From NCBI GenBank assembly GCA_963733035.1, contig CAVTBU010000004.1, forward strand, positions 256,001 through 320,000: a DNA stretch of 64,000 nt. Reading direction: 5' to 3'. Made by a program: the position numbers and the translations under genes. The notes beneath the pieces are model-generated. The model ran no database searches. It was given only the letters and a program-made list of their open reading frames with translations, and was not told the origin of the DNA. The DNA comes from Pirellulales bacterium. Its GTDB lineage: Bacteria > Planctomycetota > Planctomycetia > Pirellulales > PALSA-1355. Of this stretch, positions 1-64,000 are shown piece by piece; position 1 is the first letter of the stretch; each line of letters opens with the position of its first letter.

Positions 1-419
1 TCAACGTGGCTGCCTTCATCTACACGCCCCGCCACATGCGCGCCGCGGCCGTGGGACTCTTCGCCTTACTTCGCAACGAGGGGGGGAGCTTTGGCACGTC
101 GATGGCCCGGACCGTGCAAGTGCGCCGCGATCAGTTCCATACGTGGCGCGTGGGGGAATTCCTCGATCAGTTCAACTCCACAGCAAGTTCCTACCTGGAG
201 CGGGCCCAGGCATTCTTCTTCCAGACAACAGGGGATGCGCCCCGATCGCAGCGGATGGCATTGCAAACGCTAGCGGATCTGCGGGAACGACAAGCATTGT
301 CGATGGCGTACTTTGATGTCTTCTTCGTGGCAGCGGTTTTGGCACTGCTGCTCGCGCTGCTGGTGCTGCTGATGAAACGCTCGGTGGCCGAAAAAGGCAC
401 CCACATCGGGGCAGAATAA
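1..419 (+). CDS. DHA2/EmrB-QacA family MFS efflux permease, C-terminal part (5' truncated by window edge)
   Basis: GLFALLRNEGGSFGTS (motif-like RNxGG), periplasmic loop, then QALSMAYFDVF plus a final TM helix, typical of EmrB C-termini. Confidence 0.8.
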   Translation, partial: NVAAFIYTPRHMRAAAVGLFALLRNEGGSFGTSMARTVQVRRDQFHTWRVGEFLDQFNSTASSYLERAQAFFFQTTGDAPRSQRMALQTLADLRERQALSMAYFDVFFVAAVLALLLALLVLLMKRSVAEKGTHIGAE

Positions 420-458
420 GCTGAGAGGTCAGGCTGTCGATGCGCTTCGGAAAAGGTT

Positions 459-812
459 TTGTTTATGACTCGTGATCTTGCCGAACTGCGTGCCGTACGC
501 GGTGTGCTGTTCGACTTGGACGGGGTGATTTACCACGCCAAGGGACCGCTGCCCGGTGTTCGAGACGCGATTGATTATCTGAAGTCAACCGGCCGTGCGT
601 TTCCGGCTGTCACGAACAATCCCACTTTGACTTCCGAACAGTTTGTTGCGCGGTTGGCCCAGATGGAGATTCACGACGTTTGCCATACCTGCAAATGTGG
701 ATTGATCTCCGGGGCGGTGGAATATGATCCCGGGCCGTTCGGTCCGCCCGCGGCCGGAAACGTGCTTATTTGTTGCTCGCGCCCGCAAGGAGAGCTGGTA
801 ATCGATAGCTAG
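459..812 (+). pseudogene. Chimeric remnant: N-terminus of a HAD-IIA (NagD-like) hydrolase joined to the C-terminal half of a 2Fe-2S ferredoxin domain
   Basis: VLFDLDGVIY...VTNN HAD-IIA motifs, then an abrupt switch to CHTCKCGLISGAVEY...VLICCSRPQGELVID; both parts are incomplete. Confidence 0.7.
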
Positions 813-842
813 CTCTTCCAACGTACCGTGTCCGGCAGCGAA

Positions 843-1496
843 CTAGGCGTGCGATAAATCAATTGGCTGACTGTTTGGCGCGGTCGCTAAGCGCAGTCTT
901 TCGGCCATCTTCACCAAATTGGCGATTGACTCCGCTCTCATCTTTTCCATGACTTTACCGCGGTGGGCTTTCACCGTGATTTCGCTGATGCCCAATTTGG
1001 CGCCGACCTGCTTGTTCAGCAGACCGGAAACGACCAGGTCCATGACTTCGCGTTCGCGTGGTGTGAGGTTCCCGAGGCGCTGCCGGAGTTGTCGTATTTC
1101 GCTTTGCTCGGCGAGCGTCGCCCGGCTGCGTTCAATGGCCTGGCGGATGGCACCCAGAAGTTCATTGTCGTTCAACGGCTTGGTGAGAAACTCGACCGCG
1201 CCGGCTTTCATGGCGCGCACCGTCTTCGGCACATCGCCGTAGCCGGAGATAAAGATAATCGGCATGTCGCTGCGGTCACCAGCGATGCGCTCCTGAAGTT
1301 CAAAGCCGTTCAGTCCCGGCAGAGTCAGGTCGAGTACGAGGCAGCTCGGAGTCGCCTCGGGAGGACGAGCGAGGAATTCATCCGCGGTTGGAAAGGCTTC
1401 CGACCGCCAGCCTTCGCATTGGATCAGCGACTCCAAGGATTCTCGCACCGAGACATCGTCGTCAACCACAAACACGATCGGCGTTGCATTGGACAT
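843..1496 (-). CDS. FixJ/NodW/TodT-type response regulator (REC + LuxR HTH)
   Basis: [28 protein letters not shown]...[17 protein letters not shown]; start taken at ATG 1496. Confidence 0.92.
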
Positions 1497-1524
1497 GGCC
1501 CACCTCGATTGCACTTGTTTCCGT

Positions 1525-1896
1525 CTAATTCGTTCCCAGGGCGGCCTGCATCGCCTGAAGCAAAGCCGTGTCGCTGAACGGTTTGAGCAGACAGGCGACC
1601 GCGCCCTCTTCCAGTATGTTTGGCCGAGTAGTCTCATCCTTGTGCGCGGTGATGAACACGATTGGAATCGGCTGCTTGCGATGTCTCAATTCGCGCTGAA
1701 CGTCGAACCCGCTCATCCCCGGCATGGCGATGTCCAGAATGAGGCACTTTGTCTTCTCCACGTACTCGGAAGCAAGGAACTCTTCGCCCGATTTGAACGG
1801 CTGCACCGCGAAGCCAAATTCTTTCAGCAGGTCAGGCAGCGATTCGCGTACCGACTCGTCATCATCAACCACTGAAACCAATGCACGTGTGTCCAT
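1525..1896 (-). CDS. Single-domain response regulator (receiver only)
   Basis: [34 protein letters not shown]; start at ATG 1896. Confidence 0.9.
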
Positions 1897-1906
1897 CAGA
1901 GATTCC

Positions 1907-4060
1907 TCACGACCCCGCGGGCTGGTTAGCGGCAGGTTTTCGAACCGAGCTCGGCAGGCGCCCGCCAAACGCGCTACCGGGACTCCGAGGAATGGAGAAT
2001 GAAAATGCTGCTCCGGGGCCGTCGTTTGACTCGGCCCAGAGGCGGCCCTGATGGTTTTCGATAATGGATTGGCTGACCGCCAGACCAATTCCCATACCGC
2101 CAGTTTTGGTGGTGTAAAACGCGTTGAAGAGTCGACCTATAGCATGCGGATCGAGACCAACCCCACTGTCTTGCACGGTCATGCATACGTGGTCGGTTCC
2201 ATCGAGCCCGGTTTGAATGAGTAAATGTCGCGAGCGGTCGTACACTTCCCCCATCGCTTCCGATGCGTTTTGCAGCAGATTCATAATTACCTGTTGAAGC
2301 TGCACGCGATCACCTGTGATCAGCGGTAAATTGTCGGCAAGATCGGCCCGCAGAATCACACGGTTTCTTTGCAGCTTGTTGGAGAGCAGCTCGATTACTT
2401 CTCGCGCGGCTTCGTTTAGATCAACCGACTCGGTGGTGGCCTGCCGATTGCTGAACAAAGCTCGTAATCGTGCGATGACTTCCGATGCGCGGTTGCCGTC
2501 GCGGATCGTGCGGCGGGCGGTTTCACGTGCGCCTTCGACGTTCGGAGGGGCGGCATCGAGCATCCGCAAGCAAGTGCTGGCGTTGGTGATGATGCCCGAA
2601 AGCGGCTGATTGACTTCGTGCGCGATCGAGGCAGTGAGCTGGCTCATCGTCATCACTCGCATCATGTTGGCCAGTTCTGCCTGCGTGTTGCGCAAAGTGA
2701 GCTCACTCTGGCGGAGTTTTTCTTTCGCTTGCTTGGCATCAGTAATATCTCGAACGAAAGCGTTGAATACCCATTCCTCGCCGAGTTTGAGAGGCATCAC
2801 CTCCAATTCGACGGGAAACTCCGTGCCGTCGCGGCGGAGCGCGGTGACTTCAATGCACCGCCGCAGCAGCGGGCCTTCGCCCGTGGCCAGGAAATGCCGA
2901 ATACCGCGCTGGTGTGCCATGCGGTCTGTCGTCGGGATAATCAATTCCGCCATGCGTTGTCCAATCGCTTCGCCGCTGCTCCAGCCAAACACGATTTCGG
3001 CCTGCTTGTTCCAACTGGTAATTGTTCCGGAAGCGTCCATCGTGACTACCGCATCCAGCGCGGTGTCGATGATCAAGCGTGTTCGCTCCTCGGTCTTGCG
3101 CAATTCCTGCTGAGACTGTTTGAGGTCTTCGATGTCCGTGGATGTGCCGACAAACCTGACGATTGTTCCTTCCGGATCGCGGAGCGCGATGCCCCGATTG
3201 AGATGCCAGCGATAGACTCCGTCCCGCGCCCGGCGAAAGCGCGTCTCCATCGCAAAGTCCTGTTCGGAGCGTATCCCTTCCCAAAAGACCGCGGCGGCCA
3301 TTTCGCGATCGTCGGGATGCACCGCGGTCATCCACGCGTCGGGCTGCGACATAACATAATCGAGTGCCTGGCCGGTATACTCCAGCCACTTCTGATTGAC
3401 GAAATCGGGCGTTCCATCCGGACGAAGCGTCCACGCCGCCACGGGAAGCAGTTGCAGCACGCCGACCTGCAGTTGCAACTGCTGATTGGCGGCGGCGAGC
3501 TCCCTCGTTCGCTGCGCGACTCGCTGATCGAGCTCATTGGCAAGCCGCTGCTGCTCGCTGCGCAGTCGAGCTTCGTGCAGCGCGACCACCGCCTGGTTGG
3601 CCGCCACTCTTAAGAGCAGCTCCTCAGTTTGCCCGGGGAAATCCGAACGCCCCGTCCCGGCGACGAGCATGCCGATTTCGCCATACAATCCAAGTCGTAA
3701 GGGTGCGAACGACAGATTATTGCCTCCGACGCAGCCTTCAATCCGCGTGGGCCACTTCTGAGAATCGCCTCCCAATAGCCGACCGAGCCGCGCCCCGATC
3801 TCATCCGTCTGGGCCGCCAAGCTGAGCGATTGGGTCGTTCGTGATAGTTCCACGGCATCTTCCCCCGGCATGCCCGACAATCGCACGTAGATCAAATCCA
3901 GATGGAGCATGCGGTGCAGGACGTCGATCAGTGTGCGAGCGATCTGGGATGGAGCGCCACCACTCCAGAGCGCAGGAAGAGCCATCATGCTGATCAGGTC
4001 GTTGATGCAACGTTCCAGATGCTTGACCTGTTCGCCTGGATGTTTCGGTTGCGCGTCCAT
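1907..4060 (-). CDS. PAS-PAS sensor histidine kinase (FixL/NodV-like) with N-terminal GAF-like region
   Basis: Two PAS/PAC domains (WMTAVHPDD...GTSTDIED; VFNAFVRDIT), H-box SIAHEVNQPL, N-box QVIMNLLQNA, G-boxes DSGVG, FYTTK, GMGIGL. Confidence 0.92.
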   Translation of the reverse strand: MDAQPKHPGEQVKHLERCINDLISMMALPALWSGGAPSQIARTLIDVLHRMLHLDLIYVRLSGMPGEDAVELSRTTQSLSLAAQTDEIGARLGRLLGGDSQKWPTRIEGCVGGNNLSFAPLRLGLYGEIGMLVAGTGRSDFPGQTEELLLRVAANQAVVALHEARLRSEQQRLANELDQRVAQRTRELAAANQQLQLQVGVLQLLPVAAWTLRPDGTPDFVNQKWLEYTGQALDYVMSQPDAWMTAVHPDDREMAAAVFWEGIRSEQDFAMETRFRRARDGVYRWHLNRGIALRDPEGTIVRFVGTSTDIEDLKQSQQELRKTEERTRLIIDTALDAVVTMDASGTITSWNKQAEIVFGWSSGEAIGQRMAELIIPTTDRMAHQRGIRHFLATGEGPLLRRCIEVTALRRDGTEFPVELEVMPLKLGEEWVFNAFVRDITDAKQAKEKLRQSELTLRNTQAELANMMRVMTMSQLTASIAHEVNQPLSGIITNASTCLRMLDAAPPNVEGARETARRTIRDGNRASEVIARLRALFSNRQATTESVDLNEAAREVIELLSNKLQRNRVILRADLADNLPLITGDRVQLQQVIMNLLQNASEAMGEVYDRSRHLLIQTGLDGTDHVCMTVQDSGVGLDPHAIGRLFNAFYTTKTGGMGIGLAVSQSIIENHQGRLWAESNDGPGAAFSFSIPRSPGSAFGGRLPSSVRKPAANQPAGS

Positions 4061-4064
4061 TTTG

Positions 4065-4688
4065 TCATGCTCGCCGCTCGCGCAACTCGCGCAAAAACTC
4101 TTCCGGGGGCACATAGAACGGATTGGACTGAAGAGTGCCGCCGATGATGACCATCGGGTGTGTCCGCATGATGTCGATGACCGTGTCACCTCCGAACTTC
4201 GCCAGATCGTAGACGCAAATGACTGCATCTTCGCGGCGGTTCCAAAGCTCGTTCACGCGCGATTCGAATTCGACGAGATTATCAATGTGCGATCGTCCCC
4301 TCGCCGCCCAGTCCATCTGGCAGACAATCCGGCTGAGCGGAAACCCCGCCTTGTCGTTGCTGTTGGACAGTTGTTCAAACACTTCGAGCATGAGGTCTTG
4401 GTCGAACCGCCCGTCTCGCAGGTAGGCTTCGACGTTGGTTCGAAGCTCGAATTGTCCGCTCCGCTGGGCCGCCGTCGCGTCGATTCCCGCGGCGGCTAAT
4501 CTCTGGAGATGATCGTGGCGTCTGTCCGGGTTAACGACATGAACCGCCTTGTGGCCGCATTCGAATCCGTCCTTAATGAATGGCAGCAAGACCCGATACT
4601 CTTCATCAGCACTGTTGAAGAACGCGCAGACATGGCGTACCTCGCCAAGCTCGGAACCGGCAAAAGGGATCGGGGCCGTTGCCTTCAT
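4065..4688 (-). CDS. Stand-alone MEDS (DcmR-like sensory) domain protein
   Basis: RHVCAFF, FESRVN, ICVYDL..F.G....DIMRTHP.VI..G....NPFY signature. Confidence 0.85.
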   Translation of the reverse strand: MKATAPIPFAGSELGEVRHVCAFFNSADEEYRVLLPFIKDGFECGHKAVHVVNPDRRHDHLQRLAAAGIDATAAQRSGQFELRTNVEAYLRDGRFDQDLMLEVFEQLSNSNDKAGFPLSRIVCQMDWAARGRSHIDNLVEFESRVNELWNRREDAVICVYDLAKFGGDTVIDIMRTHPMVIIGGTLQSNPFYVPPEEFLRELRERRA

Positions 4689-4727
4689 GTCGTTCTCCCT
4701 CTTCGTGTGGTCTGGCGCAGCTTAAGA

Positions 4728-4767
4728 ATACGTAAGGTATGCCGAACGCTCCATCATACTTTGGTAT
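4728..4767. promoter_or_regulatory. Candidate response-regulator boxes ATAC-N4/5-GTAT in the divergent MEDS / aldo-keto reductase promoter
   Basis: ATACGTAAGGTAT (4728-4740) and ATACTTTGGTAT (4756-4767) inverted repeats. Confidence 0.4.
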
Positions 4768-4972
4768 TGGTTTGATCCGGCGATTTCGTATCGGTGATAC
4801 TTTCGTCCAATAGGATGATTCTAGCCACTTACCTAACTTCGAAGGAGCATCTTTTGTCGGAGCTTCAGTGAAATCCGTCGTGGTTTCTACTGAAGAGTCG
4901 TGTGGATGGCTGATGCGCGGCAGTTTCGCCTCGGCGACGCGTGTCGCGGGAACTCACGCAAGGAGCAAACCA

Positions 4973-5914
4973 ATCTTAAATCCCGACGACCTTCGCTATA
5001 CGACGTTGCCCCTCAATAATGGATCCGGCACGATCCCCGCGCTCGGCTTCGGCACGCTCATTCCCGACCCCATTGCAACGAAAAACGCGACGAAGGCGGC
5101 GCTAGAGGCAGGATTCCGCCTGCTCGACACGGCAGAACGCTACCAAACCGAAAGGGAGGTCGGCGAAGCATTGCAGGAGGTGTTCAAGAGCGGGAGGATC
5201 AAGCGGGAGGATGTTTTTGTCATCACGAAGCTTTGGAACACGAATCATCGTCCTGAACGCGTCAAACCTGCTTTCGAGGCCAGCCTCAAGAGGCTCCAGC
5301 TTGACGTCATTGATCTCTATCTCATTCATACCCCCTTTGCGTTCCGACCTGGTGAGGCGCCAGATCCCAGGGACGCAAACGGCAACGTGATTTATGACTC
5401 GGGTGTGACGCTCTTGGACACATGGAGAGCGTTGGAGCGCCTGGTGGATGAGGGGAAGTGCAAGGCGATTGGATTGTCCGACGTTGGCCTGAAGCAGGCG
5501 CAAGACATTTACGACGCCGCAAGGATCAAACCAGCGGTGGTCCATGTCGAATCCCATCCGTACCTTCCCGAATGGGATCTCGTGAACTACTGCCGATCGA
5601 ACGGCATCGTGCTGCAAGCGTTCGCAGCCCTGGGCCATAGTAGTGAGCCCAAGTTGCTGGCAGATCCTGTCATCATCGATATCGCCAAGCGAGTCAACAA
5701 GACACCTGCGCAGGTCCTGCTCGCCTGGGCGATCCAACGTGGGACGGCATGCCTGACCACCTCCAAGACCCCCAGCCGCATTCAGGAGAACTTTGAATTA
5801 TCCGGCATTCCGGAAGACGCGATGCGAGAGATCAGCGATGGAATCAAGTCGCGAGTCAGGTTCAACGCGGTTGTGGAGACCGGCATACCCGGGTTCATTC
5901 CGAGAGGGACGTGA
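4973..5914 (+). CDS. Aldo/keto reductase (start codon uncertain)
   Basis: IPALGFGT, DTAERY, FVITKLW, DLYLIH, IGLS, AQVLLAW, SKTPSRIQEN; AGGAG RBS near 4961 precedes an in-frame ATC. Confidence 0.9.
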   Translation: MLNPDDLRYTTLPLNNGSGTIPALGFGTLIPDPIATKNATKAALEAGFRLLDTAERYQTEREVGEALQEVFKSGRIKREDVFVITKLWNTNHRPERVKPAFEASLKRLQLDVIDLYLIHTPFAFRPGEAPDPRDANGNVIYDSGVTLLDTWRALERLVDEGKCKAIGLSDVGLKQAQDIYDAARIKPAVVHVESHPYLPEWDLVNYCRSNGIVLQAFAALGHSSEPKLLADPVIIDIAKRVNKTPAQVLLAWAIQRGTACLTTSKTPSRIQENFELSGIPEDAMREISDGIKSRVRFNAVVETGIPGFIPRGT

Positions 5915-6037
5915 TAGGAATCGGTACGGGCGTCAGGCGATCCAATTGTGGCTTGAATTCAGTCCGAGATTATTTTGTGGCGACATGGTGCATCCGACAG
6001 TCCGTGAACAGGCAACCCCTGGCTTTGGGAGGACCCC

Positions 6038-7573
6038 ATGAACACCGTTGCTGCTCCTGATCGGTTGACCGCAGCATCGTCGCGCTCGGCTTCCGCGCTG
6101 AACCTGATCGACGGCACCTGGGTCGACGGCCGTGGAAATACGCACCGTGACATCTGCAATCCAGCGGACGCAGCCGAGGTGTTGGCATCGGTAAGTGAGG
6201 CGGCACCGGAGCAGGTCGACGCAGTCTGCGCTGCCGCCTCCCGTGCCTTCCCTGGCTGGCGGGCCACGCCGGCGCCGGATCGAGCTCGCGTCCTGTTCAA
6301 GTTCCGGGGTCTGCTGGAAAACAACCTCTCCGAGTTGGCACACGGTATCGTCCGCGAAAACGGCAAGCTGCTCAGCGAGGCGCACGGTTCTTTGCGGCGC
6401 GGGCTGGACGTCGTCGAATTTGCCTGTGGCGTTCCCTCCCAGTTGATGGGGCAGACGCTGACCGACATTTCGCGTGACATTGACTGCCATGCCATTCGCG
6501 AACCGGTGGGCGTGGTAGTCGGCATACCGCCTTTCAATTTCCCGGCTTTGATCCCGCTGTGGATGATGTCGATTGCCGTGGCCTGCGGGAACACGTTCGT
6601 CCTCAAGCCCGCCCAAAAGGCACCGCTCACCGGTACCCGACTGGTCGAGCTGTTAGCTGATGCCGGCTTGCCGCCAGGTGTCGTCGGCGTGGTGCAGGGC
6701 GGCCAGGCGATAAGCGAACGGCTCATCACCAATCCGCACGTCCAGGCAGTTTCTTTTGTCGGCACGTCGGCAGTGGCCGAGTCGGTCTACCGTATTGCGG
6801 CGGCGCACGGAAAGCGCGTTCAGGCACACGGCGGAGCGAAGAACCATCTGATCGTCCTGCCCGATGCCGACCTGGAGCGCAGCCTGCCTGCCCTGATCGG
6901 ATCTTGCTTCGGCTCTGCCGGACAGCGCTGTCTTGCCGGCAGCGTGCTAGTGGTAGTCGGCGATCGAGTGCGACAGGACGCGGTTATCGATGCTTTCATC
7001 CGCTCGGCGGGTGAACTCAAACTGGGAGACGGCCTGGACGATGTCGCGACGCTCTGTCCCGTGGTGAACGCAGTGGAGGAAAAGCGGATCCGGGCTGCGA
7101 TCGAGCGCGGAGTGTCGGAAGGAGCGCGACTTCGCCTTGACGGCCGTTGCCAAACCGTCCCCCACAGGCCGCGAGGCTGTTTCATCGGGCCGACGGTCTT
7201 CGACGATGTGACACCGGAGATGTTTGTCGGCCGGGAGGAGATTTTTGGCCCGGTGGTGAGCGTGATGCGCGCCCCGGACCTGGATGCGGCGATCACGTTG
7301 ACGAACCGCAGCCAATACGGCAACACGGTCTCACTCTTCACGCAATCCGGCGCAGCGGCTCGCATCTTCCGCGAGCGGATCCAGGTCGGGATGCTCGGCA
7401 TCAATCTGGGCGTGCCGGCACCGATGGCGTTCTTTCCGTTCGGCGGCTGGAAGAAGTCGCTTTACGGTGATCTCGATGCGCAGGGTGCTGACGCCGTCGC
7501 CTTCTATACGCGAAAGAAAATAATCACCGAACACTGGTTCGGCGCCGAGGCGCCGAAGGACGGATGGATGTGA
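6038..7573 (+). CDS. mmsA: CoA-acylating (methyl)malonate-semialdehyde dehydrogenase
   Basis: PFNFPA.IPLW, SFVGTS, RVQA.GGAKNH, FGSAGQRC catalytic Cys, EEIFGPV, PAPMAFFPFGGWKKS. Confidence 0.88.
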   Translation: MNTVAAPDRLTAASSRSASALNLIDGTWVDGRGNTHRDICNPADAAEVLASVSEAAPEQVDAVCAAASRAFPGWRATPAPDRARVLFKFRGLLENNLSELAHGIVRENGKLLSEAHGSLRRGLDVVEFACGVPSQLMGQTLTDISRDIDCHAIREPVGVVVGIPPFNFPALIPLWMMSIAVACGNTFVLKPAQKAPLTGTRLVELLADAGLPPGVVGVVQGGQAISERLITNPHVQAVSFVGTSAVAESVYRIAAAHGKRVQAHGGAKNHLIVLPDADLERSLPALIGSCFGSAGQRCLAGSVLVVVGDRVRQDAVIDAFIRSAGELKLGDGLDDVATLCPVVNAVEEKRIRAAIERGVSEGARLRLDGRCQTVPHRPRGCFIGPTVFDDVTPEMFVGREEIFGPVVSVMRAPDLDAAITLTNRSQYGNTVSLFTQSGAAARIFRERIQVGMLGINLGVPAPMAFFPFGGWKKSLYGDLDAQGADAVAFYTRKKIITEHWFGAEAPKDGWM

Positions 7574-7643
7574 TCGATCAGAAAAGACGGGAGCACCGGC
7601 CACCGGAGTTCATTCAACTAACGCCGACGAGGAGGTACGGACC

Positions 7644-8387
7644 ATGGCACGAGTCGCCCTAATCACAGGAGCCAGCCGGGGAATCGGCGCAGCAACCGCA
7701 CTGACACTGGTCAAACAGGGGTATCGGGTGGTCGTCAACTATCGCGCCAGTGCAACGCAGGCCGAGGACGTGGTGGCGACCATCACCGCGGCCGGCGGCG
7801 AAGCCGTGGCAATAAAAGCCGACGTCACCGTGCCCGACGATGTCACCGCCATGGCAGATGAAATCGCTCAGCGGTGGGGTGGGACGGACGTGCTCGTGCA
7901 CAACGCGATGACGCCGTTTACGGTCACCTCGTTCGCCGAGTTGAGCTGGGACCAGCTCGGCGGGAAGCTGGACAGCGAGCTGCATGCCGCATTCCTGACA
8001 ACGAAGGCCGTTGTGCCCGGAATGATTTCGCGCGGATTTGGTCGGCTGATCTATATGAGTACGGGGCTGTCGCGACGACCGCGCGAGGGAATGATCACGC
8101 TGGGCACCGCCAAGGCGGCCCTGGACCAGTTCGTGCGGTATGTCGCTTTGGAGCTGGCACCGCATGGGATCACCGCGAACCTCGTCGCACCGTCCACTGT
8201 GGAGGGGACCAGAGTGACTCAGCAATTCACCGCGGAGCGGATGCGCGAGCTCGCCGCGGCCACGCCGATGGGACGGCTGCCCCATCCCGACGATGTCGCC
8301 CAGACGGTGGCCTTCCTGGCAAGTGAAGGCTCCGGTTTGACTACCGGCCACTACCTTCCCGTCAACGGGGGCTTGGCCATGGACTGA
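7644..8387 (+). CDS. SDR family oxidoreductase (FabG-like)
   Basis: TGASRGIG, ADV, VHNA, ITAN.VAP, TPMGR...DDVA, VNGG; the YxxxK tyrosine position is Leu (LGTAK). Confidence 0.88.
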   Translation: MARVALITGASRGIGAATALTLVKQGYRVVVNYRASATQAEDVVATITAAGGEAVAIKADVTVPDDVTAMADEIAQRWGGTDVLVHNAMTPFTVTSFAELSWDQLGGKLDSELHAAFLTTKAVVPGMISRGFGRLIYMSTGLSRRPREGMITLGTAKAALDQFVRYVALELAPHGITANLVAPSTVEGTRVTQQFTAERMRELAAATPMGRLPHPDDVAQTVAFLASEGSGLTTGHYLPVNGGLAMD

Positions 8388-8439
8388 ACGCATCGAGCGA
8401 GAACGCACTTTCCGAGATTCCGAGAGAAGGAGAAAGGCT

Positions 8440-9339
8440 ATGCCGCCGATGCAATCGATCGATCTGGCCTACGTCGGGCGTGGCATCCACGAAGAACTAG
8501 TGGCGTATGTCGCCGATCAGGAGGGGTACTTCGAGGATGAAGGCATCCACGTCGCCGTCCGCGACGGAATCAAGTGGAAGACCGAGCGACTGCGCGGCGG
8601 TGCAACCATCGGTTTAGGGCGCACCTTGTTGTCACGGCTGACCGAAGGCATCCAATGGAAGATGCTGGCCGTCAACACGCATCGTCCGCTGTTCTGGTTC
8701 CTCGGGCGTGGCGATGTGAAATCCATGGGTGATCTTCGCGGGCGCCGACTGGCGGTCCACCCACCTAGCACCGCACCCGGCTGTTTCGCGCGGATCGTGC
8801 TGCGCAAGCACGGTCTCGACCCCGATCGCGACCTGCAGTGCATCGCACGATTCCCGGGTGACTACCAGATGGATCTACGACATCTTCGCGACGGTTCGAT
8901 CGATGCGGCGTACGTGGGCAGCACCTTAGCGCCCGAACAGATTGCCGCCGAGGAGGGCTTTTCGGTCCTGTCCTGGGTTGGCGACCACTTCCAGATTCCC
9001 ACCGTGGGAATCGCCGTAGACCCCACTCGTATCCCGCTCGACAACCCAGCGCTTCAGGCACTGGTACGGGCCAACCAGCGAGCCCTGCGCACGATCGCCG
9101 AACAACCCCAGTTGGCCGTCGACTACATCGCCTTGTTCCTCAACCGGCTGACCCGCAATGAAGTTCAGCAATACTACGAGCGCTACATCAGCCCGTACTT
9201 TACCTCCGATGGCCAAGTAGACCTCGACGTGGCGCAACATGCGGTCGATGCGGTCGCCGCCGAACTCGGCGCCGCTACGGCGTCCGCTGACCAAGTCTAT
9301 CTGAACGCCGCCGCGGCATCCCGAAACTCGAGCGCGTAA
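8440..9339 (+). CDS. NitT/TauT/SsuA-like ABC substrate-binding protein (no permease or ATPase beside it)
   Basis: YVADQEGYFEDEGI, KSMGDLRGRRLAV, LRKHGLDPDRD, LRDGSIDAA. Confidence 0.75.
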   Translation: MPPMQSIDLAYVGRGIHEELVAYVADQEGYFEDEGIHVAVRDGIKWKTERLRGGATIGLGRTLLSRLTEGIQWKMLAVNTHRPLFWFLGRGDVKSMGDLRGRRLAVHPPSTAPGCFARIVLRKHGLDPDRDLQCIARFPGDYQMDLRHLRDGSIDAAYVGSTLAPEQIAAEEGFSVLSWVGDHFQIPTVGIAVDPTRIPLDNPALQALVRANQRALRTIAEQPQLAVDYIALFLNRLTRNEVQQYYERYISPYFTSDGQVDLDVAQHAVDAVAAELGAATASADQVYLNAAAASRNSSA

Positions 9340-9398
9340 TTGTAAAGCTCTCGGGCAAGAATGCAGAAGGCCCTCAACCTACCGCTAGTTGCTTAGTT

Positions 9399-9419
9399 TG
9401 GAGCGACAGGATTTCAACC
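9399..9419 (-). repeat. Degenerate inverted copy of the tRNA-Pro T-arm/acceptor 3' end (att-like relic)
   Basis: Reverse complement GGTTGAAATCCTGTCGCTCCA versus GGTTCAAATCCTGTCGCCCCGA. Confidence 0.55.
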
Positions 9420-9593
9420 GCCTCTTACCCCGCACAGAGTGCCTGCCGACTATCGGATGCTAAAGGTCGAACCGACTCTGGGTCATTGGGTAAACTGGCC
9501 AAAGCGTTTGTGCCCTCGGCACTACACTGAACCCTTCGAATTAACCGATACCGTCATTCTCGCAGACCACTGGTGAATCCGATGCCGGGACAA

Positions 9594-9762
9594 CTTGCAC
9601 TCACTTGCACTAGACTCCATGAAATCGTCGAATTCCATGCACTTGACGCGTCTGGTATGATTCAGTCGCGCATTGAATCGCAACGACTTACGTCAATCGA
9701 TCTGCGTTGACGACGAAGCTGGGGGTCAAGCGGTCGCAGGTTCAAATCCAGTCGCCCCGATT
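9594..9762 (+). repeat. 169-bp att-like repeat, copy 1 (TTGCACT arm repeats, IHF-like site, tRNA-Pro 3' half)
   Basis: Gap-free alignment with 20989-21157; about 25 mismatches counted by eye (about 85% identity). Confidence 0.92.
9719..9760 (+). pseudogene. 3' half of tRNA-Pro(GGG), anticodon loop to acceptor stem; att core remnant, not a complete tRNA
   Basis: CTGGGGGTCAAGCGGTCGCAGGTTCAAATCCAGTCGCCCCGA; no D-arm or 5' acceptor strand upstream. Confidence 0.85.
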
Positions 9763-10540
9763 AGACTTACGACGATTGCCGACGGGTTGCTAGTTGCACT
9801 AACTTGTCACTGTGTGGCTGATTTCTTCTTCAAGGGCTCTGCGGTGCGCGAGGCCGTGCACGTCACTTGGCGCCTTTCCGCGAGTCCGAAGCACATCGCA
9901 ACTGGCCACTTAGCGTCTCACGTCGATGACGCTATCTCGACGCTGTTGGCCGGTAAAAACCTGCCGCTTGACACGGAGTCAACCGGTCTTCGGCCGCCAA
10001 GCGGAACTAGGCCATGCATTCCGATTGCATTCAAGCGATCGCAGTTCAACGAATCGCGATCGGGTGCTCCAACAGCATCACTAGGTCAGTATGGCTCGCC
10101 AATATTCGAGCGTCAGATGGGTTGTGGGTCGAGAGCACGCAGGATTTTGGCGTTCGAGTGTCGGAGCGGCCGCCTACCCGAAACCTTTCTCGAATCGGGT
10201 TCGGATGTACCATTCGTGTACCCGTTGAGCATTCTCATAGACCGATATTCCTCGCTACGTACCAGTAACCTCGCCGACGACGGCTCCAAAGAGTGGGTGC
10301 CGCCCATTTCGCCGGATTCTGCGAGGCCCATCTCGGCACGTTTCCCGCAGAGTCGAACTGTGAGCGTGCTGCTTTCCCTGTTGACGGCCGGTGTCGCGTC
10401 TAGGCGGCAGCAACAGGAACTCGACGGGTTTTGTATTGCGAAGTGGCGCTGGTATGTTGGGGGGCTCGTACCCATCGGCCCCGCGATCAGTTCGACCATT
10501 CCTAGCCAATCTACTCGACATCAGGAGCGTATTACCCGTC

Positions 10541-11839
10541 ATGGCCGTTCCGAACCAACATGCTAAAACGATCATGGAACGGCTCCTCGGTGGTATGCCA
10601 CCCGAAGAGTTGACCAGCCGCTACGGCCCCCAGAGCCCGAAGGCGCACCGCCTTCCGCCCCGTGTTCCCGGCTCGGCAGACTACAGCACGGCGGCGCTGC
10701 AGCGCCGCCGTGAGATGCTCAATAAACGGGGCATTGAGCTGCACGAGTTGGCCGGGGAGGGAAATGGGATCGAGCCTGAGGGGTTGGCCGGCAATATCGA
10801 GAATCTGGTCGGAATGGCCCGTGTGCCGATCGGAGTCATCGGCCCCCTGCGAGTTCGCGGCACGGCGGCCAATGGAGATTTCTACATTCCGCTGGCCACC
10901 ACCGAAGGTGCGTTGGTCGCGTCGTGCCAGCGGGGTTCCCAGGCGATCAGCCGATCTGGGGGTGCATCCGCGTGTTGCTTCACCGAATCCGTGTCCCGCG
11001 CCCCCTGCTTCGCCTTCGAGCGGCTGACCGAGGCGGGCCAATTCCTGGCTTGGGTACTTCCCCAGTACGACCGACTACAGGAGGTCGTAGCAAGCACTTC
11101 GCGACATTGCCAGCTACTCGACTTGCGCACGACCGTGATCGGCAAGGAGGTTTATTTAGCGTTTGAATTCACGACCGGTGATGCGGCCGGTCAGAACATG
11201 GTGACAATCGCCACCGAAGCGATCTGCAAGTCGATCCTGACCGGCGCGCCCGTGCAGCCCAGTCGCTGGTTTCTCGATGGAAACCTTTCGGGCGACAAGA
11301 AAGCGACGATGCTCGGCTTTACCTACGCACGTGGAAAGAAAGTGGTCGCAGACGTGGTAGTCCAGCGTGAAGTGGTCCGGCGTTTCTTGCACACAGAACC
11401 GGACGAGATGTTTCGCTATTGGCAGGTTTCCATGCTGGGAGGCGTGCAAAGCGGATCGATCGGCGTGCAAGGTCATTTCTCGAACTCGCTGGCCGCGATG
11501 TTCATCGCCTGCGGCCAGGATGCGGCCTGCGTGTCCGAGGCTTCGGTGGGAGTTACTCGCATGGACGTGACACCCGACGGCGACCTCTACGTCGCCGTCA
11601 GCCTGCCGAACTTGATCGTCGGCACGGTAGGCGGAGGGACGCGATTGCCAACGCAACGCGAATGCCTGGAGATGATGGATTGCTATGGTAGCGGCAAGGC
11701 CCGCAAGCTGGCCGAAATCTGTGCCGTCACGGTGATGGCAGGCGAGATCTCGATCATCGCCGCCCTGACCGCCGGTCATTTCGGTCAAGCGCATGCGACG
11801 TACGGGCGACAGCACGCCGCTCCCGATGATTCCGAGTAG
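10541..11839 (+). CDS. Class I HMG-CoA reductase-like protein
   Basis: ENLVG...VPIGVIGPL, PLATTEGALVAS, TGDAAGQNM, GNLSGDKK, ACGQD.A, VGTVGGGT, C-terminal His (GQAH). Confidence 0.9.
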   Translation: MAVPNQHAKTIMERLLGGMPPEELTSRYGPQSPKAHRLPPRVPGSADYSTAALQRRREMLNKRGIELHELAGEGNGIEPEGLAGNIENLVGMARVPIGVIGPLRVRGTAANGDFYIPLATTEGALVASCQRGSQAISRSGGASACCFTESVSRAPCFAFERLTEAGQFLAWVLPQYDRLQEVVASTSRHCQLLDLRTTVIGKEVYLAFEFTTGDAAGQNMVTIATEAICKSILTGAPVQPSRWFLDGNLSGDKKATMLGFTYARGKKVVADVVVQREVVRRFLHTEPDEMFRYWQVSMLGGVQSGSIGVQGHFSNSLAAMFIACGQDAACVSEASVGVTRMDVTPDGDLYVAVSLPNLIVGTVGGGTRLPTQRECLEMMDCYGSGKARKLAEICAVTVMAGEISIIAALTAGHFGQAHATYGRQHAAPDDSE

Positions 11840-11859
11840 TGGCACCGGCTAAAGCATTC

Positions 11860-12951
11860 ATGGGTCACTATATCGATGAACGAGCCGATTTTGGCATTAT
11901 CCGTTATGCCAATTGCTGGGAAGACGCCGACGTACTCTGCGCAGCACTCGAGCCCGCGCCTGACAAGCGCATCCTGTCGATTGCGTCAGCCGGTGACAAC
12001 GCGTTGGCGTTGTTGGCTGGCGGATGCGAGGTCGTAGCGGCCGATTTGAGCCCGGCGCAGCTCGCCTGCGTCGAGCTACGAGCCGCTGCCTTTGGAGAGC
12101 TGGACTACCAAGATACACTTGCCTTCTTGGGTGTGGCCAGTTCCTCAGAGCGGCTGGCCACCTATCGCCTGCTGGCCCACCGCTTATCTGTTGGCGCTCG
12201 GGCCTACTGGGATAGCCACGAGAACTTGATCGCCGCGGGCGTCATCCATGCGGGAAAATTCGAAGACTACTTTCGCCGGTTTCGCCGGTTCGTGCTGCCG
12301 CTGGTGCACGGACCCGGTCGCGTGCGTGAGTTGCTCGCCGATAAGCCGCCGGAATCTCGTCTCGAGTTCTACGACCGCCGCTGGAACAGTCGACGGTGGA
12401 GGCTGTTGTTTCGGGTCTTCTTCAGCCGCCTAGTGATGGGCCGTTTGGGTCGCGATCCAGAATTCTTCCGCTATGTCGAAGGTTCGGTCGCGGACCGAAT
12501 TCTCGCACGCACGCAATATGCGCTGACGACGTTGCCCACGCATGAAAACCCCTACCTGCAGTACGTTCTGCACGGCAATTTCGGACCCGCGCTTCCTCGC
12601 TATCTGCGGCCCGAGCACTATCTGAAGATCCGCGCGGGGCTCGAGCGGCTGACGCTTGTCGAAGGCACCATCGAAAGCGTGGCAGCACGTGACGGACAGA
12701 AGTTCGACGGCTACAACCTATCTGACGTCTTCGAGTATCTAGATCCGGCCACCTGTCGTACGGTTTTCGAAAAGTTGCTGGCAACGGCGAATCAGGGTGC
12801 GCGGCTCGCGTATTGGAACATGCTGGTACCCAGGGAATGCCCTCAGGAACTGGCGGCACGCATGCGGCCGCTGCGTGATCTGGCCGAGAAACAATTTGCC
12901 AAGGATCTGGCCTTCTTTTACAGCCGGTTCGTGGTGGAGGAAGTCTGTTGA
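11860..12951 (+). CDS. DUF3419 / BtaA-like SAM-dependent (3-amino-3-carboxypropyl) transferase
   Basis: IRYANCWEDAD, ILSIASAGDNAL, ADLSPAQL, GKFE.YF, NPYL, FDGYNLSDVFEY; alternative GTG start at 11839. Confidence 0.85.
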   Translation: MGHYIDERADFGIIRYANCWEDADVLCAALEPAPDKRILSIASAGDNALALLAGGCEVVAADLSPAQLACVELRAAAFGELDYQDTLAFLGVASSSERLATYRLLAHRLSVGARAYWDSHENLIAAGVIHAGKFEDYFRRFRRFVLPLVHGPGRVRELLADKPPESRLEFYDRRWNSRRWRLLFRVFFSRLVMGRLGRDPEFFRYVEGSVADRILARTQYALTTLPTHENPYLQYVLHGNFGPALPRYLRPEHYLKIRAGLERLTLVEGTIESVAARDGQKFDGYNLSDVFEYLDPATCRTVFEKLLATANQGARLAYWNMLVPRECPQELAARMRPLRDLAEKQFAKDLAFFYSRFVVEEVC

Positions 12952-14339
12952 ATCCCTTGGCAGCGGATCTCTTAGGTGGTGCTGTGGTAACGGTGCTTTT
13001 CTTGAGCATCGTAGCGGCCGCCGAGGCGTGGCGAAGATGGGGCCGTCCCGATCCGGAGTCGACTCGCAAGCTGGTTCACATCGCCGGTGGCTTGGTCGCT
13101 TTGTGCCTGCCTTTCGTGGTTCGCTCGCACTGGATCGTGGGAGCGATGGCCCTGGGCATGGCAGTCTTGTTTCTCGCCGGGAAGTGGACCGGCCAGTTGC
13201 AAAGCCTGCATGGCGTCAGTCGCCGCAGCAGTGGCACGGAATACTATCCGCTAGTCATCTATCTATTGTTTTATTTCACGCAAGGCGCACCCGTAAAATA
13301 CATCATTTCCGTGCTTGTTCTTACTACGGCCGACAGCCTGGCCGCACTGATTGGCAGCCGCTATGGGCGCCTGCGGTACGAAGTCGACAACAACTTCAAG
13401 AGCGTGGAAGGATCTCTGGTCTTCTTTCTCGCCACGTTTCTGGCGGTTCTGGTTCCACTGCTTGCCTGGCCGATGCTGATCGGTCCGCTGGAAGCCTCGC
13501 CGACTTTGGTGGCGTGCGTTTTCACTGCGTTGCTGGTAGCCTTCCCGACCACGGGGATCGAAGCCATCGCCCAGCATGGCCGCGACAATCTGTGGGTGCC
13601 TCTAGGGACGCTGCTAATTCTCAACAACACCCTTCATCTACCCATTGATTCGCTTGCCAGGTGGACTTTAGTCCTGTTGACTATTTGCGCCATCACCGGA
13701 CTGGCGGTATGGCGAATTGCAACGTTCAACGTTGGGGCCACGGTGGTGCTGATCTTGGCGGCGTACGCCTGCTGGACTCTCACTTCGATTGACTGGGCGA
13801 TCCCATTCTTTCTGGCATTCGGATACTACCTGATTGCCGTTCTCGCGAGTCCGCAGCCCATGAAGATTGCTTCTCGGGCGGTCGTGAGAGCCTTGCTGCC
13901 ACCCTTCGTCGTGATGATGGCCGCGGCGCTGCTGCGGCACGAGGGCGCGACTCAAGTGTACGGGTTCCTCTATGGACCGTTCGTAGCTGGGTGCGCGTCG
14001 ATCGCAGGCCAATCCGCATGGGACCAGCTTACACACGGTTATAGCGCGGGTCGCGCGTTCAAGTTCCTTGGGTCAATTGCGAACACATGCCTGGCGTGTA
14101 TCGCGGCCATCTTGCCCGCGCAGCTGCTGCAACCAGGTATGACGTGGATCGCGCCGCTTTGGATCGCGGCCGCAGCGCTCGCCGTTGGTATACCCTCGGG
14201 AATGCTCGTCGACCATCCCGCGATTGTGCGTTCCACACGTTTGTGGGCGCTAGCCCGCATGGGCTTCATCACAGCGGCGTTGGGGCTGGTGGCGCTCGTC
14301 CAGGCTGCGGGGCTCAGTCCGCTCTGGCATCCGCGCTAG
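12948..14339 (+). CDS. Phytol/dolichol kinase-like (SEC59/VTE5, CTP-dependent) polytopic membrane protein with an extra C-terminal TM region
   Basis: ESTRKLVHIAGG, ADSLAALIGSRYG, KSVEGS, GRDNLWVP motifs; many TM helices. Confidence 0.82.
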   Translation: MNPLAADLLGGAVVTVLFLSIVAAAEAWRRWGRPDPESTRKLVHIAGGLVALCLPFVVRSHWIVGAMALGMAVLFLAGKWTGQLQSLHGVSRRSSGTEYYPLVIYLLFYFTQGAPVKYIISVLVLTTADSLAALIGSRYGRLRYEVDNNFKSVEGSLVFFLATFLAVLVPLLAWPMLIGPLEASPTLVACVFTALLVAFPTTGIEAIAQHGRDNLWVPLGTLLILNNTLHLPIDSLARWTLVLLTICAITGLAVWRIATFNVGATVVLILAAYACWTLTSIDWAIPFFLAFGYYLIAVLASPQPMKIASRAVVRALLPPFVVMMAAALLRHEGATQVYGFLYGPFVAGCASIAGQSAWDQLTHGYSAGRAFKFLGSIANTCLACIAAILPAQLLQPGMTWIAPLWIAAAALAVGIPSGMLVDHPAIVRSTRLWALARMGFITAALGLVALVQAAGLSPLWHPR

Positions 14340-17079
14340 GGGCGACATCGAGCCTGACCGTGCCGGCCGATCCGTCCATTGTGACATGCTGGCCGCTGTT
14401 GAGCGTGGCAGTCAAGCCCCTGATGCCGACAATCGTGGGAATGCCCATCTCTCTCGCAACGACGGCGGAGTGCGAAAGGATGCTCCCCCTTTCGATTAAC
14501 AAGCCCGAGACCGCCGGATAGAGAGGCACCCAGCCTGGGTCGGTCCGTTCGGCCACGAGAATCTCGCCGTTCAACTGCACGTCGTCGCGAGGGTCGGTGA
14601 TGACAATCACTTCTCCGCTGACGATGCCCGGCGAGCATCCCACACCGTGCAACACCCCGTCTTCGCCGACTGGCGCGTGTTGCTTATTGTTGACGAACCG
14701 ATTTCGATGATAAGCCATGCCGAACGTCTCGAAGCGTTCGTCCGGGGCGGCGCACTGTGCCGAGCGGTAACCTTCGAACTCGTTTTGCCGTAGCGAGGCC
14801 AGATCCCGCAGATTCGTGGTCACCGCCGTACCTTTGACGAAGTCCCAGACTTCGTCGATGGTAAGATAGAAGACCTGTTCGGGCTCGGAAAGAATCCCTT
14901 CCTCGGCCAATCGACGCCCCAATGCCCGCAACAGTTCGCGCAGCAGGCCGTAGATCCGAGTGCGGGCGAAGCGCATGTTTTCGCGATTTTTCACGCCCTG
15001 TCGTGCCCGTTTGAGCACCGCATGAAAGACGGCCCGCTTGAGGCCGGCGGTCGGTCCTCGCAACTCCTGCCGGACTTTTGCTTCGGCATCGTGGCGCACC
15101 TTTTGCTCGCGAGACTGCATGGTGGCCACGTCCAGTGCCGTCGGATCATTTAGCGCCAGGTAGTTCCGCAGCACTTGATAAACTAAGTGTGGGCGGTCGC
15201 GCAACGAGTACTCCTCCAACTTTAATTCGTCCATGCAACGAAAGCCGTAGAGTTCCAGGTAGTGATCGAACTCCGCTTGGAACTGGTGGAAACGTTCGTC
15301 GCCGGCCACACGTTGAGGGAGTTCGACTGGCGGTACCGTCGTGATCAGATCGCGCAGCGTCGGGTTCTGCTGTGCGCCGCCCGCCAGCCGGAGGAGCATG
15401 CGGGCAGGTTCTGCACTCTCTACGCCACCTTCGCCGCAGATCAGGTCGTTTTGCAGCGATCCCGATTCATCGTGACACCACGAACCACAAAGTTTCTTCA
15501 ACAATCCATAGTAGATCATTACATAGAAATCATTGACGATCGGCGCTTTCCAATTCCAAAGCAGCGATTCCTCCATCTCGTAGTAGAGCTGCATCAGCTC
15601 GTGGGGCCGCTGGCGATCGAGGTCGAGAGCCGACCACCGATCGTAATGCTCGCGAAAGTTCGCTTCGAAGCGGGACACGATCCCTCGAATCCGTACAAAG
15701 TTGAGAGCCGAACGACACAGTAGGCGTACCAGCGCTGGCAACTCGACGAACCAACGCCGCCAGAAGCCGCGCGGCGGCTCGTCATCACAATCGAGCTGCT
15801 CCCTCAGCCCCATCATGGATTCCATGAACTGCGCGTTGTATTGAAAGCCGGGAAAGAGTCGTACCAGCCGATACCAGTTCTGCAGGTTGTAGTAGACGCG
15901 GCCGCGAAAAAGCCCCAGCATGTTTTCGAACGTCCGCTCGTTTGCCCGTACCTTGGCCTGCGAAATACCCATTACCTGGGCGAAGCAATAATAGACGATC
16001 GTATATGCTCGGCGGATAAAGCTGAACGTCATCGGCGTGGTGACGCCGGAGTAGCTTTCGATAATGTTGGAATTGTCCCACACCAGGCGATGGCCCGCGG
16101 CCGGACCACATTCCCGCAAGTTGGTGACCGGCCGCGACTGCAGCATAAACAGGCTTCCCTGGCGATCGAAGCAGAACTCGATGTCCTGTGGTCGGCCGAA
16201 ATCTCGCTCGATTTCGATTGCCGCCCGTACCGCTTGGCGAACCTGTTCGTCGGACAGACTGCTCGCGGATTGCAGGTCGAGCGGCACTTCGTCGTGCCTC
16301 AGCCCGCCCCGCTGTTCGTCGAGCACCAGTTGCCGTTGCTTAGGTACAATCGCCGCCGAGAACTCCAGCGAGTCCTTGTCAACGGTATAGGTATCGGCGT
16401 CCAGGCCGGCGCTGACAAGCCCCTCGCCGAGACCATACAGGCTGCTGACGACCACTTGGTGCACACTTTCAGTGCCAGGATTGCAGGTGAACATGACGCC
16501 GCTTTGGGTCGCATCGATCATCTTCTGTACTATCACCGCCACCGCGACGTCTGCCAGTGGCACGCCCGAGCGCAGGCGGTAGACGATCGCCCGCTCATTA
16601 AAGGCCGACGCCCATACGCCACGAATGGCGCGCAGCGTTTCATGCGGACCGCGCACAAAAAGAAAGCTGTCGTGCATGCCGGCGAAGGATTGCTGGGCTG
16701 AATCCTCATCTAGCGCAGAGGACCGAACGGCGACATAGCCTTCGGCTCGGAATGATCCGCTGTATTGCCGACAGATGAGCTGCTCCAGCTCGTCGGGAAC
16801 GGGGCAGTTGGCAATGGCCGCTCGAAGCGCCGCGGCCGCTTCAACCACGGCCGTTTCACCCTGGACGGCGCCGAGGGCCTGAATACGGGATGCGAACCCG
16901 CCGAACTGCATCGCGTGCTCGAAGGCCGCGGCCGTGACGGTAAAGAATTCCGGCACCCGCTGTCCGGTTTGCCGAAGCCGCAGCAGGTTTGCGGCCTTGC
17001 CACCCACACGCTCAGCCAGCGCATTTGACGGTGCCGACTCGTCCGTCACAAGCCAATCGTTCTCGCTCATCCGACTCAA
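14314..17079 (-). CDS. PEP-utilising / dikinase-type enzyme with RPH/PigC domain order (ATP-grasp, substrate domain, C-terminal phospho-His swivel)
   Basis: VGGKAANL, VAVRSSALDEDS...SFAG, PQDIEF, LQSRPVT, TDPGW, GSILSHSAVVAREMGIP; start at TTG 17079 or ATG 17070. Confidence 0.88.
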   Translation of the reverse strand: MSRMSENDWLVTDESAPSNALAERVGGKAANLLRLRQTGQRVPEFFTVTAAAFEHAMQFGGFASRIQALGAVQGETAVVEAAAALRAAIANCPVPDELEQLICRQYSGSFRAEGYVAVRSSALDEDSAQQSFAGMHDSFLFVRGPHETLRAIRGVWASAFNERAIVYRLRSGVPLADVAVAVIVQKMIDATQSGVMFTCNPGTESVHQVVVSSLYGLGEGLVSAGLDADTYTVDKDSLEFSAAIVPKQRQLVLDEQRGGLRHDEVPLDLQSASSLSDEQVRQAVRAAIEIERDFGRPQDIEFCFDRQGSLFMLQSRPVTNLRECGPAAGHRLVWDNSNIIESYSGVTTPMTFSFIRRAYTIVYYCFAQVMGISQAKVRANERTFENMLGLFRGRVYYNLQNWYRLVRLFPGFQYNAQFMESMMGLREQLDCDDEPPRGFWRRWFVELPALVRLLCRSALNFVRIRGIVSRFEANFREHYDRWSALDLDRQRPHELMQLYYEMEESLLWNWKAPIVNDFYVMIYYGLLKKLCGSWCHDESGSLQNDLICGEGGVESAEPARMLLRLAGGAQQNPTLRDLITTVPPVELPQRVAGDERFHQFQAEFDHYLELYGFRCMDELKLEEYSLRDRPHLVYQVLRNYLALNDPTALDVATMQSREQKVRHDAEAKVRQELRGPTAGLKRAVFHAVLKRARQGVKNRENMRFARTRIYGLLRELLRALGRRLAEEGILSEPEQVFYLTIDEVWDFVKGTAVTTNLRDLASLRQNEFEGYRSAQCAAPDERFETFGMAYHRNRFVNNKQHAPVGEDGVLHGVGCSPGIVSGEVIVITDPRDDVQLNGEILVAERTDPGWVPLYPAVSGLLIERGSILSHSAVVAREMGIPTIVGIRGLTATLNSGQHVTMDGSAGTVRLDVAPSADARAD

Positions 17080-18036
17080 GAGACAATGACTCCGTTGCGA
17101 GATCCTAATGCGAGCGCCATCGTGAGATCAAATGCGATGATGTACATGCCGGCATACGTCTCCATACGATGGGCGGTCTTCGTCGAGGTGTGGAAACGGA
17201 ATTGAAAGAACCCCAGCAGACACACTCCGTATAGTGCGACTAGCACGGCGTAGAACCACCAGGGAAGACCCAGGTGGTATCCGACCGCGGCAACCATTCC
17301 GGTATCGATCACGCGCACCAGCAGTACTGCGTAAGCCGCGCCGTAGGTGCCAAAGATCTTTGTATAGGTGTCGACTCCGTCGCGTTCGTCTTCCGGCGCG
17401 AATCTTTCGAGAAATCTCCCAGTTGAAGGTAACAAAGAAGCCGACAAACGCATAGAACCAATACCACTGCGATGCTTCCCAGAGATAGCGATTCGTAGTG
17501 TAACTGTAAACAACCATTGCGAGTAGCGGCATAATCAGCATGTGCGACGTTGCGTACAGGAGAAAGTGCTTGCGAAGCCACGAGCCGACAAAGAACTCTT
17601 TGAGCATCAGTAGCGAGAAGATGAGCACCGCGGCAACCGCCACTAGCGCGGCCGGTGAAACGAAGATGGCCCACACTAGCGCCGCGCTCAGTTCCCAGCC
17701 AATGGCCACGCCACCGAGAACTTTCAGGTCGCGGAGCGTGATCAGTCCACTTTGCAAGACGCGATCGGGATAGTGGCGGCAATCTTCGGCGTAGTCTTTG
17801 TGTTCGTCGAAGACTCGCAGGTGGAAAAAGATCGCCAATAGCGTGGCGGCCCCTACGAGCGAACTCAGCGAATAGCGCATCTGCTCGCCGGGGTGGGTCA
17901 GCGCTTGCGCGAGAAACTGATTACACGAGTAGTAGCTAACGATCAACACCCCATGCCCAACCGGCGGAAACCGTTCTTGGAGGTAGGCCCACAGCCGAAC
18001 TGGAAACGGTGAATTGACAGTCAGGTTATTCGCCAT
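17076..18036 (-). CDS. UbiA-superfamily prenyltransferase-like membrane protein, one frameshift near 17400
   Basis: ERFP, LRVFDEHKDYAED...PDRVL.SG Asp-rich motif; frame 1 ...EISRKIR continues in another frame as APEDERDGVDTYTKIFG plus TM helices. Confidence 0.75.
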
Positions 18037-18067
18037 GCGCGAGCCCGGGTGGACCACTCCTGGAATG

Positions 18068-19714
18068 CTAGGATCGCCGAGCCGCGTCCGACGAGGCCGT
18101 TAGAAGCCGTCGCAACGCCCGATAATCGACTTTCGAGCGGTGCCGCGGGTCGAGCGGCAAGGGATGCTCGGCACGGCGGACGTCATCCACCGGAAGCCCA
18201 ACCTGTTCAATCCTCTGCCGCACCCGCGTAAGTATATCGCCTCCGCATGTCGTTTCGACAACCACTACGACCCGTTCCCCCATTTTGTCATCCGGCAAGC
18301 CGATCGCGGCGATTCTCAAATTGGCGTCGCCACCGGCGCCGGCCTGTTCGACAAGTTGAGGATGCACCGCCTCACCGTCGCGGTGGATGGTTGAGTGAAC
18401 GCGGCCGACCAACCAAACGTAGCCCTGCGCGTCGACGTACCCCGTGTCGCCCATCCGATGCCAGACGGTTCCGTCGACGTCGACGATCTTGTTTTCCGCA
18501 ACTGCCGTTGCATCGCGAAAATAGCCGCGCGCGACGTGGTCTCCACAAACGATCAACTCGCCCGATTCGCCGCGGGGGACTTCCCAGGGGGCCCAGCCGG
18601 CTCCGTCCAAAGAGATCGGTCCGCCGTGAATTCGCACGACGCGCAATCGCACCAGGGGGCTCGGCCTGCCAACGCAATAGCCGGCCGCTTCGCGCGTGGC
18701 CGACGTTGCCAGGGCAATCCGTCGATCCGCCTCGATGTGGGCAACCGGTTCGGCCTCAGTCGAGCCATAGACAACCAGCAGTTGCGCGTCGGGCCAGGCG
18801 TTCCGCCAGGTGGCAAGCTGCCGATCGCTCACCGGGGCACCCCCTGTGAGAATTCGTCGCAACGAATAGTGCGCGCCTGAACGCCGGTCTTGGTATTCGG
18901 CAAGGCGGTCGATGAACGGAGGCGAGGCCGTGCAGGTCGTCACCCGATTGCGGCGCATTTGGTCCACGATGCTCGAGGCGTCCACCTGATCTACGCGCCG
19001 AAAATCGATTGACGGAATAATCGACGAAATGCCACGGGCGAGGTTATTCAATGCGAACACCGGAAACAGTGGCATATCGACGTCGTCGTCCGATTGCGGA
19101 AACTCTTGCTGCAGCGCCGCATGTTGTGCTTGCAGAAATCCATGCGTCCGCTCGACGCCCTTGGGCAGGCCGCTGGAACCGCTGGTAAATGTGATCATGG
19201 CCGCGTCGGTGGCGGCGGTCGCGGTGATGTGACCGTCGCCCGCCTGGCGCTGCAACTCGTGCAGCGAGTACCGAGCTGGCAAGCGCAACCAACAGCGGCC
19301 CGTGGTTACGGTGATCGGGACCTGCCGTAGCGAACGATCAACAAGCCGCAGCAAGTGACTCTTCGGAACGCCGATCCAAGCCGAGGTTTGTGCGAACGAC
19401 ACGAAGGCCGAGATCTGCCGACGACCGACCCAGGGATCGACGAACACGGCAGTGGCTCCGCATTTGAGCGTGGCGAGCAACAGCGTGTAGAGATCGATCG
19501 ACATCGGGATCATTAATAGGGCCCGCTCGCCCGGTCGCAGCCCCGCGGCGCGCAATCCCACACTGGTTCGATCGACACGTTCCCATAGATCGGCGAAGGT
19601 GACTCGCTCATCTCGCCCGCGCTGATCCTGCATCACCAGGGCTGTACGCGAGCCGTACTGTGCCGCAACGCGAGCCAGCAGCGCCACGACATTTCTATCG
19701 GCTTGGGCTGTCAT
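18068..19714 (-). CDS. AMP-binding adenylate-forming enzyme (OleC-like / acyl-CoA ligase)
   Basis: FTSGSSGLPKG, YGSTEAEP, WHRMGDTGY, LPLDPRHRSKVDY. Confidence 0.88.
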   Translation of the reverse strand: MTAQADRNVVALLARVAAQYGSRTALVMQDQRGRDERVTFADLWERVDRTSVGLRAAGLRPGERALLMIPMSIDLYTLLLATLKCGATAVFVDPWVGRRQISAFVSFAQTSAWIGVPKSHLLRLVDRSLRQVPITVTTGRCWLRLPARYSLHELQRQAGDGHITATAATDAAMITFTSGSSGLPKGVERTHGFLQAQHAALQQEFPQSDDDVDMPLFPVFALNNLARGISSIIPSIDFRRVDQVDASSIVDQMRRNRVTTCTASPPFIDRLAEYQDRRSGAHYSLRRILTGGAPVSDRQLATWRNAWPDAQLLVVYGSTEAEPVAHIEADRRIALATSATREAAGYCVGRPSPLVRLRVVRIHGGPISLDGAGWAPWEVPRGESGELIVCGDHVARGYFRDATAVAENKIVDVDGTVWHRMGDTGYVDAQGYVWLVGRVHSTIHRDGEAVHPQLVEQAGAGGDANLRIAAIGLPDDKMGERVVVVVETTCGGDILTRVRQRIEQVGLPVDDVRRAEHPLPLDPRHRSKVDYRALRRLLTASSDAARRS

Positions 19715-20847
19715 CTGGGCTCGCCTGCGTATTGATAGAGAACATAGCGTCGGCTCACAGTTCCTTTGTTGCTGTCGAGGCGACCGGATGGGTTTCCTTC
19801 ACGAATTAAACACAGGTTCGCCCGGCGAATCCCCCTTTGCAGGATCGCGTGGTAACATCGCCACGTCAGGGCACCCGCCACGCCAAAGCGACGATGATCG
19901 GCCAAGACGCCGACTGTTTTCATGTTCACTGCGTCGGCGGTTCGCCGGTTCAGCATAAAACGCAGCTTAGCCAGCGGTCCGTCTTTGCCGCGCATGGCCG
20001 AAACCGCGCGGTGATAGTCGACCATCGCGAACAAAAAGCCCACGGCCTCTCCCGCCGACGTCTCGGCGATCAACACGAGTGTCGGATCGATGAGCGAACG
20101 GACCGGTCGGTATAGCGCGAGAAAATCGGCCAGGCTGATTTCTTCGTAGAGAAAGTTGCCGGCAAAGATCTGTGTCGAAATCCGATAGATGATTTCAATC
20201 TCCTCCTCAAACCGGTCCATCACCAGGGGACGCAGGCGATACCCTCGGTCCAACACATCATCGTGGATCCTGGCCAGTCCGGCCGCGGCGGCCTCGATAT
20301 CTTCGATCCGAGTTGAATAATAGTTCTCTAGTGGTTCGAATCCGGCCCGTTGCCACAGGTCGCCGTAGTAGGGCCTGTTGTACGGCTCCATTAGAAAAGG
20401 AGGTTGACGGAACTGTCCGAGGTTAAATCGATACCGATGCCATGTGTCGCCGTCCATCGGTCCGACAATCGTTCGCACACCTCGCTTCATGAGCCAATCA
20501 ACGCCGGTTGTCAGTAGCTGACCAACCTCATTGGGAGCTTCGACCGCTTCGAAAAACCCCAACATGCCAACCGGCGCGTGATTCTCGTCAACCAGCACGG
20601 GTGAGATTCGGACAACCGTCCGAGCTAGCGTCCGCTTGCCGCTTCGCCACAGCAAAGCTCTTTGCCGTTCCGCAAAACGCTCGCGCAAGAGGCTTGCTCG
20701 CGTCTTGGCAAGCGGCTCGGCAATGTAATAGGGGTCATCCCGATAAATCGAACGCGGTAGCTCCAGAAAGGACTGCAAATCCTCCTCGGTGGCTAACGCG
20801 TCAATGATCACCGGTGACGACTCTTGAGACGCACGGCTCCAGAACAA
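19711..20847 (-). CDS. YghO-like tandem GNAT N-acyltransferase
   Basis: FLELPRSIYRDDP, GMLGFFEA, WL..RG...IVGP, PFLMEPYN.PYY, VGVLADHRRFGVAGAL acyl-CoA motif A; start uncertain. Confidence 0.78.
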   Translation of the reverse strand: MFWSRASQESSPVIIDALATEEDLQSFLELPRSIYRDDPYYIAEPLAKTRASLLRERFAERQRALLWRSGKRTLARTVVRISPVLVDENHAPVGMLGFFEAVEAPNEVGQLLTTGVDWLMKRGVRTIVGPMDGDTWHRYRFNLGQFRQPPFLMEPYNRPYYGDLWQRAGFEPLENYYSTRIEDIEAAAAGLARIHDDVLDRGYRLRPLVMDRFEEEIEIIYRISTQIFAGNFLYEEISLADFLALYRPVRSLIDPTLVLIAETSAGEAVGFLFAMVDYHRAVSAMRGKDGPLAKLRFMLNRRTADAVNMKTVGVLADHRRFGVAGALTWRCYHAILQRGIRRANLCLIREGNPSGRLDSNKGTVSRRYVLYQYAGEPR

Positions 20848-20988
20848 ACGGCAGCGATCATTCTAGTCTTGGATCCTCGTACTGGTAGGACATTTACTTC
20901 ACGACCCTATGCCAGATAGCCTTGGGTCGCCAGAGACTCTGGGTGTCATCGAAGATGGCGCCGGTACTGGTAGCCCATCTCCCGCCGC

Positions 20989-21157
20989 CTTGCACTCGCT
21001 TGCACTCGACTCACCGAATTCAACGAAATCGATACACTTGACGCGTTTGGTATGATTCAGTCGCGCGTTGAAAGGCAAGGACTTACGTCAGTTTCTCTGC
21101 GTTGATCACGTAGCTGGGGGTCAAGAGGTCGCAGGTTCAAATCCTGTCGCCCCGATT
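20989..21157 (+). repeat. 169-bp att-like repeat, copy 2
   Basis: Colinear with 9594-9762 at offset 11,395. Confidence 0.92.
21114..21155 (+). pseudogene. 3' half of tRNA-Pro(GGG); att core remnant
   Basis: CTGGGGGTCAAGAGGTCGCAGGTTCAAATCCTGTCGCCCCGA; 5' half absent. Confidence 0.88.
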
Positions 21158-21337
21158 TCATATTTCTTAAGTGATTATTATTAAATGACTTACGATGATG
21201 CGAGCTTCGGGCGGTTTTCCTGTCGCCCTTACGTTCTTGATGCCCGCTGTGCCGGCCGAAAACGATTGTTGGGCTGAGTTTACGCGATGCGCTGCGCGCT
21301 CACTCACGCAGCACAACGATTCTCTAGCCGCGAAAAA

Positions 21338-21357
21338 TGCAGCGCATTTGCAGCGCG
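21338..21357 (+). repeat. 20-bp direct repeat (arm-type-like), copy 1
   Basis: TGCAGCGCATTTGCAGCGCG, identical to 25578-25597. Confidence 0.85.
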
Positions 21358-21448
21358 ACAATCGGACGTAAGCGTTTCTGCAACGACGCCCTAGTCACTG
21401 CCCTACGTCCGGATTCGGAATTCCCTGAGAGATCACAAGCTTCCTCTC

Positions 21449-21476
21449 TTGACAAACTGTTAGTTGCATATACAAT
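21449..21476 (+). promoter_or_regulatory. Sigma70-type promoter of marR overlapped by a palindromic operator
   Basis: TTGACA(21449)-16 nt-TACAAT(21471); GTTGCATATACAA near-palindrome overlaps the -10. Confidence 0.7.
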
Positions 21477-21518
21477 CAAACCAGGGGGCATGAAGTGGGA
21501 GCCGACCATATCCAAGCG

Positions 21519-21950
21519 ATGATTGACAAGGTCGCCAGCGAGTGCGTTGCCGTTCGGCTGCGCATGCTGAATCGCGTCGTCACGAACATCTACGATGACG
21601 CGCTGCGGTCGCTTGACCTTAAGGTGAGCCAGATGAACATTCTGGTCGCCGCCGCCAAGATGGGAACGGCTCGCCCCGTTGAAGTTTGCGAGCATCTCCA
21701 TCTCGATGTTTCGACTCTCAGCCGCAACGTCGAACGAATGAAGGCACGTGGCTGGCTGGAAGTGGTGCCCGACGAGGACGGCCGCTCGCAGCCTTTCCGT
21801 CTGACACCGCAGGGGCGCAAGCTGCTGGAAAAGGCGCTCCCGGCCTGGAGCGCGGCGCAACAGCAGGTCAAGAAGGTTTTAGGAGACGGGTTCGTAGAGC
21901 AGTTGGACCAAGCCATGAAGCGGTTCAACAAGAGTGCCGCAGCGAGCTGA
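21519..21950 (+). CDS. MarR family winged-helix regulator
   Basis: ECVAVRLR...VTNIYDDAL, SQMNILV, LHLDVSTLSRNVERM...GWL, LTPQG; start at ATG 21519 or GTG 21495. Confidence 0.9.
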   Translation: MIDKVASECVAVRLRMLNRVVTNIYDDALRSLDLKVSQMNILVAAAKMGTARPVEVCEHLHLDVSTLSRNVERMKARGWLEVVPDEDGRSQPFRLTPQGRKLLEKALPAWSAAQQQVKKVLGDGFVEQLDQAMKRFNKSAAAS

Positions 21951-21965
21951 TTTTTTTTCGCGATG

Positions 21966-21981
21966 TAGTTGTATGTACAAC
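21966..21981. promoter_or_regulatory. Second putative MarR operator, immediately before the RBS of the fusion enzyme
   Basis: TAGTTGTATGTACAAC versus TAGTTGCATATACAA at 21461-21475. Confidence 0.65.
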
Positions 21982-21992
21982 AAGGAGCGGCC

Positions 21993-24455
21993 ATGAAGCT
22001 CGAAGATCATCCGACAGTGCAGCGGATTCGCCTCAAGACCGCACCTTCCGTTCCGCCCACCAAGGAGTCGCTGGATGCCGGATGGCTCAAGCAACTCGTC
22101 CTCGATGCCGGCGCTGTTGACGTGGGGTTTGTCGAAATTGGTAGACCCGCCTTGGACGATCAGCGGGAAGACATACTCAAGGCGTTCCCCCACACCAAGA
22201 CCCTAATCAGCTTCGTGGTTCGCATGAACCGAGAGGCGATTCGGACACCGGCTCGCTCGGTTTCCAACCTCGAATTCCACCATAGCGGAGAGGAGGTCAA
22301 TCACATTGCGCGGAGCGTGGTTCAGACTCTGGAAGACCGGGGAATTCGCGCCATGAACCCCGCGATGGGCTTCCCGATGGAAATGGGGCGGTTCCCCGGC
22401 AAGGTTTGGATCGTATCCCACAAGCCAGTCGCGGTGGCAGCGGGGCTTGGCATGATGGGCATTCACCGCAACGTGATCCATGAAAAGTTCGGCAATTTCA
22501 TTCTGCTTGGGACGATCCTGTTGGAAGCCGAGGTTTCAGAGTTCAGCCGGCCGATCGACTACAACCCATGCCTGGAATGCAAACTGTGCGTGGCCGCATG
22601 TCCTGTAGGGGCCATCTCGCCGGAAGGCAATTTCAACTTCTCGGCCTGCTATACCCACAACTACCGCGAGTTCATGGGCGGCTTCACCGATTGGGTCGAG
22701 CAAGTGGCTGACAGCAAGAACTCCCGCGACTACCGTAGCCGGGTCAGCGATGCGGAGTCGGCATCGATGTGGCAGAGTCTTTCCTACGGGGCGAACTACA
22801 AGGCCGCGTATTGCCTGGCGGTCTGCCCGGCTGGAGAAGATGTGATTGGGCCGTTCCTTGCTGATCGGAAGGCCTATCTCAATGAAATCGTACGGCCCCT
22901 TCAAGAGAAGGAGGAGACGATTTACGTCACTAAAAACTCCGACGCCGAGGATCATGTCGCCAAACGGTTTCCCCACAAAACAATCAAGCATGTCGGCAAT
23001 AGCCTGCGGCCAAACTCCATCGAGGTTTTTCTTAACAGAATGCCGAACGCATTCCAGCCAGGCAAGTCGACCGGATTGAACGCTACGTACCACTTCACCT
23101 TCACGGGCCATGAACAGCGGCAGGCAACGGTCGTGATTCGGGACCAGAAACTCAGCGTGTACGAGGCGCATGTCGGACAGCCCGATCTGCACGTGACCGC
23201 TGACTCACAAACGTGGATCGGCTTTTTGAGGAACGAACGAAACGTCGTATGGGCCATTCTCCGGCGGAAGATTCGGCTCGCTGGCCCACTCAAACTGCTG
23301 GTCGCGTTCGGAAAGTGCTTCCCGAGCGCAGGTGGCCGACAGGAGCTGGTCGAGTTCGTACCGCAACCCTCCAAACTCAGGGGCGGGCCTGCGCCCTACG
23401 TGAAAAATGACCCAGTTACCCGAGAAACCCGCTGGCGTGGCAAGTTCACGCTCTCGGAGGTTGTTGACGAGACTCCCGAGGTGAAGACCTTCCGCTTCGT
23501 TCCTCCTAGTGGCGGGGCAATCCCCTTCGAGTACCTGCCTGGCCAGTTCGTGACGCTCCACGTTGCGCCTCGGGGCATACCGACCAAACGTTCCTATACG
23601 ATCGCGTCGTCGCCCACATGGCGCGACCGGATCGAGATCACGGTGAAACGCGAAGGTCAGGGACTAGTCTCGCGGTGGTTGCACGACGAACTGAAGATCG
23701 GGGACGAGGTCGAGATCGAAGCGCCGAATGGGACCTTCACCTTCAACGGCAATGAGGCGGACCGAGTGGTACTGATCGGCGGCGGCGTAGGAATTACGCC
23801 TCTGATGAGCGTAGTGCGTTATCTCACCGCGACGAACTGGCCGGGCAAGATGCACTTAATTCTCGGCTTTCGGTCGCCGCGAGACTTCATTTTTCGAGAG
23901 GAACTGGCCGAACTCCAGGCACGCAACTCCAATCTCAGCGTCACGATCACCATGAGCGGTCCGGAAGACGAGCCGTGGTCGGGGCGCGTCAGGCGAATCG
24001 ATGCGACCCTGCTCACTTCGACCGTGCCTGAACTCGCGACACATCGCGTGCATGTATGCGGGCCACCGCCAATGATGGACGCAGTCAAGACTGCGCTCGT
24101 TTCGCTCGGCGTCCCCCATGCTCAAGTCAACACCGAGGCGTTCGGAACGATCAAACGCGATCCCTCCGCAAAGGATGCCGGATCAACGGAGATCGCGGGC
24201 AAGGCTTTCTTCCGGGCTTCCGGCGTGACCGCACCGGTTCCGGTCGATGCAACGATACTCGACGCGGCCGATACGGCCGGCGTCGTCATCGACAACGCCT
24301 GCCGTTCCGGCACATGCGCATCCTGCCGCGTCAAGCTGGTCTCGGGCCAGGTGACGATGGCCGTCGAGGATGCGCTGACCGATCAAGACAGAGTCGAGGG
24401 TTACATCTTGGCCTGCCAGGCCAAGATCCAGGGCGATATTGAAGTCGACGCTTGA
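21993..24455 (+). CDS. QueG/reductive-dehalogenase-like 4Fe-4S domain + SCP2 + FAD/NAD(P)H FNR + 2Fe-2S ferredoxin fusion
   Basis: SHKPVAVAAGLG..G, CLECKLCVAACP, YCLAVCP; SCP2-like YHFTFTG...PDLHVTADS; RSYTIAS, GGGVGITP, VCGP, TEAF; CRSGTCASC...LACQ; AAGGAG RBS. Confidence 0.85.
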   Translation: MKLEDHPTVQRIRLKTAPSVPPTKESLDAGWLKQLVLDAGAVDVGFVEIGRPALDDQREDILKAFPHTKTLISFVVRMNREAIRTPARSVSNLEFHHSGEEVNHIARSVVQTLEDRGIRAMNPAMGFPMEMGRFPGKVWIVSHKPVAVAAGLGMMGIHRNVIHEKFGNFILLGTILLEAEVSEFSRPIDYNPCLECKLCVAACPVGAISPEGNFNFSACYTHNYREFMGGFTDWVEQVADSKNSRDYRSRVSDAESASMWQSLSYGANYKAAYCLAVCPAGEDVIGPFLADRKAYLNEIVRPLQEKEETIYVTKNSDAEDHVAKRFPHKTIKHVGNSLRPNSIEVFLNRMPNAFQPGKSTGLNATYHFTFTGHEQRQATVVIRDQKLSVYEAHVGQPDLHVTADSQTWIGFLRNERNVVWAILRRKIRLAGPLKLLVAFGKCFPSAGGRQELVEFVPQPSKLRGGPAPYVKNDPVTRETRWRGKFTLSEVVDETPEVKTFRFVPPSGGAIPFEYLPGQFVTLHVAPRGIPTKRSYTIASSPTWRDRIEITVKREGQGLVSRWLHDELKIGDEVEIEAPNGTFTFNGNEADRVVLIGGGVGITPLMSVVRYLTATNWPGKMHLILGFRSPRDFIFREELAELQARNSNLSVTITMSGPEDEPWSGRVRRIDATLLTSTVPELATHRVHVCGPPPMMDAVKTALVSLGVPHAQVNTEAFGTIKRDPSAKDAGSTEIAGKAFFRASGVTAPVPVDATILDAADTAGVVIDNACRSGTCASCRVKLVSGQVTMAVEDALTDQDRVEGYILACQAKIQGDIEVDA

Positions 24456-24466
24456 GGGGGTAGTTC

Positions 24467-25451
24467 ATGGGGTTCGGATTATTCGCCCTTGCGTTCGTTG
24501 GCTCAGCCGTCGGACTGTGGCTCGTATCCCAGGTCACGGAAGCGCTGCGCCCCGTCCCGCAAACACCCGAGACCCTGCGCTGGGCTCCGAATATCCCGAT
24601 CGGCTACCTTGATATCGGCGGCTGCAAACTTCGTTACATCAAGGCCGGCCGGGGGCCGAATCTCGTGCTCCTCCACACCCTGCGCACCCAACTCGATCTC
24701 TTCGAGAAGGTCGTGCCGGAACTGGCTCGCCAGTTCACAGTCTACGCGCTCGATTATCCCGGCCACGGTTATTCGGACATTCCCGAAGCGCAGTACGATG
24801 CCGAATTCTTCGCCCAGTCCGTCGCGAAGTTCCTCGATGTCCTCGATCTTCACGACGTGACGCTCAGCGGTGTGTCCATCGGCGGCGCAGTCGCCCTGAT
24901 TTTGGCCGGCCAGCGAAACCCGCGAATTGCCCGGGTGGTGGCGATCAACCCGTACGACTACGCCAAGGGTCGCGGGATGGCGCGCAGCTCGCCATTGGGG
25001 TGGCTGATCACAGCAGCCTCGGACATTCCCCTAGTCGGTGAAACGATCATGCGCTTGAGAAATTTCGCGATCATGCGGGCCGTTCTCCAGGGTGGCGTCG
25101 CGAATCGCGAGAGCATCCCGCGCGCTTCTCAAGGAAATGTACCTCGTTGGCAATCGGCGCGGCCATTACCGAGCCTTTATCCGCTTGCTGCGTCAGTCGG
25201 CGAGCTGGGAAAAAGCCACCGAATCGTACAAAAACATCAGTCTCCCGGTGCATCTCGTCTGGGGCAACAAAGATTGGGCCAGGCCCGACGAGCGCGAGCA
25301 CGATCGCAGCCTGATTCCGAGGGCCGAGATGCACACCGTGGAAAATGGCGGGCACTTCTTACCGCTCGATCGGCCGGATGCCGTGGTCGATCTTCACAAA
25401 CGCATCGGGGCTGGTTCCGACGGATGTTCCGGCGGCAAAATCATCGACTAA
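24467..25451 (+). CDS. Alpha/beta fold hydrolase with N-terminal TM/signal segment, one frameshift near 25125
   Basis: LVLLHT, YALDYPGHGYS, GVSIGG nucleophile elbow; second frame LVWGNKDW...GGHFLPLDRP. Confidence 0.82.
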
Positions 25452-25577
25452 CTCTGAGAGTGCACTAATGCAACTACGGCGTTGCGAATTGCATCCGGCA
25501 AGCGGTTCCAGCCGCTAATCACGCCCTGCAGATCAGCGTCATTCAATGCCGATTCGAGCCATTTGAGGCGACCCGTT

Positions 25578-25597
25578 TGCAGCGCATTTGCAGCGCG
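25578..25597 (+). repeat. 20-bp direct repeat (arm-type-like), copy 2
   Basis: Identical to 21338-21357. Confidence 0.85.
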
Positions 25598-25654
25598 GCA
25601 CATATCGCAATCGGTGTAACCGCAAGCGCCACAATCGGTTGACAAAAAATCAGG

Positions 25655-25680
25655 CGCAGGTTCAAATCCAGTCGCCCCGA
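25655..25680 (+). pseudogene. Short tRNA-Pro 3' end (T-arm plus acceptor strand); att remnant
   Basis: CGCAGGTTCAAATCCAGTCGCCCCGA, identical to the last 26 nt of the 9719 copy. Confidence 0.8.
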
Positions 25681-25847
25681 TTTTGACAATACCCGACAAC
25701 TACTGACAAACTGCGTCGAAACCCATGCAACCGCGATGGTTTTGTCGTTTCTGGTTCGAGACAACGTTGCCATTCAGAGACACCGAATAGCCCGATGGGC
25801 AACCTGCGTAGCGAGAATCGCGTTTGTCGACGCGCTCCCGCGAATGT

Positions 25848-27200
25848 CTAGGGCGTGGCCGGTTCGTACTGGGAGTTTTCCTCGCTTGCGAGCTTGAGCA
25901 TACCGAGCAAGGTTTCCTCGTCGTGGGCCGACTGGCGGAGCGGTAGATCGAACTCCTGCTGTATCAAAAGTCGTAGGCTGGGCACCGACCGCGCCAACGA
26001 ACCGGAGAGCACGATCTGGCTCCAGGAACGAACGGGGTCAAGTCGCGCCGCACAGCGGGCATAGTTTTCGGCCATCGAGCGAAAGGCCGCACAGAATAGC
26101 CGTCCCACTGTCAAGTTCTCGGTGGTGATGCCGGTAATGCTCCCGGTCGAACCCTGTGGCACGGCAAAGAAGGATAGATCCACGGCGAGTTCAGCCGTCG
26201 AACCTTCATTCGACGATTGTTCGGCGGCGTCCGTTAGCCGCGAAATCGTGTTCCACGCGCCTTGGACTTTGACGCCTTCTTCGAGCGCGATTTCCGTCAG
26301 CAGTTGAACAAGCACGTTCAACGAGCGTCCGGCTGGCAGATGTGAAATCGTTTGTAGCAAATCACCGCAGAAATAGGGGCGCGTTTGAAAATCCCCGTAC
26401 CGCAGGCTGTCCGTACGGCGACTGACCTGTGATCCCGTTGATATATTGATGGAAAGCTGACCGCGCTGAAGCCCCACGCCAAACAGTGCACACTGCTGAT
26501 CACCATAGGAACCGTAAACGCTCAGCTTTCGATTGCCAATTGTGCTCCATCCAATCGGTTCGATCGAGCGCACAAGTTGGGGCCAGGCCAGTTGGTCTAT
26601 GCCGAGTCGTTCAAATGCCTCACGATGCCAGTTGAGCGACGTCAGGTCGAGCAGACCGACCGCCTGGGTCGGGTGCATATGACCGGGTGTCGAACACAAG
26701 CGGCTGATGAAGTAGTCGGCTACCGTGACTGGCGTGGCATGCCGCGGTAGCACATCGTGCTCGCTGAGCCAATGCAGCAGCGCCAGGGTTGAGCCGGCTT
26801 GAAGTTCACGGCCAAGCGACTGGAACACACCCTCGTCCAACCGCTCGCGCAGCCGCTCTAAGAACGTATGCGATTGGTCTCCGCCAGCTTGTGTCCGCTG
26901 ATCTTGCCACGAAAGGTAGTTCGTAAGTGGCTGGCCGCGCCGGTCGAGAAGTATCAGGCCGCCCATCTGCCCAGCGACAAATAGCCGCTCGGCATCCGGG
27001 GCAAAGGCCAAGAGCGATTCGACGACGCCGCGCGCTACGCCTTCAATCTCGTGGGGATCGACTTCGAAGTGCAGTGCAGGCAGCCCGGCGCGTCGCGCGG
27101 GAAACGGAGCGGTCGAAATATGGCTGATATCGCGCTTGGCGACATCGAGGACGGCTCCTTTGATTGTTGACGAGCCAATGTCGAGTGCAACGCATTGCAT
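25848..27200 (-). CDS. FGGY family carbohydrate kinase (sedoheptulokinase-like)
   Basis: ALDIGSSTIK, GQMGG, SWQDQR, GDQQCA, NISTGSQVS, GRSLN. Confidence 0.82.
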   Translation of the reverse strand: MQCVALDIGSSTIKGAVLDVAKRDISHISTAPFPARRAGLPALHFEVDPHEIEGVARGVVESLLAFAPDAERLFVAGQMGGLILLDRRGQPLTNYLSWQDQRTQAGGDQSHTFLERLRERLDEGVFQSLGRELQAGSTLALLHWLSEHDVLPRHATPVTVADYFISRLCSTPGHMHPTQAVGLLDLTSLNWHREAFERLGIDQLAWPQLVRSIEPIGWSTIGNRKLSVYGSYGDQQCALFGVGLQRGQLSINISTGSQVSRRTDSLRYGDFQTRPYFCGDLLQTISHLPAGRSLNVLVQLLTEIALEEGVKVQGAWNTISRLTDAAEQSSNEGSTAELAVDLSFFAVPQGSTGSITGITTENLTVGRLFCAAFRSMAENYARCAARLDPVRSWSQIVLSGSLARSVPSLRLLIQQEFDLPLRQSAHDEETLLGMLKLASEENSQYEPATP

Positions 27201-27459
27201 CGCGATTCCGCCAGCAGAGTACGCACGCTTGAAGCGAGCAGACGACGATCGCTGAATTCAGGCGAACGCCCCTTCGCCGAGCCGACGACGCGACCGATTG
27301 ACGCCCGTCAGATTATCAGATAATTTACTGCTCCCAGGCTATCGACGCAAGCGACGACTGCCGATGGCCCAGTTCGGTGCAGTTGGGCGTCATGCACCTT
27401 CGTAGGAGTCGTAGCGAAACGAACGCGAACTTTGATTCTCTGTTGTTTGGATTTACGCA

Positions 27460-28421
27460 ATGCGGATAGTTGCCGTCACGGATTACACATTCGACGCGCT
27501 TGATATCGAAACCGATATTCTGCGACCGATCGGCGTCGAACTGCGCAGCGGGCAGTGCAAAACGCCTGAAGCGCTGATCGCGCTGGTCGCCGACGCGGAT
27601 GCAGTAATCACCCAGTTCGCACCGATTTCCGCAGAGGTCATCGGAGCGATGAAGAAAGCACGCGTCATCGTGCGTTATGGCGTTGGCGTTGACAATGTCG
27701 ATCTCGAAGCCGCGCGTGCGTGCAAAATACCAGTCTGCAACGTGCCGGCATTTTGTGTTGACGAGGTTGCGGATCACACGTTGGCGCTGCATGCTTGCCG
27801 CCACTCGATCACTGCTGTCAAATGTCATTCACGTCCGCACCGGGAAGTGGGGATTGGCGGTGCCGCTCTCCGAGATGCGAACCTTAAAAGACATGACCGT
27901 CGGCATCGTTGGATTCGGCAGAATCGGCGCAGCGGTGGCTACGCGCTTCAGCGCCGTTCAGGTGCCGGCGATTGGTCTTCGATCCGGCGGTGCCTGAGTC
28001 CGCGATTGTATCCTCGGGCTGTCAGTCCGTTTCATTGGAATCGCTGCTGGCGGATTCGGATATTGTGACGTTACACTGCCCATCAAACGCGCATACTCGT
28101 GGGCTTCTGAACCCCAACACGACCTCGCGATTAAAGCGAGGGGCGATTGTGGTCAATGTGGCGCGGGGAGACGTCATTGATACCGCATCGTTGATCAGCG
28201 CATTGCGCTCGGGCCAAATTGGCGCTGCGGCTCTTGATGTCTGCGACCCCGAACCGATACCCGCCGATAGCCCGCTACGATCGCTGCCGAACGTTCTGGT
28301 AACTTCGCACATCGCATCGGCGAGCGTGACGGCGGTCCGCAATCTGCGCGAGACGGCCGCGAGACTCGCAGTTGCGGCGCTGCAGGGTGAAGCAATTCCG
28401 AACATTGTTAATGGACTCTAG
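27460..28421 (+). CDS. D-isomer-specific 2-hydroxyacid dehydrogenase (SerA/CtBP-like), two +1 frameshifts near 27790 and 27950
   Basis: RYGVGVDNVD, EVADHT in frame 1; VGIVGFGRIG in frame 2; TLHCP, VNVARG, ALDV..PEP, TSHIA in frame 3. Confidence 0.85.
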
Positions 28422-28513
28422 ATCGTGGCGATGCACAGTGACAGAACGCAGACGGTGCGCGTCGACATAGGGGCTGCTCCGCCAGAAGAATGCAAGCGGG
28501 GGGCCCAACCAGG

Positions 28514-29572
28514 ATGAACGTTCGCGTCAGCGTTGCGGAACTCCGCAATTTCGTTGTCGAAGCACTCCTTGTCGTTGGGATGCGGAAGCACGACGCGCAG
28601 ACCGTCGCAGAGGCGTTGGTTTCGACCGACGGAATGGGGGTGTTCACCCATGGCACAAAGCTGTTGACGGGTTACATCAAGAAGTTACAGGGCGGCGGCT
28701 ATCGGACGCAGGCGGCACCGTCCATCGAACGTGAAGGAGCGGGCTGGGCCGTCGTCGATGGCGACTCCGGGCTGGGACAAATCGGCGCGGACTTCGCACT
28801 TCGCCTGGCCACGAAGAAGGCGCGCGCCGTGGGTATCGGGTTTGTCGGGCTGCGCAACACGGGCCATATTGGCGCGGCCGGCTACTTCGCCGCACTTGGT
28901 GCGCGCGAGCGATTTGTGACCATGATTACGGGCAATGACATTCCGTCGGTTGCCGCACCAGGTTCACGAGGCCCAGTGCTTGGCAGCAACCCGCTAGCAT
29001 ACGCGGTGCCCGTGCCGAATGGTGAACCCATCTTACTGGACATCGCGACAGCCGCCGTCGCCGGCGGCAAAGTCTACGCTGCGCACCAAAGAGGCGAGGC
29101 GATCCCTCCCAATTGGCTCGTTGGGCAAGATGGTCAACCCACATGTGATGGAAGCCTTTATCCCTCCGAAGCTTGCTTGGCGCCGATGGCCGGCCACAAA
29201 GGTTACGGCCTGGGACTGTGGTGCGAGATCCACTCGGGCGTTCTTCCAGGTGGCCACACAACATGGCAGATCGGCAGTTGGATGTTTGATCCCCCTTCAA
29301 AACCGTCATGGCACAACGCCTCGTTCATCGCCATCGATGTCGATGCGATAACACCACCGGCGGAGTTTAATGAACGCATTGGCCGGCTCATCGACGAGAT
29401 TCACGCCACACCCCCTGCGGTAGACACCGAACGGGTCATGCTGCCAGGAGAGAGGGAGTGGACGAATCTTCGACGCGCGAATCTCGATGGCATTTTATTG
29501 CCCGCGGATGTCGCGGAAAAGGCGCGAGAAGCTGCTCATCTGACAGGCTTGTCGGTTGCCTGGCTGAACTAG
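28514..29572 (+). CDS. Ldh_2 family oxidoreductase (malate/L-lactate/sulfolactate/ureidoglycolate dehydrogenase-like)
   Basis: GVFTHG, VDGDSGLGQ, HIGAAGYF, GSNPLAYA, LDIAT, GHKGYGL, MLPGERE. Confidence 0.88.
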   Translation: MNVRVSVAELRNFVVEALLVVGMRKHDAQTVAEALVSTDGMGVFTHGTKLLTGYIKKLQGGGYRTQAAPSIEREGAGWAVVDGDSGLGQIGADFALRLATKKARAVGIGFVGLRNTGHIGAAGYFAALGARERFVTMITGNDIPSVAAPGSRGPVLGSNPLAYAVPVPNGEPILLDIATAAVAGGKVYAAHQRGEAIPPNWLVGQDGQPTCDGSLYPSEACLAPMAGHKGYGLGLWCEIHSGVLPGGHTTWQIGSWMFDPPSKPSWHNASFIAIDVDAITPPAEFNERIGRLIDEIHATPPAVDTERVMLPGEREWTNLRRANLDGILLPADVAEKAREAAHLTGLSVAWLN

Positions 29573-29719
29573 CTATTGAGAGACTCCAGGTACCTTGAGA
29601 CACTACGAAGTTCGACCGCTTTCGCGATTCAGATTACGCGGCACTTCCAACTTGCTTACATCAGATTCCGTGAGATTGGCGAATTTCCAGTGTCTTGACG
29701 TTTTTGCACCAACAAAATT

Positions 29720-31528
29720 TTAGCGGTCACCTGACTCAGTGACCGATTCAGTTTGCGACAGCTGCACTGGCCAACCGAGCACTCGTTGCAAGCGGAACTG
29801 CGCGGTGTTGTAGTCGACTAGTGCTCGGAGGTACTCGCGACGGGCCTGGTCGAGTGCCTGGATGGATTGCAGGGTTTCGATCGGCAATCCTTGCAAATCA
29901 TGGACGCGACGCAAGTTTCGCTGAAAGGAAGCAACCGCACGCTCGACGGCTTGCTGAGAGATCCCGATTTGCCGATGTCGGGCTTGAACTTGGGCGTGGG
30001 CTTCGACAATCTCACGAGCGACCTTGTTCAGCACTCGGGTTTGCTCGAATTGCATCTGGTCGTAGCGGGCGCGAGCTTCGCGCCGTGCCGCATATTCACC
30101 GATCCCCATGCTGCGTACCTGCCAGTACGCAATGGCATCCAAATCGAACCGGCCCGAGGTGTTGTTGATCTGGCTGCCGCGGCCGCCGCCAAAACCCGCG
30201 TAGCTCGACCCCATGAGCACGTTCGGAAGCCAAGGCGACGTCTTTTCTAGTCGGTATCGGTGAACCGTTTCAGCCACGAGGTGTTGCACTTCAGCCAATT
30301 CAGGTCGATTCGTCAGTCCAGTCGGCACCAGGCTCTCAAGGGACGTCTCGAGAGGCACTAAATCAATCGGAGCGATGGCTGGCTCCAACGGCCGCAGTAT
30401 GAGGTAAGGACTGTCATTGAATAGCTCGACGACTCGAGCCGACGCAACTTGAATTTCTTCCTCGGCTCGGACGACTTCATTCTGGCGAATTGACAGCTCG
30501 GTCGCGGCTCGGTCAGCATCAGCTTCAGTTCCTTCTCCGGCGCGGGCAAAGTCGTCCGTGGCCTTGGCCAACTCTTCGGCGTGGAGTCGCGTGTTCAAGG
30601 CAATCGCGCGCAACTGGTGAGCACGCAACAGGTCCAAATACGCTAGCGCCGTTTCCAATAGGAGATCGTTGATTCTTGTCCGCACGGCCGCGTCGCGCAC
30701 GGCTGCCGCGCGGTTGGCGATCTTCGGCTGAAAGATCGCGTCTGCCGCATGAAAATTGGCAAACAGACCAGGCACAACCGGTGAACCTGCACCAATTGTC
30801 TGCACGCCGAGACCAGCCGTCAGCGAGCTGCGACTGACGTTGCTTACTAGTCCGTCGGTGGCCTGTATCGGGCCCGCATGGTTGTTCCAGCCCACGCCCG
30901 CATTGATGGCCGGCAACCACAACACGCGGGCGGCAATTAGACGCGCGTAGGCCTCGGCGTAGCGTTGGCTGGCAAAGCCAACCTCTGGATTACGGCCAGC
31001 CACTGATGCCAGAATATTGGCCATCGTCACGTCGCGAACATTGGCATCCATCGTTGGAGCGTCAGGAGTTGTCCACACGGCCTCTGGTGAAACAATTGCA
31101 TCGTCCGACGGAACGACTTCACTTGAAGCGTGAGAGTCTCGCCGCGATGATTGTCCTGGCTGCGGAAGCGGCTCTTGCGCAGACGCCAACTTGACGACGT
31201 GCCTAAGCGGCCCGCCAGCAATTGCTGTGGACGAATGTCCGGCAGCGTTGTGCGGCGCGACGTCCGCACTTGTCGCCGGACCAACGCCTGATGACGTCAG
31301 GGGCAACAAAACGGGCGGAAGCCGCATGAGCTTTGGCGAAGTGTTGTCGCAGACAGACACCTCGGTTGGTTTGGCGCGTGGCGGCATACCCAACGCGCAC
31401 GCGGTGACCAAACCCGCATTGCGGCTTGCCGCGCAACCGCCGCCGCAGGCAATTGCGGTGATGACCAAGACCAAAAGATATCGTGATGGACCCTGGGCGA
31501 TCACCCGCAGCCCCCCAAGAAACGACAT
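29720..31528 (-). CDS. TolC/OEP family outer-membrane efflux protein
   Basis: Lipoprotein-like N-terminus, NPEV, ALAYLDL, NRPEL, YNTAQFRLQRVLG; divergent from the RND genes; start uncertain. Confidence 0.82.
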   Translation of the reverse strand: MSFLGGLRVIAQGPSRYLLVLVITAIACGGGCAASRNAGLVTACALGMPPRAKPTEVSVCDNTSPKLMRLPPVLLPLTSSGVGPATSADVAPHNAAGHSSTAIAGGPLRHVVKLASAQEPLPQPGQSSRRDSHASSEVVPSDDAIVSPEAVWTTPDAPTMDANVRDVTMANILASVAGRNPEVGFASQRYAEAYARLIAARVLWLPAINAGVGWNNHAGPIQATDGLVSNVSRSSLTAGLGVQTIGAGSPVVPGLFANFHAADAIFQPKIANRAAAVRDAAVRTRINDLLLETALAYLDLLRAHQLRAIALNTRLHAEELAKATDDFARAGEGTEADADRAATELSIRQNEVVRAEEEIQVASARVVELFNDSPYLILRPLEPAIAPIDLVPLETSLESLVPTGLTNRPELAEVQHLVAETVHRYRLEKTSPWLPNVLMGSSYAGFGGGRGSQINNTSGRFDLDAIAYWQVRSMGIGEYAARREARARYDQMQFEQTRVLNKVAREIVEAHAQVQARHRQIGISQQAVERAVASFQRNLRRVHDLQGLPIETLQSIQALDQARREYLRALVDYNTAQFRLQRVLGWPVQLSQTESVTESGDR

Positions 31529-31870
31529 GCTAGCACCCAAGCGGACGCGATCGAGATTGCTTTGTTGAGCATCGGCGGGCGGGTTTACACGGATGTAACG
31601 ATTTTGCCGGACACAAAACGCTACAAAGTTGCGGGCCTTGTACCGGCCACCACTGACGAATGGTGAGAATGATGCGTAAACAGCTTGCTCGACACCGCTT
31701 AAGGCGTCCAAGTTGGCAATGACAAGATGCCGCATACATGCAGCTAGCACTGCACTATTAGCGACTTCTAATTTTCGGCTAATTGCGGCAACTCAGGCGT
31801 CAGACAAGGATTGCGGGTGGGAATCGGATCGCTCGTCGCCGGCCACTTCTTCCTTGTCGAGGTTACAAGC

Positions 31871-34800
31871 GTGCAGTTCGTCATTACCACCGCCCTGCGC
31901 CGCCCCTTTACCGTGATGGTGCTGGTGTTGGCGATCGTCTTGGGCAGCTTTATGGCTGTGGGCGGGTCGGTGTTCGAACATTTCGGGCTGCCCTATCCAA
32001 AGGGCCTGCCTCGCGGCATGGAGGTCGATATTTTTCCCAGCCTGAACCTGCCGGTGATCTATGTCTGCCAGCCATATGGCGGCATGGACCCGGCACAGAT
32101 GGAAGGGTTTCTGACCAACTACTATGAGTACCACTTCCTCTATATCAGCGGCATCCACCACGTCGAATCGCGAAACGTGCAAGGCACTGCCTTGATGAAG
32201 GTCTATTTTCATCCAGGCACCGACATGGCGCAGGCGATGGCCGAGACGATCAACTACGTCAACCGCTCGCAAGCGTTCATGCCGCCGGGAACGGTCTCGC
32301 CCTTTGTAATGCGATTCGATACCGGCAGCGTCCCAGTCGGCTACCTGGTGCTTTCGAGCGACACGCGGAGCATTGCCGAGATTCAAGACCTGGCTTTGTT
32401 TCGGGTGCGTCCCATGTTCGCGGCATTGCCCGGAGTATCCGCACCGCCTCCGTTCGGCGGCAGTGCACGGACGATTGTCGTCATGGTCGATCCGCAACGG
32501 TTGCAGTCTTACGGGATGTCCCCGGAAGAAGTGGTCACGGCGCTGACCAACGGCAATACGATCAGCCCCTCGGGCAACCTGTTGGTAGGCGACAAGTACC
32601 CGGTTGTCGCCGTGAACAGTGCTGTCAAGGACCCAGCTACGCTCCTGACCATTCCGATCCGTACTGGCCAGGACCCGGTTTACATTCGAGACGTCGGCTA
32701 CGTGAACGATTCCGCCGATGCGCCAGCCGGCTACGCGCTGGCCAACGGCCGGCGAGCCGTGTATATCCTGGCGACGAAACGTGCGGATGCGTCGACGATG
32801 AGCGTCATCAGCAATATCAAGCGGGCATTGCCGGAAATGCAGTCGGTTCTGCCTGACGACATCAAGGTGAGCTTCGAGTTTGACCAGTCTCCCTATGTCA
32901 CGCGCGCCGTGAGTTCCGTGGTTCTTGAAGGGGCAATGGGCGCTCTCCTCGTGGGACTTGCAGTGCTGGTCTTCCTACGCGATTGGCGCAGCGCGCTGGT
33001 GGTCGTACTAAACATTCCTTTGGCCTTGTGCTGCGCTGTCATGGCTCTCTGGTTGTCGGGCGAGACGATCAACGTGATGACGCTTGGCGGCCTGGCACTT
33101 GCGATCGGCATCCTCGTGGACGAAGCCACGGTGGAAGTTGAGAACATCCACACGCAAATGATGCGTACCGACTCGATTGCGCTGGCCGTCCGCTTGGGCA
33201 ACGCCCAAACTGCCGTGCCTCGATTGCTGGCAATGCTTTGCATTCTGGCGGTCTTCATTCCGGCATTCTTCATGCACGGTGCCGCCCAACGACTATTCAC
33301 GCCACTGGCACTGGCTGTCGGGTTCGCCATGATCGGCTCGTATTTACTGTCAAGCACCTTCGTGCCGGTCGTCAGCGTCTGGCTGCTGCGGCATGCACAC
33401 GTTGCAGAAGACGAAGACACGTCGATCCTCGCTCGGCTGCGGAAGCGATACGAAGTGCTTTTATCGAAACTTGTCGCTGCGCGGTGGCTCATATTGTCGG
33501 CATACGCCGTGACTGCGCTCGTGATCATCGGGTGGCGCGGTCCGCGGATGGGACAAGAAATCTTTCCCGTAGTGGATGCGGGACAGTTTCGCTTGCGTAT
33601 TCGCGCGCCCGACGGCACGCAGATTGCTCGGTCAGAACAATATGCTCGTGACGTGCTGGATCTGGTCACCCAGGAGGTCGGAGCAGACAACGTCAAATTG
33701 ACGCTCGGCTATGTCGGGATGATTCACTCGAATTTTCCGGTGAACGCCGTCTATCAATGGTCGCGCGGGCCGGAGGAAGCCATCCTGTACGTCGAGCTCG
33801 ACGACGAAGGTGGCGTCAACGTCGAGGAACTTAAGGAAGCACTCCGGACGCGCGTTGCAGAGACCATGCCAGAATTGCGAGTATCCTTCGAGCCATCGGA
33901 CATCGTCAATGAGGTGATGAGTTTTGGCTCACCCACTCCGATCGAAATCGCCGTGAGCGGACCGGATCTGGCCGATAGCCGCGACTTTGCCGGGAAACTC
34001 CGCGGTGAGTTGTCAAAGATCTCATCGCTCCGCGACGTGCAGTTTGGACAGTCGATGGATTACCCCACGATCGAGGTTGAAGTCGATCGCGAAAAAGCCG
34101 GCCTAGCGGGATTAACTCCGCTCGATGTGTCGCGCGCCTTGACGATGGCAACGTCTTCAAGCCGCTTCGTCGTGCCCAATTATTGGGCTGACCCGAAGTC
34201 GGGCATCGCCTACCAGGTGCAAGTCGAAGTCCCGCGGCCGGTGCTTCGCTCGCCGGACGACCGAGTACAAACCGTCAACTCCGCCGACGACCTGGCCCTG
34301 CTTCCCGTGGGCAATTCGCAAGGTGAGCAGGTCCTGGTGCGCGACGTGTCGCGCATCGAGTCGGGCACCATGCCCGGACAGTTCGACCGGTACAACATGC
34401 GGCGCCAAGTGAGCATCACAGCCAACATCTTTGACCAAGACCTGGGAAGCGTGGCCGACGAAGTTCAAGCTGCCATCCAACGTGCGGGCGAACCTCCCGG
34501 CGGCGCCAAGATCGAAGTTCGAGGCCAGATCGTTCCAATGGACGAGATGATGAGCGGGCTGTTGGTCGGATTTGTAGTCGCCATCCTGGTGGTCTTTCTG
34601 GTTTTGACGGCCAACTTTCAATCCGTGCGACTGGCTTTGACGGCAATATCCACCGTACCGGCGGTCATCGTCGGCGTGCTGGTTATGTTGTCGCTGACCG
34701 GCACGACCCTGAACATTCAATCTTTTATTGGGGCCATCATGGCCATCGGCGTCGCCATGGCGAACGCGATATTGTTGATCACGTTCGCCGAGCACACGCG

Positions 34801-35137
34801 TCGCGAAGGGCACAGCGGAGCAGATGCTGCTGTCGTTGGAGCGTCGAGCCGAATGCGGGCGGTACTTATGACCAGTTGCGCGATGATCGGTGGGATGCTA
34901 CCGATGGCGCTCGGCTTGGGCGAGGCCGGTCAGCAGAATGCTCCTTTAGGTCGGGCCGTGGTCGGCGGTTTGTTGGCCGCCACGGTGGCCACGCTCCTGA
35001 TTCTGCCAAGCATTTTCGCGATCATACAAGGTCGGGCCCAAACCGCTTCCGCCTCGCTGGACCCAACCGATCCGCACAGTCCGCAATTCACGCCTCAGGC
35101 AGCCAACCTGTTGGCTGGCGTCGGAGACCAGGCATGA
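31871..35137 (+). CDS. RND efflux permease (AcrB/CusA superfamily)
   Basis: VDIFPSLNLP, FDQS, IPL, GGLALAIGILVDEATVEVEN, SRMRAVLMTS..MI.GMLPMAL, APLGRAVVGG. Confidence 0.93.
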   Translation: MQFVITTALRRPFTVMVLVLAIVLGSFMAVGGSVFEHFGLPYPKGLPRGMEVDIFPSLNLPVIYVCQPYGGMDPAQMEGFLTNYYEYHFLYISGIHHVESRNVQGTALMKVYFHPGTDMAQAMAETINYVNRSQAFMPPGTVSPFVMRFDTGSVPVGYLVLSSDTRSIAEIQDLALFRVRPMFAALPGVSAPPPFGGSARTIVVMVDPQRLQSYGMSPEEVVTALTNGNTISPSGNLLVGDKYPVVAVNSAVKDPATLLTIPIRTGQDPVYIRDVGYVNDSADAPAGYALANGRRAVYILATKRADASTMSVISNIKRALPEMQSVLPDDIKVSFEFDQSPYVTRAVSSVVLEGAMGALLVGLAVLVFLRDWRSALVVVLNIPLALCCAVMALWLSGETINVMTLGGLALAIGILVDEATVEVENIHTQMMRTDSIALAVRLGNAQTAVPRLLAMLCILAVFIPAFFMHGAAQRLFTPLALAVGFAMIGSYLLSSTFVPVVSVWLLRHAHVAEDEDTSILARLRKRYEVLLSKLVAARWLILSAYAVTALVIIGWRGPRMGQEIFPVVDAGQFRLRIRAPDGTQIARSEQYARDVLDLVTQEVGADNVKLTLGYVGMIHSNFPVNAVYQWSRGPEEAILYVELDDEGGVNVEELKEALRTRVAETMPELRVSFEPSDIVNEVMSFGSPTPIEIAVSGPDLADSRDFAGKLRGELSKISSLRDVQFGQSMDYPTIEVEVDREKAGLAGLTPLDVSRALTMATSSSRFVVPNYWADPKSGIAYQVQVEVPRPVLRSPDDRVQTVNSADDLALLPVGNSQGEQVLVRDVSRIESGTMPGQFDRYNMRRQVSITANIFDQDLGSVADEVQAAIQRAGEPPGGAKIEVRGQIVPMDEMMSGLLVGFVVAILVVFLVLTANFQSVRLALTAISTVPAVIVGVLVMLSLTGTTLNIQSFIGAIMAIGVAMANAILLITFAEHTRREGHSGADAAVVGASSRMRAVLMTSCAMIGGMLPMALGLGEAGQQNAPLGRAVVGGLLAATVATLLILPSIFAIIQGRAQTASASLDPTDPHSPQFTPQAANLLAGVGDQA

Positions 35138-36462
35138 ACAACATTTACGTCACAGTCAGCGCCTATTTGTCGCTGTCAGTACTGTTCGCCGCGACAACAG
35201 GCTGCGGTCAAGGCCCACCCGCGGCGAGGCAGGATAACGGCACTGCCGCCTTGGAACGTGTCGTCGTGGGCAAACCAGTGCGCAAGATTCTCACGCTTTC
35301 CACAACGCAGCCCGGCCGGATCGAGGCATTTGAAGAAACGCCGCTCTTTGCGAAAGTGGCAGGCTACGTTGACAATGTCTTGGTGGATATCGGCGACACC
35401 GTGAGGAAGGACCAAACGCTGGTCAAGCTTTCGATTCCCGAACTGGTGGACGAACTGGCACAAAAGGAAGCACTCGTCGCTCAAGCAGAGGCTGAACTCG
35501 AACAGTCCAAATCGGCTATCTCCGCCACAATCGCAGCTGCCGAAACAGCGGAGTCTAGAATTGAAGAGGCCGACGCCGGGACAGCCCGCGCCCAGGCGGA
35601 TCACAAACGCTGGGAATCCGAGCACGCGCGGATCCAGGAACTCGCGGCCAAAGGGTCGGTGAGCAAGAAATTGGAAGAGGAAACGCTGAATCAACTGCGA
35701 TCCGCAGAGGCCGCAATCCGAGAGGCCACGGCTAGGGTGCGATCCGCCAGAGCAGCTCACTTCGAAGCGCAGGCCAATGTGCGAAAGGCTCGCGCCGATC
35801 AAGGTGCCGCCGAGGCTCGGCTGCGAGTTGCCAATGCCGAGTTGGCCCTCGCGAATACCATGCTGGCCTACACCGAAATTAGAGCTCCTTACGATGGCGT
35901 TGTCACGAGCCGCGACGTGGTTACGGGCCATTTTGTCCACCCGGCCAGCGCGGGCGAAAGCAGACCGCTCATGGCCGTCGCGCGGACGGACAAAGTGCGT
36001 ATTTTCGTAGACGTGCCGGAAATGGAATCGCCTTACGTCGACGCCGACGATCCGGTCCAGGTAAAGGTCCAGGCTCTGCCCGCAAGGGAGTTTGACGCGA
36101 CCGTAGTCCGCACCAGTTGGTCGCTGCTGGAGGTCAATCACTCGCTCAGGGCCGAGGTCGACGTGCTGAACTCCCACGGATTGCTGCGGCCGGGCATGTA
36201 TGCCGCGGTGACGATCCGTCTCGATGAACGGCCCGACGTCCTTACATTGCCGGCAGTTTCGATCGTGCGGAGCGGCCAGGAAACATACTGCATTGGCGTC
36301 GTCTCAGGTAAGATTGAAAAGAGACCCGTTCAACTGGGGCTTCGTAGCGGCAGCGACGTGGAGGTACTTTCCGGTCTCGATGCCGAATCCGAAGTTGTAC
36401 TGAAAGAACCTGAGAGACTGCGAGCAGGACAACACGTACTTCGCACTCCGGCGGCGAAATGA
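35134..36462 (+). CDS. RND periplasmic adaptor (membrane fusion protein)
   Basis: KVAGYV..V.VDIGD.V, long coiled coil, IRAPYDGVVT, LRPGMYA; ATGA overlap with the permease. Confidence 0.9.
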   Translation: MNNIYVTVSAYLSLSVLFAATTGCGQGPPAARQDNGTAALERVVVGKPVRKILTLSTTQPGRIEAFEETPLFAKVAGYVDNVLVDIGDTVRKDQTLVKLSIPELVDELAQKEALVAQAEAELEQSKSAISATIAAAETAESRIEEADAGTARAQADHKRWESEHARIQELAAKGSVSKKLEEETLNQLRSAEAAIREATARVRSARAAHFEAQANVRKARADQGAAEARLRVANAELALANTMLAYTEIRAPYDGVVTSRDVVTGHFVHPASAGESRPLMAVARTDKVRIFVDVPEMESPYVDADDPVQVKVQALPAREFDATVVRTSWSLLEVNHSLRAEVDVLNSHGLLRPGMYAAVTIRLDERPDVLTLPAVSIVRSGQETYCIGVVSGKIEKRPVQLGLRSGSDVEVLSGLDAESEVVLKEPERLRAGQHVLRTPAAK

Positions 36463-36491
36463 TCGTTGTTGCGTCACAAGAGAATTGCCAA

Positions 36492-37169
36492 ATGGTCCGG
36501 TTACTCGTCATTGAAGATCAGCCAAAGCTGCGGCGCAATCTGCAAGAAATGCTTCAGAACGATGGCCATCACGCGGTCACTGCCAGTACTGGCGAAGAGG
36601 GGTTCTACCTGGCGACGACGCAGTCATTCGACGGAATGATTCTCGACTTGTCGCTGCCGGGCCGCGATGGAATGGAAGTCCTAACGGATTTACGCAGCGC
36701 CGGTTTCGATAAGCCGATTCTCATCGTTACGGCCCGGGATGGCGTCAATGACCGGGTTTCAGGCCTCGACGGCGGCGGCGACGACTATCTGGTTAAGCCC
36801 TTCGCCCAGGCTGAGTTGTTGGCCCGCGTTCGAGCACTGTTGCGGCGCAGTACAAGCGATGCCGCAGTGACCTTGCGGTGTGCCGACGTCGAAGTTGACC
36901 TCTTGCGCCGCCGCGTCGTCCGCAACGGTACGGAACTTGAGCTAAGCCAGCGAGAGTTCGAATTGTTGGAATACCTGCTGCGCCATAAGAATAGCAATGT
37001 TACCCGCGACATGTTGGCTCGCGACGTGTGGAAGGAACCCCACGGCGTATTGAGCAATGCAATTGAAGTGTGCGTCAATGGACTGCGGAGAAAAGTCGAA
37101 TTCTCCGACAGTGGACCACTGATTCAGACGATTCGCGGCGTCGGTTATACCGTGAGGGACCAGACTTGA
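36492..37169 (+). CDS. OmpR family response regulator (CusR/CzcR-like)
   Basis: LLVIED, ILDLSLPGRDG, GDDYLVKPF, LSQREFELL, IQTIRGVGY. Confidence 0.92.
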   Translation: MVRLLVIEDQPKLRRNLQEMLQNDGHHAVTASTGEEGFYLATTQSFDGMILDLSLPGRDGMEVLTDLRSAGFDKPILIVTARDGVNDRVSGLDGGGDDYLVKPFAQAELLARVRALLRRSTSDAAVTLRCADVEVDLLRRRVVRNGTELELSQREFELLEYLLRHKNSNVTRDMLARDVWKEPHGVLSNAIEVCVNGLRRKVEFSDSGPLIQTIRGVGYTVRDQT

Positions 37170-38587
37170 GTCGCTTGAGCATTCGCTGGCGAATCGCACT
37201 TTGGAACACGGCGGCCTTCGCCGTCATCCTGCTTGCCTTCGGGCTGGCAGTTTATTGTCTGCTTCGCAAAACGCACTACGATCAAGTCGACCGCCGCCTG
37301 CAGGCCCAATACAATAAAGTGGCCCAGCGCGATCGCGGCGGCTCCCAGTCAGGCGGCGAATTGCTGAGTTCCGGTAACAACCTGGCTTTTGTCATTGATG
37401 ACGGCGGTCAGGTTGTCGAGCACACGCCAACTTTGTCAAAGGCGGACATGGCTGTGGCCGCCTCGCCACGTGACTCCGCGCCTCGGTTTGACACCGCATA
37501 TTTGCCTACCGCCGGACATGTTCGTCGGCTGATCGGCAGGGTACCATCGTCGGCTTCACAAGGCACGATTGTGCTGATGGCACGGTTGGAACACGTCCAC
37601 GAAGAGCTCTGGGAAGTGATTCGTGCGCTCTTGATCACCGCTCCAATCACGCTGGGGGCTGCCGCGTCGCTCGCGTACTTCCTGGCGTACAAGGCGCTGT
37701 CGCCGGTCGATCATTTGCGGCAGATGACCGACGAAATCACCGCAGAACGGCTCGACCGCCGACTTCCGACACGAAATCCGGCCGACGAGCTCGGCCTGCT
37801 CGCGCAAACGATTAACTCGATGATCGCCCGGCTCGAACAATCGTTCAGCGAAATCCGACGTTTCACTTCTGACGCCTCGCACGAACTACGTACGCCATTG
37901 TCAATCATCCGCAGCGAGGCCGAGCTGGGAATGGCCACCAGCGACTGTCCGGACACGGCTCGAACGCGATTCGAGAGCATCGTCGAAGAATGCAATCGCC
38001 TGGCTAAGATGACAACGCAGCTATTGGTGCTCTGCCGCGAGGAAGCGGGCGTTGCGCAAATAGATCAACTACCCGTTCAATTGGGCGCGATCGTTTCTGA
38101 CTCGGTCGACGCGCGTCGAGGTCTTGCCGAAGCGAAGCGACAATCCTTGTCTGTCAATATTGAAGCCGACGTAATAGTGATCGGAAATGCTGACCGTTTA
38201 CGGCAAGTCGTGGACAACGTGCTGGAGAATGCGATCAAGTACACGCCTGAGGGCGGTCGCGTGAAAGTGACCCTGACCCGACAAAACGCGGACGCCGTGC
38301 TTTGCGTGCAGGACACTGGAATCGGCATCGATGCCGAGGACGTGCCGTCCATCTTTGATCGCTTTTTTCAAGCCGCCCAGGGAAGGCAGGACGCTGACGG
38401 CGCCGGCCTCGGCCTCAGCATCGTTAAGAGCATCGTGACTGCGCACCATGGTCGAATCGAGGTTCGAAGTGAACTCGACACGGGTTCGGTGTTTCGCGTT
38501 CTATTGCCTGCCTTCGACGTTGGCGCTTTGTCGCCCGACGATCGCAATACCATGGCAAACGGCAATCGAGCCCTGCCGAAGGAATAG
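37166..38587 (+). CDS. HAMP sensor histidine kinase (CusS-like)
   Basis: Two TM helices, HAMP (DELGLLA..IN.M), DASHELRTPL, NVLENAIKY, DTGIG, GAGLGL. Confidence 0.9.
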   Translation: MSRLSIRWRIALWNTAAFAVILLAFGLAVYCLLRKTHYDQVDRRLQAQYNKVAQRDRGGSQSGGELLSSGNNLAFVIDDGGQVVEHTPTLSKADMAVAASPRDSAPRFDTAYLPTAGHVRRLIGRVPSSASQGTIVLMARLEHVHEELWEVIRALLITAPITLGAAASLAYFLAYKALSPVDHLRQMTDEITAERLDRRLPTRNPADELGLLAQTINSMIARLEQSFSEIRRFTSDASHELRTPLSIIRSEAELGMATSDCPDTARTRFESIVEECNRLAKMTTQLLVLCREEAGVAQIDQLPVQLGAIVSDSVDARRGLAEAKRQSLSVNIEADVIVIGNADRLRQVVDNVLENAIKYTPEGGRVKVTLTRQNADAVLCVQDTGIGIDAEDVPSIFDRFFQAAQGRQDADGAGLGLSIVKSIVTAHHGRIEVRSELDTGSVFRVLLPAFDVGALSPDDRNTMANGNRALPKE

Positions 38588-38742
38588 CTAGTATTTCCCT
38601 ATTGGCCAGTATGAATTTGACACGGTGGGGACTGCGACGAAGGTGACTGGAAGTCCCCTACAGACGGCGCGAGAAGCCTTTTCTGCGGCAGGTTCCCATA
38701 CGACGTAGGCTTGGGGAAAGGGCGAGCAAAGTAGCGTGCGGC

Positions 38743-39408
38743 CTAGACGCGCAGCCAGGAACTACTGCGGGTCTGGCGGATTTCGCCGAGAATGCGATGG
38801 GTGATGGCCATCTCCACCAACTCTGCCAGCGACCGGGTTTGCAGCTTTTGCATAATGGCGGCACGACGCATCTCGACCGCCCGTTCTGAGATTTTCAACT
38901 TCGACGCGATCACCTTGTTCGGAGTGCCGGCCAAAAGCAACTGCAACGTTTCCTGTTCGCGTATCGTAAGTCGCCTGATCCGCTCGTCGATCGTCCCATA
39001 CTCCGATTGCTGCCGACGCCATTTGGCGTCCAGCGCGAGGGCTTTCTGAACGCGGTCGAGCAACAGCTCGCGCTCGAATGGCTTTTCCAGAAACTCGATA
39101 GCTCCGGTTTTCATGGCAGCCACGGCCATCGAGACGTCCGCGTGAGCCGTGATGAAAATCACCGGCAGTCGCTTGCCCTCGCGAATGAGTTGCTCATACA
39201 GCTCAAGACCATTCTGTTGGGGCATCTTGACATCGAGCACCAAGCACCCCGGCATGGAGGGATCATAGTACCGATGAAAGCTTTCCGCCGACGGAAACCC
39301 GCTCGCGACAAACTTCATTGCCCTAAGAAGCGCCGTCAGGGAGTCCAGCATTTGGCAGTCGTCGTCAACGACAAATACAGTCGGTCGATTGGTTGGCTTG
39401 GGAAACAT
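38743..39408 (-). CDS. FixJ/TtrR-type response regulator
   Basis: VFVVDDD, CLVLDVKMP, AIEFLEKP, LT.RE...NKVIA..L.ISERAVE.RR. Confidence 0.9.
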   Translation of the reverse strand: MFPKPTNRPTVFVVDDDCQMLDSLTALLRAMKFVASGFPSAESFHRYYDPSMPGCLVLDVKMPQQNGLELYEQLIREGKRLPVIFITAHADVSMAVAAMKTGAIEFLEKPFERELLLDRVQKALALDAKWRRQQSEYGTIDERIRRLTIREQETLQLLLAGTPNKVIASKLKISERAVEMRRAAIMQKLQTRSLAELVEMAITHRILGEIRQTRSSSWLRV

Positions 39409-41050
39409 GGATTGCAGATCGTGGTAGACAGAAGCTGACGACAGCACCGCCGATGTTGCGATTGTCGCCCCACAATCGGCCATGATATCGATCGAGTATG
39501 GTACGACTGATGGCCAGGCCCATGCCTAGACCTTCCTGTTTGGTTGAGAAAAACGGAGCAAATGATTCTTCCGCGGAACCGGTTGGGAAACCAGGTCCCG
39601 TATCCGCGACTTCCACAAACACATTTCCGGCCGCGGCGTAGGTACGGATGTCGATCCGACGTTGCTTGCGCGGGTATTCCGTCAACGCCTGTGCCGAGTT
39701 CTGCACTAGATTGACCAACACCTGTTGGATCTCAAGTGGCTCGGCCATGACCGATGTCGCGTTGATACACAAGCGTACCGTTAGCTGGACATCGGCCTGT
39801 TCGAGTTGGGGGCGGCAAAGTTCGCACACCTCGCGAACCAAACCGTTGAGTTCGACGAGGGTCCCCCCGCCCGCTCCGGTTCGCACGAAGTTCCGCATAC
39901 GCCGTACGATCTGGCCGGCCCGCAACGCAGCCCGTTTCAACTGCGCGAGGGTCACACGTGTCTCGGCAACGTCGAGCGTGCCGTTTTCCGCCGACAGTTC
40001 GAGCACGTCGGCGTAGTTGGTGATCGACGCGAGCGGCTGATTGATCTCGTGCGCTAACCCGGTGGCCAGTTGTCCCAGCGCCGTGACGCGCGAAGCGTGC
40101 GCGAGCCCTGCCGAAAGCTCGCGCATCCGCTTCTCGGCAGCTTCGCGTTCGGCGATTTCGTGTTCCAATGCGCGATTCGCCTCGACAAGCTCGCCGGTGC
40201 GCTCGATCACTCGCGTCTCCAACGCGTCACGCGCCTCGCTCAACAGCTCTGCGGTCACGCGGTGTTGCGACTCGCTCTCGGAAAGCTTAGCGATTTGTTG
40301 TCGGATCAGGTTTAGCGCCGGCTGCAGAACGACGAAATAAACACCAATCAACAATCCGAGTACGGCCAGCATCGCGGCCACACCACACCAGCGCAGAAAG
40401 TCGACTTGCCGACGCGACGACGCTTCAAGCATGTCCACGACGCGTTCCATCCGCTCAAGATACAGCGGCTCTGCGGCAAGAACTGTATCCAAATCCGCCT
40501 GTGTCGCGGGGTCCCTCGGCGCGTCGATGGGCGACGCCGAGGCGGCGATCCGGCCGGCCGCTAGTCGAATGGCCTGCAACTTCGGTTCAAGCGCTAGCAA
40601 AGCCGACTCAATTTGGTCATCGGCGACGGGCTCCAAACCCAGTGTCGCGCTACCTTCGAGCAGCCCTTGATGGGCCGCGCTCCACTCGTCAATCGCGATC
40701 GTGAGCTGTTCGCACCGCGTCTCTCGTTCGTCTGCATCCGAATGAGTCGCCAGGGCAATTGCGTTCTTCGCGATCTTCTGACTAAGCATCCGCTGCCGAC
40801 CGGCCACGTTGATCGCCGGCGCATAGAAATTCAGACGGACTAGCTGCGGCTGAATAATTGCTTCGTCGACGACCACCAAGAGTGCCACCGCCAGCAGAGC
40901 CAACAGATAGCGACGCGAAAGCAAACGCACCAGTGCGAGCGGATCGGTTGGCGACGCGACTACTTTCAGGCAGCGGACGGTCGTCGAACGTGGGGTTTCG
41001 GTGCTCTGCGATGTGCGCATCCCCAAGGCATGTAGAAAACCGCGTTCCAT
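39365..41050 (-). CDS. Sensor histidine kinase with a NarX/NarQ-type (P-box) periplasmic domain and a FixL-type transmitter
   Basis: APAINVAGRQRMLSQK P-box after TM1; LAHEINQPL, QQVLVNLVQNS, DTGPG, FFSTK, GLGMGL; start uncertain. Confidence 0.87.
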   Translation of the reverse strand: MERGFLHALGMRTSQSTETPRSTTVRCLKVVASPTDPLALVRLLSRRYLLALLAVALLVVVDEAIIQPQLVRLNFYAPAINVAGRQRMLSQKIAKNAIALATHSDADERETRCEQLTIAIDEWSAAHQGLLEGSATLGLEPVADDQIESALLALEPKLQAIRLAAGRIAASASPIDAPRDPATQADLDTVLAAEPLYLERMERVVDMLEASSRRQVDFLRWCGVAAMLAVLGLLIGVYFVVLQPALNLIRQQIAKLSESESQHRVTAELLSEARDALETRVIERTGELVEANRALEHEIAEREAAEKRMRELSAGLAHASRVTALGQLATGLAHEINQPLASITNYADVLELSAENGTLDVAETRVTLAQLKRAALRAGQIVRRMRNFVRTGAGGGTLVELNGLVREVCELCRPQLEQADVQLTVRLCINATSVMAEPLEIQQVLVNLVQNSAQALTEYPRKQRRIDIRTYAAAGNVFVEVADTGPGFPTGSAEESFAPFFSTKQEGLGMGLAISRTILDRYHGRLWGDNRNIGGAVVSFCLPRSAIHVSQANQSTDCICR

Positions 41051-41226
41051 TGGCGTAGCGGCATTGTTCGTACGTTGGTCTGAAGTAGACGAACTTGTTT
41101 CCTGGAAAGCAGATGCGCTCGACGGACAAAACGCGGCCGGAGATGGCCGTGCCCACCGACGCGGCAGCGGTTGCCTTGAAGGACAGCAAGCCCGCGGCCG
41201 CCGAGCTGCCCTGCCGGCCCATGGCG

Positions 41227-41263
41227 CTTCGGATCTCCGAAAACCTCCTTCGGGTTTCCGAAG
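41227..41263. promoter_or_regulatory. Two tandem palindromes TTCGG-N4-CCGAA upstream of narK
   Basis: CTTCGGATCTCCGAA (41227) and CTTCGGGTTTCCGAAG (41248), 21 bp apart. Confidence 0.6.
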
Positions 41264-41356
41264 AATCGCACGGGTCGCGAGGAGGTGGGTACGGCGCTTG
41301 CTTCCCGCCGCCAGAACAACTTCCCGTCACCGAATAGCGTCGGAGCGATTCTGGAC

Positions 41357-42730
41357 ATGCAAACTAGCGGCAAGGCCACGCGAATCAGATTGTGCAACTT
41401 TTCTACCCCGCAGATGCGCGCGTTCCACATGTCGTGGTTGGCGTTCTTTCTATGTTTCTTCGCTTGGTTCGGCATTGCACCGTTGATGCCAATCGTGCGC
41501 GAGGAGATGGGGCTGACGAAGTCGCAGGTCGGTTGGTGCGTGATCGGATCCGTGGCGATTACTGTGCTGGCCCGGCTGTTCGTCGGCTGGCTGTGCGACA
41601 AGATCGGCCCGCGCCGAGCCTATGCTGGCCTGCTTGTGGCCGGATCGCTGCCCGTGATGGGCATCGCGCTCTCCAGTGACTTTCAGACGTTCCTCTTGTT
41701 TCGCGTGCTAATTGGCGCGATCGGCGCATCTTTTGTCATTACGCAGTACCACACTTCGCTAATGTTCGCCGGCAACTGCGTCGGTACGGCCAACGCCACG
41801 ACCGCCGGTTGGGGAAATCTCGGCGGCGGCGTGACGCAGTTCGTGATGCCGCTCGTTCTCGCCATGTTCGTCGGCGTGCTGGGATTCTCTTCGGCGGCCG
41901 GCTGGCGACTGTCGATGGTCGTAGCTGGCGTAGCCTGTGCTTTGACCGGCGCGGCGTATTTTATGCTCACGCAGGACACACCCGAGGGCGACCTGAAGCA
42001 GCTACGCGCCGCCGGTAAACTGGCCCCGTCGAAGGATGCCCATGGCGCGTTTCTGGAAGCTTGCCGCGACAAGCGCGTGTGGGCGTTGGCAATTATGTAC
42101 GGCGCCTGCTTCGGCATCGAGTTGACCGTGAACAACGTGGCCGCACTATACTTCGTCGACTACTTCGCCGCCTTTCAGGAAATGGAGACCATTCAGGCCG
42201 CCAAGTACGCCGGCCTGATCGCCGCCTCGTTCGGACTGATGAACCTGTTTGCCCGCACGCTTGGAGGCTTCTTCGGCGACAAATGCGGCGGCGTCTGGGG
42301 ACTCTCGGGCCGCGTCAAATGGCTGTTTGTCACCCTCTTCTTCGAAGGCCTGCTATTGATGCTGTTTTCGCAGATGAACGTCCTGGCGCTGGCAATCCCG
42401 GCGCTAGTCGTCTTCAGCCTCTTCGTACAGATGTCCGAAGGCGCGACGTTTTCCATCGTGCCCTTCGTGAATCGCAGGGCCTTGGGATCGGTGTCGGGAA
42501 TGGTGGGGGCCGGCGGCAATGCGGGGGCGGTAGCGGCCGGCTTTCTGTTCAAGGCCGAAGGGATTTCCTGGCCAACGGCATTCCTGGTCATCGGCGCGGC
42601 CGTGACCACGATTTCATTTCTGAGCTTCGCCGTCCGATTTGGCGAGGGAGCCGAGGCCGCGTTTGACCACCCATTCGAACCGTCCCGACGTCCCACCATC
42701 GCGTATCAGCCCGTCCTTCAGGAGTCCTGA
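41357..42730 (+). CDS. narK: NarK/NRT2 nitrate/nitrite MFS transporter
   Basis: MRAFH.SW..FF.CF..WF, GTANATTAGWGNLGGG nitrate signature, YGACFGIELT, NLFAR.LGG, GAGGNAG. Confidence 0.92.
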   Translation: MQTSGKATRIRLCNFSTPQMRAFHMSWLAFFLCFFAWFGIAPLMPIVREEMGLTKSQVGWCVIGSVAITVLARLFVGWLCDKIGPRRAYAGLLVAGSLPVMGIALSSDFQTFLLFRVLIGAIGASFVITQYHTSLMFAGNCVGTANATTAGWGNLGGGVTQFVMPLVLAMFVGVLGFSSAAGWRLSMVVAGVACALTGAAYFMLTQDTPEGDLKQLRAAGKLAPSKDAHGAFLEACRDKRVWALAIMYGACFGIELTVNNVAALYFVDYFAAFQEMETIQAAKYAGLIAASFGLMNLFARTLGGFFGDKCGGVWGLSGRVKWLFVTLFFEGLLLMLFSQMNVLALAIPALVVFSLFVQMSEGATFSIVPFVNRRALGSVSGMVGAGGNAGAVAAGFLFKAEGISWPTAFLVIGAAVTTISFLSFAVRFGEGAEAAFDHPFEPSRRPTIAYQPVLQES

Positions 42731-42748
42731 GCGAAGGAAGTCCCCGTT

Positions 42749-45584
42749 ATGGCTAACCCGGTCGAAGTCTGGAAGGCCGAAAAGCACGGGCTAGACGTGT
42801 GGACCGACGTGGAGCGCCACGCGGTCGCCGGCACGCCGATGAAGCAAATCGATACGGCCGACCTGGAGCGCATGAAATGGTACGGCTTCTTCTACCGCAA
42901 GCGCGACGAGCCTGGTCGGTATATGAACCGCATCCGTATCACGGCTAATGAAATGACCGCCGCGCAGGCCAAGGAGATCGCCCGGCTGGCCTATGAGTTC
43001 GGCCACGGCATTGTCGACGTCACCACCCGCGCCAACGTGCAGATTCAAGGGATTTCGATCGAGCGCCTGCCCGAAGTGCGCGAGCGGCTCGAGGCAGTCA
43101 AGCTGACGTCCAAGCAAACGGGCCACGACAACATCCGCAATGTCTTCGGCCACCCGTTCAGCGGACTCATGCCTGAGGAGCTGATCGACACTCGCGACTT
43201 GTGCCACCAGTTGACGGCGTTGTTTGTCGACAGCCGAGAGTACTCCGACCTGCCGCGCAAAATGAACATCTGCATGAACGGCACGAATGAGCACTCGGCG
43301 CATTTCTGGACGCAGGACATTAGCTATCTGGCCACGAGAACGGACAACGCCGAAGTGTTGTTTCGCGTGCTAATTGGCGGGACGCAGGGGCAGAACCCAC
43401 ATCTGGCGTGGCACTTGCCGGTGTTGGTGGCTCCGCATCAAGTTGTGGACGTGACTCGATCGATTCTCGATTTGTATCGAGCGAAGGGTACCCGGGACAA
43501 GCGCAGCGTGGCCAGGTTCTGTTTCTTGATGGATGCCATCGGCGTCCAGGGCGTTCTCGCCTGGCTGGCGCAAGATCTCGACTTTCCGCTGGTACCATGT
43601 CACCGCTCTCCCGCGCCCTCGCTGGCGCACGATGAGCTAGTCGGCTGGTTTCCGCAGGCCGATCGTCAAATGTGGACGATGGGATTGTGCGTTCCCTTGG
43701 GACGCATGACCTGGCAACAACTTGAGGGATTGGGAGTGTTGGCCGAGCGTTGGGGCGACGGTGGGCTGCGAACCACGCACGAACAAGGTATGGCGGTCGT
43801 CAACATACCGACCCGGCACAAACAAGCGGCGCTGACTGACGCCGCCGCATTAGGGCTGAGCATCCATGCCGATGCGCTGGATCGCAACACGATGGCCTGC
43901 ACGGGCAGCCAGTTCTGCAATATCGCGGTCACGGAAACCAAGGGGCACATGTTCCAGTTGCTGGAGAAGCTCCGCAAGAAGCAAGTTCGCCTGGAAGGCA
44001 TTCGCATTCACATGAGTGGCTGCCCTTCGAGTTGCGCAGCACTTCACGGCGGATATCGGATTGAAGGGCGTGCGGGTTCGGCGTTTGCTGGGCACGCGTG
44101 AAGGGTTCGACGTCTACCTCGGCGGCGGTATCGGAGACGGCGTACAGATGGGCCGTACGTTTCGACTCGGCGTTGACATCGATCAACTCCCCACCTTGAT
44201 CGAAGAAGTCGTCACGCAGTACTACCTGTCTCACAAGCCGGGCCAGACATTCAGCGCTTATTGGCGCGAACAACTTCCCGCGGACAGCTCCGTCAAAGTC
44301 TCGGACGACGATTTCAATCCGCCAATTTGGACCTGCGAGAAGTGCCGTCACGAGCATGTCGGCGTCGACCCGCCCGTCTTTTGTCCCTCGTGTGCTGGCC
44401 TGCGACGGTATTTCGCTCGGCTCGAAGATGCAGCTGACCGGAACGGGTCGTCCACCGAGGGGGAAGCTGCGGCTGCGGAAGGCCCTGCCCGCAGTGATGG
44501 ATTCGTGTTCGCCGCCGAGGAATCGTCGATACCAGAGGGTGCGGGATTGGATGTCAAGGTTGGCGGAAAAGAGCTGGCACTGTTTCGTGTCGGTGGCAAT
44601 ATCCACGCGATCGACGCGATCTGTCCCCATGAGGGCGCCCCGCTGTCGCAGGGTGCGCTACAAGAAGGAGTCGTCACTTGCCCGTGGCACGGTTGGACGT
44701 TCAACGCCTGCTCCGGTTGCAGCATCGATCCGCCCAACAACGATGTCGGCCACTACGATACGCTCGTCGAGGAGACAGGCGTGTACGTGAAAGTAACGTC
44801 CGAACGACTCGCGTCCAGGGCCGCGATGTCGGTACGCCGCGCCGTGAAGCCGGTCGAAGCGCTGCTGCGTCTCTCCCAGATCATCGACGAAGCGCCCGAC
44901 GTGCGGACGTTTCGATTTGACAATCGCGCCGGCGTGCTGCCGCTGGACTATCCCGGCAGATTCGTCAAAATTTGCGTGTGCGCCGAATCGCAGGAGGTCC
45001 GGCGCAGCTTCACCATTAGTTCGTCGCCCCATGAACGAGCGTTTGTCGACCTCACAATCAAGCGGAACCCGAGCGGCGTGGCATCGCAGTGGCTGTTCGA
45101 GCACGCTCGAACCGGCGACGAGTTCAAACTAAGCGGGCCGTACGGCGGGTTCTATTTCGACGGCGAACAGCATTGCGAGCCGCTGGTGCTCGTGTCGGCC
45201 GGCAGCGGCATCACGCCGATGATGAGCATCGCTCGTTGGTGGCGAGCCCAAGATCTTGAAAACCCGTGTGCGTTCTTCCATGGCGCGCGGACGGCCGACG
45301 ACATTTTGTTTCACGCCGAATGTACACAACTGGCCAGTGAGTCGGTCAACTTCGCATACCATGTGTCGTTGTCTTGTCCCAACGAATTCTGGCAGGGATT
45401 GAACGGTCGGCTTACCCCAGAAACCTTGATACGGCAAGTCCGTGAACCGATGCTATGCCGCTACTTCCTTTGCGGTCCCAATGATTTCATGGATTGCCTC
45501 CGCAATGGGCTGTCCGCGGCCGGCGTGCCAGCCCATCGAATCCACACGGAACAGTTCCACAATTCCGCCGCGGTCAAGGCATGA
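42749..45584 (+). CDS. nirA: Siroheme nitrite reductase (NirA-like) fused to rubredoxin-like, Rieske and FNR domains; one frameshift near 44035
   Basis: DVTTRANVQ, DNIRN, LPRK, ACTGSQFC...SGCPSSC/AQHFTADIG; CEKC...CPSC; CPHEG...CPWHG; RRSFTISS, SAGSGITP, LCGP, TEQF. Confidence 0.83.
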
Positions 45585-47317
45585 CTTCGCTTCCCATCAT
45601 CAATGTCGCGATCACTTCAGCGAGCACCTCCGGCGGCCACAAGGCCGAGCTCAGCGGCGAATTCTCGTTGGTTGAACTCTTGCTTCGCGAGCAGCAGGAC
45701 CTAACGGCCGTCGAGCGGTTCGCACGCCACCACGACACGGGCGCCTTTCCAGCAGCCGAGAAACAGTATCGTTCCTTGATGCCAGCCACTTCACCTGGGC
45801 CGGGCCAGCAATACGGGTTTGACGTTGCGCTTGACCGTTGCAGTGGCTGCAAGGCATGCGTCACGGGCTGCCACGTGTTGAACGGCCTTGACGAAGACGA
45901 GACCTGGCGCGACATCGGCTTGCTGGTAGGCGGAACGCGCTCGTCGCCGGTCGCGCAGCACGTAACCACGGCCTGTCATCATTGCCTAAGCCCGGCGTGC
46001 ATGACTGCCTGCCCGGTAAACGCGTACGAAAAAGACGCCCACACCGGCATCGTCAAGCATCTCGATGACCAGTGTTTCGGCTGTCAATACTGCACGATGG
46101 CTTGCCCTTACGAGGTTCCCAAGTATCACGCGGCCAAGGGCATTGTGCGCAAGTGCGACATGTGTGCCACGCGTTTGGCCGCCGGCGAGGCCCCGGCTTG
46201 CGTGCAGGCTTGCCCGCACGAGGCTATCTCCATCCGCTTGGTGGACGTGCGGGAGGTGATTGAGGACGCCGAGGCCGCGAACTTCCTGCCGGCGGCGCCG
46301 GATCCGCAAATCACGTATCCGACGACCACCTATCGAACGCGACTCGTATTTCCCCGCAATATGCTGCCGGTCGACTATTTCCAGGTGAATCCGCAACATC
46401 CGCATTGGCCGCTGGTCGTGATGCTCGTGCTAACGCAACTCTCGGTGGGTGCCTTTGCCGTGGGTATGGTGCTCGACGAAATTCTCCACGGCAGCCTGTC
46501 TGCCACAATGAGGCAGTTCCATGGTCTGACCGCGCTAGTATTCGGGCTCGTGGCAATGGCGGCCAGCACGTTTCACCTTGGCCGGCCTCAATATGCCTAC
46601 CGGGCGATTCTCGGATTGCGGCATTCGTGGATGAGTCGCGAGATCCTGGCGTTTGGACTCTTTGCCGCCTTGGCATGTACCTACGCCGGCGCGTTGATGC
46701 TGCCGGTGCCATGGATGCTGGGCCGTCGAGTGCTGCCGTGGCTCGGCATTGGCGTCGTGGCCGCGGGCGGCGCCGGGATCGTCGGATCGGTGATGATCTA
46801 TGCCACTCTCGGACGCGACTATTGGAGCTACACGCGCACCTCCCTGCGCTTTTTGCTCACGGCGGGCCTCCTGGGCACGGCCACGGCGTGGCTTACTGCC
46901 GCGTTGCTTTCCCTGGTGAATCCCTTAGTAGGAACGGAGGCAATCCTCGCGTCCGTGGGAAGGATACTCTGTCCAACGCTGTTGGTGCTGGCCTCGGTAA
47001 AGCTGCTCTGGGAGGCCTCGCTGCTCCGGCACCGGATGTCGCGCTCCATGACCCAGTTGAGACGCTCTGCGACGCTGATGACGGGAGAGCTGTCGAACTA
47101 TACTTTGGCCCGATTTGCCACAGGCCTGGCAGGCGGCATCGTGATTCCGGCAATCCTGCTCTGGAGAATGCGATCGGGAGACGCACCTGCCGATCCGGTC
47201 GCACTGGCGGCGCTAACGGCAGTCCTCTTTTCGGCCTGCCTGACCGGCGAGCTTCTGGAACGCTATCTCTTTTTCGCCGCGGTGGCCGCGCCGCGGATGC
47301 CGGGAGCCGTTCGCTGA
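45581..47317 (+). CDS. 4x[4Fe-4S] DmsB-like domain fused to a DmsC-like membrane anchor
   Basis: CSGCKAC..GC, CHHC..PAC..ACP, CFGCQYC..ACP, KCDMC...[13 protein letters not shown]...LTQLSVG, HLGRP, SWMSREI, ERYLFF. Confidence 0.87.
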
Positions 47318-49530
47318 TGGGATCAAATGATGCCAAACCGGGCTCTGGGCTCCTCGGCGTGGCCCGCACGGGACCGCTGACACGAGAGCTGCTGCTCGTG
47401 CCGGGCGACTTCGGACTGGGCCATGTTCCCGCTAAGGCGCAGCCAGATGCGACAACGCGCACAGTGTGCGGCTATTGCTCGACGGGCTGCAGTCTAGACG
47501 TGCACTTGAAGGATAATGCGGCGGTCGCGCTTTCGCCGACGGTCGACCATCCGGTGAACCTCGGCATGGCCTGTCCCAAGGGATGGGAAGCGCTTAGCGT
47601 CTTGCAGTCGCCAGACCGAGCCGGAACGCCGCTGTTGCGCACCGATGACGGGCCGCTGTCGCCAGTAAACTGGGAGCAGGCGGCAAACGCGTTCGTCGTG
47701 CAAATGAAGCGCATTCAGGCAGCCCATGGCAACGAGGCCATCGCTTTTCTCAGCACTGGCCAAATCGCCACCGAGGAGATGGCCCTGCTCGGGGCAGTGG
47801 CCAAGTTTGGCATGGGCATGGTGCACGGCGACGGCAACACGCGGCAGTGCATGGCCACTGCGGTGGTCGCCTATCAGGAATCGTTTGGCTTCGACGCGCC
47901 GCCATTTACGTATGAAGATTTCGAGTTGTCAGACGTCTTGGTCTTCGTGGGCAGCAACGTCTGCATCGCGCACCCGATCATGTGGGAGCGTGTGATGCGC
48001 AATCCGCACAATCCCGAAATCGTGGTGATTGATCCCCGCGCGACGGAAACCGCGATGGCGGCCACGCAACACCTTCCGGTGCGACCCAAATCGGACTTGA
48101 CGTTGCTTTACGGCGTCGCCAGGCTGCTCGTCGAGCGGGGCTGGATTCACGCGGAGTACATCGCCGCACACACCCACGAATTCGAGGCATTTCGAGAATT
48201 CCTGATTGCATTTCCGCTGGAGCGCGTCGCCGCGGAAACCGGGATCGCCGCCGGCAAGCTCGAGTGGCTGGCCCGCACGATCCACGAAGGGCAGCGTGTT
48301 TCATTCTGGTGGACGATGGGCGTCAATCAAAGCCACCAAGGAGTGCGCACCGCGCAGGCGCTGATCAATCTTGCGCTGATGACCGGCAATATCGGCCGGC
48401 CAGGCACGGGCGCCAATTCGATTACCGGGCAGTGCAATGCCATGGGGTCGCGACTGTTTAGCAATACGACGAATCTGCTGGGCGGTCGCGCGTTCGACGA
48501 TCGTGTACACCGCCGTGAAGTCGCCGACATCCTCGAAATCGACGAACGACGCATTCCGCGCAACAAGGGCTGGTCGTACGACCGCATCATGGAAGGAATT
48601 CTCGCTGGCAAGATCCGCGGCCTCTGGGTCATCTGCACGAACCCGGCCCATTCGTGGATCAACCAGTCGCAAGCCCGCGACATTCTCGACCGGCTTGATT
48701 TCCTCGTCGTGCAAGACATGTACACCACGACCGAAACCGCCGAAATGGCCGATCTAGTCCTACCCGCCGCAGGCTGGGGAGAAAAGGAAGGCACATTTAT
48801 CAACTCAGAGAGGCGAATTGGCTTGCACAAGAAAGTCGCGCATGCTCCAGGTGCTGCCCTTTCCGACTTCGCGATTTTCCAATTGTTGGCGGAGTATTGG
48901 GGATGTGGTGAGATGTTTCGCAAGTGGCAGTCACCCGAGGCCGTTTTCCAGATCCTCAAGCGCCTGTCGGCCGGCCGGCCGTGCGACTTCAGCGGGATCG
49001 ATGATTATCAGATGCTCGACGGCGCGGGCGGGATTCAATGGCCGTACCCAACTCAAGACCCGGACGATCGGCCGCAGCGCCGGCTGTTCAGCGACGGGCG
49101 ATTCTACCATCCGGACGGCAAGGCCCGGTTCGTGTTCGAAGAAACGCATGCGATGCCCGAGCAACCAAACGAACATTACCCATTCTTGCTGCTCACCGGG
49201 CGCGGTTCGGCCTCGCAGTGGCATACCCAAACCCGCACGGCGAAGTCCGCCGTGCTGCAAAAGCTCTACTGCCGCGACGCGTATGTTGAAATCGCGCCTG
49301 CCGACGCTTCGGAGCTCTCGATCGTGCGCGGTCAATGGGTGCGCATCTCCTCCCAGCGAGGAAGCATTCTCGCCAAGGCCGTGATCATGCCGACCGTGCA
49401 GCCCAAGCAACTCTTCGTGCCGATGCACTACACTCAGACCAACCTGCTGACCGACGCCGTATTCGACCCCTACTCTCGGCAGCCGGCATACAAAGCCTGC
49501 GCGGTAAGGATCGATGCCCTGGCGCACTGA
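47317..49530 (+). CDS. nasA: Cytoplasmic molybdo-bis-PGD nitrate reductase catalytic subunit (NasA/NarB-like)
   Basis: CGYCSTGC...[62 protein letters not shown]; no Tat motif. Confidence 0.9.
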
Positions 49531-49879
49531 CCACCTGGACCAGATTCTTAGACGCGGTTCGTCTTCCGTCGCCACGACTCATAAAGCCCTGCCGCAACGA
49601 GCCTTGCAGCATGGACGCTTTCAAGCATGGGGCAGCCGGTGATCCTGGTGCTGCGCAATTACAATCTGGGGCGATTGCGACCGGCGACTTCCGCTATAAC
49701 TACGAGAAGTGGTGGCTGCCATCGAAGCCGATCGTGATGCGGCTATGGGGTCCCTGGTCCTAAGTAACAAGCGTTCGGTTCGCGCATCGGATTTGATCGG
49801 AATTGAATTTCGACAGGCTGATCCTCGACGGCTAGCCATGCCATAGTTTCCGCAACCCCAATTCGCAGGAGTCGCCAAA

Positions 49880-50311
49880 ATGCAAACAGATCGACGACAC
49901 ATGCTTGCGTTCGTTTTGTCGCTAGTTGTGGTGGCAAGTCCATTGACCGTGGTTGCGGGCGACCCCGCCGAGGCCCCCCTCGCTGATCGTCTTATTGGAA
50001 CCTGGGTCCTGGTCGGCACACCGGAAAAGGTGGGCGAAGTCCCCAAGGCCGGCGGCCGACTCAAGTTCTTCACCGGCAAATGTTGGTGCATCACCCAAGC
50101 CGATCCAGCGACCGGTAAGGTGCGGTTCCATCATGGCGGAACCTACAGCCTGGATGGCAACAAGATGACGTCGGTCGTCGACTACGCCGGCGAGTCGACC
50201 GAATTCCGCTTAAACACGACCAGCAACTTTGAAATCAAAGTCGACGGCGACACCTACACGCAAATCGGCCTCGACAATCCCTACACCGAAGTCTGGAAAC
50301 GCGTAAAGTAA
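49880..50311 (+). CDS. Small exported protein, lipocalin-like beta-barrel
   Basis: Signal peptide, LIGTWVLV, GGTYSLDG, terminal EVWKRVK; AGGAG RBS. Confidence 0.7.
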   Translation: MQTDRRHMLAFVLSLVVVASPLTVVAGDPAEAPLADRLIGTWVLVGTPEKVGEVPKAGGRLKFFTGKCWCITQADPATGKVRFHHGGTYSLDGNKMTSVVDYAGESTEFRLNTTSNFEIKVDGDTYTQIGLDNPYTEVWKRVK

Positions 50312-51249
50312 CTCGTCAAGAGACTAACGCCCTTTACCCCCTTGGAATTTACAGCGCTGCGACAATCGGCTGTCCGTGCCACTCTGCGCCTACGCTGCCA
50401 GTGCGCAACGCGCGGCCGGCGAGTCTTGGTCCGCGGCCGCCAGGCCAGCGTCGTGGGTCTTGCCAATCTGCAGGCGAGTATGCCGCGGCGGCTGGCCCGA
50501 TTGCAAGCGTGCGAGCGCGCGCGAATTCTTCGGCGTCTTGACCAACCTCCAAGTCGGTCGACGACTTGCTCAATCTGTCGTTACTTGGCCCGGTTCGGAA
50601 TTCGCAAAGTTTTCGAGTGGCCTTTTTTCGGGCTGAAAGTTGCGCGCACTTTTCTTTTCGCCTTTTGTAACCTGAAAAATGACATATGTCGTAGCCCGCA
50701 GCTTTCGCATTTTGCCCGAAATGAAACATGACGGTCCTCCGCGCGTCCCCTGTGCAGAATTTGCCGACCGTAGGCTAGCCCAACGGCTGGCTCGATTGAT
50801 AGAGGCAAAGTTTTGGAGGGGCCTACAACACGCGGCACGGCAGGAAGAATACGAGCAAGACGCCGCAATGCAGAGTCGCTACCAGTTGCAGCCGTGAAGA
50901 TCCACTGCCGCCATCGACGTTGCGGCCGAACTGCGCCGAGCGGGCTCGGCGCCACGCAAGCCCGTAGCGCGCGATGCGCAACGACCGCCGCTTCCCGCGG
51001 CTCGACCCTTTCGGGCGACCAACTTTTTTGCCCGGAATTCTCTGGACAAAGCTAGCGGGTTCCTTTACTCTGACGGGTGGCGTGTGGGCCGCCTCCTTTT
51101 GGATCGTTTATTTTTCGCGTGGCCCACGCGGACGAAAATCGGGTCGACAGTTGGCAGGACGAAGAGGCTCGCGAGGGCAACGCGAGAGTCCGGCCGAGCG
51201 AAGTGCGTCTTATTTTCGTTATCGCGTTCCTACGGACAGAGGAAGAGCC

Positions 51250-54200
51250 ATGTCGACCTATCGAACGGTCCTGCGCGGACCAAGCGCGGTTGCGCGCCCC
51301 CAGCGTTTTGCACGTTCCCGCAATTTCGCTTCCAGCCGGTTTTCCAGCCTCAGGCTCGAAGCCCTCGAACAGCGTCACCTGCTGACGGCCACCGTGGTCG
51401 AAGTGACCACCACCCAGGACGTCATCGATCCGAACGACGGCCTCGTCTCCTTGCGCGAAGCCGTGCTCGAAGCGAACGCCTCGCCGAATGACTACCAGAT
51501 CGTGCTCCCCGCCGGCACCTATACCTTGACAATCCAAGGGGCGAACGAAGACGCCGCGCTCACCGGCGACTTGGACATTCTCAACAGCGGCAGCGTCACG
51601 ATCGTCGGCGCCGGCGCCGACACGACGACGATCGACGCCTCGGGGCTGTTCGATGCCGGGCTTGGCTACGGCGACCGGATCTTTGACGTCCAAACCAGCG
51701 CGGCTCTCGATCTGACGGGCCTTACGCTGACAGGCGGGAGTGCTCCAACGGCTAGTACTTCGTCCGGCGCAAGCGGCGGAGCTATCCGAAACGCTGGCGG
51801 CCAATTGACGGTAATCGATTGCACGCTTTCGAACAACGACGCTCCCCTTGGCCTAGGCGGCGTGATCTACAACCTCGGCCAACTGACAGTCACGGGCAGC
51901 ACTTTCAGCGGCAACACCGCGCACTCCGCCGGCAGCGCCGTATACACGAATTCTTCACAATCCAGCTCGATCGGCAGTAGTGAATTCCTGGGCAATTCGA
52001 CAACGGTCGGGAGCGGTGCCCCCATCTACCAAGATGGAGGCCAACTGTCCATCACGGGCTGCTCAGTCTCCGGTACTGATGGCGACGGGATCGCCAATTA
52101 TTATGGTCAGCTGACGATCGTTGACAGCGACGTGACAGGCAATAGTGGGAGTGGACTTCACAACGGCGGCGGAGGCGTCCTAACTGTCGTTGACAGCCTG
52201 ATCTCCGAAAACGCCGCTTCAGGAATCTTCAACGATATGAGCTCGCAACTGGAGGTGGTGGGTTGCACGATTTCCAACAACACCGGCGGCGCCTATGGCG
52301 GCGGAATCTACACGACGGGCCCAACGACCATTACCGCCAGCACCATCACTGGCAATACGGCCCGGGCGGGAGGGGGAATCGCTGCAAACAACGAGTTCCT
52401 TCCCGGAAATGTAGTTTCGATTGTGAACAGCGTGATCTCCGACAACGTGGCGACCGGACATGGCGCCGGGGGAATCTTAAGCGAAGGGGAAATGACGATT
52501 TCCGGCAGCACGATTTCCGGCAACCACGCCGCCGGTGAAGGAGGCGGAATTGTCAAGTTCGTCATAGGGAATCCCACCACCTTGACGATCAGCAACAGCA
52601 CGGTCCAGGGCAACTCGGCCACCACCGGCGGAGGAATCAAAAACGATGGCTCTCCGCTGACCATCACGGAAAGCACCATCTCAGACAACACCGCCACGCT
52701 TGACGGAGGGGGAATTCTCAATAGCGGCGTGTGGTTACTCGAGACGAAAATCATCAACAGTACCGTCTCGAACAATAGTGCGAACCGCGATGGCGGTGGC
52801 GTGTATAGTGGGAGACGGTTGACGGTCTCCAATAGCACCATCACCGGCAATCGTGCGGATGCCGATGGTATCGACGGCGGCCTGGGTGGCGGATTTGCCC
52901 TGACGCCTAACGCCGTTGCCTTGCTGCAAAATACGATTGTGGCCGGCAACCTTCGCGGTGCCGACCCCGGCGCGGCCGACAGCGATATCGAGCTGTCCGG
53001 CGGCCAGGTCGATCCGGCCAGTTCCTATAACCTCATCGGCGACCCCAATACGGCCGGTGGCCTGGTGAATGGCACCAACGGCAACATCGTCGGCGACGCG
53101 ACTGGGAATGCGCTCGACATCAATGCGATTCTCGATCCAAATCTGGCCGACAATGGTGGGCCGACGCTGACGCACAAGCTTGTCGATGGCAGCCCGGCCA
53201 TCAACGCGGGGGATCCGGCGTTCGATCCGAACGCCACCGACCCGCCGACGTTCTTCGACCAGCGGGGCGTGGGCTTCCCGCGGGTCAAGAACGGCCGCTT
53301 GGACATCGGCGCTTACGAGGCCGACGCCAACCTGATTGGGCCGGGCAATGTGATCACGGTGGGCACGTTCGACGACTCGTTGGCCGTCGACGGAGTGTGG
53401 TCGCTGCGCGAGGCGGTGATGTACGCCAACAGCCATCCCGGCGACTTCACCATCCAGCTCCCCGCCGGCACGTACACGCTCACCCGCCAGGGAGCGAATG
53501 AAGACGCGGCGCTGACCGGCGACCTCGACATTCTCAACAACGGCAGCGTCCAGATCGTCGGCGCCGGCGCCGACACAACGACGATCGATGCCTCGGGATT
53601 GTTCGACGCCGGACTCGGCTACGGCGACCGGCTGTTTGATGTACACGGCGCCACGCTAAGCCTCGACGGCCTTACGCTCACTGGCGGTAGCACGCCGACG
53701 TCTGGTGACGACGCGGACACGAGCGGTGGGGCCATCCGTAATTCCGGTGGTGAACTGTTCGTCACCGGCAGCACGCTCTCGAACAACACGGCCAAGGGCA
53801 GCGGCGGTGGAATCTATAGTAGCGAAGCGGTTGTCACCATCGACGGCACGACTATCTCAAGCAACGCCGCCGGAAGTGGCGGTGGAATCTATTGCAATCA
53901 GAGCCAGCTAACGGTTCGTAATTCCACACTTTCTGGAAACTCTGGAGAAGGCGGAGCAATCAGTAGCCACTTAGGCGAAACGTCGATCATTGACAGCACG
54001 CTGTCGGACAACAATGCGCCCTACGATGGCGGCGGCATCCTGAATTTCAGCAGTGATCTTCGTGTCGTCCACACGATGTTCGCCGGCAACACCTCGCAGT
54101 TCGTCGGCGGAGCGATCTACAGCCGTTCAGTTCTGCGACAAGACGTTTCGGTGGTCGATAGCACTTTCGTTGATAACTCCGCTGCCGGCAGTGGTGGTGG

Positions 54201-57200
54201 GATCTGGATCGACAACGGTTCAATATTATTTACAAACACCACTTTTTCGGGAAACTCCGCCGTCCTCGGTGGCGCAGTCTACAACAACGAAGGGCAAATT
54301 ACGCTAACGAACAGCACGGTTTCCGGCAATTCTGCTGGGGGCGGCGGCGGTATCTACAATTTCTCGCGCGGCAACATGACGATCACCGGCAGCACCATCT
54401 CCGACAATATGGCAAACGGCAGCGGAGGCGGAATCTATAGCGGCGGGCAGTTGCTGCTGCAGAATAGCACGGTCTCTGGGAACACCGCGTCTGACGGCGG
54501 CGGAATCTCTGGCTTTGCTTCGGTCATCGCTTGCACGATTTCGGGAAACTCGGCAGTCGCCAGCGCGACCTCGGGAGACTCACTATATGCCGGCGATGGT
54601 GGTGGGATTAGCGGTAGTGTCACACTCATAGACAGTACCGTCTCGGGGAACTCCGCCACGAACGACGGCGGCGGAATCTTTGAAGGTGGAACCATCCGCA
54701 ACAGTACCATCGTCGGCAACCGCGCCGACTCGGATGACGACGGTGCGGGAATCGGCGGCGGAATTTGCGCAGGGTATGGGAGCTTGCAAAACACTATCGT
54801 CGCCGGGAACGTTCGCGGCGCCGCGGCGGCAGAAGAGGCCAGTGACGTAGAACTTGAATCGGCGACCCACTTCACCGGAGGTTCCTATAACCTGATCGGC
54901 GACCCCCACACGGCCGGCGGCCTGGTCGATGGTACCAACGGCAACATCGTCGGTGACGCCAGCGGCCGTGCGCTTGACATCAATGCGATTCTCGATCCAA
55001 ATCTGGCCGACAATGGCGGGCCGACGCTGACGCATAAGCTCCTCGACGGCAGCCCGGCCATCAACGCGGGGGATCCTGCGTTTGATCCGAATGCCACCGA
55101 CCCGCCGACGCTCTTCGACCAGCGGGGCGTGGGCTTCCCGCGGGTCAAGAACGGCCGCTTGGACATCGGCGCTTACGAGGCCGACGCCAACCTGATTGGG
55201 CCGGGCAATGTGATCACGGTGGGCACGTTCGACGACTCGTTGGCCGTCGACGGAGTGTGGTCGCTGCGCGAGGCGGTGATGTACGCCAACAGCCATCCCG
55301 GCGACTTCACCATCCAGCTCCCCGCCGGCACCTACACGCTCACCCGCCAGGGGGCGAATGAAGACGCGGCGCTGACCGGCGACCTCGACATCCTCAACAA
55401 CGGCAGCGTCACGATCGTCGGCGCCGGCGCCGACACAACGACGATCGATGCCTCGGGATTGTTCGACGCCGGACTCGGCTACGGCGACCGGCTGTTTGAT
55501 GTACACGGCGCCACGCTAAGCCTCGACGGCCTCACGCTCACCGGCGGTAGCACGCCGACGTCTGGTGACGACGCGGACACGAGCGGTGGCGCCATCCGTA
55601 ATACTGGCGGTGAACTGTTCGTCACAAACGACACGCTTTCGAACAACACGGCCAAACACAACGGTGGCGGAATCTATGGCATCCAGGCGGTGATCAACGT
55701 CACCGGCACCACGCTTACCACACTCAGCGCAGACCTCGGCGCTCTTTACGCCGACGACCATTCTACCGTCACCGTCACCGACAGCACTATTTCGGACGTC
55801 ACCGGGTTTGGGATCATTTGCAAGCAGTGTCAATTAACTGTCCGCAATAGCACGCTATCTGGAAACTTGGGCGGAGCAATCCGGCTCTTCTCGAGCGAAA
55901 CGTCGATCATTGACAGCACGATTTCTGAAAACAGAGGAAATCTAGGCGCCATTAACAATCAGGACGGCGATCTTAGCATCGTCCATTCAATATTCGCCGG
56001 CAACACCAGCTTTGCGGACGTCGGCGGAGCGATCACTAACTATAATTCCCAGAACGTCAATTCCAAGAAACTCTCGGTAGTAGATAGCACGTTCCTCAAT
56101 AACAACGCCTATTCTAATGGCGGCGGCGCGATAGGTAGCTACGATGGGACGGTTCTCATTGCGAACAGCACCTTCTCGGGCAACTCCGCCTACAATGGCG
56201 GCGGTGCGATCTTCGTGAGCGGCGGGTCCTTTACGCTCACCAGTAGCGTGGTTTCCGGCAATTCCGCCCAACTGGAAGGCGGTGGAATCGAGAGTTGGGG
56301 TTGCCGCATGACCATCACCGGTAGCACCATCTCCGACAATACCGCAGCCAGAGGAGGTGGAATCGTGGAAACCAGAGGCCGCGGGCAATTACTGCTGCAG
56401 AATAGCACCGTCTCTGGGAACACCGCGCTCAATGATAGCGGCGGCGGAATCTGGTCCTCTGGCTCTTCGGCAATCATCAACAGTACGCTCTCGAACAATA
56501 GTACGAAACTTGGTGGCGGTGGCGTGTATAGTACGGGACCGTTGACGATCAGTAATAGCACCATCACCGGCAATCGTGCGGATGCCAATGGTATCGACGG
56601 CGGCCTGGGCGGCGGATTTGCCCTGATCAATAACGCCGTTGCCTTGCTGCAAAACTCCATCATCGCCGGCAACGTCCGCGGAGCCGGTCCCGGCGCGGCC
56701 GACAGCGATATCGAGCTGTCCGGCGGCCAGGTCGACCCAGCCAGTTCCTACAATCTCATCGGCGACCCCCACACGGCTGGTGGCCTGGTCGATGGCGTGA
56801 ACGGCAACATCGTCGGCGATGGAAACGGCAATTCCCTCGACATTCACACGGTTCTCGACACCACGCTGGCCGACAACGGCGGCCCGACTTTGACGCACGC
56901 CCTGGTGCCGGGAAGCCCGGCGGTCAACGCGGGCGATCCGGCGTTCGATCCCAACGCGACCGATCCGCCGACGCTCTTCGATCAACGCGGCGCGGGTTAC
57001 AGCCGCGTCGTTGGACGGCACGTGGACATCGGGGCATATGAATCTGGTGCCACGTTCCAGACGGTCGTGACCGGCCGGCAAATCTTTTACGACAACTCGA
57101 CCTTCAATGGTAACGTTTCCGGCGTTGGTCCCTTCGATGCGTTCGCCATCGCCACCGACAAACAGGCCCTGCTGCCTGGTGGCAGCCTGGCGGGGCCGCA

Positions 57201-58014
57201 AAACGTCACGAGCTACTCGCGTGGCATTAACGGCATCATGGTCGACATCGCCGGTTCGCATCCGGATATCACGGCCGCCGACTTCATCTTCCGCGTGGGC
57301 AGCAACAACGCGCCCGATACCTGGGCGGCGGCGCCCGCGCCCTCGGCCGTGGTGGTGCTGCCGGGCCAGGGAGACGGCGGATCCGACCGCGTGGAAATCG
57401 TCTGGCCCGACGGCGCGATCAAGAACACGTATCTCGAAGTGATCGTCGCGGCCGACGCCCACACCGGCCTTTCGTCGCCCGATGAATTCTTCTTCGGCAA
57501 CCGCGTTGGCGACACGCTGGCAGGCACGCCGGCGAGCTATTTTGTCACCAACGCGGCCGACGAGATCGCAGCCCGCCAGTCGACGGGCGTTGCTTATCAG
57601 ATAAGCAACGCTTTGGATTTCGATCGCAACGGCGTGGTCAACGCCGCCGATCAGATCATCGCCCGCACCAATGGCGGCGTCCTGTCGCGCATTCAGATTT
57701 CGCCCCCGCCCGCCCCGCTCGCGCAGCCGTCAGGCACAAGCGACGCGCTGGCCAGTAAACCAAGCGACGACCTGCGAAACGCCGTGACCGCGTCGCTGAC
57801 AGTGCCGACCGAAAGTGTCCCCGCCACCGCGGAGTCACCTGCTCCGGCCGTCGTCCTGGCGAAAGCCGCTCCACTGAGCGCCGCCCAGGTCGACTGGGCA
57901 CTGGCTGCCGATTGGTCGTACGCCGCCGACAGTCTCGACGAGTTGTTTTCAACTGGCAATGCGAACGAAGTCGACGAACTGGCGCTCGAACTTCTCATCG
58001 GTGCTCTGACGTAG
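51250..58014 (+). CDS. Giant planctomycete surface protein: three (CSLREA-like + Pmp-like beta-helix + choice-of-anchor-Q-like) modules plus a C-terminal dockerin/EF-hand-like domain
   Basis: LRLEALEQRHLL motif; SLREAV three times; GGAI/GGGI repeats; LADNGGPTLTH...GSPA.NAG...DQRG...DIGAYE three times; DFDRNGVVNAAD. Confidence 0.88.
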   Translation: MSTYRTVLRGPSAVARPQRFARSRNFASSRFSSLRLEALEQRHLLTATVVEVTTTQDVIDPNDGLVSLREAVLEANASPNDYQIVLPAGTYTLTIQGANEDAALTGDLDILNSGSVTIVGAGADTTTIDASGLFDAGLGYGDRIFDVQTSAALDLTGLTLTGGSAPTASTSSGASGGAIRNAGGQLTVIDCTLSNNDAPLGLGGVIYNLGQLTVTGSTFSGNTAHSAGSAVYTNSSQSSSIGSSEFLGNSTTVGSGAPIYQDGGQLSITGCSVSGTDGDGIANYYGQLTIVDSDVTGNSGSGLHNGGGGVLTVVDSLISENAASGIFNDMSSQLEVVGCTISNNTGGAYGGGIYTTGPTTITASTITGNTARAGGGIAANNEFLPGNVVSIVNSVISDNVATGHGAGGILSEGEMTISGSTISGNHAAGEGGGIVKFVIGNPTTLTISNSTVQGNSATTGGGIKNDGSPLTITESTISDNTATLDGGGILNSGVWLLETKIINSTVSNNSANRDGGGVYSGRRLTVSNSTITGNRADADGIDGGLGGGFALTPNAVALLQNTIVAGNLRGADPGAADSDIELSGGQVDPASSYNLIGDPNTAGGLVNGTNGNIVGDATGNALDINAILDPNLADNGGPTLTHKLVDGSPAINAGDPAFDPNATDPPTFFDQRGVGFPRVKNGRLDIGAYEADANLIGPGNVITVGTFDDSLAVDGVWSLREAVMYANSHPGDFTIQLPAGTYTLTRQGANEDAALTGDLDILNNGSVQIVGAGADTTTIDASGLFDAGLGYGDRLFDVHGATLSLDGLTLTGGSTPTSGDDADTSGGAIRNSGGELFVTGSTLSNNTAKGSGGGIYSSEAVVTIDGTTISSNAAGSGGGIYCNQSQLTVRNSTLSGNSGEGGAISSHLGETSIIDSTLSDNNAPYDGGGILNFSSDLRVVHTMFAGNTSQFVGGAIYSRSVLRQDVSVVDSTFVDNSAAGSGGGIWIDNGSILFTNTTFSGNSAVLGGAVYNNEGQITLTNSTVSGNSAGGGGGIYNFSRGNMTITGSTISDNMANGSGGGIYSGGQLLLQNSTVSGNTASDGGGISGFASVIACTISGNSAVASATSGDSLYAGDGGGISGSVTLIDSTVSGNSATNDGGGIFEGGTIRNSTIVGNRADSDDDGAGIGGGICAGYGSLQNTIVAGNVRGAAAAEEASDVELESATHFTGGSYNLIGDPHTAGGLVDGTNGNIVGDASGRALDINAILDPNLADNGGPTLTHKLLDGSPAINAGDPAFDPNATDPPTLFDQRGVGFPRVKNGRLDIGAYEADANLIGPGNVITVGTFDDSLAVDGVWSLREAVMYANSHPGDFTIQLPAGTYTLTRQGANEDAALTGDLDILNNGSVTIVGAGADTTTIDASGLFDAGLGYGDRLFDVHGATLSLDGLTLTGGSTPTSGDDADTSGGAIRNTGGELFVTNDTLSNNTAKHNGGGIYGIQAVINVTGTTLTTLSADLGALYADDHSTVTVTDSTISDVTGFGIICKQCQLTVRNSTLSGNLGGAIRLFSSETSIIDSTISENRGNLGAINNQDGDLSIVHSIFAGNTSFADVGGAITNYNSQNVNSKKLSVVDSTFLNNNAYSNGGGAIGSYDGTVLIANSTFSGNSAYNGGGAIFVSGGSFTLTSSVVSGNSAQLEGGGIESWGCRMTITGSTISDNTAARGGGIVETRGRGQLLLQNSTVSGNTALNDSGGGIWSSGSSAIINSTLSNNSTKLGGGGVYSTGPLTISNSTITGNRADANGIDGGLGGGFALINNAVALLQNSIIAGNVRGAGPGAADSDIELSGGQVDPASSYNLIGDPHTAGGLVDGVNGNIVGDGNGNSLDIHTVLDTTLADNGGPTLTHALVPGSPAVNAGDPAFDPNATDPPTLFDQRGAGYSRVVGRHVDIGAYESGATFQTVVTGRQIFYDNSTFNGNVSGVGPFDAFAIATDKQALLPGGSLAGPQNVTSYSRGINGIMVDIAGSHPDITAADFIFRVGSNNAPDTWAAAPAPSAVVVLPGQGDGGSDRVEIVWPDGAIKNTYLEVIVAADAHTGLSSPDEFFFGNRVGDTLAGTPASYFVTNAADEIAARQSTGVAYQISNALDFDRNGVVNAADQIIARTNGGVLSRIQISPPPAPLAQPSGTSDALASKPSDDLRNAVTASLTVPTESVPATAESPAPAVVLAKAAPLSAAQVDWALAADWSYAADSLDELFSTGNANEVDELALELLIGALT
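53021..55655 (+). repeat. Intragenic near-identical repeat of about 770 bp (53021-53795 versus 54881-55655, offset 1860)
   Basis: Line-by-line identity with scattered mismatches; for example the lines at 53281 and 55141 are identical. Confidence 0.92.
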
Positions 58015-58064
58015 TCGTCCCGGTGCCCAGCTAAGTTGGACGAGGAAGCGCCGCGCACCGAACG

Positions 58065-58709
58065 TTACGATTTGCTCACTTTGTCTTCGATGCCAAATCT
58101 CGCCGTTCGTAACATCAGGTCCACGACCAATCGCGGAAACATGTCGCCGTCTCGGCAGCGGTCCTGCAGCCCGGGAGCCAGGATCTCGATCGCGCGGCGA
58201 TAGGCGAATAGCGACGAGATGATGCCGTACATGACCACGGTGGAGAGTTGGACGCTGTCTCCATCTGGCACGCGAGCGGCGCGGGCAATCAGCTCTCTGA
58301 GCCATTGCAATTCCGGACGCAGCTTTCGATTCAGCAGTTCCTCGAATGCCGGAGAGGGATCGAGGTACTCGCGCTCGATTAGCAAGACTCGCCAATCGGG
58401 CCCTCCGGGCGCCAAGAGATTGGAGGTGTGCTGCTGGACCAGTTGCAAAAGTGCTTTGCGCGGTGGGAGAGACTCCAAAACCGCCAACTGTTCCTGCGGC
58501 AGCGTTTCGCACTGGATGGCCGACTCGAGCACCTCGCGGTACAGGCCGTCCTTGTCTCGAAAATGGTAGTTGAGCGCGCTGAGGCTGGCATCGGCCCTCG
58601 CGCAAATGTCGCGGACGGTTACCCCGTGAAATCCATGCTGGGCAAACAGCTGGCCTGCCGCCTCGATCATGTTGGTGCGGGTGCGGTCGGTGTCGGTTTT
58701 TGTACCCAT
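58065..58709 (-). CDS. TetR family regulator (CecR-like)
   Basis: IEAAGQLFAQHGF.GVTVRDIC..A.......NYHFRDKDGLY. Confidence 0.9.
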   Translation of the reverse strand: MGTKTDTDRTRTNMIEAAGQLFAQHGFHGVTVRDICARADASLSALNYHFRDKDGLYREVLESAIQCETLPQEQLAVLESLPPRKALLQLVQQHTSNLLAPGGPDWRVLLIEREYLDPSPAFEELLNRKLRPELQWLRELIARAARVPDGDSVQLSTVVMYGIISSLFAYRRAIEILAPGLQDRCRDGDMFPRLVVDLMLRTARFGIEDKVSKS

Positions 58710-58739
58710 CGCTTGATTCCCTGGAAGACCTGTAGTACA

Positions 58740-58768
58740 ACTGTATGGTACGTTTGTACCACAGTCAA
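58740..58768 (-). promoter_or_regulatory. tetR promoter with an operator palindrome in its spacer
   Basis: Minus strand TTGACT-17 nt-TACAGT; spacer contains TGGTAC-N4-GTACCA (58746-58761). Confidence 0.7.
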
Positions 58769-58867
58769 GATGGCACTGCGAGAGCGTGAAAAACTGGCCC
58801 GGAAGCGGCCTTTCTTGCGAAGCGGCAGAGGCGATCTCGACCTTCTCCGATATGAGGAGTTCTTGCC

Positions 58868-60235
58868 ATGGCACGCGCCACGCTACCCCCGGGTCCCAAG
58901 GGTCTTGCCAAGATCCGGACCTGCGTTGATTTCTTTCGCGATCCGCTGGACCTCTTGCCGCGGCTGGCCGAGCGCTATGGCGACACGGTGTATTTAGGGC
59001 TGCCCGGGATGCGGATGTTCATCCTGAATCACCCGCGAGATATCGAGACCGTGCTGCGGCACCATGCCGAGTCGTTCATGAAGGATCGCTTTCTGCAGGC
59101 GAGCCGAACGCTGTTTGGCCAAGGCTTGCTAACCAGCGAAGGCCCGCTGTGGCGTCGTCAGCGAAAGCTCGCGCAGCCGGCATTCCAATTGCAGCGCATT
59201 CAGAGCTATGGCGATGCCATGACGGCGGCGACCCGCAAGATGCTGGAAGTCTGGCGGGTGGGAGAAGAGCGGAATGTTCATGCGGACCTAATGCGTCTGA
59301 CGCTGGACATAGTGGGCCAGACACTGTTCGGCACCGACATGGACCAATATGGCGAAGAGATAGCGACGTCATTCCTGACATTGACGGACTTCTTTGCCAG
59401 TCCGGCGGCGTTGTCCGCAACCTGGCAGCGGGTGCCGACACCCTTCAACTTGCGGTACCGCGGCGCGGTCCGTCGTATCGAGGCAATCATCGCTCAACTG
59501 ATCGAAAGCAGGCGTGCCGGCGGTACCGAGGGAAATGACTTTCTATCGCGGCTAATGGCGGCAACAGACGAAGCTGGCCAGCGGATGACGGATCGGCAAC
59601 TCCGCGACGAAGCAATTACCTTCGTCTTGGCGGGGCACGAAACCACGGCGCTGGCCTTGACCTTTACGTTCCTCTTGCTGGGCCAGCACCCGGAGGTAGA
59701 ACGCCGTTTGGCCGACGAGGTGACCAATGTTTTGGGCGGACGGGTGCCCACGGCCGCGGATGTCCCGCGACTTGAATATGCCAACTGGGTTGTGAAGGAG
59801 TCGATGCGGCTCTATCCGCCGGTCTGGACGATCGGACGCGAGGCGCTCACCGACGTGGAGATCGAAGGTTATACGCTTCCCAAGAAGGCCCAGGTCCTGC
59901 TCGGGCAGTGGGTCGTGCATCGCGACCAACGTTTCTTTGCCGACCCGCTCAAGTTTCGTCCCGAGCGTTGGGGCGAGCCCCAGATGGAGTCGCTGCCGCG
60001 GTGCGCGTATTTTCCTTTTGGCGATGGACCACGGATTTGCATTGGCAATCAATTCGCGATGATGGAAGCGGTGCTGATCCTGGCGACGATGGTCGCCCGC
60101 CACCGGCTCGAACTCGTGCCGGAGCAGCAAATCGATCTGTTGCCGTCGATTACACTGCGGCCAAAAAACGGAGTCCGCATCGTCGTCCGCCGCCCAACGA
60201 AGTCGGCAGCGGCCGCCGTCGGTGTCGGCTCCTGA
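58868..60235 (+). CDS. Cytochrome P450
   Basis: PPGP, AGHETT, ESMRLYPP, FRPERW, FPFGDGPRICIG heme-ligand motif. Confidence 0.96.
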   Translation: MARATLPPGPKGLAKIRTCVDFFRDPLDLLPRLAERYGDTVYLGLPGMRMFILNHPRDIETVLRHHAESFMKDRFLQASRTLFGQGLLTSEGPLWRRQRKLAQPAFQLQRIQSYGDAMTAATRKMLEVWRVGEERNVHADLMRLTLDIVGQTLFGTDMDQYGEEIATSFLTLTDFFASPAALSATWQRVPTPFNLRYRGAVRRIEAIIAQLIESRRAGGTEGNDFLSRLMAATDEAGQRMTDRQLRDEAITFVLAGHETTALALTFTFLLLGQHPEVERRLADEVTNVLGGRVPTAADVPRLEYANWVVKESMRLYPPVWTIGREALTDVEIEGYTLPKKAQVLLGQWVVHRDQRFFADPLKFRPERWGEPQMESLPRCAYFPFGDGPRICIGNQFAMMEAVLILATMVARHRLELVPEQQIDLLPSITLRPKNGVRIVVRRPTKSAAAAVGVGS

Positions 60236-60298
60236 AGCACCACCAAGTTTGTCCCACACAAGAAAACCCTTGCCTTTCCGGCCGGCCAACGCTAATAT

Positions 60299-60314
60299 GC
60301 AACCGTTTGGTTGC
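60299..60314. promoter_or_regulatory. Putative ArsR-family operator upstream of SRPBCC-arsR
   Basis: GCAACC-GTTT-GGTTGC perfect inverted repeat. Confidence 0.6.
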
Positions 60315-60343
60315 CTATTAATTCGAACCCGGGAGAACTTCAG

Positions 60344-60808
60344 ATGAGCAAGTCGAGCACGGACCGCATCGAAAAGAGCGTTGAATTAAAGGCGCCCGTT
60401 TCTCGAGTCTGGCGAGCGATCACGGATTACAGGGAGTTCGGAACATGGTTTCGGGTGGACCTCGAATCGCCGTTTGTTCCCGGAAAAGTCACGCGAGGCA
60501 GAATCACGCACCCCGGCTACGAACACCTGGTGATGGAAGTGACCGTCCAGAAAACGGAGCCCGAGCAGCTGTTCTCTTTCCATTGGCACCCGTATGCGGT
60601 AGACCCCAGTGTGGACTACACCCACGAGCCTCCCACGCTCGTGGAATTCAAACTCGAGCCAGCGGCTGGTGGAACTTTGTTGGTGGTCACGGAGTCCGGA
60701 TTCGATGCGCTCCCGGCCGCGCGACGGGACGAGGCCTTCCGAATGAACGACGGCGGCTGGGCCGCGCAGCTAAAGAACATCGAGAAACATGTCCACGACA
60801 ACACATAG
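60344..60808 (+). CDS. SRPBCC/AHSA1 (CalC-like) ligand-binding protein
   Basis: APVSRVWRAITD..EFGTWF, FSFHWHP, TLVEFKL, VTESGF, GGW..QL. Confidence 0.88.
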   Translation: MSKSSTDRIEKSVELKAPVSRVWRAITDYREFGTWFRVDLESPFVPGKVTRGRITHPGYEHLVMEVTVQKTEPEQLFSFHWHPYAVDPSVDYTHEPPTLVEFKLEPAAGGTLLVVTESGFDALPAARRDEAFRMNDGGWAAQLKNIEKHVHDNT

Positions 60809-61136
60809 AAAGCTAGTTGGCAGACTCCACAAGAGCGCACCCCTGTTTGCTGCCTTGGGCGACGAGGTCCGGCTCTCGCTGCTGGTAAAGCTTAGCGATG
60901 GGGCGTATCTCTCGATCAAGCAGCTTTCCGAGCACTCGCCAATTACTCGCCAGGCGATCACCAAGCACCTGAGAGTGCTGGAAGATGCCGGGCTCGTGCG
61001 GGGGCTGCGGCGCGGGAGGGAGAACCTGTTTCAGATTGAAGCGAAGCCGCTCAAGGAGGCAAGGGATTCGCTCGACGTCATCTCGCAGCAATGGAATGAC
61101 GCGCTCGCGCGGCTGAAAGAATTTGTCGAGGACTGA
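60789..61136 (+). CDS. ArsR/SmtB family regulator
   Basis: FAALGD..RL, ITRQAITKHLRVLEDAGLV...RRGRE. Confidence 0.9.
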   Translation: MSTTTHRKLVGRLHKSAPLFAALGDEVRLSLLVKLSDGAYLSIKQLSEHSPITRQAITKHLRVLEDAGLVRGLRRGRENLFQIEAKPLKEARDSLDVISQQWNDALARLKEFVED

Positions 61137-61285
61137 TTCTGGCGATTCCTTTTGATCGACGACCTCGCGCCTTATTGCCTAGGATGTCCTTTTACGAACC
61201 GAGGCTTCATCGAAACGCAACATAGGCTACGAATTGCTGGATATCGCGGTGCACTTCTCCCTCAATCTTCTGGTTGGAGGTTGTC

Positions 61286-61648
61286 ATGCTAAAGATTTCC
61301 AATGAAAGCGGTGGGAACGTTTTGGTCCTCGAAGCTGAACACAAGCTAACGGACGAGGACTACAAGCAGCTGCTGATACCACGGTTGGAAGCGATGCTCC
61401 AAGAGCACGGCAAAGTTCGGCTGCTGCTAGACATGGGTGATAATTTCGAAGGCTGGGAGCCCAAGGCCGCTTGGGACGACGCGCGATTTGGACTCGCGCA
61501 TCGGCAGGATTTTGAAAAGATGGCCGTGATCGCCGACCGCCGCTGGGTGGACTGGGCCCTGAAAGTTGGCTCGCTTTTCATCCATGGCGATATACGATCC
61601 TTCCTCCCAGGCCAACGAGAAGAAGCGCTTCGCTGGATCAAATCATAG
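61286..61648 (+). CDS. SpoIIAA-like (STAS/SEC14) domain protein
   Basis: KLT.EDY, GKVRLL, FEGW...AAWDD, FEKMAV, EALRW. Confidence 0.82.
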   Translation: MLKISNESGGNVLVLEAEHKLTDEDYKQLLIPRLEAMLQEHGKVRLLLDMGDNFEGWEPKAAWDDARFGLAHRQDFEKMAVIADRRWVDWALKVGSLFIHGDIRSFLPGQREEALRWIKS

Positions 61649-61675
61649 CCAATTATTACCAAGGGTGGGAAACAC

Positions 61676-62551
61676 GTGAGTCGAGCGCTCGTCGCCGGGG
61701 CAACCGGTTATCTTGGCAAATACGTCGTCCGAGAGTTTAAGAAACAAGGCTACCGGGTGCGGGCGCTGGCACGCAACCCAGAAAAGCTCAAGACCGAGGG
61801 ACCTTCGCTGGAACCCGCGGTCTTCAATCTCGTGGACGACGTCTTCGTGGGCGAGGCGACCAAACCGGATACGCTACGCGGGCTCTGCGACGGGATCGAC
61901 GTCGTTTTCTCCTCGCTCGGGATTACGCGGCAGAAGGACCGAGTCAGCTACATGGATGTGGACTATCAGGCCAATAAAAACATTCTGCAGCTTGCGGCGC
62001 GAGCGTCCGTACGAAAATTCATCTTTATCTACGGATTCAATGCTCACCTCATGCAGCATCTTGAACCGATGCGGGCCCGTGGCAAGTTCGTCGACGACCT
62101 CAAGCAGACTGATCTGGACTACACGGTGGTTTCGCCGAACGGCTTTTTCGATGATATGTCGGAGTTCCTACGGATGGCCAAGCGGGGAACGTGCTACTTG
62201 ATTGGCAACGGAACCAGTAAGATCAATCCGATTCACGGGGCCGACTTGGCCGAAGCGTGCGTCAAGGCCGCCGATTCCCAGGATCAGGAAATCCCGATCG
62301 GGGGACCAGCCATTTACTCCTATCGTGAAATCGCGGAACTCGCCTTCGACGTACTGAGCAAGCCGCCAAAGATTCGACGAATCCCGGCGTGGCTGATCGA
62401 GTGCGCTGCACCCCTAATGCGTCCCTTTAGTGCAAAGTACTATGCCGTTGCCGCAGGAATGGCAACAATCATGCAGCGGGACTTCATCGCCCCGCGGTAC
62501 GGTACGCACACGTTGAAGGATTTCTATGAGCAACTCGCGCCTCGACTTTGA
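61676..62551 (+). CDS. Atypical SDR / NAD(P)-binding oxidoreductase (divinyl-reductase/NmrA-like)
   Basis: VAGATGYLG, SSLGIT, VDYQAN, NPIHGADLA, GGP. Confidence 0.85.
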   Translation: MSRALVAGATGYLGKYVVREFKKQGYRVRALARNPEKLKTEGPSLEPAVFNLVDDVFVGEATKPDTLRGLCDGIDVVFSSLGITRQKDRVSYMDVDYQANKNILQLAARASVRKFIFIYGFNAHLMQHLEPMRARGKFVDDLKQTDLDYTVVSPNGFFDDMSEFLRMAKRGTCYLIGNGTSKINPIHGADLAEACVKAADSQDQEIPIGGPAIYSYREIAELAFDVLSKPPKIRRIPAWLIECAAPLMRPFSAKYYAVAAGMATIMQRDFIAPRYGTHTLKDFYEQLAPRL

Positions 62552-62582
62552 GCGGAGCTGCCCGAAACAGGAGTTCAACCCA

Positions 62583-63191
62583 ATGACCAACATTCCCGAC
62601 AAGTCCACTTTTGCCAAAGCCTATGCGGACAAGGCGCCCTGGGACATTGCGGGCCCCCAACCTGCATTCTTGGACGTTGCCGACCAAATCAGGGGCTCCA
62701 TTCTGGATGCTGGCTGCGGCACCGGCGAGAATGCGCTCTTCTTCGCCGAGCGGGGCAACCAGGTGACCGGGATCGACTTCCTGGAGGAACCGATCCGACG
62801 GGCACGACAAAAGGCGGCCGCTCGTGGTCTTTCAATCGACTTCATGACCATGGATGCCCTCGCGCTGGACCAACTGCCGCAAATCTTTGACAACGTGATC
62901 GATAGCGGACTGTTTCATGTTTTTAGCGACACCGATCGGCGGAAGTATGTTGCCGGACTCGCAGGATCCCTTGCGCCGGGTGGCCGCCTCTACTTGCTGT
63001 GCTTCAGCGATGAAGAACCAGGTGAAGCAGGACCGCGACGCGTTTCCAAGTCGGAGCTAACGACGGCATTTGCCAACGGTTGGAAAATCGAGTCCATTGC
63101 ACCGCAACGTTTTCAAGCCATTCCAGAATTCAAGAACATGTTTTCCGACGGTGGTCCCAAGGCTTGGTTTGTCATTGTCCAGCGACAATAA
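62583..63191 (+). CDS. Class I SAM-dependent methyltransferase
   Basis: PWDI..PQP, ILDAGCGTG, GIDF, DSGLFHVF, LAPGG. Confidence 0.9.
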   Translation: MTNIPDKSTFAKAYADKAPWDIAGPQPAFLDVADQIRGSILDAGCGTGENALFFAERGNQVTGIDFLEEPIRRARQKAAARGLSIDFMTMDALALDQLPQIFDNVIDSGLFHVFSDTDRRKYVAGLAGSLAPGGRLYLLCFSDEEPGEAGPRRVSKSELTTAFANGWKIESIAPQRFQAIPEFKNMFSDGGPKAWFVIVQRQ

Positions 63192-63294
63192 GAATCCCGA
63201 CGGCCAGGTTTCTTGGGCCCGTCCCAACAGCCGGCATACGTACGGGGCACAGGGCCGTGCATATTTGCCGCATCCACCCAGACCGAGGGAAACG

Positions 63295-63780
63295 ATGCAA
63301 CTTCATTCCCTGAAGATCGACAAGCCCCAGGACGTCAACTTTATTCTCGGCCAAACGCATTTCATCAAGTCGGTCGAGGATATTCACGAGGCCCTGGTCG
63401 GGGCCGCCGCGGGCATCAAGTTTGGATTGGCGTTTTGCGAAGCCTCGGGAAAATGCCTCGTGCGCTGGTCGGGCACGGATCCCCAGATGGTTGACCTGGC
63501 AAAGCGGAATGCGATTGCGATTTCGGCCGGCCACTCGTTTATCGTCTTCCTGGGCGAGGGCTTCTTCCCGCTCAACGTGTTGAACGCCCTGAAGATGGTA
63601 CCTGAGGTGTGCCGCATCTTCTGCGCCACGGCAAATCCGACGGAGGTAATTCTTGCCGAAACGGAATTGGGCCGAGGGATTCTGGGCGTGGTCGACGGTT
63701 TCACTTCCCAGGGGATTGAAGACGAGGACGGAATCCAATGGCGGAGAGACTTTTTACGTCAGATTGGCTACAAGCTCTGA
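63295..63780 (+). CDS. Adenosine-specific kinase (DUF355)
   Basis: ILGQTHFIKSVED, FGLAFCEASG, AGHSF, EVCRIFCATANP, GRGILGVVDG, IGYK. Confidence 0.85.
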   Translation: MQLHSLKIDKPQDVNFILGQTHFIKSVEDIHEALVGAAAGIKFGLAFCEASGKCLVRWSGTDPQMVDLAKRNAIAISAGHSFIVFLGEGFFPLNVLNALKMVPEVCRIFCATANPTEVILAETELGRGILGVVDGFTSQGIEDEDGIQWRRDFLRQIGYKL

Positions 63781-63933
63781 CCGGCTCATCCGCCGCTCGA
63801 TGCCGTGGCGAACGAAAACGGATTGGCGATGCTATATTGCGCGTTCGAAAGCGATTCAACCGGCGTCGCTAATGCGCCGACGAAGCGGCTAGGCTCGACA
63901 ATCGTTGCCCTGTAGACCGGAGGCATGCCCATC

Positions 63934-64000
63934 ATGTCGGAACTGCGATTTGACATGGCCACCAACGATTGGGTCGTATTTGCGCCGTCCCGCGCTCTAC
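63934..64000 (+). CDS. galT: Galactose-1-phosphate uridylyltransferase-like protein, N-terminus (runs off the window)
   Basis: MSELRFDMATNDWVVFAPSRA resembles the GalT start (ELR....T..WV..A..RA); GGAGG upstream. Confidence 0.6.
   Translation, partial: MSELRFDMATNDWVVFAPSRAL

Follow-up and report, generated by a model that had tools for sequence, protein, structure and literature searches.

The window, a stretch of 64,000 nucleotides on contig C4 of a Pirellulales assembly (10 contigs, 92% complete), holds three displaced 3' pieces of a tRNA-Pro(GGG) gene, and ARAGORN finds no tRNA gene inside it. The intact gene, which the original prediction had placed on the + strand to the left, lies on that strand 63.4 kb before the window begins, at C4:192575-192650. 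All three pieces are where they had been reported, at 9719-9760 (40/42 identical), 21114-21155 (42/42) and 25655-25680 (25/26), and they belong to a row spanning 89 kb in which five or more displaced pieces separate at least six elements, in the order tRNA, A1, 14-nt piece, A2, DR1, B, DR2, C, DR3, D, DR4, E. The features are given below; coordinates with the prefix C4 are those of the contig and all others those of the window.

About C4:212400: degenerate 14-nt tRNA piece at A2, left of the window.
C4:229460-229482: inverted 23-nt tRNA piece from whole-genome BLAST, left of the window.
C4:247391-247558: DR1, third full 169-nt unit, left of the window (92% identity, whole-genome BLAST).
C4:247559-265593: element B, 18.2 kb, bounded by the DR1 unit and window 9594-9762; window 1..9593 is its right part.
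9594..9718, + strand: type-1 P arm, right end of element B; non-coding, TTGCACT at 9595 and 9605.
9719..9760, + strand: DR2, displaced tRNA-Pro(GGG) 3' half, positions 34-75, anticodon loop to discriminator base, 40/42, with a CCAGT variant of the T stem.
9763..10010, + strand: left arm P'1 of element C, about 245 nt; non-coding, TTGCACT at 9794.
10391..20847: cargo of element C (element 11.4 kb).
20989..21113, + strand: type-1 P arm, right end of element C; TTGCACT at 20990 and 21000.
21114..21155, + strand: DR3, displaced tRNA-Pro 3' half, 42/42 against the tRNA.
21158..21375, + strand: left arm P'D of element D; non-coding, ending in a tandem TGCAGCGC arm-site block at 21338-21355.
21495..25468, + strand: cargo of element D (element 4.5 kb), with a MarR regulator, an Fe-S/FAD/NAD oxidoreductase and an alpha/beta hydrolase (Pfam).
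25448..25699, - strand: Int-C, detached C-terminal integrase piece of about 80 codons (83-codon ORF); type-2 P arm with TGCAGCGC at 25578-25595.
25655..25680, + strand: DR4, tRNA-Pro T-arm/acceptor piece, 26 nt, 25/26 against the tRNA; type-2 (T-loop) attachment core.
25681..25807, - strand: Int-N stub of the decayed element E, the last 51 codons of an integrase main body with an in-frame stop; left-arm remnant.

The displaced pieces of the array stand in direct orientation and start either at tRNA position 34, in the anticodon loop, or at position 50, in the T stem. Fragments on the + strand match tRNA-Pro at 42/42, 40/42, 42/42 and 25/26, and the crossover sub-sites are canonical, the 42-nt copies running from CTGGGGG in the anticodon loop and the 26-nt copy from the T stem. 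Whole-genome BLAST excludes chance (E 8.9e-50 for the 169-nt unit, 3.8e-12 for the 42-nt half and 2.9e-7 for a 28-nt piece). Left of the tRNA gene the flank is colinear and syntenic with the relatives G002 and G003; right of it there is no synteny, and no ORF between the tRNA gene and DR4 finds a match of at least half its length at the tRNA-Pro loci of these two genomes. The cargo, in cassettes of 4.5-35 kb that are multi-gene, use both strands and include regulators, is accessory and is not syntenic core sequence of the relatives. Of five relatives searched with PF00589, four (G003, G002, G029 and G032) have an integrase within about 1.3 kb of tRNA-Pro(GGG), and in these four another tRNA piece lies on the same strand at a distance of 10-56 kb. 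The proposal of successive accretion at one tRNA hotspot is borne out by the intact tRNA gene and by these integrase elements at the same tRNA, and the reading of the stack as an accretion array anchored on tRNA-Pro(GGG), a known route of genome growth with unusual details, is supported.

The 169-nt units are right-end attachment sites, in which a 125-nt non-coding arm with two copies of TTGCACT is followed by the tRNA sequence from the anticodon loop to the 3' end. Those at window 9594-9762 and 20989-21157 form an ungapped direct repeat of 85% identity; as had been claimed, their tRNA halves start exactly at the anticodon loop (CTGGGGG), and the flank alone agrees without gaps at 102/125 positions between DR2 and DR3. 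A genome-wide BLAST, proposed as a check at the time, recovered DR1 as a third full unit. Units are also present in G006 and G262, where they adjoin unrelated genes. The five copies of the type-1 P arm come from three genera and are 64-90% identical. The arm at DR2 has stops in all frames and is 90% identical to the DR1 copy, 82% to the DR3 copy and 79% to that of G006, and the DR3 arm finds its nearest copy (86%) in G006, a member of another genus, rather than in its own-genome neighbours. Tandem TTGCACT occurs in the whole genome in the three units only. The integrase-bearing element of G029 has tandem arm sites 125-145 nt upstream of its tRNA core, the same arrangement as in the type-1 units.

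Element B carries efflux, two-component system, aldo-keto reductase, aldehyde dehydrogenase and SDR genes (Pfam), with no recombinase domain by Pfam or six-frame PF00589 search. The cargo of element C comprises an HMG-CoA reductase, a DUF3419 protein, a PEP-utilising enzyme, a UbiA-like protein, an AMP-binding enzyme and two proteins without a family match (Pfam); it is colinear in G079 and G073 (64-70% nucleotide identity), is found in 0/32 other genomes of the same family and is absent at the DNA level from G001-G004 and G006. Its left arm P'1 is 80% identical to C4:212424-212651 and 76% to G051:C21:35493-35691; each copy follows a tRNA-Pro piece, and the homology stops at one common place in all three. 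Because P'1 recurs at C4:212424, elements A2 and C have their left and right arms in common and no cargo in common. The CCAGT variant adjoins both P'1 arms of this genome, at DR2 and at the 14-nt A2 piece, which an anticodon-loop crossover predicts if the tRNA half arrived with the element. The left arms of A1 and B have only 53/65 nt in common. No ancestor of C or A2 was found.

The architecture of P'D and its inner edge are common to element D and to cassettes of G032, G011, G020 and G051, all of which end in Int-C on the right; the left-arm similarity that BLAST detects in G051 is confined to the arm-site block, and the similarity beside the core in G011 extends only about 20 nt beyond the tRNA. 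The cargoes of D, G032 and G011 are mutually unrelated (tblastx), the five D-type cassettes all differ in their cargo Pfam domains, and none of the five contains PF00589. Both attL and attR are kept, together with their arm sites, in C (TTGCACT on the left and twice on the right), in A2 (the same two arms) and in D (TGCAGCGC twice in each arm). The same arms also bound cargo that is unrelated and lacks an integrase, both at other places in this genome and in as many as four others, at 2-5 copies per arm type from related and hence non-independent genomes. Between families the arms are 75-94% identical, and the few coding stretches held in common with genomes of the same genus reach only 64-67%.

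In a correction to the original prediction, the three fragments fall into two kinds: the 42-nt copies derive from crossover in the anticodon loop beside non-coding arms, and the 26-nt copy is a T-loop core inside an integrase frame. Judged from its sequence, this last copy, DR4, is a core of the kind used by integrases that have the attachment site within their own gene. Cores of the DR4 type with a like left flank are present in G002, G032 and G011. Residues 1-81 of Int-C (P0001) align with residues 425-505 of the 507-aa integrase ORF P0016 (46% identity, E 3e-23), which also contains PF00589; the stub is 63-67% identical at the amino acid level to the integrases beside the tRNA in G002 and G003 (tblastn, E 5e-15); and stub, core and Int-C are jointly colinear with residues 390-505 of P0016. 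Unsplit ORFs of relatives, P0016 (507 aa) and P0017 (573 aa), join PF00589, a tail, a GIEP motif encoded by the tRNA T loop and the Int-C domain. The integrated form is seen in G002, in which the body (C316:28159-29499) adjoins the tRNA and Int-C (75966-76220) adjoins a 33-nt repeat, on one strand and 48 kb apart. Int-C of the present genome sits at the right end of element D, the upstream part of the stub's integrase gene is replaced by an FGGY kinase gene, and a partial integrase fused to Int-C is found at G012:C14. Since fragments of two integrase genes flank DR4, the region is not strictly integrase-free; the earlier statement that no integrase lies between the fragments holds for whole genes and fails for window 25448-25654, which is a detached integrase 3' end. 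That Int-C is kept in D implies that D descends from an integrase-bearing element.

There is no complete integrase in the 89-kb array. Pfam found no recombinase or transposase domain in 80 scanned ORFs from C4:187400 to 291137, and a six-frame search of the genome with PF00589 gave 17 matches, none of them on C4 past 36834. Integrase remnants were detected in none of A1, A2, B, C and D, either by six-frame PF00589 search or by tblastn with the integrases of eight relatives (both with E up to 1), and the Pfam matches of the cassettes include no relaxase, T4SS or recombinase domain. The assembly has neither an integrase with TTGCACT-type arms nor a homologue of the anticodon-loop integrases of G003 and G029. 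None of the genomes searched has an integrase near a copy of the type-1 arms, which leaves the helper for A2, B and C hypothetical. A candidate helper is the tyrosine recombinase at C5:33783-34628, which has a type-2 core and its P arm some 20 nt away. A type-2 arm on C5 is interrupted by an IS110 insertion. Neither recombination joints in the organism's metagenome contigs, which are of low depth, nor any other direct sign of cassette mobility was seen.

With moderate confidence we favour an origin of the array by successive site-specific integration of non-autonomous, CIME-like cassettes with the integrase supplied in trans. Each arrival would recombine with the tRNA gene, donate a new 3' half and shift the old half and all earlier arrivals rightward. 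One class of integrase would cross over in the anticodon loop and use non-coding arms with TTGCACT, giving the 169-nt units, and a second would cross over in the T loop at an attachment site within its own gene, giving the 26-nt copy; because that site lies inside the gene, the last 80 or so codons of the gene, Int-C, end up at the far end of the element on integration. A2, C and D may then be cassettes that kept both arms, encode no integrase and spread by horizontal transfer, inserted by an integrase acting in trans or by a co-integrated helper, and E, unlike these, would have lost its integrase in place.

It is quite possible, if less than probable, that all the elements went the way of E, as ordinary autonomous islands which each lost their integrase in place, with the shared arms as leftovers of recent transfers and no mobilisation in trans. 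Decay in place certainly occurs at this locus, as the stub with its in-frame stop and kinase replacement right of DR4 attests (compare the partial integrase of G012), and the broken type-2 arm on C5 and the type-1 arms without a cognate integrase in their own genome fit the same process; decayed elements and scattered partial tRNAs are, moreover, expected by published models of tRNA-seeded islands (bioRxiv 10.1101/2020.12.28.424599 and PMC5704250). Yet decay would require independent deletions with one common endpoint region in three P'1 and five P'D copies, each sparing both arms, it left no detectable remnant in A1 to D, and it does not account for arms that are more alike between families than the few common coding stretches are within the genus. 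Conserved arms around unrelated cargo make us lean towards non-autonomous cassettes over decay.

Two further readings dispense with separate integrations. Spread of the 169-nt unit by local duplication or ectopic recombination, or an origin of the pieces as remains of a duplicated tRNA gene, would suit the 90% identity of the DR1 and DR2 arms and the 53/65 match of the A1 and B left arms; it is nevertheless very unlikely, as no copy has a 5' tRNA half and all long copies begin at tRNA position 34, the DR3 arm is nearer to that of another genus than to its neighbours, and the units of G006 and G262 lie beside unrelated genes. Nor is the unit an assembly repeat, given that the copies differ by 8-18%, and a metagenome contig spans window 9694-9844 with zero mismatches. 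All five flank copies keep invariant blocks, including an imperfect inverted repeat around ACGCGT, as a functional RNA or regulatory module might, but that the flank and tRNA half form such a module instead of a recombination site we find scarcely credible: the units have no Rfam match, the RNAalifold covariation term is positive (unfavourable), with compensatory change in only 4/49 predicted pairs, the units always lie at the borders of unrelated gene sets, and their architecture is that of the integrase-bearing element of G029.

Cassettes delivered by an integrase in trans have several known relatives. The primary papers on CIMEs are reportedly Pavlovic 2004 and Bellanger 2011. CIMEs are described as decay products of ICEs and IMEs in Firmicutes that keep attL and attR, lack integration and transfer genes and stand in tandem at tRNA 3' ends, where newcomers enter the regenerated site (PMC5704250). 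A2, C and D resemble them in keeping both arms without integration or transfer genes and in their tandem order at a tRNA (PMC5704250). The array differs in that neither a conjugation or relaxase remnant nor a helper element was seen in it, and in that its arm pairs enclose unrelated cargo across several genera and families; such recurrence suggests a self-perpetuating non-autonomous family. The islands catalogued by Islander consist of an intact tDNA and direct displaced 3' fragments, one per island in tandem arrays, with sub-sites in the anticodon loop and the T-arm region, and arrays of at least three make up only 4 cases among 3919 islands (PMC4383910). The present array shares the intact tDNA, direct fragments, both sub-sites and tandem order, but counts five or more displaced pieces without any complete integrase, and because Islander demands an integrase per island, all of its islands would be rejected (PMC4383910).

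In the tycheposon model a tRNA seeds an island, newcomers push older DNA distally, partial tRNAs are scattered, and most of the island DNA is not an active element and is material without clear boundaries (bioRxiv 10.1101/2020.12.28.424599). Seeding by a tRNA, distal older material, scattered partial tRNAs, degenerate remnants and a majority of island DNA outside active elements are common to both; the cassettes described here differ from that picture in their precise conserved arms on both sides and belong to another phylum with other integrases (bioRxiv 10.1101/2020.12.28.424599). No tycheposon hallmark gene was noticed. Integrases whose gene extends across attP, such as Mx8 IntP and those of the SSV type, are mentioned in the Islander report (PMC4383910). 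As in these, the core appears to lie inside the integrase frame, and integration would part the 3' end from the body. The predicted split here, however, comes after the catalytic domain, with some 70 codons left to the 3' end, and the detached piece bears putative P-arm binding sites. It also ends cassettes that lack any integrase body.

Integrons have an intI gene beside attI, folded attC hairpins and short, mostly single-gene, promoterless cassettes in one orientation. The integron-like use of a tRNA site that had been suggested survives as a loose analogy, in that a row of cassettes, a repeated recombination site, a fixed anchor and few recombinase genes per cassette are found here as well; the defining integron features were looked for and are absent. 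At the head of the array there is no intI-type gene, the first ORFs encoding two small proteins without a family match and a trypsin-like peptidase. The units are tRNA-derived direct repeats without a supported fold, not attC palindromes, the sites are bipartite, with lambda-like arms around a tRNA-derived core, and the cassettes are 4.5-35 kb long, with several genes on both strands and their own regulators. Lacking intI/attI, an attC fold and short single-orientation cassettes, the array is not an integron. We may speculate, while thinking it rather unlikely, that Pirellulales possess a gene-capture platform in which helper integrases with a gene that spans the att site load families of integrase-less, multi-gene cassettes with conserved arms on both sides into tRNA-Pro one by one and can unload them again, the Int-C peptide at the end of each T-loop-type cassette helping to control recombination. 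If so, its function would parallel that of the integron, though its cassettes would be large and self-regulated and its sites lambda-like.

In most of the DNA of genomic islands no mobility genes can be recognised, and its route into genomes is a long-standing question. Precise borders, both arms of three cassettes, recurring arms and a candidate recombinase family make this question testable, and pose it in an understudied phylum: can an integrase acting in trans insert cargo-only cassettes into a tRNA gene and take them out again? Should this be true, island finders that require an integrase overlook a whole layer of mobile DNA. For annotation, homologues of Int-C occur in 67/401 genomes of the order Pirellulales, and the small 'hypothetical' ORFs that start in a tRNA-like piece in these genomes are probably detached integrase tails that could serve as markers of island ends.

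The original prediction had placed three pieces of a tRNA-Pro(GGG) 3' half at window positions 9719, 21114 and 25655, and all three are there. It had also called for an intact tRNA-Pro(GGG) to the left, which an ARAGORN search of the whole genome found on the plus strand of the same contig (C4), 63.4 kb left of the window; the 64-kb window itself, C4:256001-320000, holds no tRNA genes. In BLAST searches of the whole genome, the 169-nt unit (a 125-nt P arm plus the tRNA 3' half from the anticodon loop; type 1) gave an E value of 8.9e-50, the 42-nt half 3.8e-12 and the short piece 2.9e-7. The displaced pieces (DR1 to DR4) and the elements between them follow the tRNA in this order:

C4:192575-192650, + strand: intact tRNA-Pro(GGG)
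Element A1, 19.8 kb: from the tRNA to the 14-nt piece
About C4:212400: degenerate 14-nt tRNA piece, with a copy of the left arm of cassette C directly after it
Element A2, 35 kb: from the 14-nt piece to DR1
C4:229460-229482, inside A2: inverted 23-nt tRNA-Pro piece, CCAGT variant, beside a GACTTAC word
C4:247391-247558: DR1, third full 169-nt unit (92%, whole-genome BLAST)
Element B, 18.2 kb: from DR1 to DR2
Window 9594-9762: unit of DR2; the piece at 9719-9760 matches tRNA-Pro positions 34-75 (40/42 identical)
Element C, 11.4 kb: from DR2 to DR3
Window 20989-21157: unit of DR3, an ungapped direct repeat of the DR2 unit (169 nt, 85%), each ending in its tRNA piece; the piece at 21114-21155 is 42/42 identical to tRNA-Pro
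Element D, 4.5 kb: from DR3 to DR4
Window 25655-25680: DR4, 25/26 identical to tRNA-Pro
Element E: starts at DR4; right end outside what comparison could define

Matches between window 25700-45000 and the same-genus genomes were scattered and gave no end point for E. The inverted piece inside A2 may record an inversion, or it may be one more old boundary. Site-specific integration at the tRNA very probably accounts for every feature of the array, and the proposed successive accretion at one tRNA hotspot is borne out by the intact tRNA, the displaced pieces in a row and integrase-bearing relatives at the same tRNA.

The tRNA half was matched in 36 of 40 relatives (37 of 41 genomes counting our own), and in G003, G002, G029, G032 and G011 it occurs a second or third time on that contig, on the same strand. 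A PF00589 search of these five genomes placed an integrase at most about 1.3 kb from the tRNA in G003, G002, G029 and G032; in G011 there was none between the tRNA and its repeat. The genes upstream of the tRNA, including NDK and an OMP-decarboxylase-like gene, are colinear with those of G002 and G003, both of the same genus, mostly at 70-85% amino-acid identity with one ORF at 47-48%. From the tRNA to DR4, no ORF has a match over at least half its length in the loci of these two genomes. At the DNA level C and D are absent from G001-G004 and G006, except for one D gene elsewhere in G004. Among 400 sampled genomes of the order, six others matched the C cluster, which G079 and G073 have in colinear form at 64-70%; of the 32 further genomes in its own family, none has it. 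The cargo is therefore accessory, and not the syntenic core sequence that would have spoken against the original prediction.

The right end of D reveals how a type-2 site, whose T-loop core lies inside an integrase gene, is built. Left of DR4, and starting in the tRNA piece, lies P0001, a minus-strand ORF of 83 codons; its flank is kept in G002, G032 and G011 and varies at third codon positions. No Pfam, NCBIfam or PHROG family matches P0001, and its 14 database homologues are all unnamed or 'hypothetical'. Of 401 genomes of the order, 67 have a P0001 match, and in part of them the P0001-like stretch closes a long ORF. In P0016 (G087, 507 aa) and P0017 (G237, 573 aa), a single frame runs from PF00589 through a tail and a GIEP motif encoded by the tRNA T loop to this C-terminal domain, which we call Int-C where it stands detached. 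P0001 aa 1-81 align with P0016 aa 425-505 (46% identity, E 3e-23); an excisionase role was dropped on account of this alignment with integrase C-termini. In G002 and G003, the integrase next to the tRNA is 63% identical to P0016 aa 26-440 and ends inside the tRNA. The continuous frames and the truncated integrases therefore place the attachment core within the integrase gene. Judged from these sequences, integration would split the gene: its body would stay beside the tRNA, and some 80 codons (Int-C) would end up at the far repeat. G002 has exactly this arrangement, with body and tail separated by 48 kb. Among integrases known to reach across attP, PMC4383910 names those of Mx8 and SSV.

Right of DR4, window 25655-25807 (minus strand) holds the last 51 codons of a gene body with an in-frame stop, 63-67% identical to the integrases of G003 and G002; an FGGY kinase gene replaces everything upstream of this stub. 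Once the stop is read as X, window 25448-25849 aligns colinearly with P0016 aa 390-505 (E 2e-26). DR4, with Int-C to its left and the stub to its right, is thus where the right end of D meets the left end of a decayed E. The AlphaFold model of Int-C (mean pLDDT 70) folds residues 32-82 into three helices and leaves the N-terminus disordered, and in a Foldseek search of the PDB it found no match at E 0.001 or better.

Complete integrases are missing from the array. ORF calling relied on a simple heuristic of length and GC3, with a lower limit of 70 aa for scanning; Pfam integrase, recombinase, transposase and relaxase domains are absent from all 80 (41 and 39) between C4:187400 and 291137. When the genome was searched in six frames for PF00589, 17 matches came out at E up to 1; several adjoin other tRNA genes and none lies on C4 beyond position 36834. 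Searches by tblastn with eight integrases from relatives' tRNA-Pro loci returned tRNA-encoded words and a single real remnant, the one right of DR4.

The arm site of the D type is a TGCAGCGC tandem embedded in the Int-C coding sequence. In our genome it occurs at window 21338 in the left arm of D, at 25578 in its right arm and otherwise at only two places, both on contig C5. The tandem at C5:1096072 lies about 500 nt downstream of a tRNA-Gln (C5:1095494-1095565) with no integrase nearby and may be another integrase-less site. Own D and the cassettes of G032 and G011 have both ends in common and no cargo similarity by tblastx; the G020 cassette shares the left arm over 181 nt, and that of G051 at least the arm-site block.

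Cargo of the D-type cassettes
Own D (4.5 kb): MarR, oxidoreductase, hydrolase
G032 (4.2 kb): LysR and FGE-sulfatase-domain protein
G011 (9.1 kb): glycosyltransferases, sigma factor, kinase
G020 (about 3 kb): three proteins without family match
G051 (about 11 kb): two-component system and nitrite-reductase-like genes

The five genomes span four families. Their left arms align to a single architecture, similarity stopping just past the arm-site block in all five, and PF00589 is found in none of the five cassettes. Int-C matches are also stacked without matching integrases in G262 (contig C1, five matches from 790 to 836 kb, no PF00589 in the stretch), G279 (contig C1, five from 7.026 to 7.112 Mb, where the one integrase lies on the other strand) and G020 (contig C216, two matches 3.1 kb apart). 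BLAST found the tRNA-Pro core in G020 and G051 only; the other stacks may use other tRNAs.

In the type-1 units, the 125-nt flank opens with two TTGCACT words 10 nt apart, a tandem found genome-wide only at the three units. A coding role for this arm was ruled out, as it has stops in every frame and no codon periodicity. An Rfam scan of window 9300-26000 gave nothing at the units and a single weak radC match (E 0.27) away from them, and RNAalifold found no covariation support in five unit copies. These five are all that are known: our three, one in G006 and one in G262 (3 of 33 genomes of the family). Arm identity is 90% for DR1-DR2, 86% for DR3-G006, 84% for DR3-DR1 and 82% for DR3-DR2, with the G262 arm at 64-69% to the other copies; our own copies are not mutual nearest relatives, which is evidence against local duplication.

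In C, the left arm runs from window 9763 to about 10010 and includes a TTGCACT word; it recurs at C4:212424-212651 (80%) and on the G051 contig C21 at 35493-35691 (76%), each time directly after a tRNA-Pro piece, and the homology of all three stops at the same place. Since this arm recurs at the start of A2 and both elements end in a 169-nt unit, A2 and C have both arms in common and nothing else. The CCAGT T-stem variant adjoins both of our copies of the arm (at DR2 and the A2 piece; CCTGT in G051), as expected if that tRNA half came in with the element. The left arms of A1 (C4:192651-192720) and B (C4:247557-247630) are identical at 53 of 65 positions and hold a direct and an inverted T-arm-like word, together a 12-bp hairpin in the B copy; these words could act as a terminator or be left over from another attachment site. 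A SUKH-1/SMI1-KNR4 immunity-type protein is among the first genes after the type-1 unit both in our genome (C4:247679-248624, adjoining a DUF6928 protein) and in G006 (L042:3698-4420).

No integrase lies near the type-1 arms in G006 (a 9.7-kb contig), in G262 (about 20 kb on each side) or on the whole 57-kb contig C21 of G051. Arm searches were exact-pattern scans and 400-genome samples. The conserved arm block was found among genome contigs in that of G006 alone and had no match in two metagenome scans and one viral scan, so no integrase-bearing type-1 relative came to light. Further short arm matches of 25-37 nt occur in G124, G148 and G248, that in G148 with no adjoining tRNA piece. An integrase at the start of G262 contig C7 was rejected as a partner: its site is tRNA-Ser/Leu-like and the type-1 unit is 49 kb away. 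By-eye reading of the flank sequences likens the type-1 units to an integrase-bearing 50-kb element of G029, in which tandem arm words precede an anticodon-loop core by 125-145 nt and a GGTTGC word follows it by 14-28 nt.

How A2, C and D came to lack an integrase can be read in two ways. Decay in place certainly happened for E at this same array, and independent decay of A2, C and D in the same manner is possible, though less likely; against it stand the coinciding inner edges, the recurring arm pairs and an arm identity higher than within-genus coding identity. We lean towards A2, C and D being non-autonomous cassettes that would have spread without an integrase of their own, because the inner edges coincide, the arm pairs recur around unrelated cargo, and the arms are 75-94% identical between families as against 64-67% for a few within-genus coding stretches. 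The arm boundaries rest on three to five copies from relatives that are few and mutually non-independent. Non-autonomous cassettes would fit the definition of cis-mobilizable elements, which keep attL and attR without integration or transfer genes of their own, as worded in PMC5704250, and the tRNA-seeded island model of bioRxiv 10.1101/2020.12.28.424599. The integron-like use of the tRNA site that had been proposed was abandoned, all three defining features of integrons having failed. Literature searches on trans-acting integrases for integrase-less tRNA islands and on planctomycete tRNA islands gave nothing usable.

Judged by its neighbourhood, a 281-aa tyrosine recombinase at C5:33783-34628, with a SAM-like N-terminal and a catalytic domain, is a possible candidate helper for D. 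About 20 nt separate its end from a 22-nt tRNA-Pro T-arm core with a type-2 arm; arm and core (C5:32339-33766) are split by an IS110-family transposase gene (C5:32576-33598). Two paralogues adjoin other tRNA-like pieces. For the type-1 arms, tblastn with the relatives' integrases gave no candidate in our 92%-complete assembly. A RuvB-like ATPase and a PolyVal metallopeptidase follow the 281-aa recombinase. At C5:79008-82069 a paralogous tyrosine recombinase lies beside a tRNA-like T-arm piece, with a 579-aa large serine recombinase next to it. Seven places on several contigs of G012 had identical scores for a 301-aa tyrosine recombinase, which suggests a multi-copy element moved by it.

Low-depth contigs (share 0.10-0.20) from three soil-metagenome runs of one study showed no joints or circle junctions over window 8000-27000, nor was any other direct sign of mobility seen. 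One metagenome contig spans window 9694-9844 exactly. Two others match window 9595-9632 only and are unlike it to the left, a break that fits a module edge at 9594; these contigs may stem from other organisms.

Further right, window 51400-57100 holds a repeat of about 1.86 kb, three times in tandem at 75-92% identity with many nested 63-78-nt sub-repeats, and looks like a giant repetitive surface-protein gene. Outside the window, about 44 tRNA genes crowd into the 27 kb of C6:241456-268483, a second, divergent tRNA-Pro(GGG) among them; the block may be phage-derived or a tRNA-array island.

Follow-up and report, generated by a model that had tools for sequence, protein, structure and literature searches.

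The analysis indicates, at a probability of roughly 0.55, that the window (the 64,000-nucleotide stretch of Pirellulales contig CAVTBU010000004.1 analysed here) carries a copy, acquired by horizontal transfer, of a widespread seven-enzyme operon that is as yet uncharacterised and most likely makes a membrane-bound amino-lipid.

Organisation of the locus

Seven open reading frames were located at 10541-20847, where the original prediction had placed them. The + strand carries genes for a putative HMGR-like (FcrA-like) NADPH acyl-CoA reductase (10541..11839, 432 aa from the ATG at 10541, with the longest ORF running from 10391), a DUF3419 protein of the BtaA/BTA1 betaine-lipid synthase family (11839..12951) having a SAM-binding Rossmann motif near residues 45-75, and a polytopic kinase-like membrane protein (12948..14339). 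The - strand carries genes for a tandem-GNAT N-acyltransferase (19711..20847), an acyl-CoA/acyl-AMP ligase of the ANL family (18068..19714), a frameshifted UbiA-superfamily transferase (17076..18057) and a 921-aa PEP-synthase (PPS)/RPH/PigC-like ATP-dependent phosphotransferase (14314..17079). The gene call on record for the GNAT (P0125) is 366 aa, and its start is probably near 20811. Adjacent genes overlap by 1-4 nt within both operons, and the operons, which run towards each other, share 26 nt where they meet; these coordinates and overlaps agree with the two coupled convergent operons described earlier. Profiles, folds and orthologues also placed all seven predicted families at the locus, the label given to the kinase apart. 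The 778 nt between the left flanking repeat and the first gene (9763..10540) contained no recognisable gene in Pfam and Rfam searches; the sole long ORF before the first gene (9673-10566) had no Pfam match, and no Rfam match was obtained within 9200-9900.

Conservation of the module

The conservation of the module was analysed in 79 loci, all from MAGs, which were fetched via the kinase-like gene. All seven families occurred together within 9-14 kb in 26 of these loci and six of the seven in 11 others, while many of the remaining loci were interrupted by contig ends. The seven were the most widespread ORF families across the sample, with no eighth conserved family around the module in the 79 loci. 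Chance would fall far short of explaining this co-location. Judged by record titles, full sets of seven came from eight phyla (Planctomycetota, Verrucomicrobiota/Victivallales, Acidobacteriota, Gemmatimonadota, Nitrospirota, Geobacteraceae, Armatimonadota and Chloroflexia), and many loci formed one same-strand operon with the order HMG-UBI-PPS-DUF-KIN-GNL-AMP. The suggestion that the genes would travel together in other genomes thus survived its own refutation test. The seven genes are not all obligatory, since the HMGR-like, ligase or PPS-like gene is missing from some clusters (the ligase or PPS-like gene in L053 and L092). Additional genes accompany the cluster in single lineages: the operon of L074 includes an MMPL transporter and that of L049 a weaker MMPL-like match (26% identity); the cluster is adjoined by an Aas-like acyltransferase in L052 and by a B12 radical-SAM enzyme in L092. 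Of the seven enzymes themselves, two are polytopic membrane proteins.

A screen of 400 further genomes of the phylum gave the module in 6, and it was not found in the 60 close relatives searched. It is bounded by two att-like repeats of 169 nt on the + strand, at 9594..9762 and 20989..21157, which are 85% identical; the repeats proposed earlier are real. The left repeat comprises about 125 nt of island-end sequence and the last ~44 nt of tRNA-Pro(GGG); the tRNA-Pro 3' part of the right repeat is identical to the gene at C4:192575-192650. A third copy of 35 nt lies at 25648-25682, and an intact tRNA-Pro(GGG) situated 73 kb upstream heads an array of such repeats. As in tRNA-gene-targeted genomic islands, the module lies between directly repeated copies of a tRNA 3' end, and none of the relatives searched was found to carry it; unlike in such islands, neither the island nor the 89-kb region with the repeats yielded an integrase or other recombinase, and GC content did not differ between island and flanks. 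The earlier description of the cluster as mobile is only half upheld, by the repeats and the distribution and not by a recombinase or a shift in composition; the island looks like an old, fixed insertion.

HMGR-like reductase

The reductase matched PF00368 with 372.8 bits, scored 348 bits against TIGR00533 (under the 441.8 cut-off) and had archaeal HMGR 6hr7 as its best PDB match. The residue mapping revealed that the two residues binding the HMG carboxylate, a lysine and a serine, are lost (K735 to V, S684 to D), while E559, R590, D690, K691, K692, H752, N755 and D767 were retained. K735 forms a salt bridge to the HMG carboxylate, according to PMC9500038. Among the 23 cluster orthologues this position is V, I, L or M in every case, 19 have E and 4 have D at the S684 position, and none departs from the catalytic E, K and D. 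One MAG carries a canonical-signature paralogue (S, K, M) alongside a cluster-type paralogue, which shows that the mapping discriminates. The window reductase is the sole PF00368 match in its genome, no HMG-CoA synthase was found in that genome (92% complete), two IspH genes are present, and the genome uses the MEP route.

This signature is indicative of a hydrophobic acyl chain without a carboxylate and of a reaction of the FcrA type (acyl-CoA to alcohol). In Grossi et al. 2025 (PMC11948995), FcrA is a class-I-HMGR-related fatty acyl-CoA reductase; it supplies an experimental precedent for the acid to acyl-CoA to alcohol sequence of the original prediction, and two of its three pocket changes are common to the window enzyme. 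The likeness extends to the class-I HMGR fold with catalytic Glu, Lys and Asp retained, an acidic residue for Ser684, loss of the HMG-carboxylate lysine, a host without the mevalonate pathway and a nearby acyl-CoA ligase, comparable to fadD beside fcrA in Halovenus. There are also differences from FcrA as described there. Where FcrA has Trp in place of Leu862, the cluster subfamily has L, I, M or F; 17 of the 23 orthologues carry Glu or Asp at the position of His866 (H in the window enzyme); and the cluster enzymes are without the Lad or ACP extension. The partners given for FcrA are WS/DGAT, AGPS or PlsC-like proteins, whereas here they are DUF3419, kinase-fold, PPS-like, UbiA and GNAT proteins.

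The reductase gene is often not adjacent in Thermoanaerobaculia loci and lies elsewhere in the genome in two cases. Of five MAGs with a cluster that has no such gene, three gave no match to the query used. The ligase is retained in clusters without reductase and so is not tied to the reductase alone.

DUF3419 protein and kinase-like membrane protein

The DUF3419 protein matched PF11899 with 204.5 bits over residues 10-382 of 385, and the PDB search gave no relative of it. Its gene adjoins the kinase-like gene in 73 of the 79 loci, and P0014 and P0064 are in-frame fusions of both. BtaA forms an ether between a lipid hydroxyl (diacylglycerol) and the C4 amino-acid unit of SAM, and to our knowledge the only known activity of DUF3419 is on a membrane lipid. 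The full-length domain with its SAM-binding motif resembles BtaA/BTA1 of DGTS synthesis; in contrast to that system, no BtaB-type N-methyltransferase is conserved with the cluster, and the amine appears to receive an N-acyl or N-formyl group in place of methylation by BtaB. Ordinary diacylglycerol is also an unlikely acceptor, because the cluster has dedicated alcohol-forming and phosphorylating enzymes.

The membrane protein had been labelled a SEC59/VTE5 kinase. The label is supported only by the fold, by the JGI names of its homologues (phytol or dolichol kinase) and by Atlas leads, in which it resembles phytol kinase and DUF92 (VTE6) clusters. It is weakened by the profile searches, in which 0 of 21 family members matched PF01148 or any relevant Pfam/NCBIfam model (E<=1), and by a fold that includes CdsA and CarS. 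The AF2 model (pLDDT 89.1) shows the CdsA/CarS/phytol-kinase-type fold at about residues 20-231, and the C-terminal half consists of extra helices without assignment. The VIA top match was CdsA 4q2e (Z 8.5, rmsd 4.7, 166 aligned), a Z range that can be non-specific for helical membrane proteins, and CarS 5guf gave Z 6.0. The motifs D..AAL.G.RYG and KS.EGS are conserved in the family. As the modelled fold is common to cytidylyltransferases (CdsA, CarS), the protein's product may be a CDP-activated lipid and not a phosphate ester.

Phosphotransferase and UbiA-like transferase

The PPS-like protein matched PPDK_N (270.5 bits) and PEP-utilizers (82.7 bits) in Pfam and scored 893.9 bits against NF004881, over the 883 cut-off. 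The RedH and PigC models matched it over the full length (386 and 366 bits), while its best PDB entries, 5fbs and 5hv1, matched the N and C domains only. These entries, deposited as 'phosphoenolpyruvate synthase', are what we take to be Listeria rifampicin phosphotransferase. The protein has the architecture of RPH and PigC/RedH (PRK06241 family), namely ATP-grasp, central and swivelling His domains, with the catalytic His loop (GSILSHSAVVARE) present in the C-terminal mobile domain. It differs from RPH in its central substrate domain, and from both RPH and PigC/RedH in that its gene always adjoins the UbiA gene.

The UbiA N part (18057 to ~17395) and C part (~17394 to 17076) lie in different frames, with a gap of 2 nt near 17394 when compared with L016 and L039, while both parts share one frame in 5 of 5 orthologues checked. 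The broken frame noticed earlier is thus real in the assembly, and the window copy of the module may be either defective or mis-assembled at this point. The N part scored 24.8 bits against PF01040, under the 34.2 cut-off; intact orthologues matched this model in 17 of 18 cases. The motifs are DExKDxxxD...RxLxRG and E..RK...E..G..TY, among solved structures DGGGP synthase 6m31 comes closest (E 1.1e-07), and the nearest relatives are DGGGPS, ChlG and EboC. UbiA enzymes normally use allylic prenyl diphosphates. Saturated alkyl diphosphates are chemically poor donors, so the chain moved may be an ordinary prenyl diphosphate.

Ligase and probable amine acylation

The ligase matched PF00501 (AMP-binding) with 180.3 bits. 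Its nearest NCBIfam models, both under cut-off, were NF006754 (PRK09274; 402/478 bits) and the OleC model NF045786 (265/900), and the related PDB entries comprise fatty-acyl, feruloyl and 4-coumarate ligases. The window GNAT protein had no Pfam match at E<=0.01, although 20 of 23 orthologues matched PF00583. Its AF2 model (pLDDT 93.1) is a tandem GNAT, with Foldseek matches at E 5e-14 to 4e-10 to 7q3a (tandem GNAT, MAB_4324), 5kf1 (glucosamine N-acetyltransferase), 1ozp (MshD, mycothiol synthase) and 2wpw (tandem GNAT).

A formyltransferase (PF00551) lies within the cluster in six loci (L032, L046, L052, L067, L077, L092), confirmed by profile for L052 and L092 and detected in the other four by tblastn with those two; GNAT is absent from all six. 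Nine loci have the ligase and PPS-like genes without GNAT, of which five carry the formyltransferase and four end at the ligase gene; the sixth formyltransferase locus, L092, falls outside the nine as it has no PPS-like gene. Since the formyltransferase takes the place of the GNAT, the target appears to be an amine that is N-acylated, in support of the N-acylation foreseen in the original prediction. Such acylation fits the transfer of a SAM-derived aminocarboxypropyl group by DUF3419.

Proposed pathway

Both the product and the sequence of steps are deduced from the chemistry of the families. The ANL ligase would turn a fatty (or similar carboxylate-free) acid into a CoA thioester, which the HMGR-like enzyme would reduce with 2 NADPH to a primary alcohol, as FcrA does. 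The kinase-fold membrane protein and the RPH/PigC-like His-phosphotransferase would phosphorylate a lipid alcohol, one using CTP and the other converting ATP to AMP and Pi, to give a phosphate or diphosphate ester, comparable to VTE5/VTE6 with phytol. The UbiA-like enzyme would then join the chain from a diphosphate donor to an oxygen nucleophile, as in DGGGP synthase and chlorophyll synthase. DUF3419 would move the 3-amino-3-carboxypropyl group of SAM onto a lipid hydroxyl in the manner of BtaA, and the tandem GNAT would N-acylate the resulting amine. The predicted product is an ether- or ester-linked, phosphorus-poor lipid having an N-acyl (or N-formyl) homoserine-type head group.

This scheme resembles phytol salvage (VTE5, VTE6, UbiA-type phytyltransferase) in combining a CTP-family membrane enzyme with a UbiA-superfamily transferase acting on a lipid alcohol or phosphate, and the archaeal route of DGGGP synthase and CarS in its nearest solved UbiA structure and the CdsA and CarS folds. 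It differs from the former in that the second phosphorylation would fall to an RPH/PigC-type His-phosphotransferase and not to a VTE6 homologue, and from the latter in that GGGP synthase, G1P dehydrogenase and CDP-alcohol transferase are absent. Unlike in either, the alcohol appears to come from acyl-CoA reduction.

Alternative explanations

The module could instead salvage and activate an isoprenoid alcohol (phytol, geranylgeraniol or polyprenol) and prenylate a small soluble or semi-polar molecule. This is considered unlikely, as is the corresponding product, a meroterpenoid-like secondary metabolite, pigment or signal in place of a bulk membrane lipid. The phytol kinase and VTE6 likeness, the usual allylic substrates of UbiA enzymes, the full-length alignment with PigC and RedH of pigment biosynthesis, and a rare, patchy distribution typical of accessory natural-product clusters all speak for it. 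The FcrA-like signature of the reductase, the MMPL and Aas-like lipid genes accompanying the operon in some lineages and the membrane-lipid activity of DUF3419 speak against it, and no PKS, NRPS, cyclase or aromatic-pathway scaffold enzyme is conserved with the seven.

It is more doubtful still that two unrelated modules travel together, the ligase and FcrA-like enzyme making fatty alcohol for wax esters or classical ether lipids beside a separate head-group and phosphotransfer system. FcrA-type enzymes elsewhere serve wax-ester and possibly ether-lipid synthesis (PMC11948995), and the displaced Thermoanaerobaculia reductases and the two separate operons of the window would suit such a division. 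However, many phyla have one co-directional operon with the reductase first, the ligase last and the five others between; in the window, translational coupling links the reductase with DUF3419 and the kinase-like gene and not with the ligase; and no WS/DGAT was found in the genome, in a search that had no positive control since the family matched no control genome either. A catabolic or detoxifying system, in which RPH-like phosphorylation and GNAT acetylation would act on a foreign hydrophobic compound, is highly improbable. The closest solved relatives of the PPS-like protein (5fbs, 5hv1) and the frequency of antibiotic inactivation among GNATs recall such a function, but the RPH match is limited to the ATP-grasp and His domains, leaving the central substrate domain unmatched, and resistance leaves the reductase, SAM-dependent DUF3419, UbiA and ligase in fixed order across eight phyla unexplained.

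The amino-lipid pathway remains the preferred reading. The original prediction had not recognised it as a characterised pathway, and the literature check likewise turned up no paper on the cluster, the seven-gene operon not being found in full-text searches. The module is most likely a widespread, uncharacterised orphan lipid pathway of real interest.

Gene organisation

The ORF listing and the profile scans revealed seven genes at 10541-20847 of the window. The genes are arranged in two tightly coupled convergent operons, as the original prediction had proposed. The forward operon comprises an HMG-CoA-reductase-like gene (10541-11839, + strand; its longest ORF begins at 10391), a DUF3419 gene (11839-12951, + strand) and the gene of a polytopic membrane protein of 463 aa (12948-14339, + strand), referred to here as the kinase-like protein. 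The reverse operon comprises a GNAT-like gene (20847-19711, - strand), an AMP-forming ligase (19714-18068, - strand), a broken UbiA-like gene (18057-17076, - strand) and the gene of a PEP-synthase-like (PPS-like) protein of 921 aa (17079-14314, - strand). The gene junctions are either overlaps of 1-4 nt or a gap of 10 nt, and the convergent operons share 26 nt.

The reading frame of the UbiA gene had also been described as broken, and comparison with orthologues confirmed this. An Arg-rich nonsense frame begins after '...WEISRKIRA' and the conserved C-terminal third resumes in another frame. Alignment to two orthologues indicated that 2 nt are missing near 17394, and the N- and C-terminal parts share one frame in all five orthologues checked. 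A search of public reads pointed to five DNA sources and to no RNA source. None of the contigs from four public read runs bridges position ~17394 with flanks that can be used, and the frameshift may be either a real mutation or a sequencing or assembly error.

Conservation of the module across bacteria

The seven genes form a single conserved module. Twenty-one diverse homologues of the kinase-like protein were aligned, and a search of 185,579 species, each represented by one genome, found 406 stretches that encode a relative. The best 80 of these 406 stretches gave 79 loci with flanks of up to 10 kb, all of them from metagenome-assembled genomes (MAGs). The presence of each family was scored by tblastn with the window proteins (E<=1e-10). 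The kinase-like gene was found in 79 of 79 loci, DUF3419 in 73, the PPS-like gene in 51, UbiA and the ligase in 47 each, GNAT in 38 and the HMGR-like gene in 37. All seven families were present in 26 loci, six in 11, five in 9, four in 5, three in 8, two in 15 and one in 5; contig ends cut many of the family-poor loci, and the counts are uncorrected for this. A broader search gave 1492 representatives of the kinase-like family at E<=1e-30 among 1.84 billion clustered proteins.

The seven genes span 9.0-14.3 kb in the 26 complete loci, which according to the record titles belong to Planctomycetota, Verrucomicrobiota/Victivallales, Acidobacteriota, Gemmatimonadota, Nitrospirota, Geobacteraceae, Armatimonadota and Chloroflexia; near-complete sets carry the titles Omnitrophota, Spirochaetota and 'Tritonobacter'. 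A single co-directional operon is formed in 16 of the complete loci, and the other 10 have the convergent layout of three plus four genes seen in the window. The order reductase, UbiA, PPS-like, DUF3419, kinase-like, GNAT, ligase is shared by Nitrospirota, Acidobacteriota, Armatimonadota, Verrucomicrobiota and Chloroflexia. The original prediction depended on the co-occurrence of these genes in other genomes. Such co-occurrence was observed, since in an all-against-all clustering of the 1031 ORFs of the 79 loci the seven module families rank at the top. The next-ranked ORF families are either shadow ORFs on the antisense strand or neighbours confined to particular lineages. Families F7, F9 and F10 were rejected because they are antisense shadows of cluster genes. 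Apparent long fusions, such as that of ligase and UbiA, were also rejected, being upstream ORF extensions in another frame.

Flanking repeats and mobility

The flanking att-like repeats of the original prediction were recovered as direct repeats of a tRNA-Pro(GGG) 3' end. The 169-nt repeat (left copy at 9594-9762, right copy at 20989-21157) has three full-length copies in contig C4 of the source genome and shorter copies elsewhere. The final ~44 nt of the repeats correspond to the 3' end of the tRNA-Pro(GGG) gene at C4:192575-192650, and three array copies carry the same preceding arm of ~125 nt. Further + strand copies were located in C4 at 247.5, 265.7, 277.1 and 281.7 kb. The array thus extends over 89 kb (C4:192575-281682) downstream of the intact tRNA-Pro(GGG) gene, with 9594-25682 of the window at its right end. 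From the repeat positions, the module is one 11.4-kb segment of an 89-kb tRNA-Pro-targeted insertion array. An inverted repeat fragment was also noted at C4:229460-229482, as was an inverted T-arm-like piece at 9400-9419 of the window.

A tmRNA 3' end was considered as the origin of the repeats and rejected, as the genome's tmRNA does not align and tRNA-Pro(GGG) matches instead. The tmRNA gene itself lies at C3:1-347 on the - strand, its 3' end being cut by the contig end. Rfam gave no match in the window or in 9200-9900, no tRNA was found in the window, and the 172-nt repeat folds no better than its shuffles (z 0.58).

The module had been called mobile, and this claim stands in part. In its favour are the tRNA-derived repeats and the distribution of the kinase-like gene, which was found in none of 60 relatives (3 of the same genus, 29 of the same family and 28 of the same order; E<=1e-20) and, elsewhere in the phylum, in 6 of 400 other genomes. 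Against it, the module has the same GC content as its flanks and no recombinase was detected: the tyrosine integrase PF00589 had no match in C4 192-282 kb, no recombinase Pfam was found in 37 ORFs of >=120 aa in C4 190-256 kb, and none occurs among the window genes at 1-35 kb. A DNA search of three same-genus genomes with the island flanks gave no match, which says nothing either way. Among the 79 loci the closest copy of the module is that of a Planctomycetota MAG, with 63-84% amino-acid identity. The module has the look of a horizontal acquisition that is old and has become fixed. Directly after the left repeat, in the usual place of an integrase, lie 778 nt without a recognisable gene (9763-10540), which may be a decayed remnant.

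A second small segment between att-like repeats was observed at 21495-25468 (repeat end at 21157 and partial copy at 25648-25682). It encodes a MarR regulator, an alpha/beta hydrolase and an 828-aa multidomain oxidoreductase with 4Fe-4S, SCP2, FAD/NAD-binding and 2Fe-2S domains, in which the fusion of a lipid-binding SCP2 domain to a reductase is unusual.

The HMGR-like reductase

The window reductase matched PF00368 with 372.8 bits, and its TIGR00533 score of 348.4 bits lies below the NCBIfam equivalog cut-off of 441.8. It is the only PF00368 gene of the source genome. HMG-CoA synthase (PF01154) had no match in this genome, which is 92% complete, and two full-length IspH (LytB) genes are present (C7:313009-313836 and C5:724610-725437); the isoprenoids of the source organism are therefore made by the MEP route.

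The residues were mapped by aligning the window protein to human HMGR, whose numbering is used here, and 23 cluster orthologues were compared. The catalytic Glu559, Lys691 and Asp767 (window E122, K253 and D327) are invariant in the 23 orthologues, as are Arg590, Asp690, Lys692, His752 and Asn755. At the position of Lys735 all 23 orthologues have V, I, L or M, and at that of Ser684 Glu is found in 19 and Asp in 4. PMC9500038 describes Lys735 of HMGR as the salt-bridge partner of the terminal HMG carboxylate and Ser684 as one of the polar contacts. Judged by these pocket residues, the window reductase is predicted not to be an HMG-CoA reductase.

The closest functional precedent is FcrA, which the accessible sections of PMC11948995 describe as a class-I-HMGR homologue of 'Ca. 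Promineifilum breve' and haloarchaea that reduces acyl-CoA of C14 and longer to the alcohol with NADPH, is inactive on HMG-CoA and shows no inhibition by simvastatin. The FcrA pocket differs from that of HMGR by Ser684 to Glu, the salt-bridge Lys to a small residue and Leu862 to Trp, as reported in the same sections; the lysine is printed there as Lys795 and is taken here as the Lys735 salt-bridge residue. The module reductases resemble FcrA in the acidic residue at Ser684 and the non-basic residue at the HMG-binding Lys. They differ from it at Leu862, where the 22 aligned sequences have L (16), I (4), M (1) or F (1) and none has Trp. The position of the catalytic His866 is H in the window protein, and in the subfamily H (3), E (12), D (5), R (1) or K (1); taken together, 17 of the 23 orthologues have E or D here, and a His located five residues further along is invariant. 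The residue pattern suggests that the reductase works like FcrA, with a carboxylate-free acyl-CoA as the predicted substrate and an alcohol as the product. The module reductases are nevertheless provisionally kept apart from FcrA proper.

One Thermoanaerobaculia MAG (G064; loci L104, L105 and L106) has three class-I HMGR paralogues with three pocket signatures: canonical S/K/M, cluster-type E/I, and a third with R590 = V, S684 = F and K735 = R. Their occurrence in one MAG indicates that the residue mapping discriminates between types, and suggests that the class-I HMGR family holds more unexplored substrate classes. Five MAGs with a reductase-free cluster were searched for the HMGR-like gene with this query and three of them gave no match, so the reductase is not obligatory. 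A search for WS/DGAT, run without a positive control, gave no match in the source genome. The main text of the FcrA paper mentions no prenyltransferases, Planctomycetes or Acidobacteria (PMC11948995).

The kinase-like membrane protein

No member of a set of 21 kinase-like proteins matched the PF01148 clan or any Pfam at E<=1, and NCBIfam gave no match either. The structural model has a pLDDT of 89.1. CdsA (4q2e) was the top VIA match of 48161 chains (Z 8.5, rmsd 4.7, 166 aligned, model residues 20-231), and CarS reached Z 6.0. Foldseek with the whole model gave no match at E<=0.001, and its 4q2g match had a probability of 0.85 but an E of 0.31. The Atlas search was run with a stored homologue (P0052, 38% identical) in place of the window protein and gave as leads a cytidylyltransferase (0.91), DUF92 (0.90, TM 0.68) and phytol-kinase clusters. 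The JGI names of homologues are phytol or dolichol kinase, and the D..A...G..YG and KS.EGS motifs of the protein are presumably kinase-like. Because of the CdsA and CarS fold matches, the Atlas leads and the JGI names, the protein is placed as a probable member of the CTP-dependent lipid kinase/cytidylyltransferase superfamily. Within this superfamily it may act either as a kinase or as a cytidylyltransferase. The earlier label 'SEC59/VTE5 kinase' has no match to the family profile behind it, and 'kinase' is the weakest label of the seven.

The PPS-like, UbiA and ligase proteins

The PPS-like protein consists of a PPDK_N ATP-grasp domain and a PEP-utilizer mobile domain, with the catalytic His in an intact loop, GSILSHSAVVARE. 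Its score exceeds the cut-off of NF004881, and PigC and RedH can be aligned with it over the full length; solved relatives match it only in the ATP-grasp and His domains. The ligase belongs to the ANL enzymes and is of a generic type (fatty, aryl or OleC-like).

The frameshifted window UbiA by itself falls below the PF01040 cut-off, and 17 of 18 intact orthologues match the profile (37.9 bits in locus L039 against a cut-off of 34.2). The first motif, DExKDxxxD followed by RxLxRG, is invariant in the orthologues, and the second motif region reads E..RK......E..G..TY with Glu in place of Asp. The closest solved structure is DGGGP synthase (E 1.1e-07), and weak secondary NCBIfam matches were to DGGGPS, chlorophyll synthase and EboC. 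Both DGGGP synthase and chlorophyll synthase attach prenyl groups to oxygen nucleophiles.

DUF3419 and the proposed amine-capping step

The window DUF3419 protein covers positions 10-382 of the 385 of PF11899 with 204.5 bits, and the available part of PMC10685587 links this family to betaine lipid synthase. No methyltransferase family is conserved within the 79 loci that could stand for BtaB, the partner N-methyltransferase for DGTS. DUF3419 adjoins the kinase-like gene in 73 of 79 loci, and the two are fused in frame in two metagenomic proteins. The complex prediction for the pair scored 0.00 against a mark of 0.32, which is evidence neither way.

The GNAT model (pLDDT 93.1) is a tandem GNAT resembling glucosamine N-acetyltransferase, MshD and MAB_4324 (E 5e-14 to 4e-10), and 20 of 23 orthologues match PF00583. 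In six loci (L032, L046, L052, L067, L077 and L092) a formyltransferase lies within the cluster; PF00551 was confirmed for L052 and L092, and the other four were found by tblastn with those two. None of these six loci has the GNAT. The ligase and the PPS-like gene occur without GNAT in nine loci, five of which have the formyltransferase; in each of the remaining four the locus stops at the ligase gene. The presence of two different N-acylating enzymes in the same slot argues for a pathway with a free amine that needs capping. The obvious source of such an amine would be the transfer of a SAM-derived aminocarboxypropyl group by the DUF3419 protein. The formyltransferase-type clusters still keep the ligase, which therefore serves more than GNAT supply.

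Proposed pathway

Taken as a whole, the operon is read as a biosynthetic route to a membrane amino-lipid with steps following the chemistry of each family, a reading to which a probability of about 0.55 is given. An acid would be converted to acyl-CoA by the ligase and to an alcohol by the reductase, the lipid alcohol would be phosphate-activated by the two phosphotransferases, and a UbiA-type transfer would join a chain to an oxygen. SAM would supply an aminocarboxypropyl head group, and its amine would then be N-acylated or N-formylated. Evidence beyond family membership exists for two points only, the kind of reaction that the reductase performs and the presence of an amine-capping step; in what order the steps run, which acceptor is used and which chain UbiA moves are inferred.

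In the boldest version, a fatty alkyl diphosphate would be the UbiA donor in a new bacterial route to ether lipids. A fatty alcohol from the FcrA-like reductase would be phosphorylated twice, by the CTP-family membrane kinase and the RPH-like His-phosphotransferase, and the DGGGPS-like UbiA would transfer the alkyl group, making an archaeal-style, diphosphate-driven ether bond with fatty chains. The lipid would be capped with a SAM-derived head group of homoserine type that carries an N-acyl or N-formyl group. Saturated alkyl diphosphates are chemically poor donors, which counts against this version, and we consider it improbable, at odds of roughly one in four. If true, it would be a fourth, unrecognised bacterial way to ether lipids and a source of orphan soil and sediment lipids.

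Some loci carry additional genes, including lipid genes, which are further clues to the chemistry. The Spirochaetota operon (L074) has an MMPL/RND-type transporter between the kinase-like and UbiA genes (L074:11354-13450), an Omnitrophota locus has an added Aas-like MFS-acyltransferase-ligase and hydrolases, and a B12-binding radical-SAM enzyme lies inside the operon of L092 (L092:12479-13903).

Novelty and significance

A full-text literature search, with subscription journals, MIBiG and antiSMASH outside its scope, gave no paper on this gene combination. Three possible precedents were set aside: the lipocone paper (PMC12419801) and the ebo/thallusin preprint, which in their available parts deal with other UbiA neighbourhoods, and the cly cluster paper, in which a DUF3419 gene is only listed as a neighbour. 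All parts belong to known enzyme families, one with a fresh precedent, and the cluster is rated as an orphan lipid biosynthetic operon. The HMGR-like fatty acyl-CoA reductase is an enzyme type recognised only in 2025, according to the sections of PMC11948995 available. The module joins this type to phosphorylating, UbiA-type and SAM-dependent head-group enzymes. To our knowledge, this combination is found in no described lipid pathway.

Since all 79 loci come from MAGs and the kinase-like family has 1492 representatives, the module represents a common, unstudied capability of never-grown soil, sediment and freshwater bacteria. At about 9.5-10 kb, the single-operon versions are compact enough for the question to be tested directly by heterologous expression. 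The identity of the product could give orphan environmental lipids a biological source and a gene marker, could show the purpose of the many FcrA-like genes that do not serve wax esters, and could test whether UbiA enzymes build ether bonds with non-isoprenoid chains.

Follow-up and report, generated by a model that had tools for sequence, protein, structure and literature searches.

To our knowledge, class-III B12 enzymes have only two known activities, namely dehalogenation and the reduction of epoxyqueuosine. A paper on the QueG structure anticipated that there might be further class-III families and noted the lack of a sequence motif that would reveal them. According to this paper (PMC4646009), class III lacks a cobalamin sequence motif, a single Tyr lies over the corrin in each of the three solved enzymes (QueG Tyr101, PceA Tyr246), and the fold family also includes flavin enzymes and B12 chaperones. 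In B. subtilis QueG, Arg141 is reported to lie 4 A under the corrin and Cys240 to ligate the cluster proximal to cobalamin (PMC5175355, available text). Some catabolic reductive dehalogenases (RdhAs) are self-sufficient, and their C-terminal reductase lets NAD(P)H drive the reaction, as described in PMC10463259, where JtRdhA is reported to have been expressed in E. coli with the help of a cobalamin-uptake plasmid.

In this study, we analyzed a gene at positions 21993-24455 (+ strand) of the window, by which we mean the whole 64-kb stretch of DNA. This gene is a member of a large third class-III lineage, which is neither QueG nor RdhA by curated cut-offs. No paper describing the architecture of core, SCP2 domain, and reductase was found in our literature search, which used a library lacking many subscription journals.

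A single reading frame encodes five domains

The whole fused reductase gene (21993-24455, + strand, stop codon included) encodes 820 aa. The longest version of the ORF (21969-24455, +) begins with TTG and would encode 828 aa. The ATG at 21993 is the likely start codon, with AAGGAG at 21982-21987 just before it. The 820-aa reading frame contains no internal stops. Full-length homologues aligned with the protein from end to end at 63-90% identity, and among the 120 matches listed, 118 covered 100% of the query and 2 were partial. Among public reads, no RNA set was listed, and the best DNA set contained a fraction of 0.23 of the words sampled. The contigs obtained were short and none of them spanned the junction from core/SCP2 to reductase, so the reads neither supported nor split the ORF. 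The single uninterrupted ORF of the original prediction therefore holds because the homologues are co-linear, the reads being uninformative at the junction.

The protein consists of an RdhA/QueG-fold module, an SCP2 domain, an FNR-type flavin domain, a NAD-binding domain, and a plant-type [2Fe-2S] domain. The class-III (RdhA/QueG-type) catalytic core (22026-22919, +; aa 12-309) was delimited by the structure model, VIA-align, and hhalign. It comprises a nitroreductase-like, presumed corrinoid module and a ferredoxin-like module with seven Cys residues, in which Pfam Fer4_16 matched aa 193-279 at 27.7 bits, under its 30-bit cut-off. The FNR-type flavin-binding and NAD(P)H-binding domains (23445-24089, +; aa 485-699) were identified by Pfam and by motifs. 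FAD_binding_6 (aa 485-583, 51 bits) and NAD_binding_1 (aa 594-699, 74.5 bits) were both above cut-off, as was Fer2 (56.9 bits) for the plant-type [2Fe-2S] ferredoxin domain (24219-24428, +; aa 743-812). In alignment A1, which comprises 20 close homologues, R533-S-Y-T, G596-G-V-G-I-T-P, and C689-G-P were invariant, and so were the four Cys of the Fer2 domain (C770-x4-C775-x2-C778 ... C808). The best NCBIfam matches of the reductase part were the GbcB, PRK10684, and PaaE reductases, all under cut-off. The polypeptide thus combines a plant-type [2Fe-2S] domain with an FNR-like flavin/NAD(P)H module, which is the composition of a self-sufficient class-III enzyme.

The SCP2 lipid-binding domain (23013-23336, +; aa 341-448) was detected both by Pfam and by fold. 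Pfam SCP2 (PF02036) matched aa 357-441 with 24.7 bits against a gathering cut-off of 21.3, and aa 341-448 matched SCP2/SCP-2L structures 8af3 and 1ikt with Z 14.4-14.5 and the C-terminal domains of alkylsulfatases with Z 15-16. The alkylsulfatases SdsA1 and Pisa1 (2cfz, 2yhe) share this fold (rmsd about 2 A over about 105-109 residues) and, like the 820-aa protein, have the lipid-binding domain appended to a catalytic domain, but their catalytic partner is different. Some relatives of the 820-aa protein matched Pfam Alkyl_sulf_C. A conserved GKCFP motif (C442) closes the domain, and we know of no counterpart of this C-terminal CFP motif in SCP2 domains fused to other enzymes. These results confirm the SCP2, FNR, and 2Fe-2S domains that had been predicted. 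The SCP2 domain had been described as an insertion, but it is not specific to this gene. SCP2 regularly follows the core at its C-terminal side throughout the family, and the optional addition is the reductase.

The core has a class-III fold but scores below the QueG and RdhA cut-offs

The full-length model built from alignment A1 (mean pLDDT 58.1, pTM 0.38) was unusable for domain arrangement. The model used for comparison covers aa 1-450 and was built from the more diverse alignment A3 (pLDDT 92.6). In VIA-align, the best structural match was the PceA-type RdhA 8q4h_A (Z 18.1, rmsd 3.2 A, 235 aa), and other matches were 4ur3 (Z 17.9), 4ras (Z 16.9), and the QueG structure 5d6s (Z 15.8). Each of these matches spans both the nitroreductase-like and the ferredoxin-like modules. 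The top Foldseek matches were RdhA and QueG only (E 1.9e-9 to 1e-6), and the B12 chaperone CblD matched the nitroreductase-like module with Z 10.7. The modeled core thus has the class-III superfamily fold, a nitroreductase-like module followed directly by a bacterial-ferredoxin-like module, and the QueG/RdhA-like N-terminal domain of the original prediction is confirmed at this level.

Sequence comparison gave lower scores. The QueG model TIGR00276 matched aa 141-220 only, with 48.4 bits, and scored 49.7 bits against a 200-bit cut-off for a match limited to model positions 131-208; the RdhA model TIGR02486 matched with 29.4 bits against 160.35. The best match among solved proteins was QueG 5d6s (E 1.6e-7). 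Profile searches matched QueG with E 4.1e-13 and respiratory RdhA with E 1.5e-12 (profile positions 64-208). In hhalign, the core matched the QueG of the source genome itself with a probability of 97.6%; this canonical QueG is encoded elsewhere (G000:C7:166190-167182, 356.4 bits). The likeness to RdhA and QueG is weak by sequence and, in the structure model, clear by fold.

The core was then compared with each known group. QueG (TIGR00276; 5d6s, 5d08) has the same two modules with a two-cluster ferredoxin module (Z 15.8, about 205 residues), has the A-G-L-G-x-x-G loop in common with the core, agrees with it in Cys spacing (down to the single Cys that corresponds to Cys214), and is likewise cytoplasmic. 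However, SCP2 and the fused reductase follow the Fe-S module in place of the HEAT-like tRNA-binding domain of QueG, and the D-Y-H motif of QueG is not retained. The catabolic NpRdhA structures (4ras, 6zy1) have the class-III fold in common with the core (Z 16.6-16.9), but the NpRdhA chains are roughly 700 aa, compared to about 310 aa for the core, and catabolic RdhAs have eight cluster Cys where the 820-aa protein has seven. The self-sufficient RdhAs BhbA and JtRdhA are described, in the text available, as cytoplasmic enzymes with a C-terminal FNR-like and [2Fe-2S] reductase, like the 820-aa protein; an SCP2 domain between core and reductase is present only in the latter. Respiratory PceA (8q4h, 4ur3) is the best structural match but differs from our protein in three respects. 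No twin-arginine motif was visible in the N-terminus of the 820-aa protein, nothing like a membrane-anchor gene adjoins 21993-24455, and the context of the gene is one of aerobic soil and water bacteria.

One iron-sulfur ligand is missing next to the presumed corrinoid site

Sequence and alignments placed the Fe-S motifs C193-x2-C196-x2-C199-x3-C203-P ... C219 ... A271-x2-C274-x3-C278-P at 22569-22829 (+). Seven Cys (C193, C196, C199, C203, C219, C274, and C278) are found, not the eight needed for two [4Fe-4S] clusters, and all seven were invariant in 37 diverse relatives. These residues map one to one on the Cys reported for B. subtilis QueG (188/191/194/198/214/240/243/247), except that A271 stands at the position of Cys240. 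As originally noted, the protein contains KAAYCLAVCP and lacks one Cys, and this proved to be a property of the clade. The eighth Cys was missing in 120 of 120 fused homologues among the matches listed, and among 65 representatives with both motifs, 25 keep all eight Cys and 40 lack the Cys at the A271 position. The missing residue would ligate the cluster adjacent to the presumed corrinoid site, and the pattern suggests that this proximal cluster is [3Fe-4S] or has an open site. With no more than three Cys for its proximal cluster, the clade has a redox chain that differs from that of the solved enzymes. C442 was considered as a stand-in ligand and rejected, as it occurs in both seven-Cys and eight-Cys forms.

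Around the presumed corrinoid site, the counterpart of B. subtilis QueG Arg141 is K144, which is conserved to at least 90%. Ser212 and Gln216, reported as cavity residues of St. thermophilus QueG, correspond to T221 and R225 in the alignment, and H222 and Y224, within the same cavity-lining segment, are nearly invariant. The position of the class-III Tyr falls at about E100-V102 in profile alignments of low confidence and at F95 by eye, and neither has a conserved Tyr. The QueG catalytic Asp aligned, also with low confidence, with E130. In a sample of the phylum, QueG was found in 10 of 10 genomes carrying the reductase gene, compared to 125 of 191 without it. This association is weak because kin are not independent, and it suggests that cobalamin is plausibly available to carriers of the gene.

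A MosR-like regulator and palindromes accompany the gene

A MosR-like MarR-family repressor gene lies directly upstream (21495-21950, +; 151 aa from GTG; Pfam MarR_2 E 2.6e-10). The NCBIfam scan gave only weak generic matches. The best solved relative was 4fx0/4fx4 (E 6.4e-11, aa 15-132), which is MosR, an oxidation-sensing MarR repressor whose gene adjoins an oxidoreductase gene according to the accessible part of PMC5823404. The MarR of the window is likewise beside an oxidoreductase gene, but the oxidoreductase is of a different kind. In the MosR ECAC motif, the first Cys (Cys10, at the start of helix alpha-1) has C17 as its counterpart, whereas the equivalent of MosR Cys12 is Ala, leaving one of the disulphide pair only. 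Among the 41 aligned regulators, the first Cys occurs in 40 and the pair in 16.

A putative sigma-70-like promoter, TTGACA-16 nt-TACAAT, precedes marR at 21449-21476 (+) and agrees with 11 of 12 consensus positions. The operator-like palindrome GTTGCATATACAAT (21463-21476) overlaps its -10 hexamer. A perfect palindrome, GTTGTATGTACAAC (21968-21981), ends 12 nt before the reductase ATG and is a putative MarR operator; the two differ by 2 mismatches. In 26 of 39 related loci, the core TGYATRTRCA was found close to where marR starts, and in 42 of 75 loci from several phyla it lay at most 110 bp upstream of the reductase homologue; the background in these loci was 43 matches in 921,904 bases. Both genes are thus preceded by the palindrome more often than background. 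A literature search on the palindrome words returned unrelated matches only. The regulator is directly upstream of the reductase homologue in 54 of 76 loci, so that the predicted association with MarR is strongly conserved, and control by MarR is putative. The neighbour cluster c6 was an antisense shadow ORF of marR.

The neighbors may point to detoxification, and no island hallmarks were found

Downstream of the reductase gene is an alpha/beta serine hydrolase gene (24467-25391, +), frameshifted near 25118-25125. Pfam Abhydrolase_1 matched only its N-terminal half, tblastn with intact homologues switched frame at about 25120/25125, and contigs of relatives contain two additional bases, CG, behind 25118. 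HTLR and G-x-S-I-G-G motifs were present in 7 of 10 cluster members. The neighboring hydrolase of the original prediction is thus present, but it is broken by a frameshift and is a serine hydrolase, not of the epoxide hydrolase or haloalkane dehalogenase type.

The gene had also been placed in an island, which our results did not bear out. No tRNA genes were found in the window, no integrase, transposase, or phage families were found among 45 ORFs of at least 100 aa (greedy call, with 28025-28405(-) left out), and the drop in GC at 20-22 kb is mild (0.556, within a window range of 0.556-0.634).

Across related loci, recurrent neighbors were of redox and detoxification types, with SDR in 17 loci, followed by Zn-ADH, NmrA-like, and thioredoxin genes. 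The plasmid copy of Nostoc punctiforme has GSTs and a TauD/TfdA dioxygenase alongside. No cobalamin gene or riboswitch recurred beside the gene. This context would fit a detoxification role. The upstream cluster of HMG-CoA reductase, UbiA-like, PEP-utilizing, and AMP-ligase genes was considered as a functional partner and rejected, as it was not among the recurrent neighbors.

Fused proteins are the rarer form of a widespread family

We collected 80 related loci. L028, L029, L044, and L058, in which a simple ORF caller gave no target ORF, were left out of the counts; L072, where the gene is split in two, is not included in the tree, which was a quick version. The usual form of the family is an unfused core plus SCP2 of about 445 aa (62 of 75 loci), which was also found in nine ESM Atlas clusters, and the form fused to a reductase is the rarer one. 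Most relatives have no dedicated reductase nearby. In a fusion of reverse order, P0128 carries the same reductase at its N-terminus, and the reductase is thus linked to the core in two independent fusion orders. A threshold of E <= 0.001 gives 3,096 representative clusters for the family, and a stricter one of E <= 1e-30 gives 287. Its members span many phyla and include cyanobacteria, Paenibacillus, Nitrospirota, and methanotrophs. Database clusters have automatic names only, such as 'QueG', and the ESM Atlas clusters are unnamed or auto-named.

Proposed function and alternative explanations

The reading we consider fairly probable is that the protein is an oxidant- or electrophile-induced, NAD(P)H-driven, self-sufficient cytoplasmic class-III reductase with a lipid-like substrate, which would lose an oxygen or halogen substituent. 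Electrons would pass from NAD(P)H to flavin, to the plant-type [2Fe-2S] cluster, and to the distal [4Fe-4S] cluster (C193, C196, C199, C278). They would then reach the proximal three-Cys cluster (C203, C219, C274), probably [3Fe-4S] or with one open iron, and from there a base-off corrinoid in the nitroreductase-like module and the substrate. By analogy, a fused NAD(P)H reductase would be the same solution as in the self-sufficient catabolic RdhAs (PMC10463259, accessible part). The SCP2 domain may bind a greasy, lipid-like substrate and hand it to the active site. The reaction would most likely be a two-electron reductive removal of a leaving group. As judged from context, an epoxide or other oxygen substituent on an oxidized lipid or isoprenoid is the preferred candidate and a halogen the second choice. 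Expression would probably be blocked by the MosR-like MarR bound at the two palindromes, and the repressor may be released when its conserved N-terminal Cys is oxidized or alkylated. This reading is favored by the RdhA/QueG fold and the sequence links to QueG, the intact reductase domains and their two fusion orders, the constant SCP2 partner, the conserved regulator and palindromes, and the redox-type neighbors. Against it count the unconserved class-III Tyr and the uncertain match of the QueG Asp (both in low-confidence alignments), the three-Cys proximal cluster, the lack of recurrent cobalamin genes or riboswitches, the scarcity of dedicated reductases near relatives, the single MosR-type Cys of the regulator, and scores far under the QueG and RdhA cut-offs.

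A narrower version of this reading, which we offer only tentatively, assigns the family to a third functional branch of class III that works on membrane lipids in oxidant-induced repair, with cob(I)alamin turning lipid, quinone, or carotenoid epoxides back into double bonds. SCP2 would extract the damaged lipid and the chemistry would resemble that of QueG. The corrinoid-adjacent cluster of the aerobic clade would have been remodeled to a three-Cys, oxygen-tolerant form, and for the fused version in the window, NAD(P)H would suffice to drive the complete cycle.

IspG and IspH are [4Fe-4S] enzymes whose cluster binds and reduces the substrate in reductive deoxygenation. The core could similarly be a cobalamin-free Fe-S (or flavin/Fe-S) reductase, having lost corrinoid binding or bound flavin instead, in which the open iron of the three-Cys cluster reduces the substrate. 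The loss of the active-site-adjacent ligand in all fused homologues listed and in 40 of 65 representatives is consistent with this, as are the unconserved class-III Tyr (in a low-confidence alignment), the flavin enzymes and B12 chaperones of the fold family together with the CblD match, and the lack of B12-related neighbors across related loci. However, 25 of the 65 representatives retain eight Cys on the same core, which rules out an open iron as the catalytic device of the family as a whole. The closest folds, including the ferredoxin module, are corrinoid enzymes (Z 16-18) and not flavin nitroreductases, a basic residue is kept at the position of the QueG Arg reported under the corrin, and every carrier genome in the phylum sample also has the B12 enzyme QueG. 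We think a cobalamin-free enzyme unlikely, and we infer that the core binds a corrinoid.

A true catabolic reductive dehalogenase, a divergent sister of BhbA, NpRdhA, and JtRdhA acting on lipophilic natural organohalides (halogenated lipids or phenols, with Cl or Br), is likewise doubtful. RdhAs are the best structural matches, and the cytoplasmic location and the C-terminal PDR-type reductase are as in the self-sufficient RdhAs described in PMC10463259. Cytosolic rdhA-like genes are often associated with IclR/MarR regulators, according to the accessible part of PMC12219181, and the dioxygenase and GSTs beside the Nostoc copy would fit organohalide degradation. Against this, the TIGR02486 score is far under its cut-off, the RdhA proton-donor position has no conserved Tyr (in a low-confidence alignment), and the regulator is more like an oxidation sensor than a substrate sensor. 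In addition, the wide spread of the family in cyanobacteria, Paenibacillus, Nitrospirota, and methanotrophs does not connect it with known gene clusters for organohalide catabolism. It is hardly credible that the protein is a second, tRNA-acting epoxyqueuosine reductase. QueG is the best sequence match among solved proteins and appears in automatic names, but a canonical QueG is already encoded elsewhere in the genome, the TIGR00276 score is far under its cut-off, SCP2 replaces the HEAT-like domain, and the D-Y-H motif is not retained.

For the NAD(P)H-driven class-III reductase that we favor, the fused form names the electron donor, and NAD(P)H-coupled assays should need no hunt for redox partners, as with the self-sufficient RdhAs (PMC10463259, accessible part). 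The fused gene is thus a convenient handle on the role of a widespread, unstudied family, and the conserved repressor and operator offer a second route to function, via the inducer of the operon. With its three-Cys proximal cluster, the protein offers a naturally occurring variation on the redox chain that would be of interest to metalloenzyme specialists. Members of the family are also carried on plasmids of the culturable hosts Nostoc punctiforme PCC 73102 (an unfused 445-aa homologue on pNPUN01) and Priestia megaterium.

Domain organization and integrity of the fused gene

The fused gene (21993-24455, + strand) encodes 820 residues with zero internal stops, in a frame open from 21969 to 24455, and its ATG at 21993 is preceded by AAGGAG (21982-21987). 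Pfam placed SCP2 at residues 357-441 (24.7 bits against a cut-off of 21.3), FAD_binding_6 at 485-583, NAD_binding_1 at 594-699 and Fer2 at 743-812. The two-cluster ferredoxin signature Fer4_16 matched residues 193-279 slightly below its cut-off (27.7 bits). The C-terminal third resembled GbcB/PRK10684/PaaE-type reductases in NCBIfam, with every match below cut-off. On inspection of the N-terminal sequence, no twin-arginine signal was found. The gene is single-copy in its own genome. Among the matches listed, 120 homologues were co-linear with the fused protein at 63-90% identity (118 with 100% query coverage, 2 partial), and the cofactor motifs of each domain were invariant in the alignment of fused homologues. 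Because these homologues are co-linear and the motifs invariant throughout, the comparison indicates that the fused ORF is not an assembly accident. Contigs built from public reads were short, none spanned the junction, and they are neutral on the continuity of the ORF.

The original prediction assigned a QueG/RdhA fold to the N-terminus, and this fold was recovered in a structure model of residues 1-450 built on 37 diverse relatives (pLDDT 92.6, pTM 0.88). The best Foldseek matches to the model were reductive dehalogenases and QueG only (E 1.9e-9 downwards). VIA-align superposed model residues 16-309 on the PceA-type RdhA 8q4h with a Z of 18.1 (rmsd 3.2 A, 235 residues), followed by PceA (4ur3, Z 17.9), NpRdhA (4ras, Z 16.9) and QueG (5d6s, Z 15.8). 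The first module alone matched CblD, a B12 chaperone, with a Z of 10.7. Residues 341-448 matched SCP2 proteins (Z 14.4-14.5) and the SCP2-like C-terminal domains of alkylsulfatases (Z 15-16).

Relationship to QueG and RdhA

When solved proteins were compared with the N-terminal 346 residues, QueG 5d6s was found at E 1.6e-7 and RdhA 8q4h at E 0.002. The own genome (6.65 Mb, 10 contigs) was searched with QueG and RdhA models. A true QueG was found on another contig (356.4 bits, cut-off 200). On the fused gene, the QueG model scored 48.4-49.7 bits against the cut-off of 200, with the match limited to residues 141-220, and the RdhA model 29.4 bits against 160.35. QueG carries a HEAT-like tRNA domain, as described in the available part of PMC5175355, whereas the fused protein has SCP2 in that place. 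On sequence grounds, the fused protein is neither QueG nor RdhA.

Iron-sulfur ligands and active site

Cysteines were mapped by an hmmsearch alignment to B. subtilis QueG, with Cys188, Cys214 and Cys240/243/247 as anchors (available part of PMC5175355). By this alignment, C193, C196, C199 and C278 are the counterparts of the distal-cluster ligands, and C203, C219 and C274 those of three ligands of the cobalamin-proximal cluster. Ala271 occupies the position of Cys240, the fourth proximal ligand. The count of seven cysteines and the KAAYCLAVCP string were as originally reported, and the position equivalent to Cys240 was Ser or Ala in 120/120 fused homologues among the matches listed. Both motifs were present in 65 of 150 representatives, with the Cys absent in 40 of these and kept in 25. 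The missing Cys defines a large sub-clade. In ferredoxins, loss of the middle Cys classically marks a [3Fe-4S] or convertible cluster. SCP2 ends in a conserved CFP whose Cys, C442, was considered as a replacement ligand and rejected, since it is common to the 7-Cys and 8-Cys forms. The main rival to a cobalamin-dependent core is a corrinoid-free Fe-S mechanism that would work through the open site of the cluster; relatives with 8 Cys speak against this site as a family-wide device.

Class-III enzymes have in common a redox chain, cobalamin in the base-off state and a single Tyr above the corrin; cobalamin binding has no sequence motif, and further class-III families may await discovery (PMC4646009, in the part available). 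K144, at least 90% conserved in alignments of 31 and 37 sequences, aligned with QueG Arg141, which is located 4 A under the corrin (PMC5175355, in the part available). Two residues of the near-invariant T-H-N-Y-R-E, T221 and R225, aligned with Ser212 and Gln216, described in the same part of PMC4646009 as cavity residues of St. thermophilus QueG. No conserved Tyr was found in the family at any candidate position of the canonical class-III Tyr, which was placed at about E100-V102 by RdhA profile alignment and by hhalign to the own-genome QueG, and at F95 by eye ('DYH' onto 'EFH'). The catalytic Asp of QueG aligned with E130, acidic in most relatives, in a stretch of low alignment confidence. 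In a weak test of compatibility with cobalamin binding, QueG was present in 10/10 carriers of the phylum sample versus 125/191 non-carriers, a comparison in which related genomes are not independent. The family is presumed to bind cobalamin.

Family architectures and distribution

With the N-terminal 346 residues as query, the full library yielded 3,096 representative clusters at E <= 0.001, of which 287 reached E <= 1e-30. Five architectures emerged when 21 representatives were scanned with Pfam. The commonest was core plus SCP2 (about 445 aa); the others were core alone (about 330-370 aa), core plus SCP2 plus reductase as in the window's fused gene, the reversed order with FNR/[2Fe-2S] at the N-terminus ahead of core and SCP2 (representative P0128, 811 aa), and a core with a cupin behind it where SCP2 would be (P0133, 571 aa). 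The FNR/[2Fe-2S] module is fused in two opposite orders, Rosetta-stone evidence that it supplies the core with electrons.

Species-representative genomes contained 572 stretches that encode a relative, from which 80 loci were retained. The gene was recovered by ORF calling in 76 loci and in none of the other 4, and one locus had it in two pieces. The 75 intact loci comprised 62 unfused, 10 fused and 3 cut or unclear genes. The nearest relatives over residues 1-444 were unfused Planctomycetota genes (87-91% identity), and a quick tree placed the window inside a well-supported 20-row clade of 16 unfused and 4 fused genes. This tree requires 4 changes of fusion state, and supported branches force at least 2 of these. 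Within the window's phylum the distribution was patchy, with 10 carriers among 201 sampled genomes, the window's own counted; the other nine had open frames of 255-508 aa, below the length of the 820-aa fused form.

Unfused copies were plasmid-borne in Nostoc punctiforme PCC 73102, Nostoc sp. C052 and two Priestia megaterium strains, and were annotated 'SCP2 sterol-binding domain-containing protein', database names all being automatic. On N. punctiforme pNPUN01 (locus L092, 236719-248053), the order was MarR, GST, ICMT-family methyltransferase and unfused gene, with a TauD/TfdA dioxygenase and an IS701 transposase adjoining the unfused gene and GSTs beside the copy. On a P. megaterium plasmid (L093), TetR preceded the unfused gene, followed by an ABC permease, SDR, FabF and MaoC dehydratase. 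Because the cross-phylum spread is patchy and plasmid copies occur, we argue for an accessory gene that moves horizontally. The proposed island location was not borne out in the window, where no tRNA was found in the 64 kb and no integrase, transposase or phage family among ORFs of at least 100 aa (45 greedy-called, all scanned but 28025-28405(-)). Our literature searches found no published description of the family. Points added here are a fused form that is self-sufficient, a fusion in the reverse order, the assignment of the missing Cys to the proximal cluster and a putative operator.

Regulator and putative operator

By tblastn, a MarR-family gene (21495-21950, + strand, in the window) lay immediately upstream, in the same orientation, in 54/76 loci and elsewhere in 6; none was found in 16, 5 of which had <500 bp of upstream sequence. 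The solved proteins closest to the window's MarR were 4fx0/4fx4 (E 6.4e-11). These are MosR, described in the available part of PMC5823404 as an oxidation sensor that controls an oxidoreductase gene and leaves DNA upon a Cys10-Cys12 disulphide, both residues being at the start of helix alpha-1. C17 of the window's MarR aligned with the first MosR Cys, and the second was absent; among 41 regulators, the first Cys was kept in 40 and both in 16.

GTTGTATGTACAAC, a perfect palindrome, stops 12 nt short of the reductase ATG. A second copy, with 2 mismatches, precedes marR and overlaps the -10 hexamer of a promoter close to consensus (11/12 matches). In 42/75 loci, from Planctomycetota, cyanobacteria, Paenibacillus and Acidobacteriota, the palindrome core TGYATRTRCA was found no more than 110 bp ahead of the reductase gene, and in 26/39 loci it was near the marR start. 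The background elsewhere in the same loci was 43 matches in 921,904 bases, some of them the marR copies. This arrangement points to a conserved repressor-operator-enzyme unit with a putative operator.

A run of 7-8 T right behind the marR stop (21951-21967), just ahead of the palindrome, was conserved in Planctomycetota loci L002, L004, L005, L008-L011 and L013. It may belong to an internal promoter or be what is left of a terminator. The other neighbours were variable, and most belong to redox or detoxification classes. They include SDR in 17 loci, alpha/beta hydrolase in 9, Zn-ADH and NmrA-like genes in 5 each, and also thioredoxin, MFS and ICMT-family methyltransferase.

Proposed reaction

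In the best-supported reading, the fused protein is a class-III-type reductase that is driven by NAD(P)H and acts on a lipophilic substrate, with a thiol-sensing repressor as its switch. Expression would be turned on through this repressor, NAD(P)H would drive the class-III-type core, and an oxygen substituent would be reductively removed from an oxidised lipid or isoprenoid, for example epoxide to alkene in a QueG-like reaction. We lean towards an oxygen substituent, with halogen as the second choice, because the regulator resembles an oxidation sensor, the sequence ties nearest to QueG, and an acidic residue may occupy the QueG Asp position.

Downstream hydrolase and other genes of the window

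The neighbouring alpha/beta hydrolase of the original prediction is present (24467-25391) but not intact, with a frame switch near 25118-25125. Contigs of ~93%-identical relatives have two more bases (CG) behind 25118, and no near-identical public read was found over this site; the frameshift is either a real mutation or an assembly error. The product was 64-70% identical to hydrolases behind the fused gene in five other loci (L034, L036, L062, L065, L077), and epoxide hydrolases and haloalkane dehalogenases were among its solved relatives. Since HTLR and G-x-S-I-G-G motifs were found in 7/10 members of the hydrolase neighbour cluster, the gene is assigned by motif as a serine hydrolase.

A D-2-hydroxyacid dehydrogenase (27460-28421) also seems split, its catalytic domain (27460-28068) and NAD domain (27909-28421) lying in overlapping frames. 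Together with the broken hydrolase, this suggests several real pseudogenes or assembly indel errors. The C-terminal translation of a UbiA-like prenyltransferase ORF (17128-18057, - strand) seems out of frame and ORF 17076-17513 overlaps it, so 17076-18057 may hold another frameshift.

This prenyltransferase belongs to an unusual cluster (10391-20847) with HMG-CoA reductase, DUF3419, a 463-aa membrane protein without family, a 921-aa PPDK_N/PEP-utiliser, an AMP-binding ligase and a 378-aa protein without family. The cluster appears devoted to isoprenoids or lipid modification and was not kept beside the reductase gene in relatives. The genes at 41285-49527 look like a cluster for assimilatory nitrate/nitrite reduction; they encode an MFS transporter, a nitrite/sulfite reductase, a 1,041-aa molybdopterin oxidoreductase and a fusion protein of Rieske and FNR parts. 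A giant ORF of 2,346 aa (50974-58011) carries repeats of right-handed beta-helix, NosD-like and Chlamydia PMP type and probably specifies a surface or secreted protein. It is followed at 58068-60232 by a divergent TetR regulator/cytochrome P450 pair and then an AHSA1/polyketide-cyclase-like gene, an ArsR-type regulator and an NmrA-like gene.
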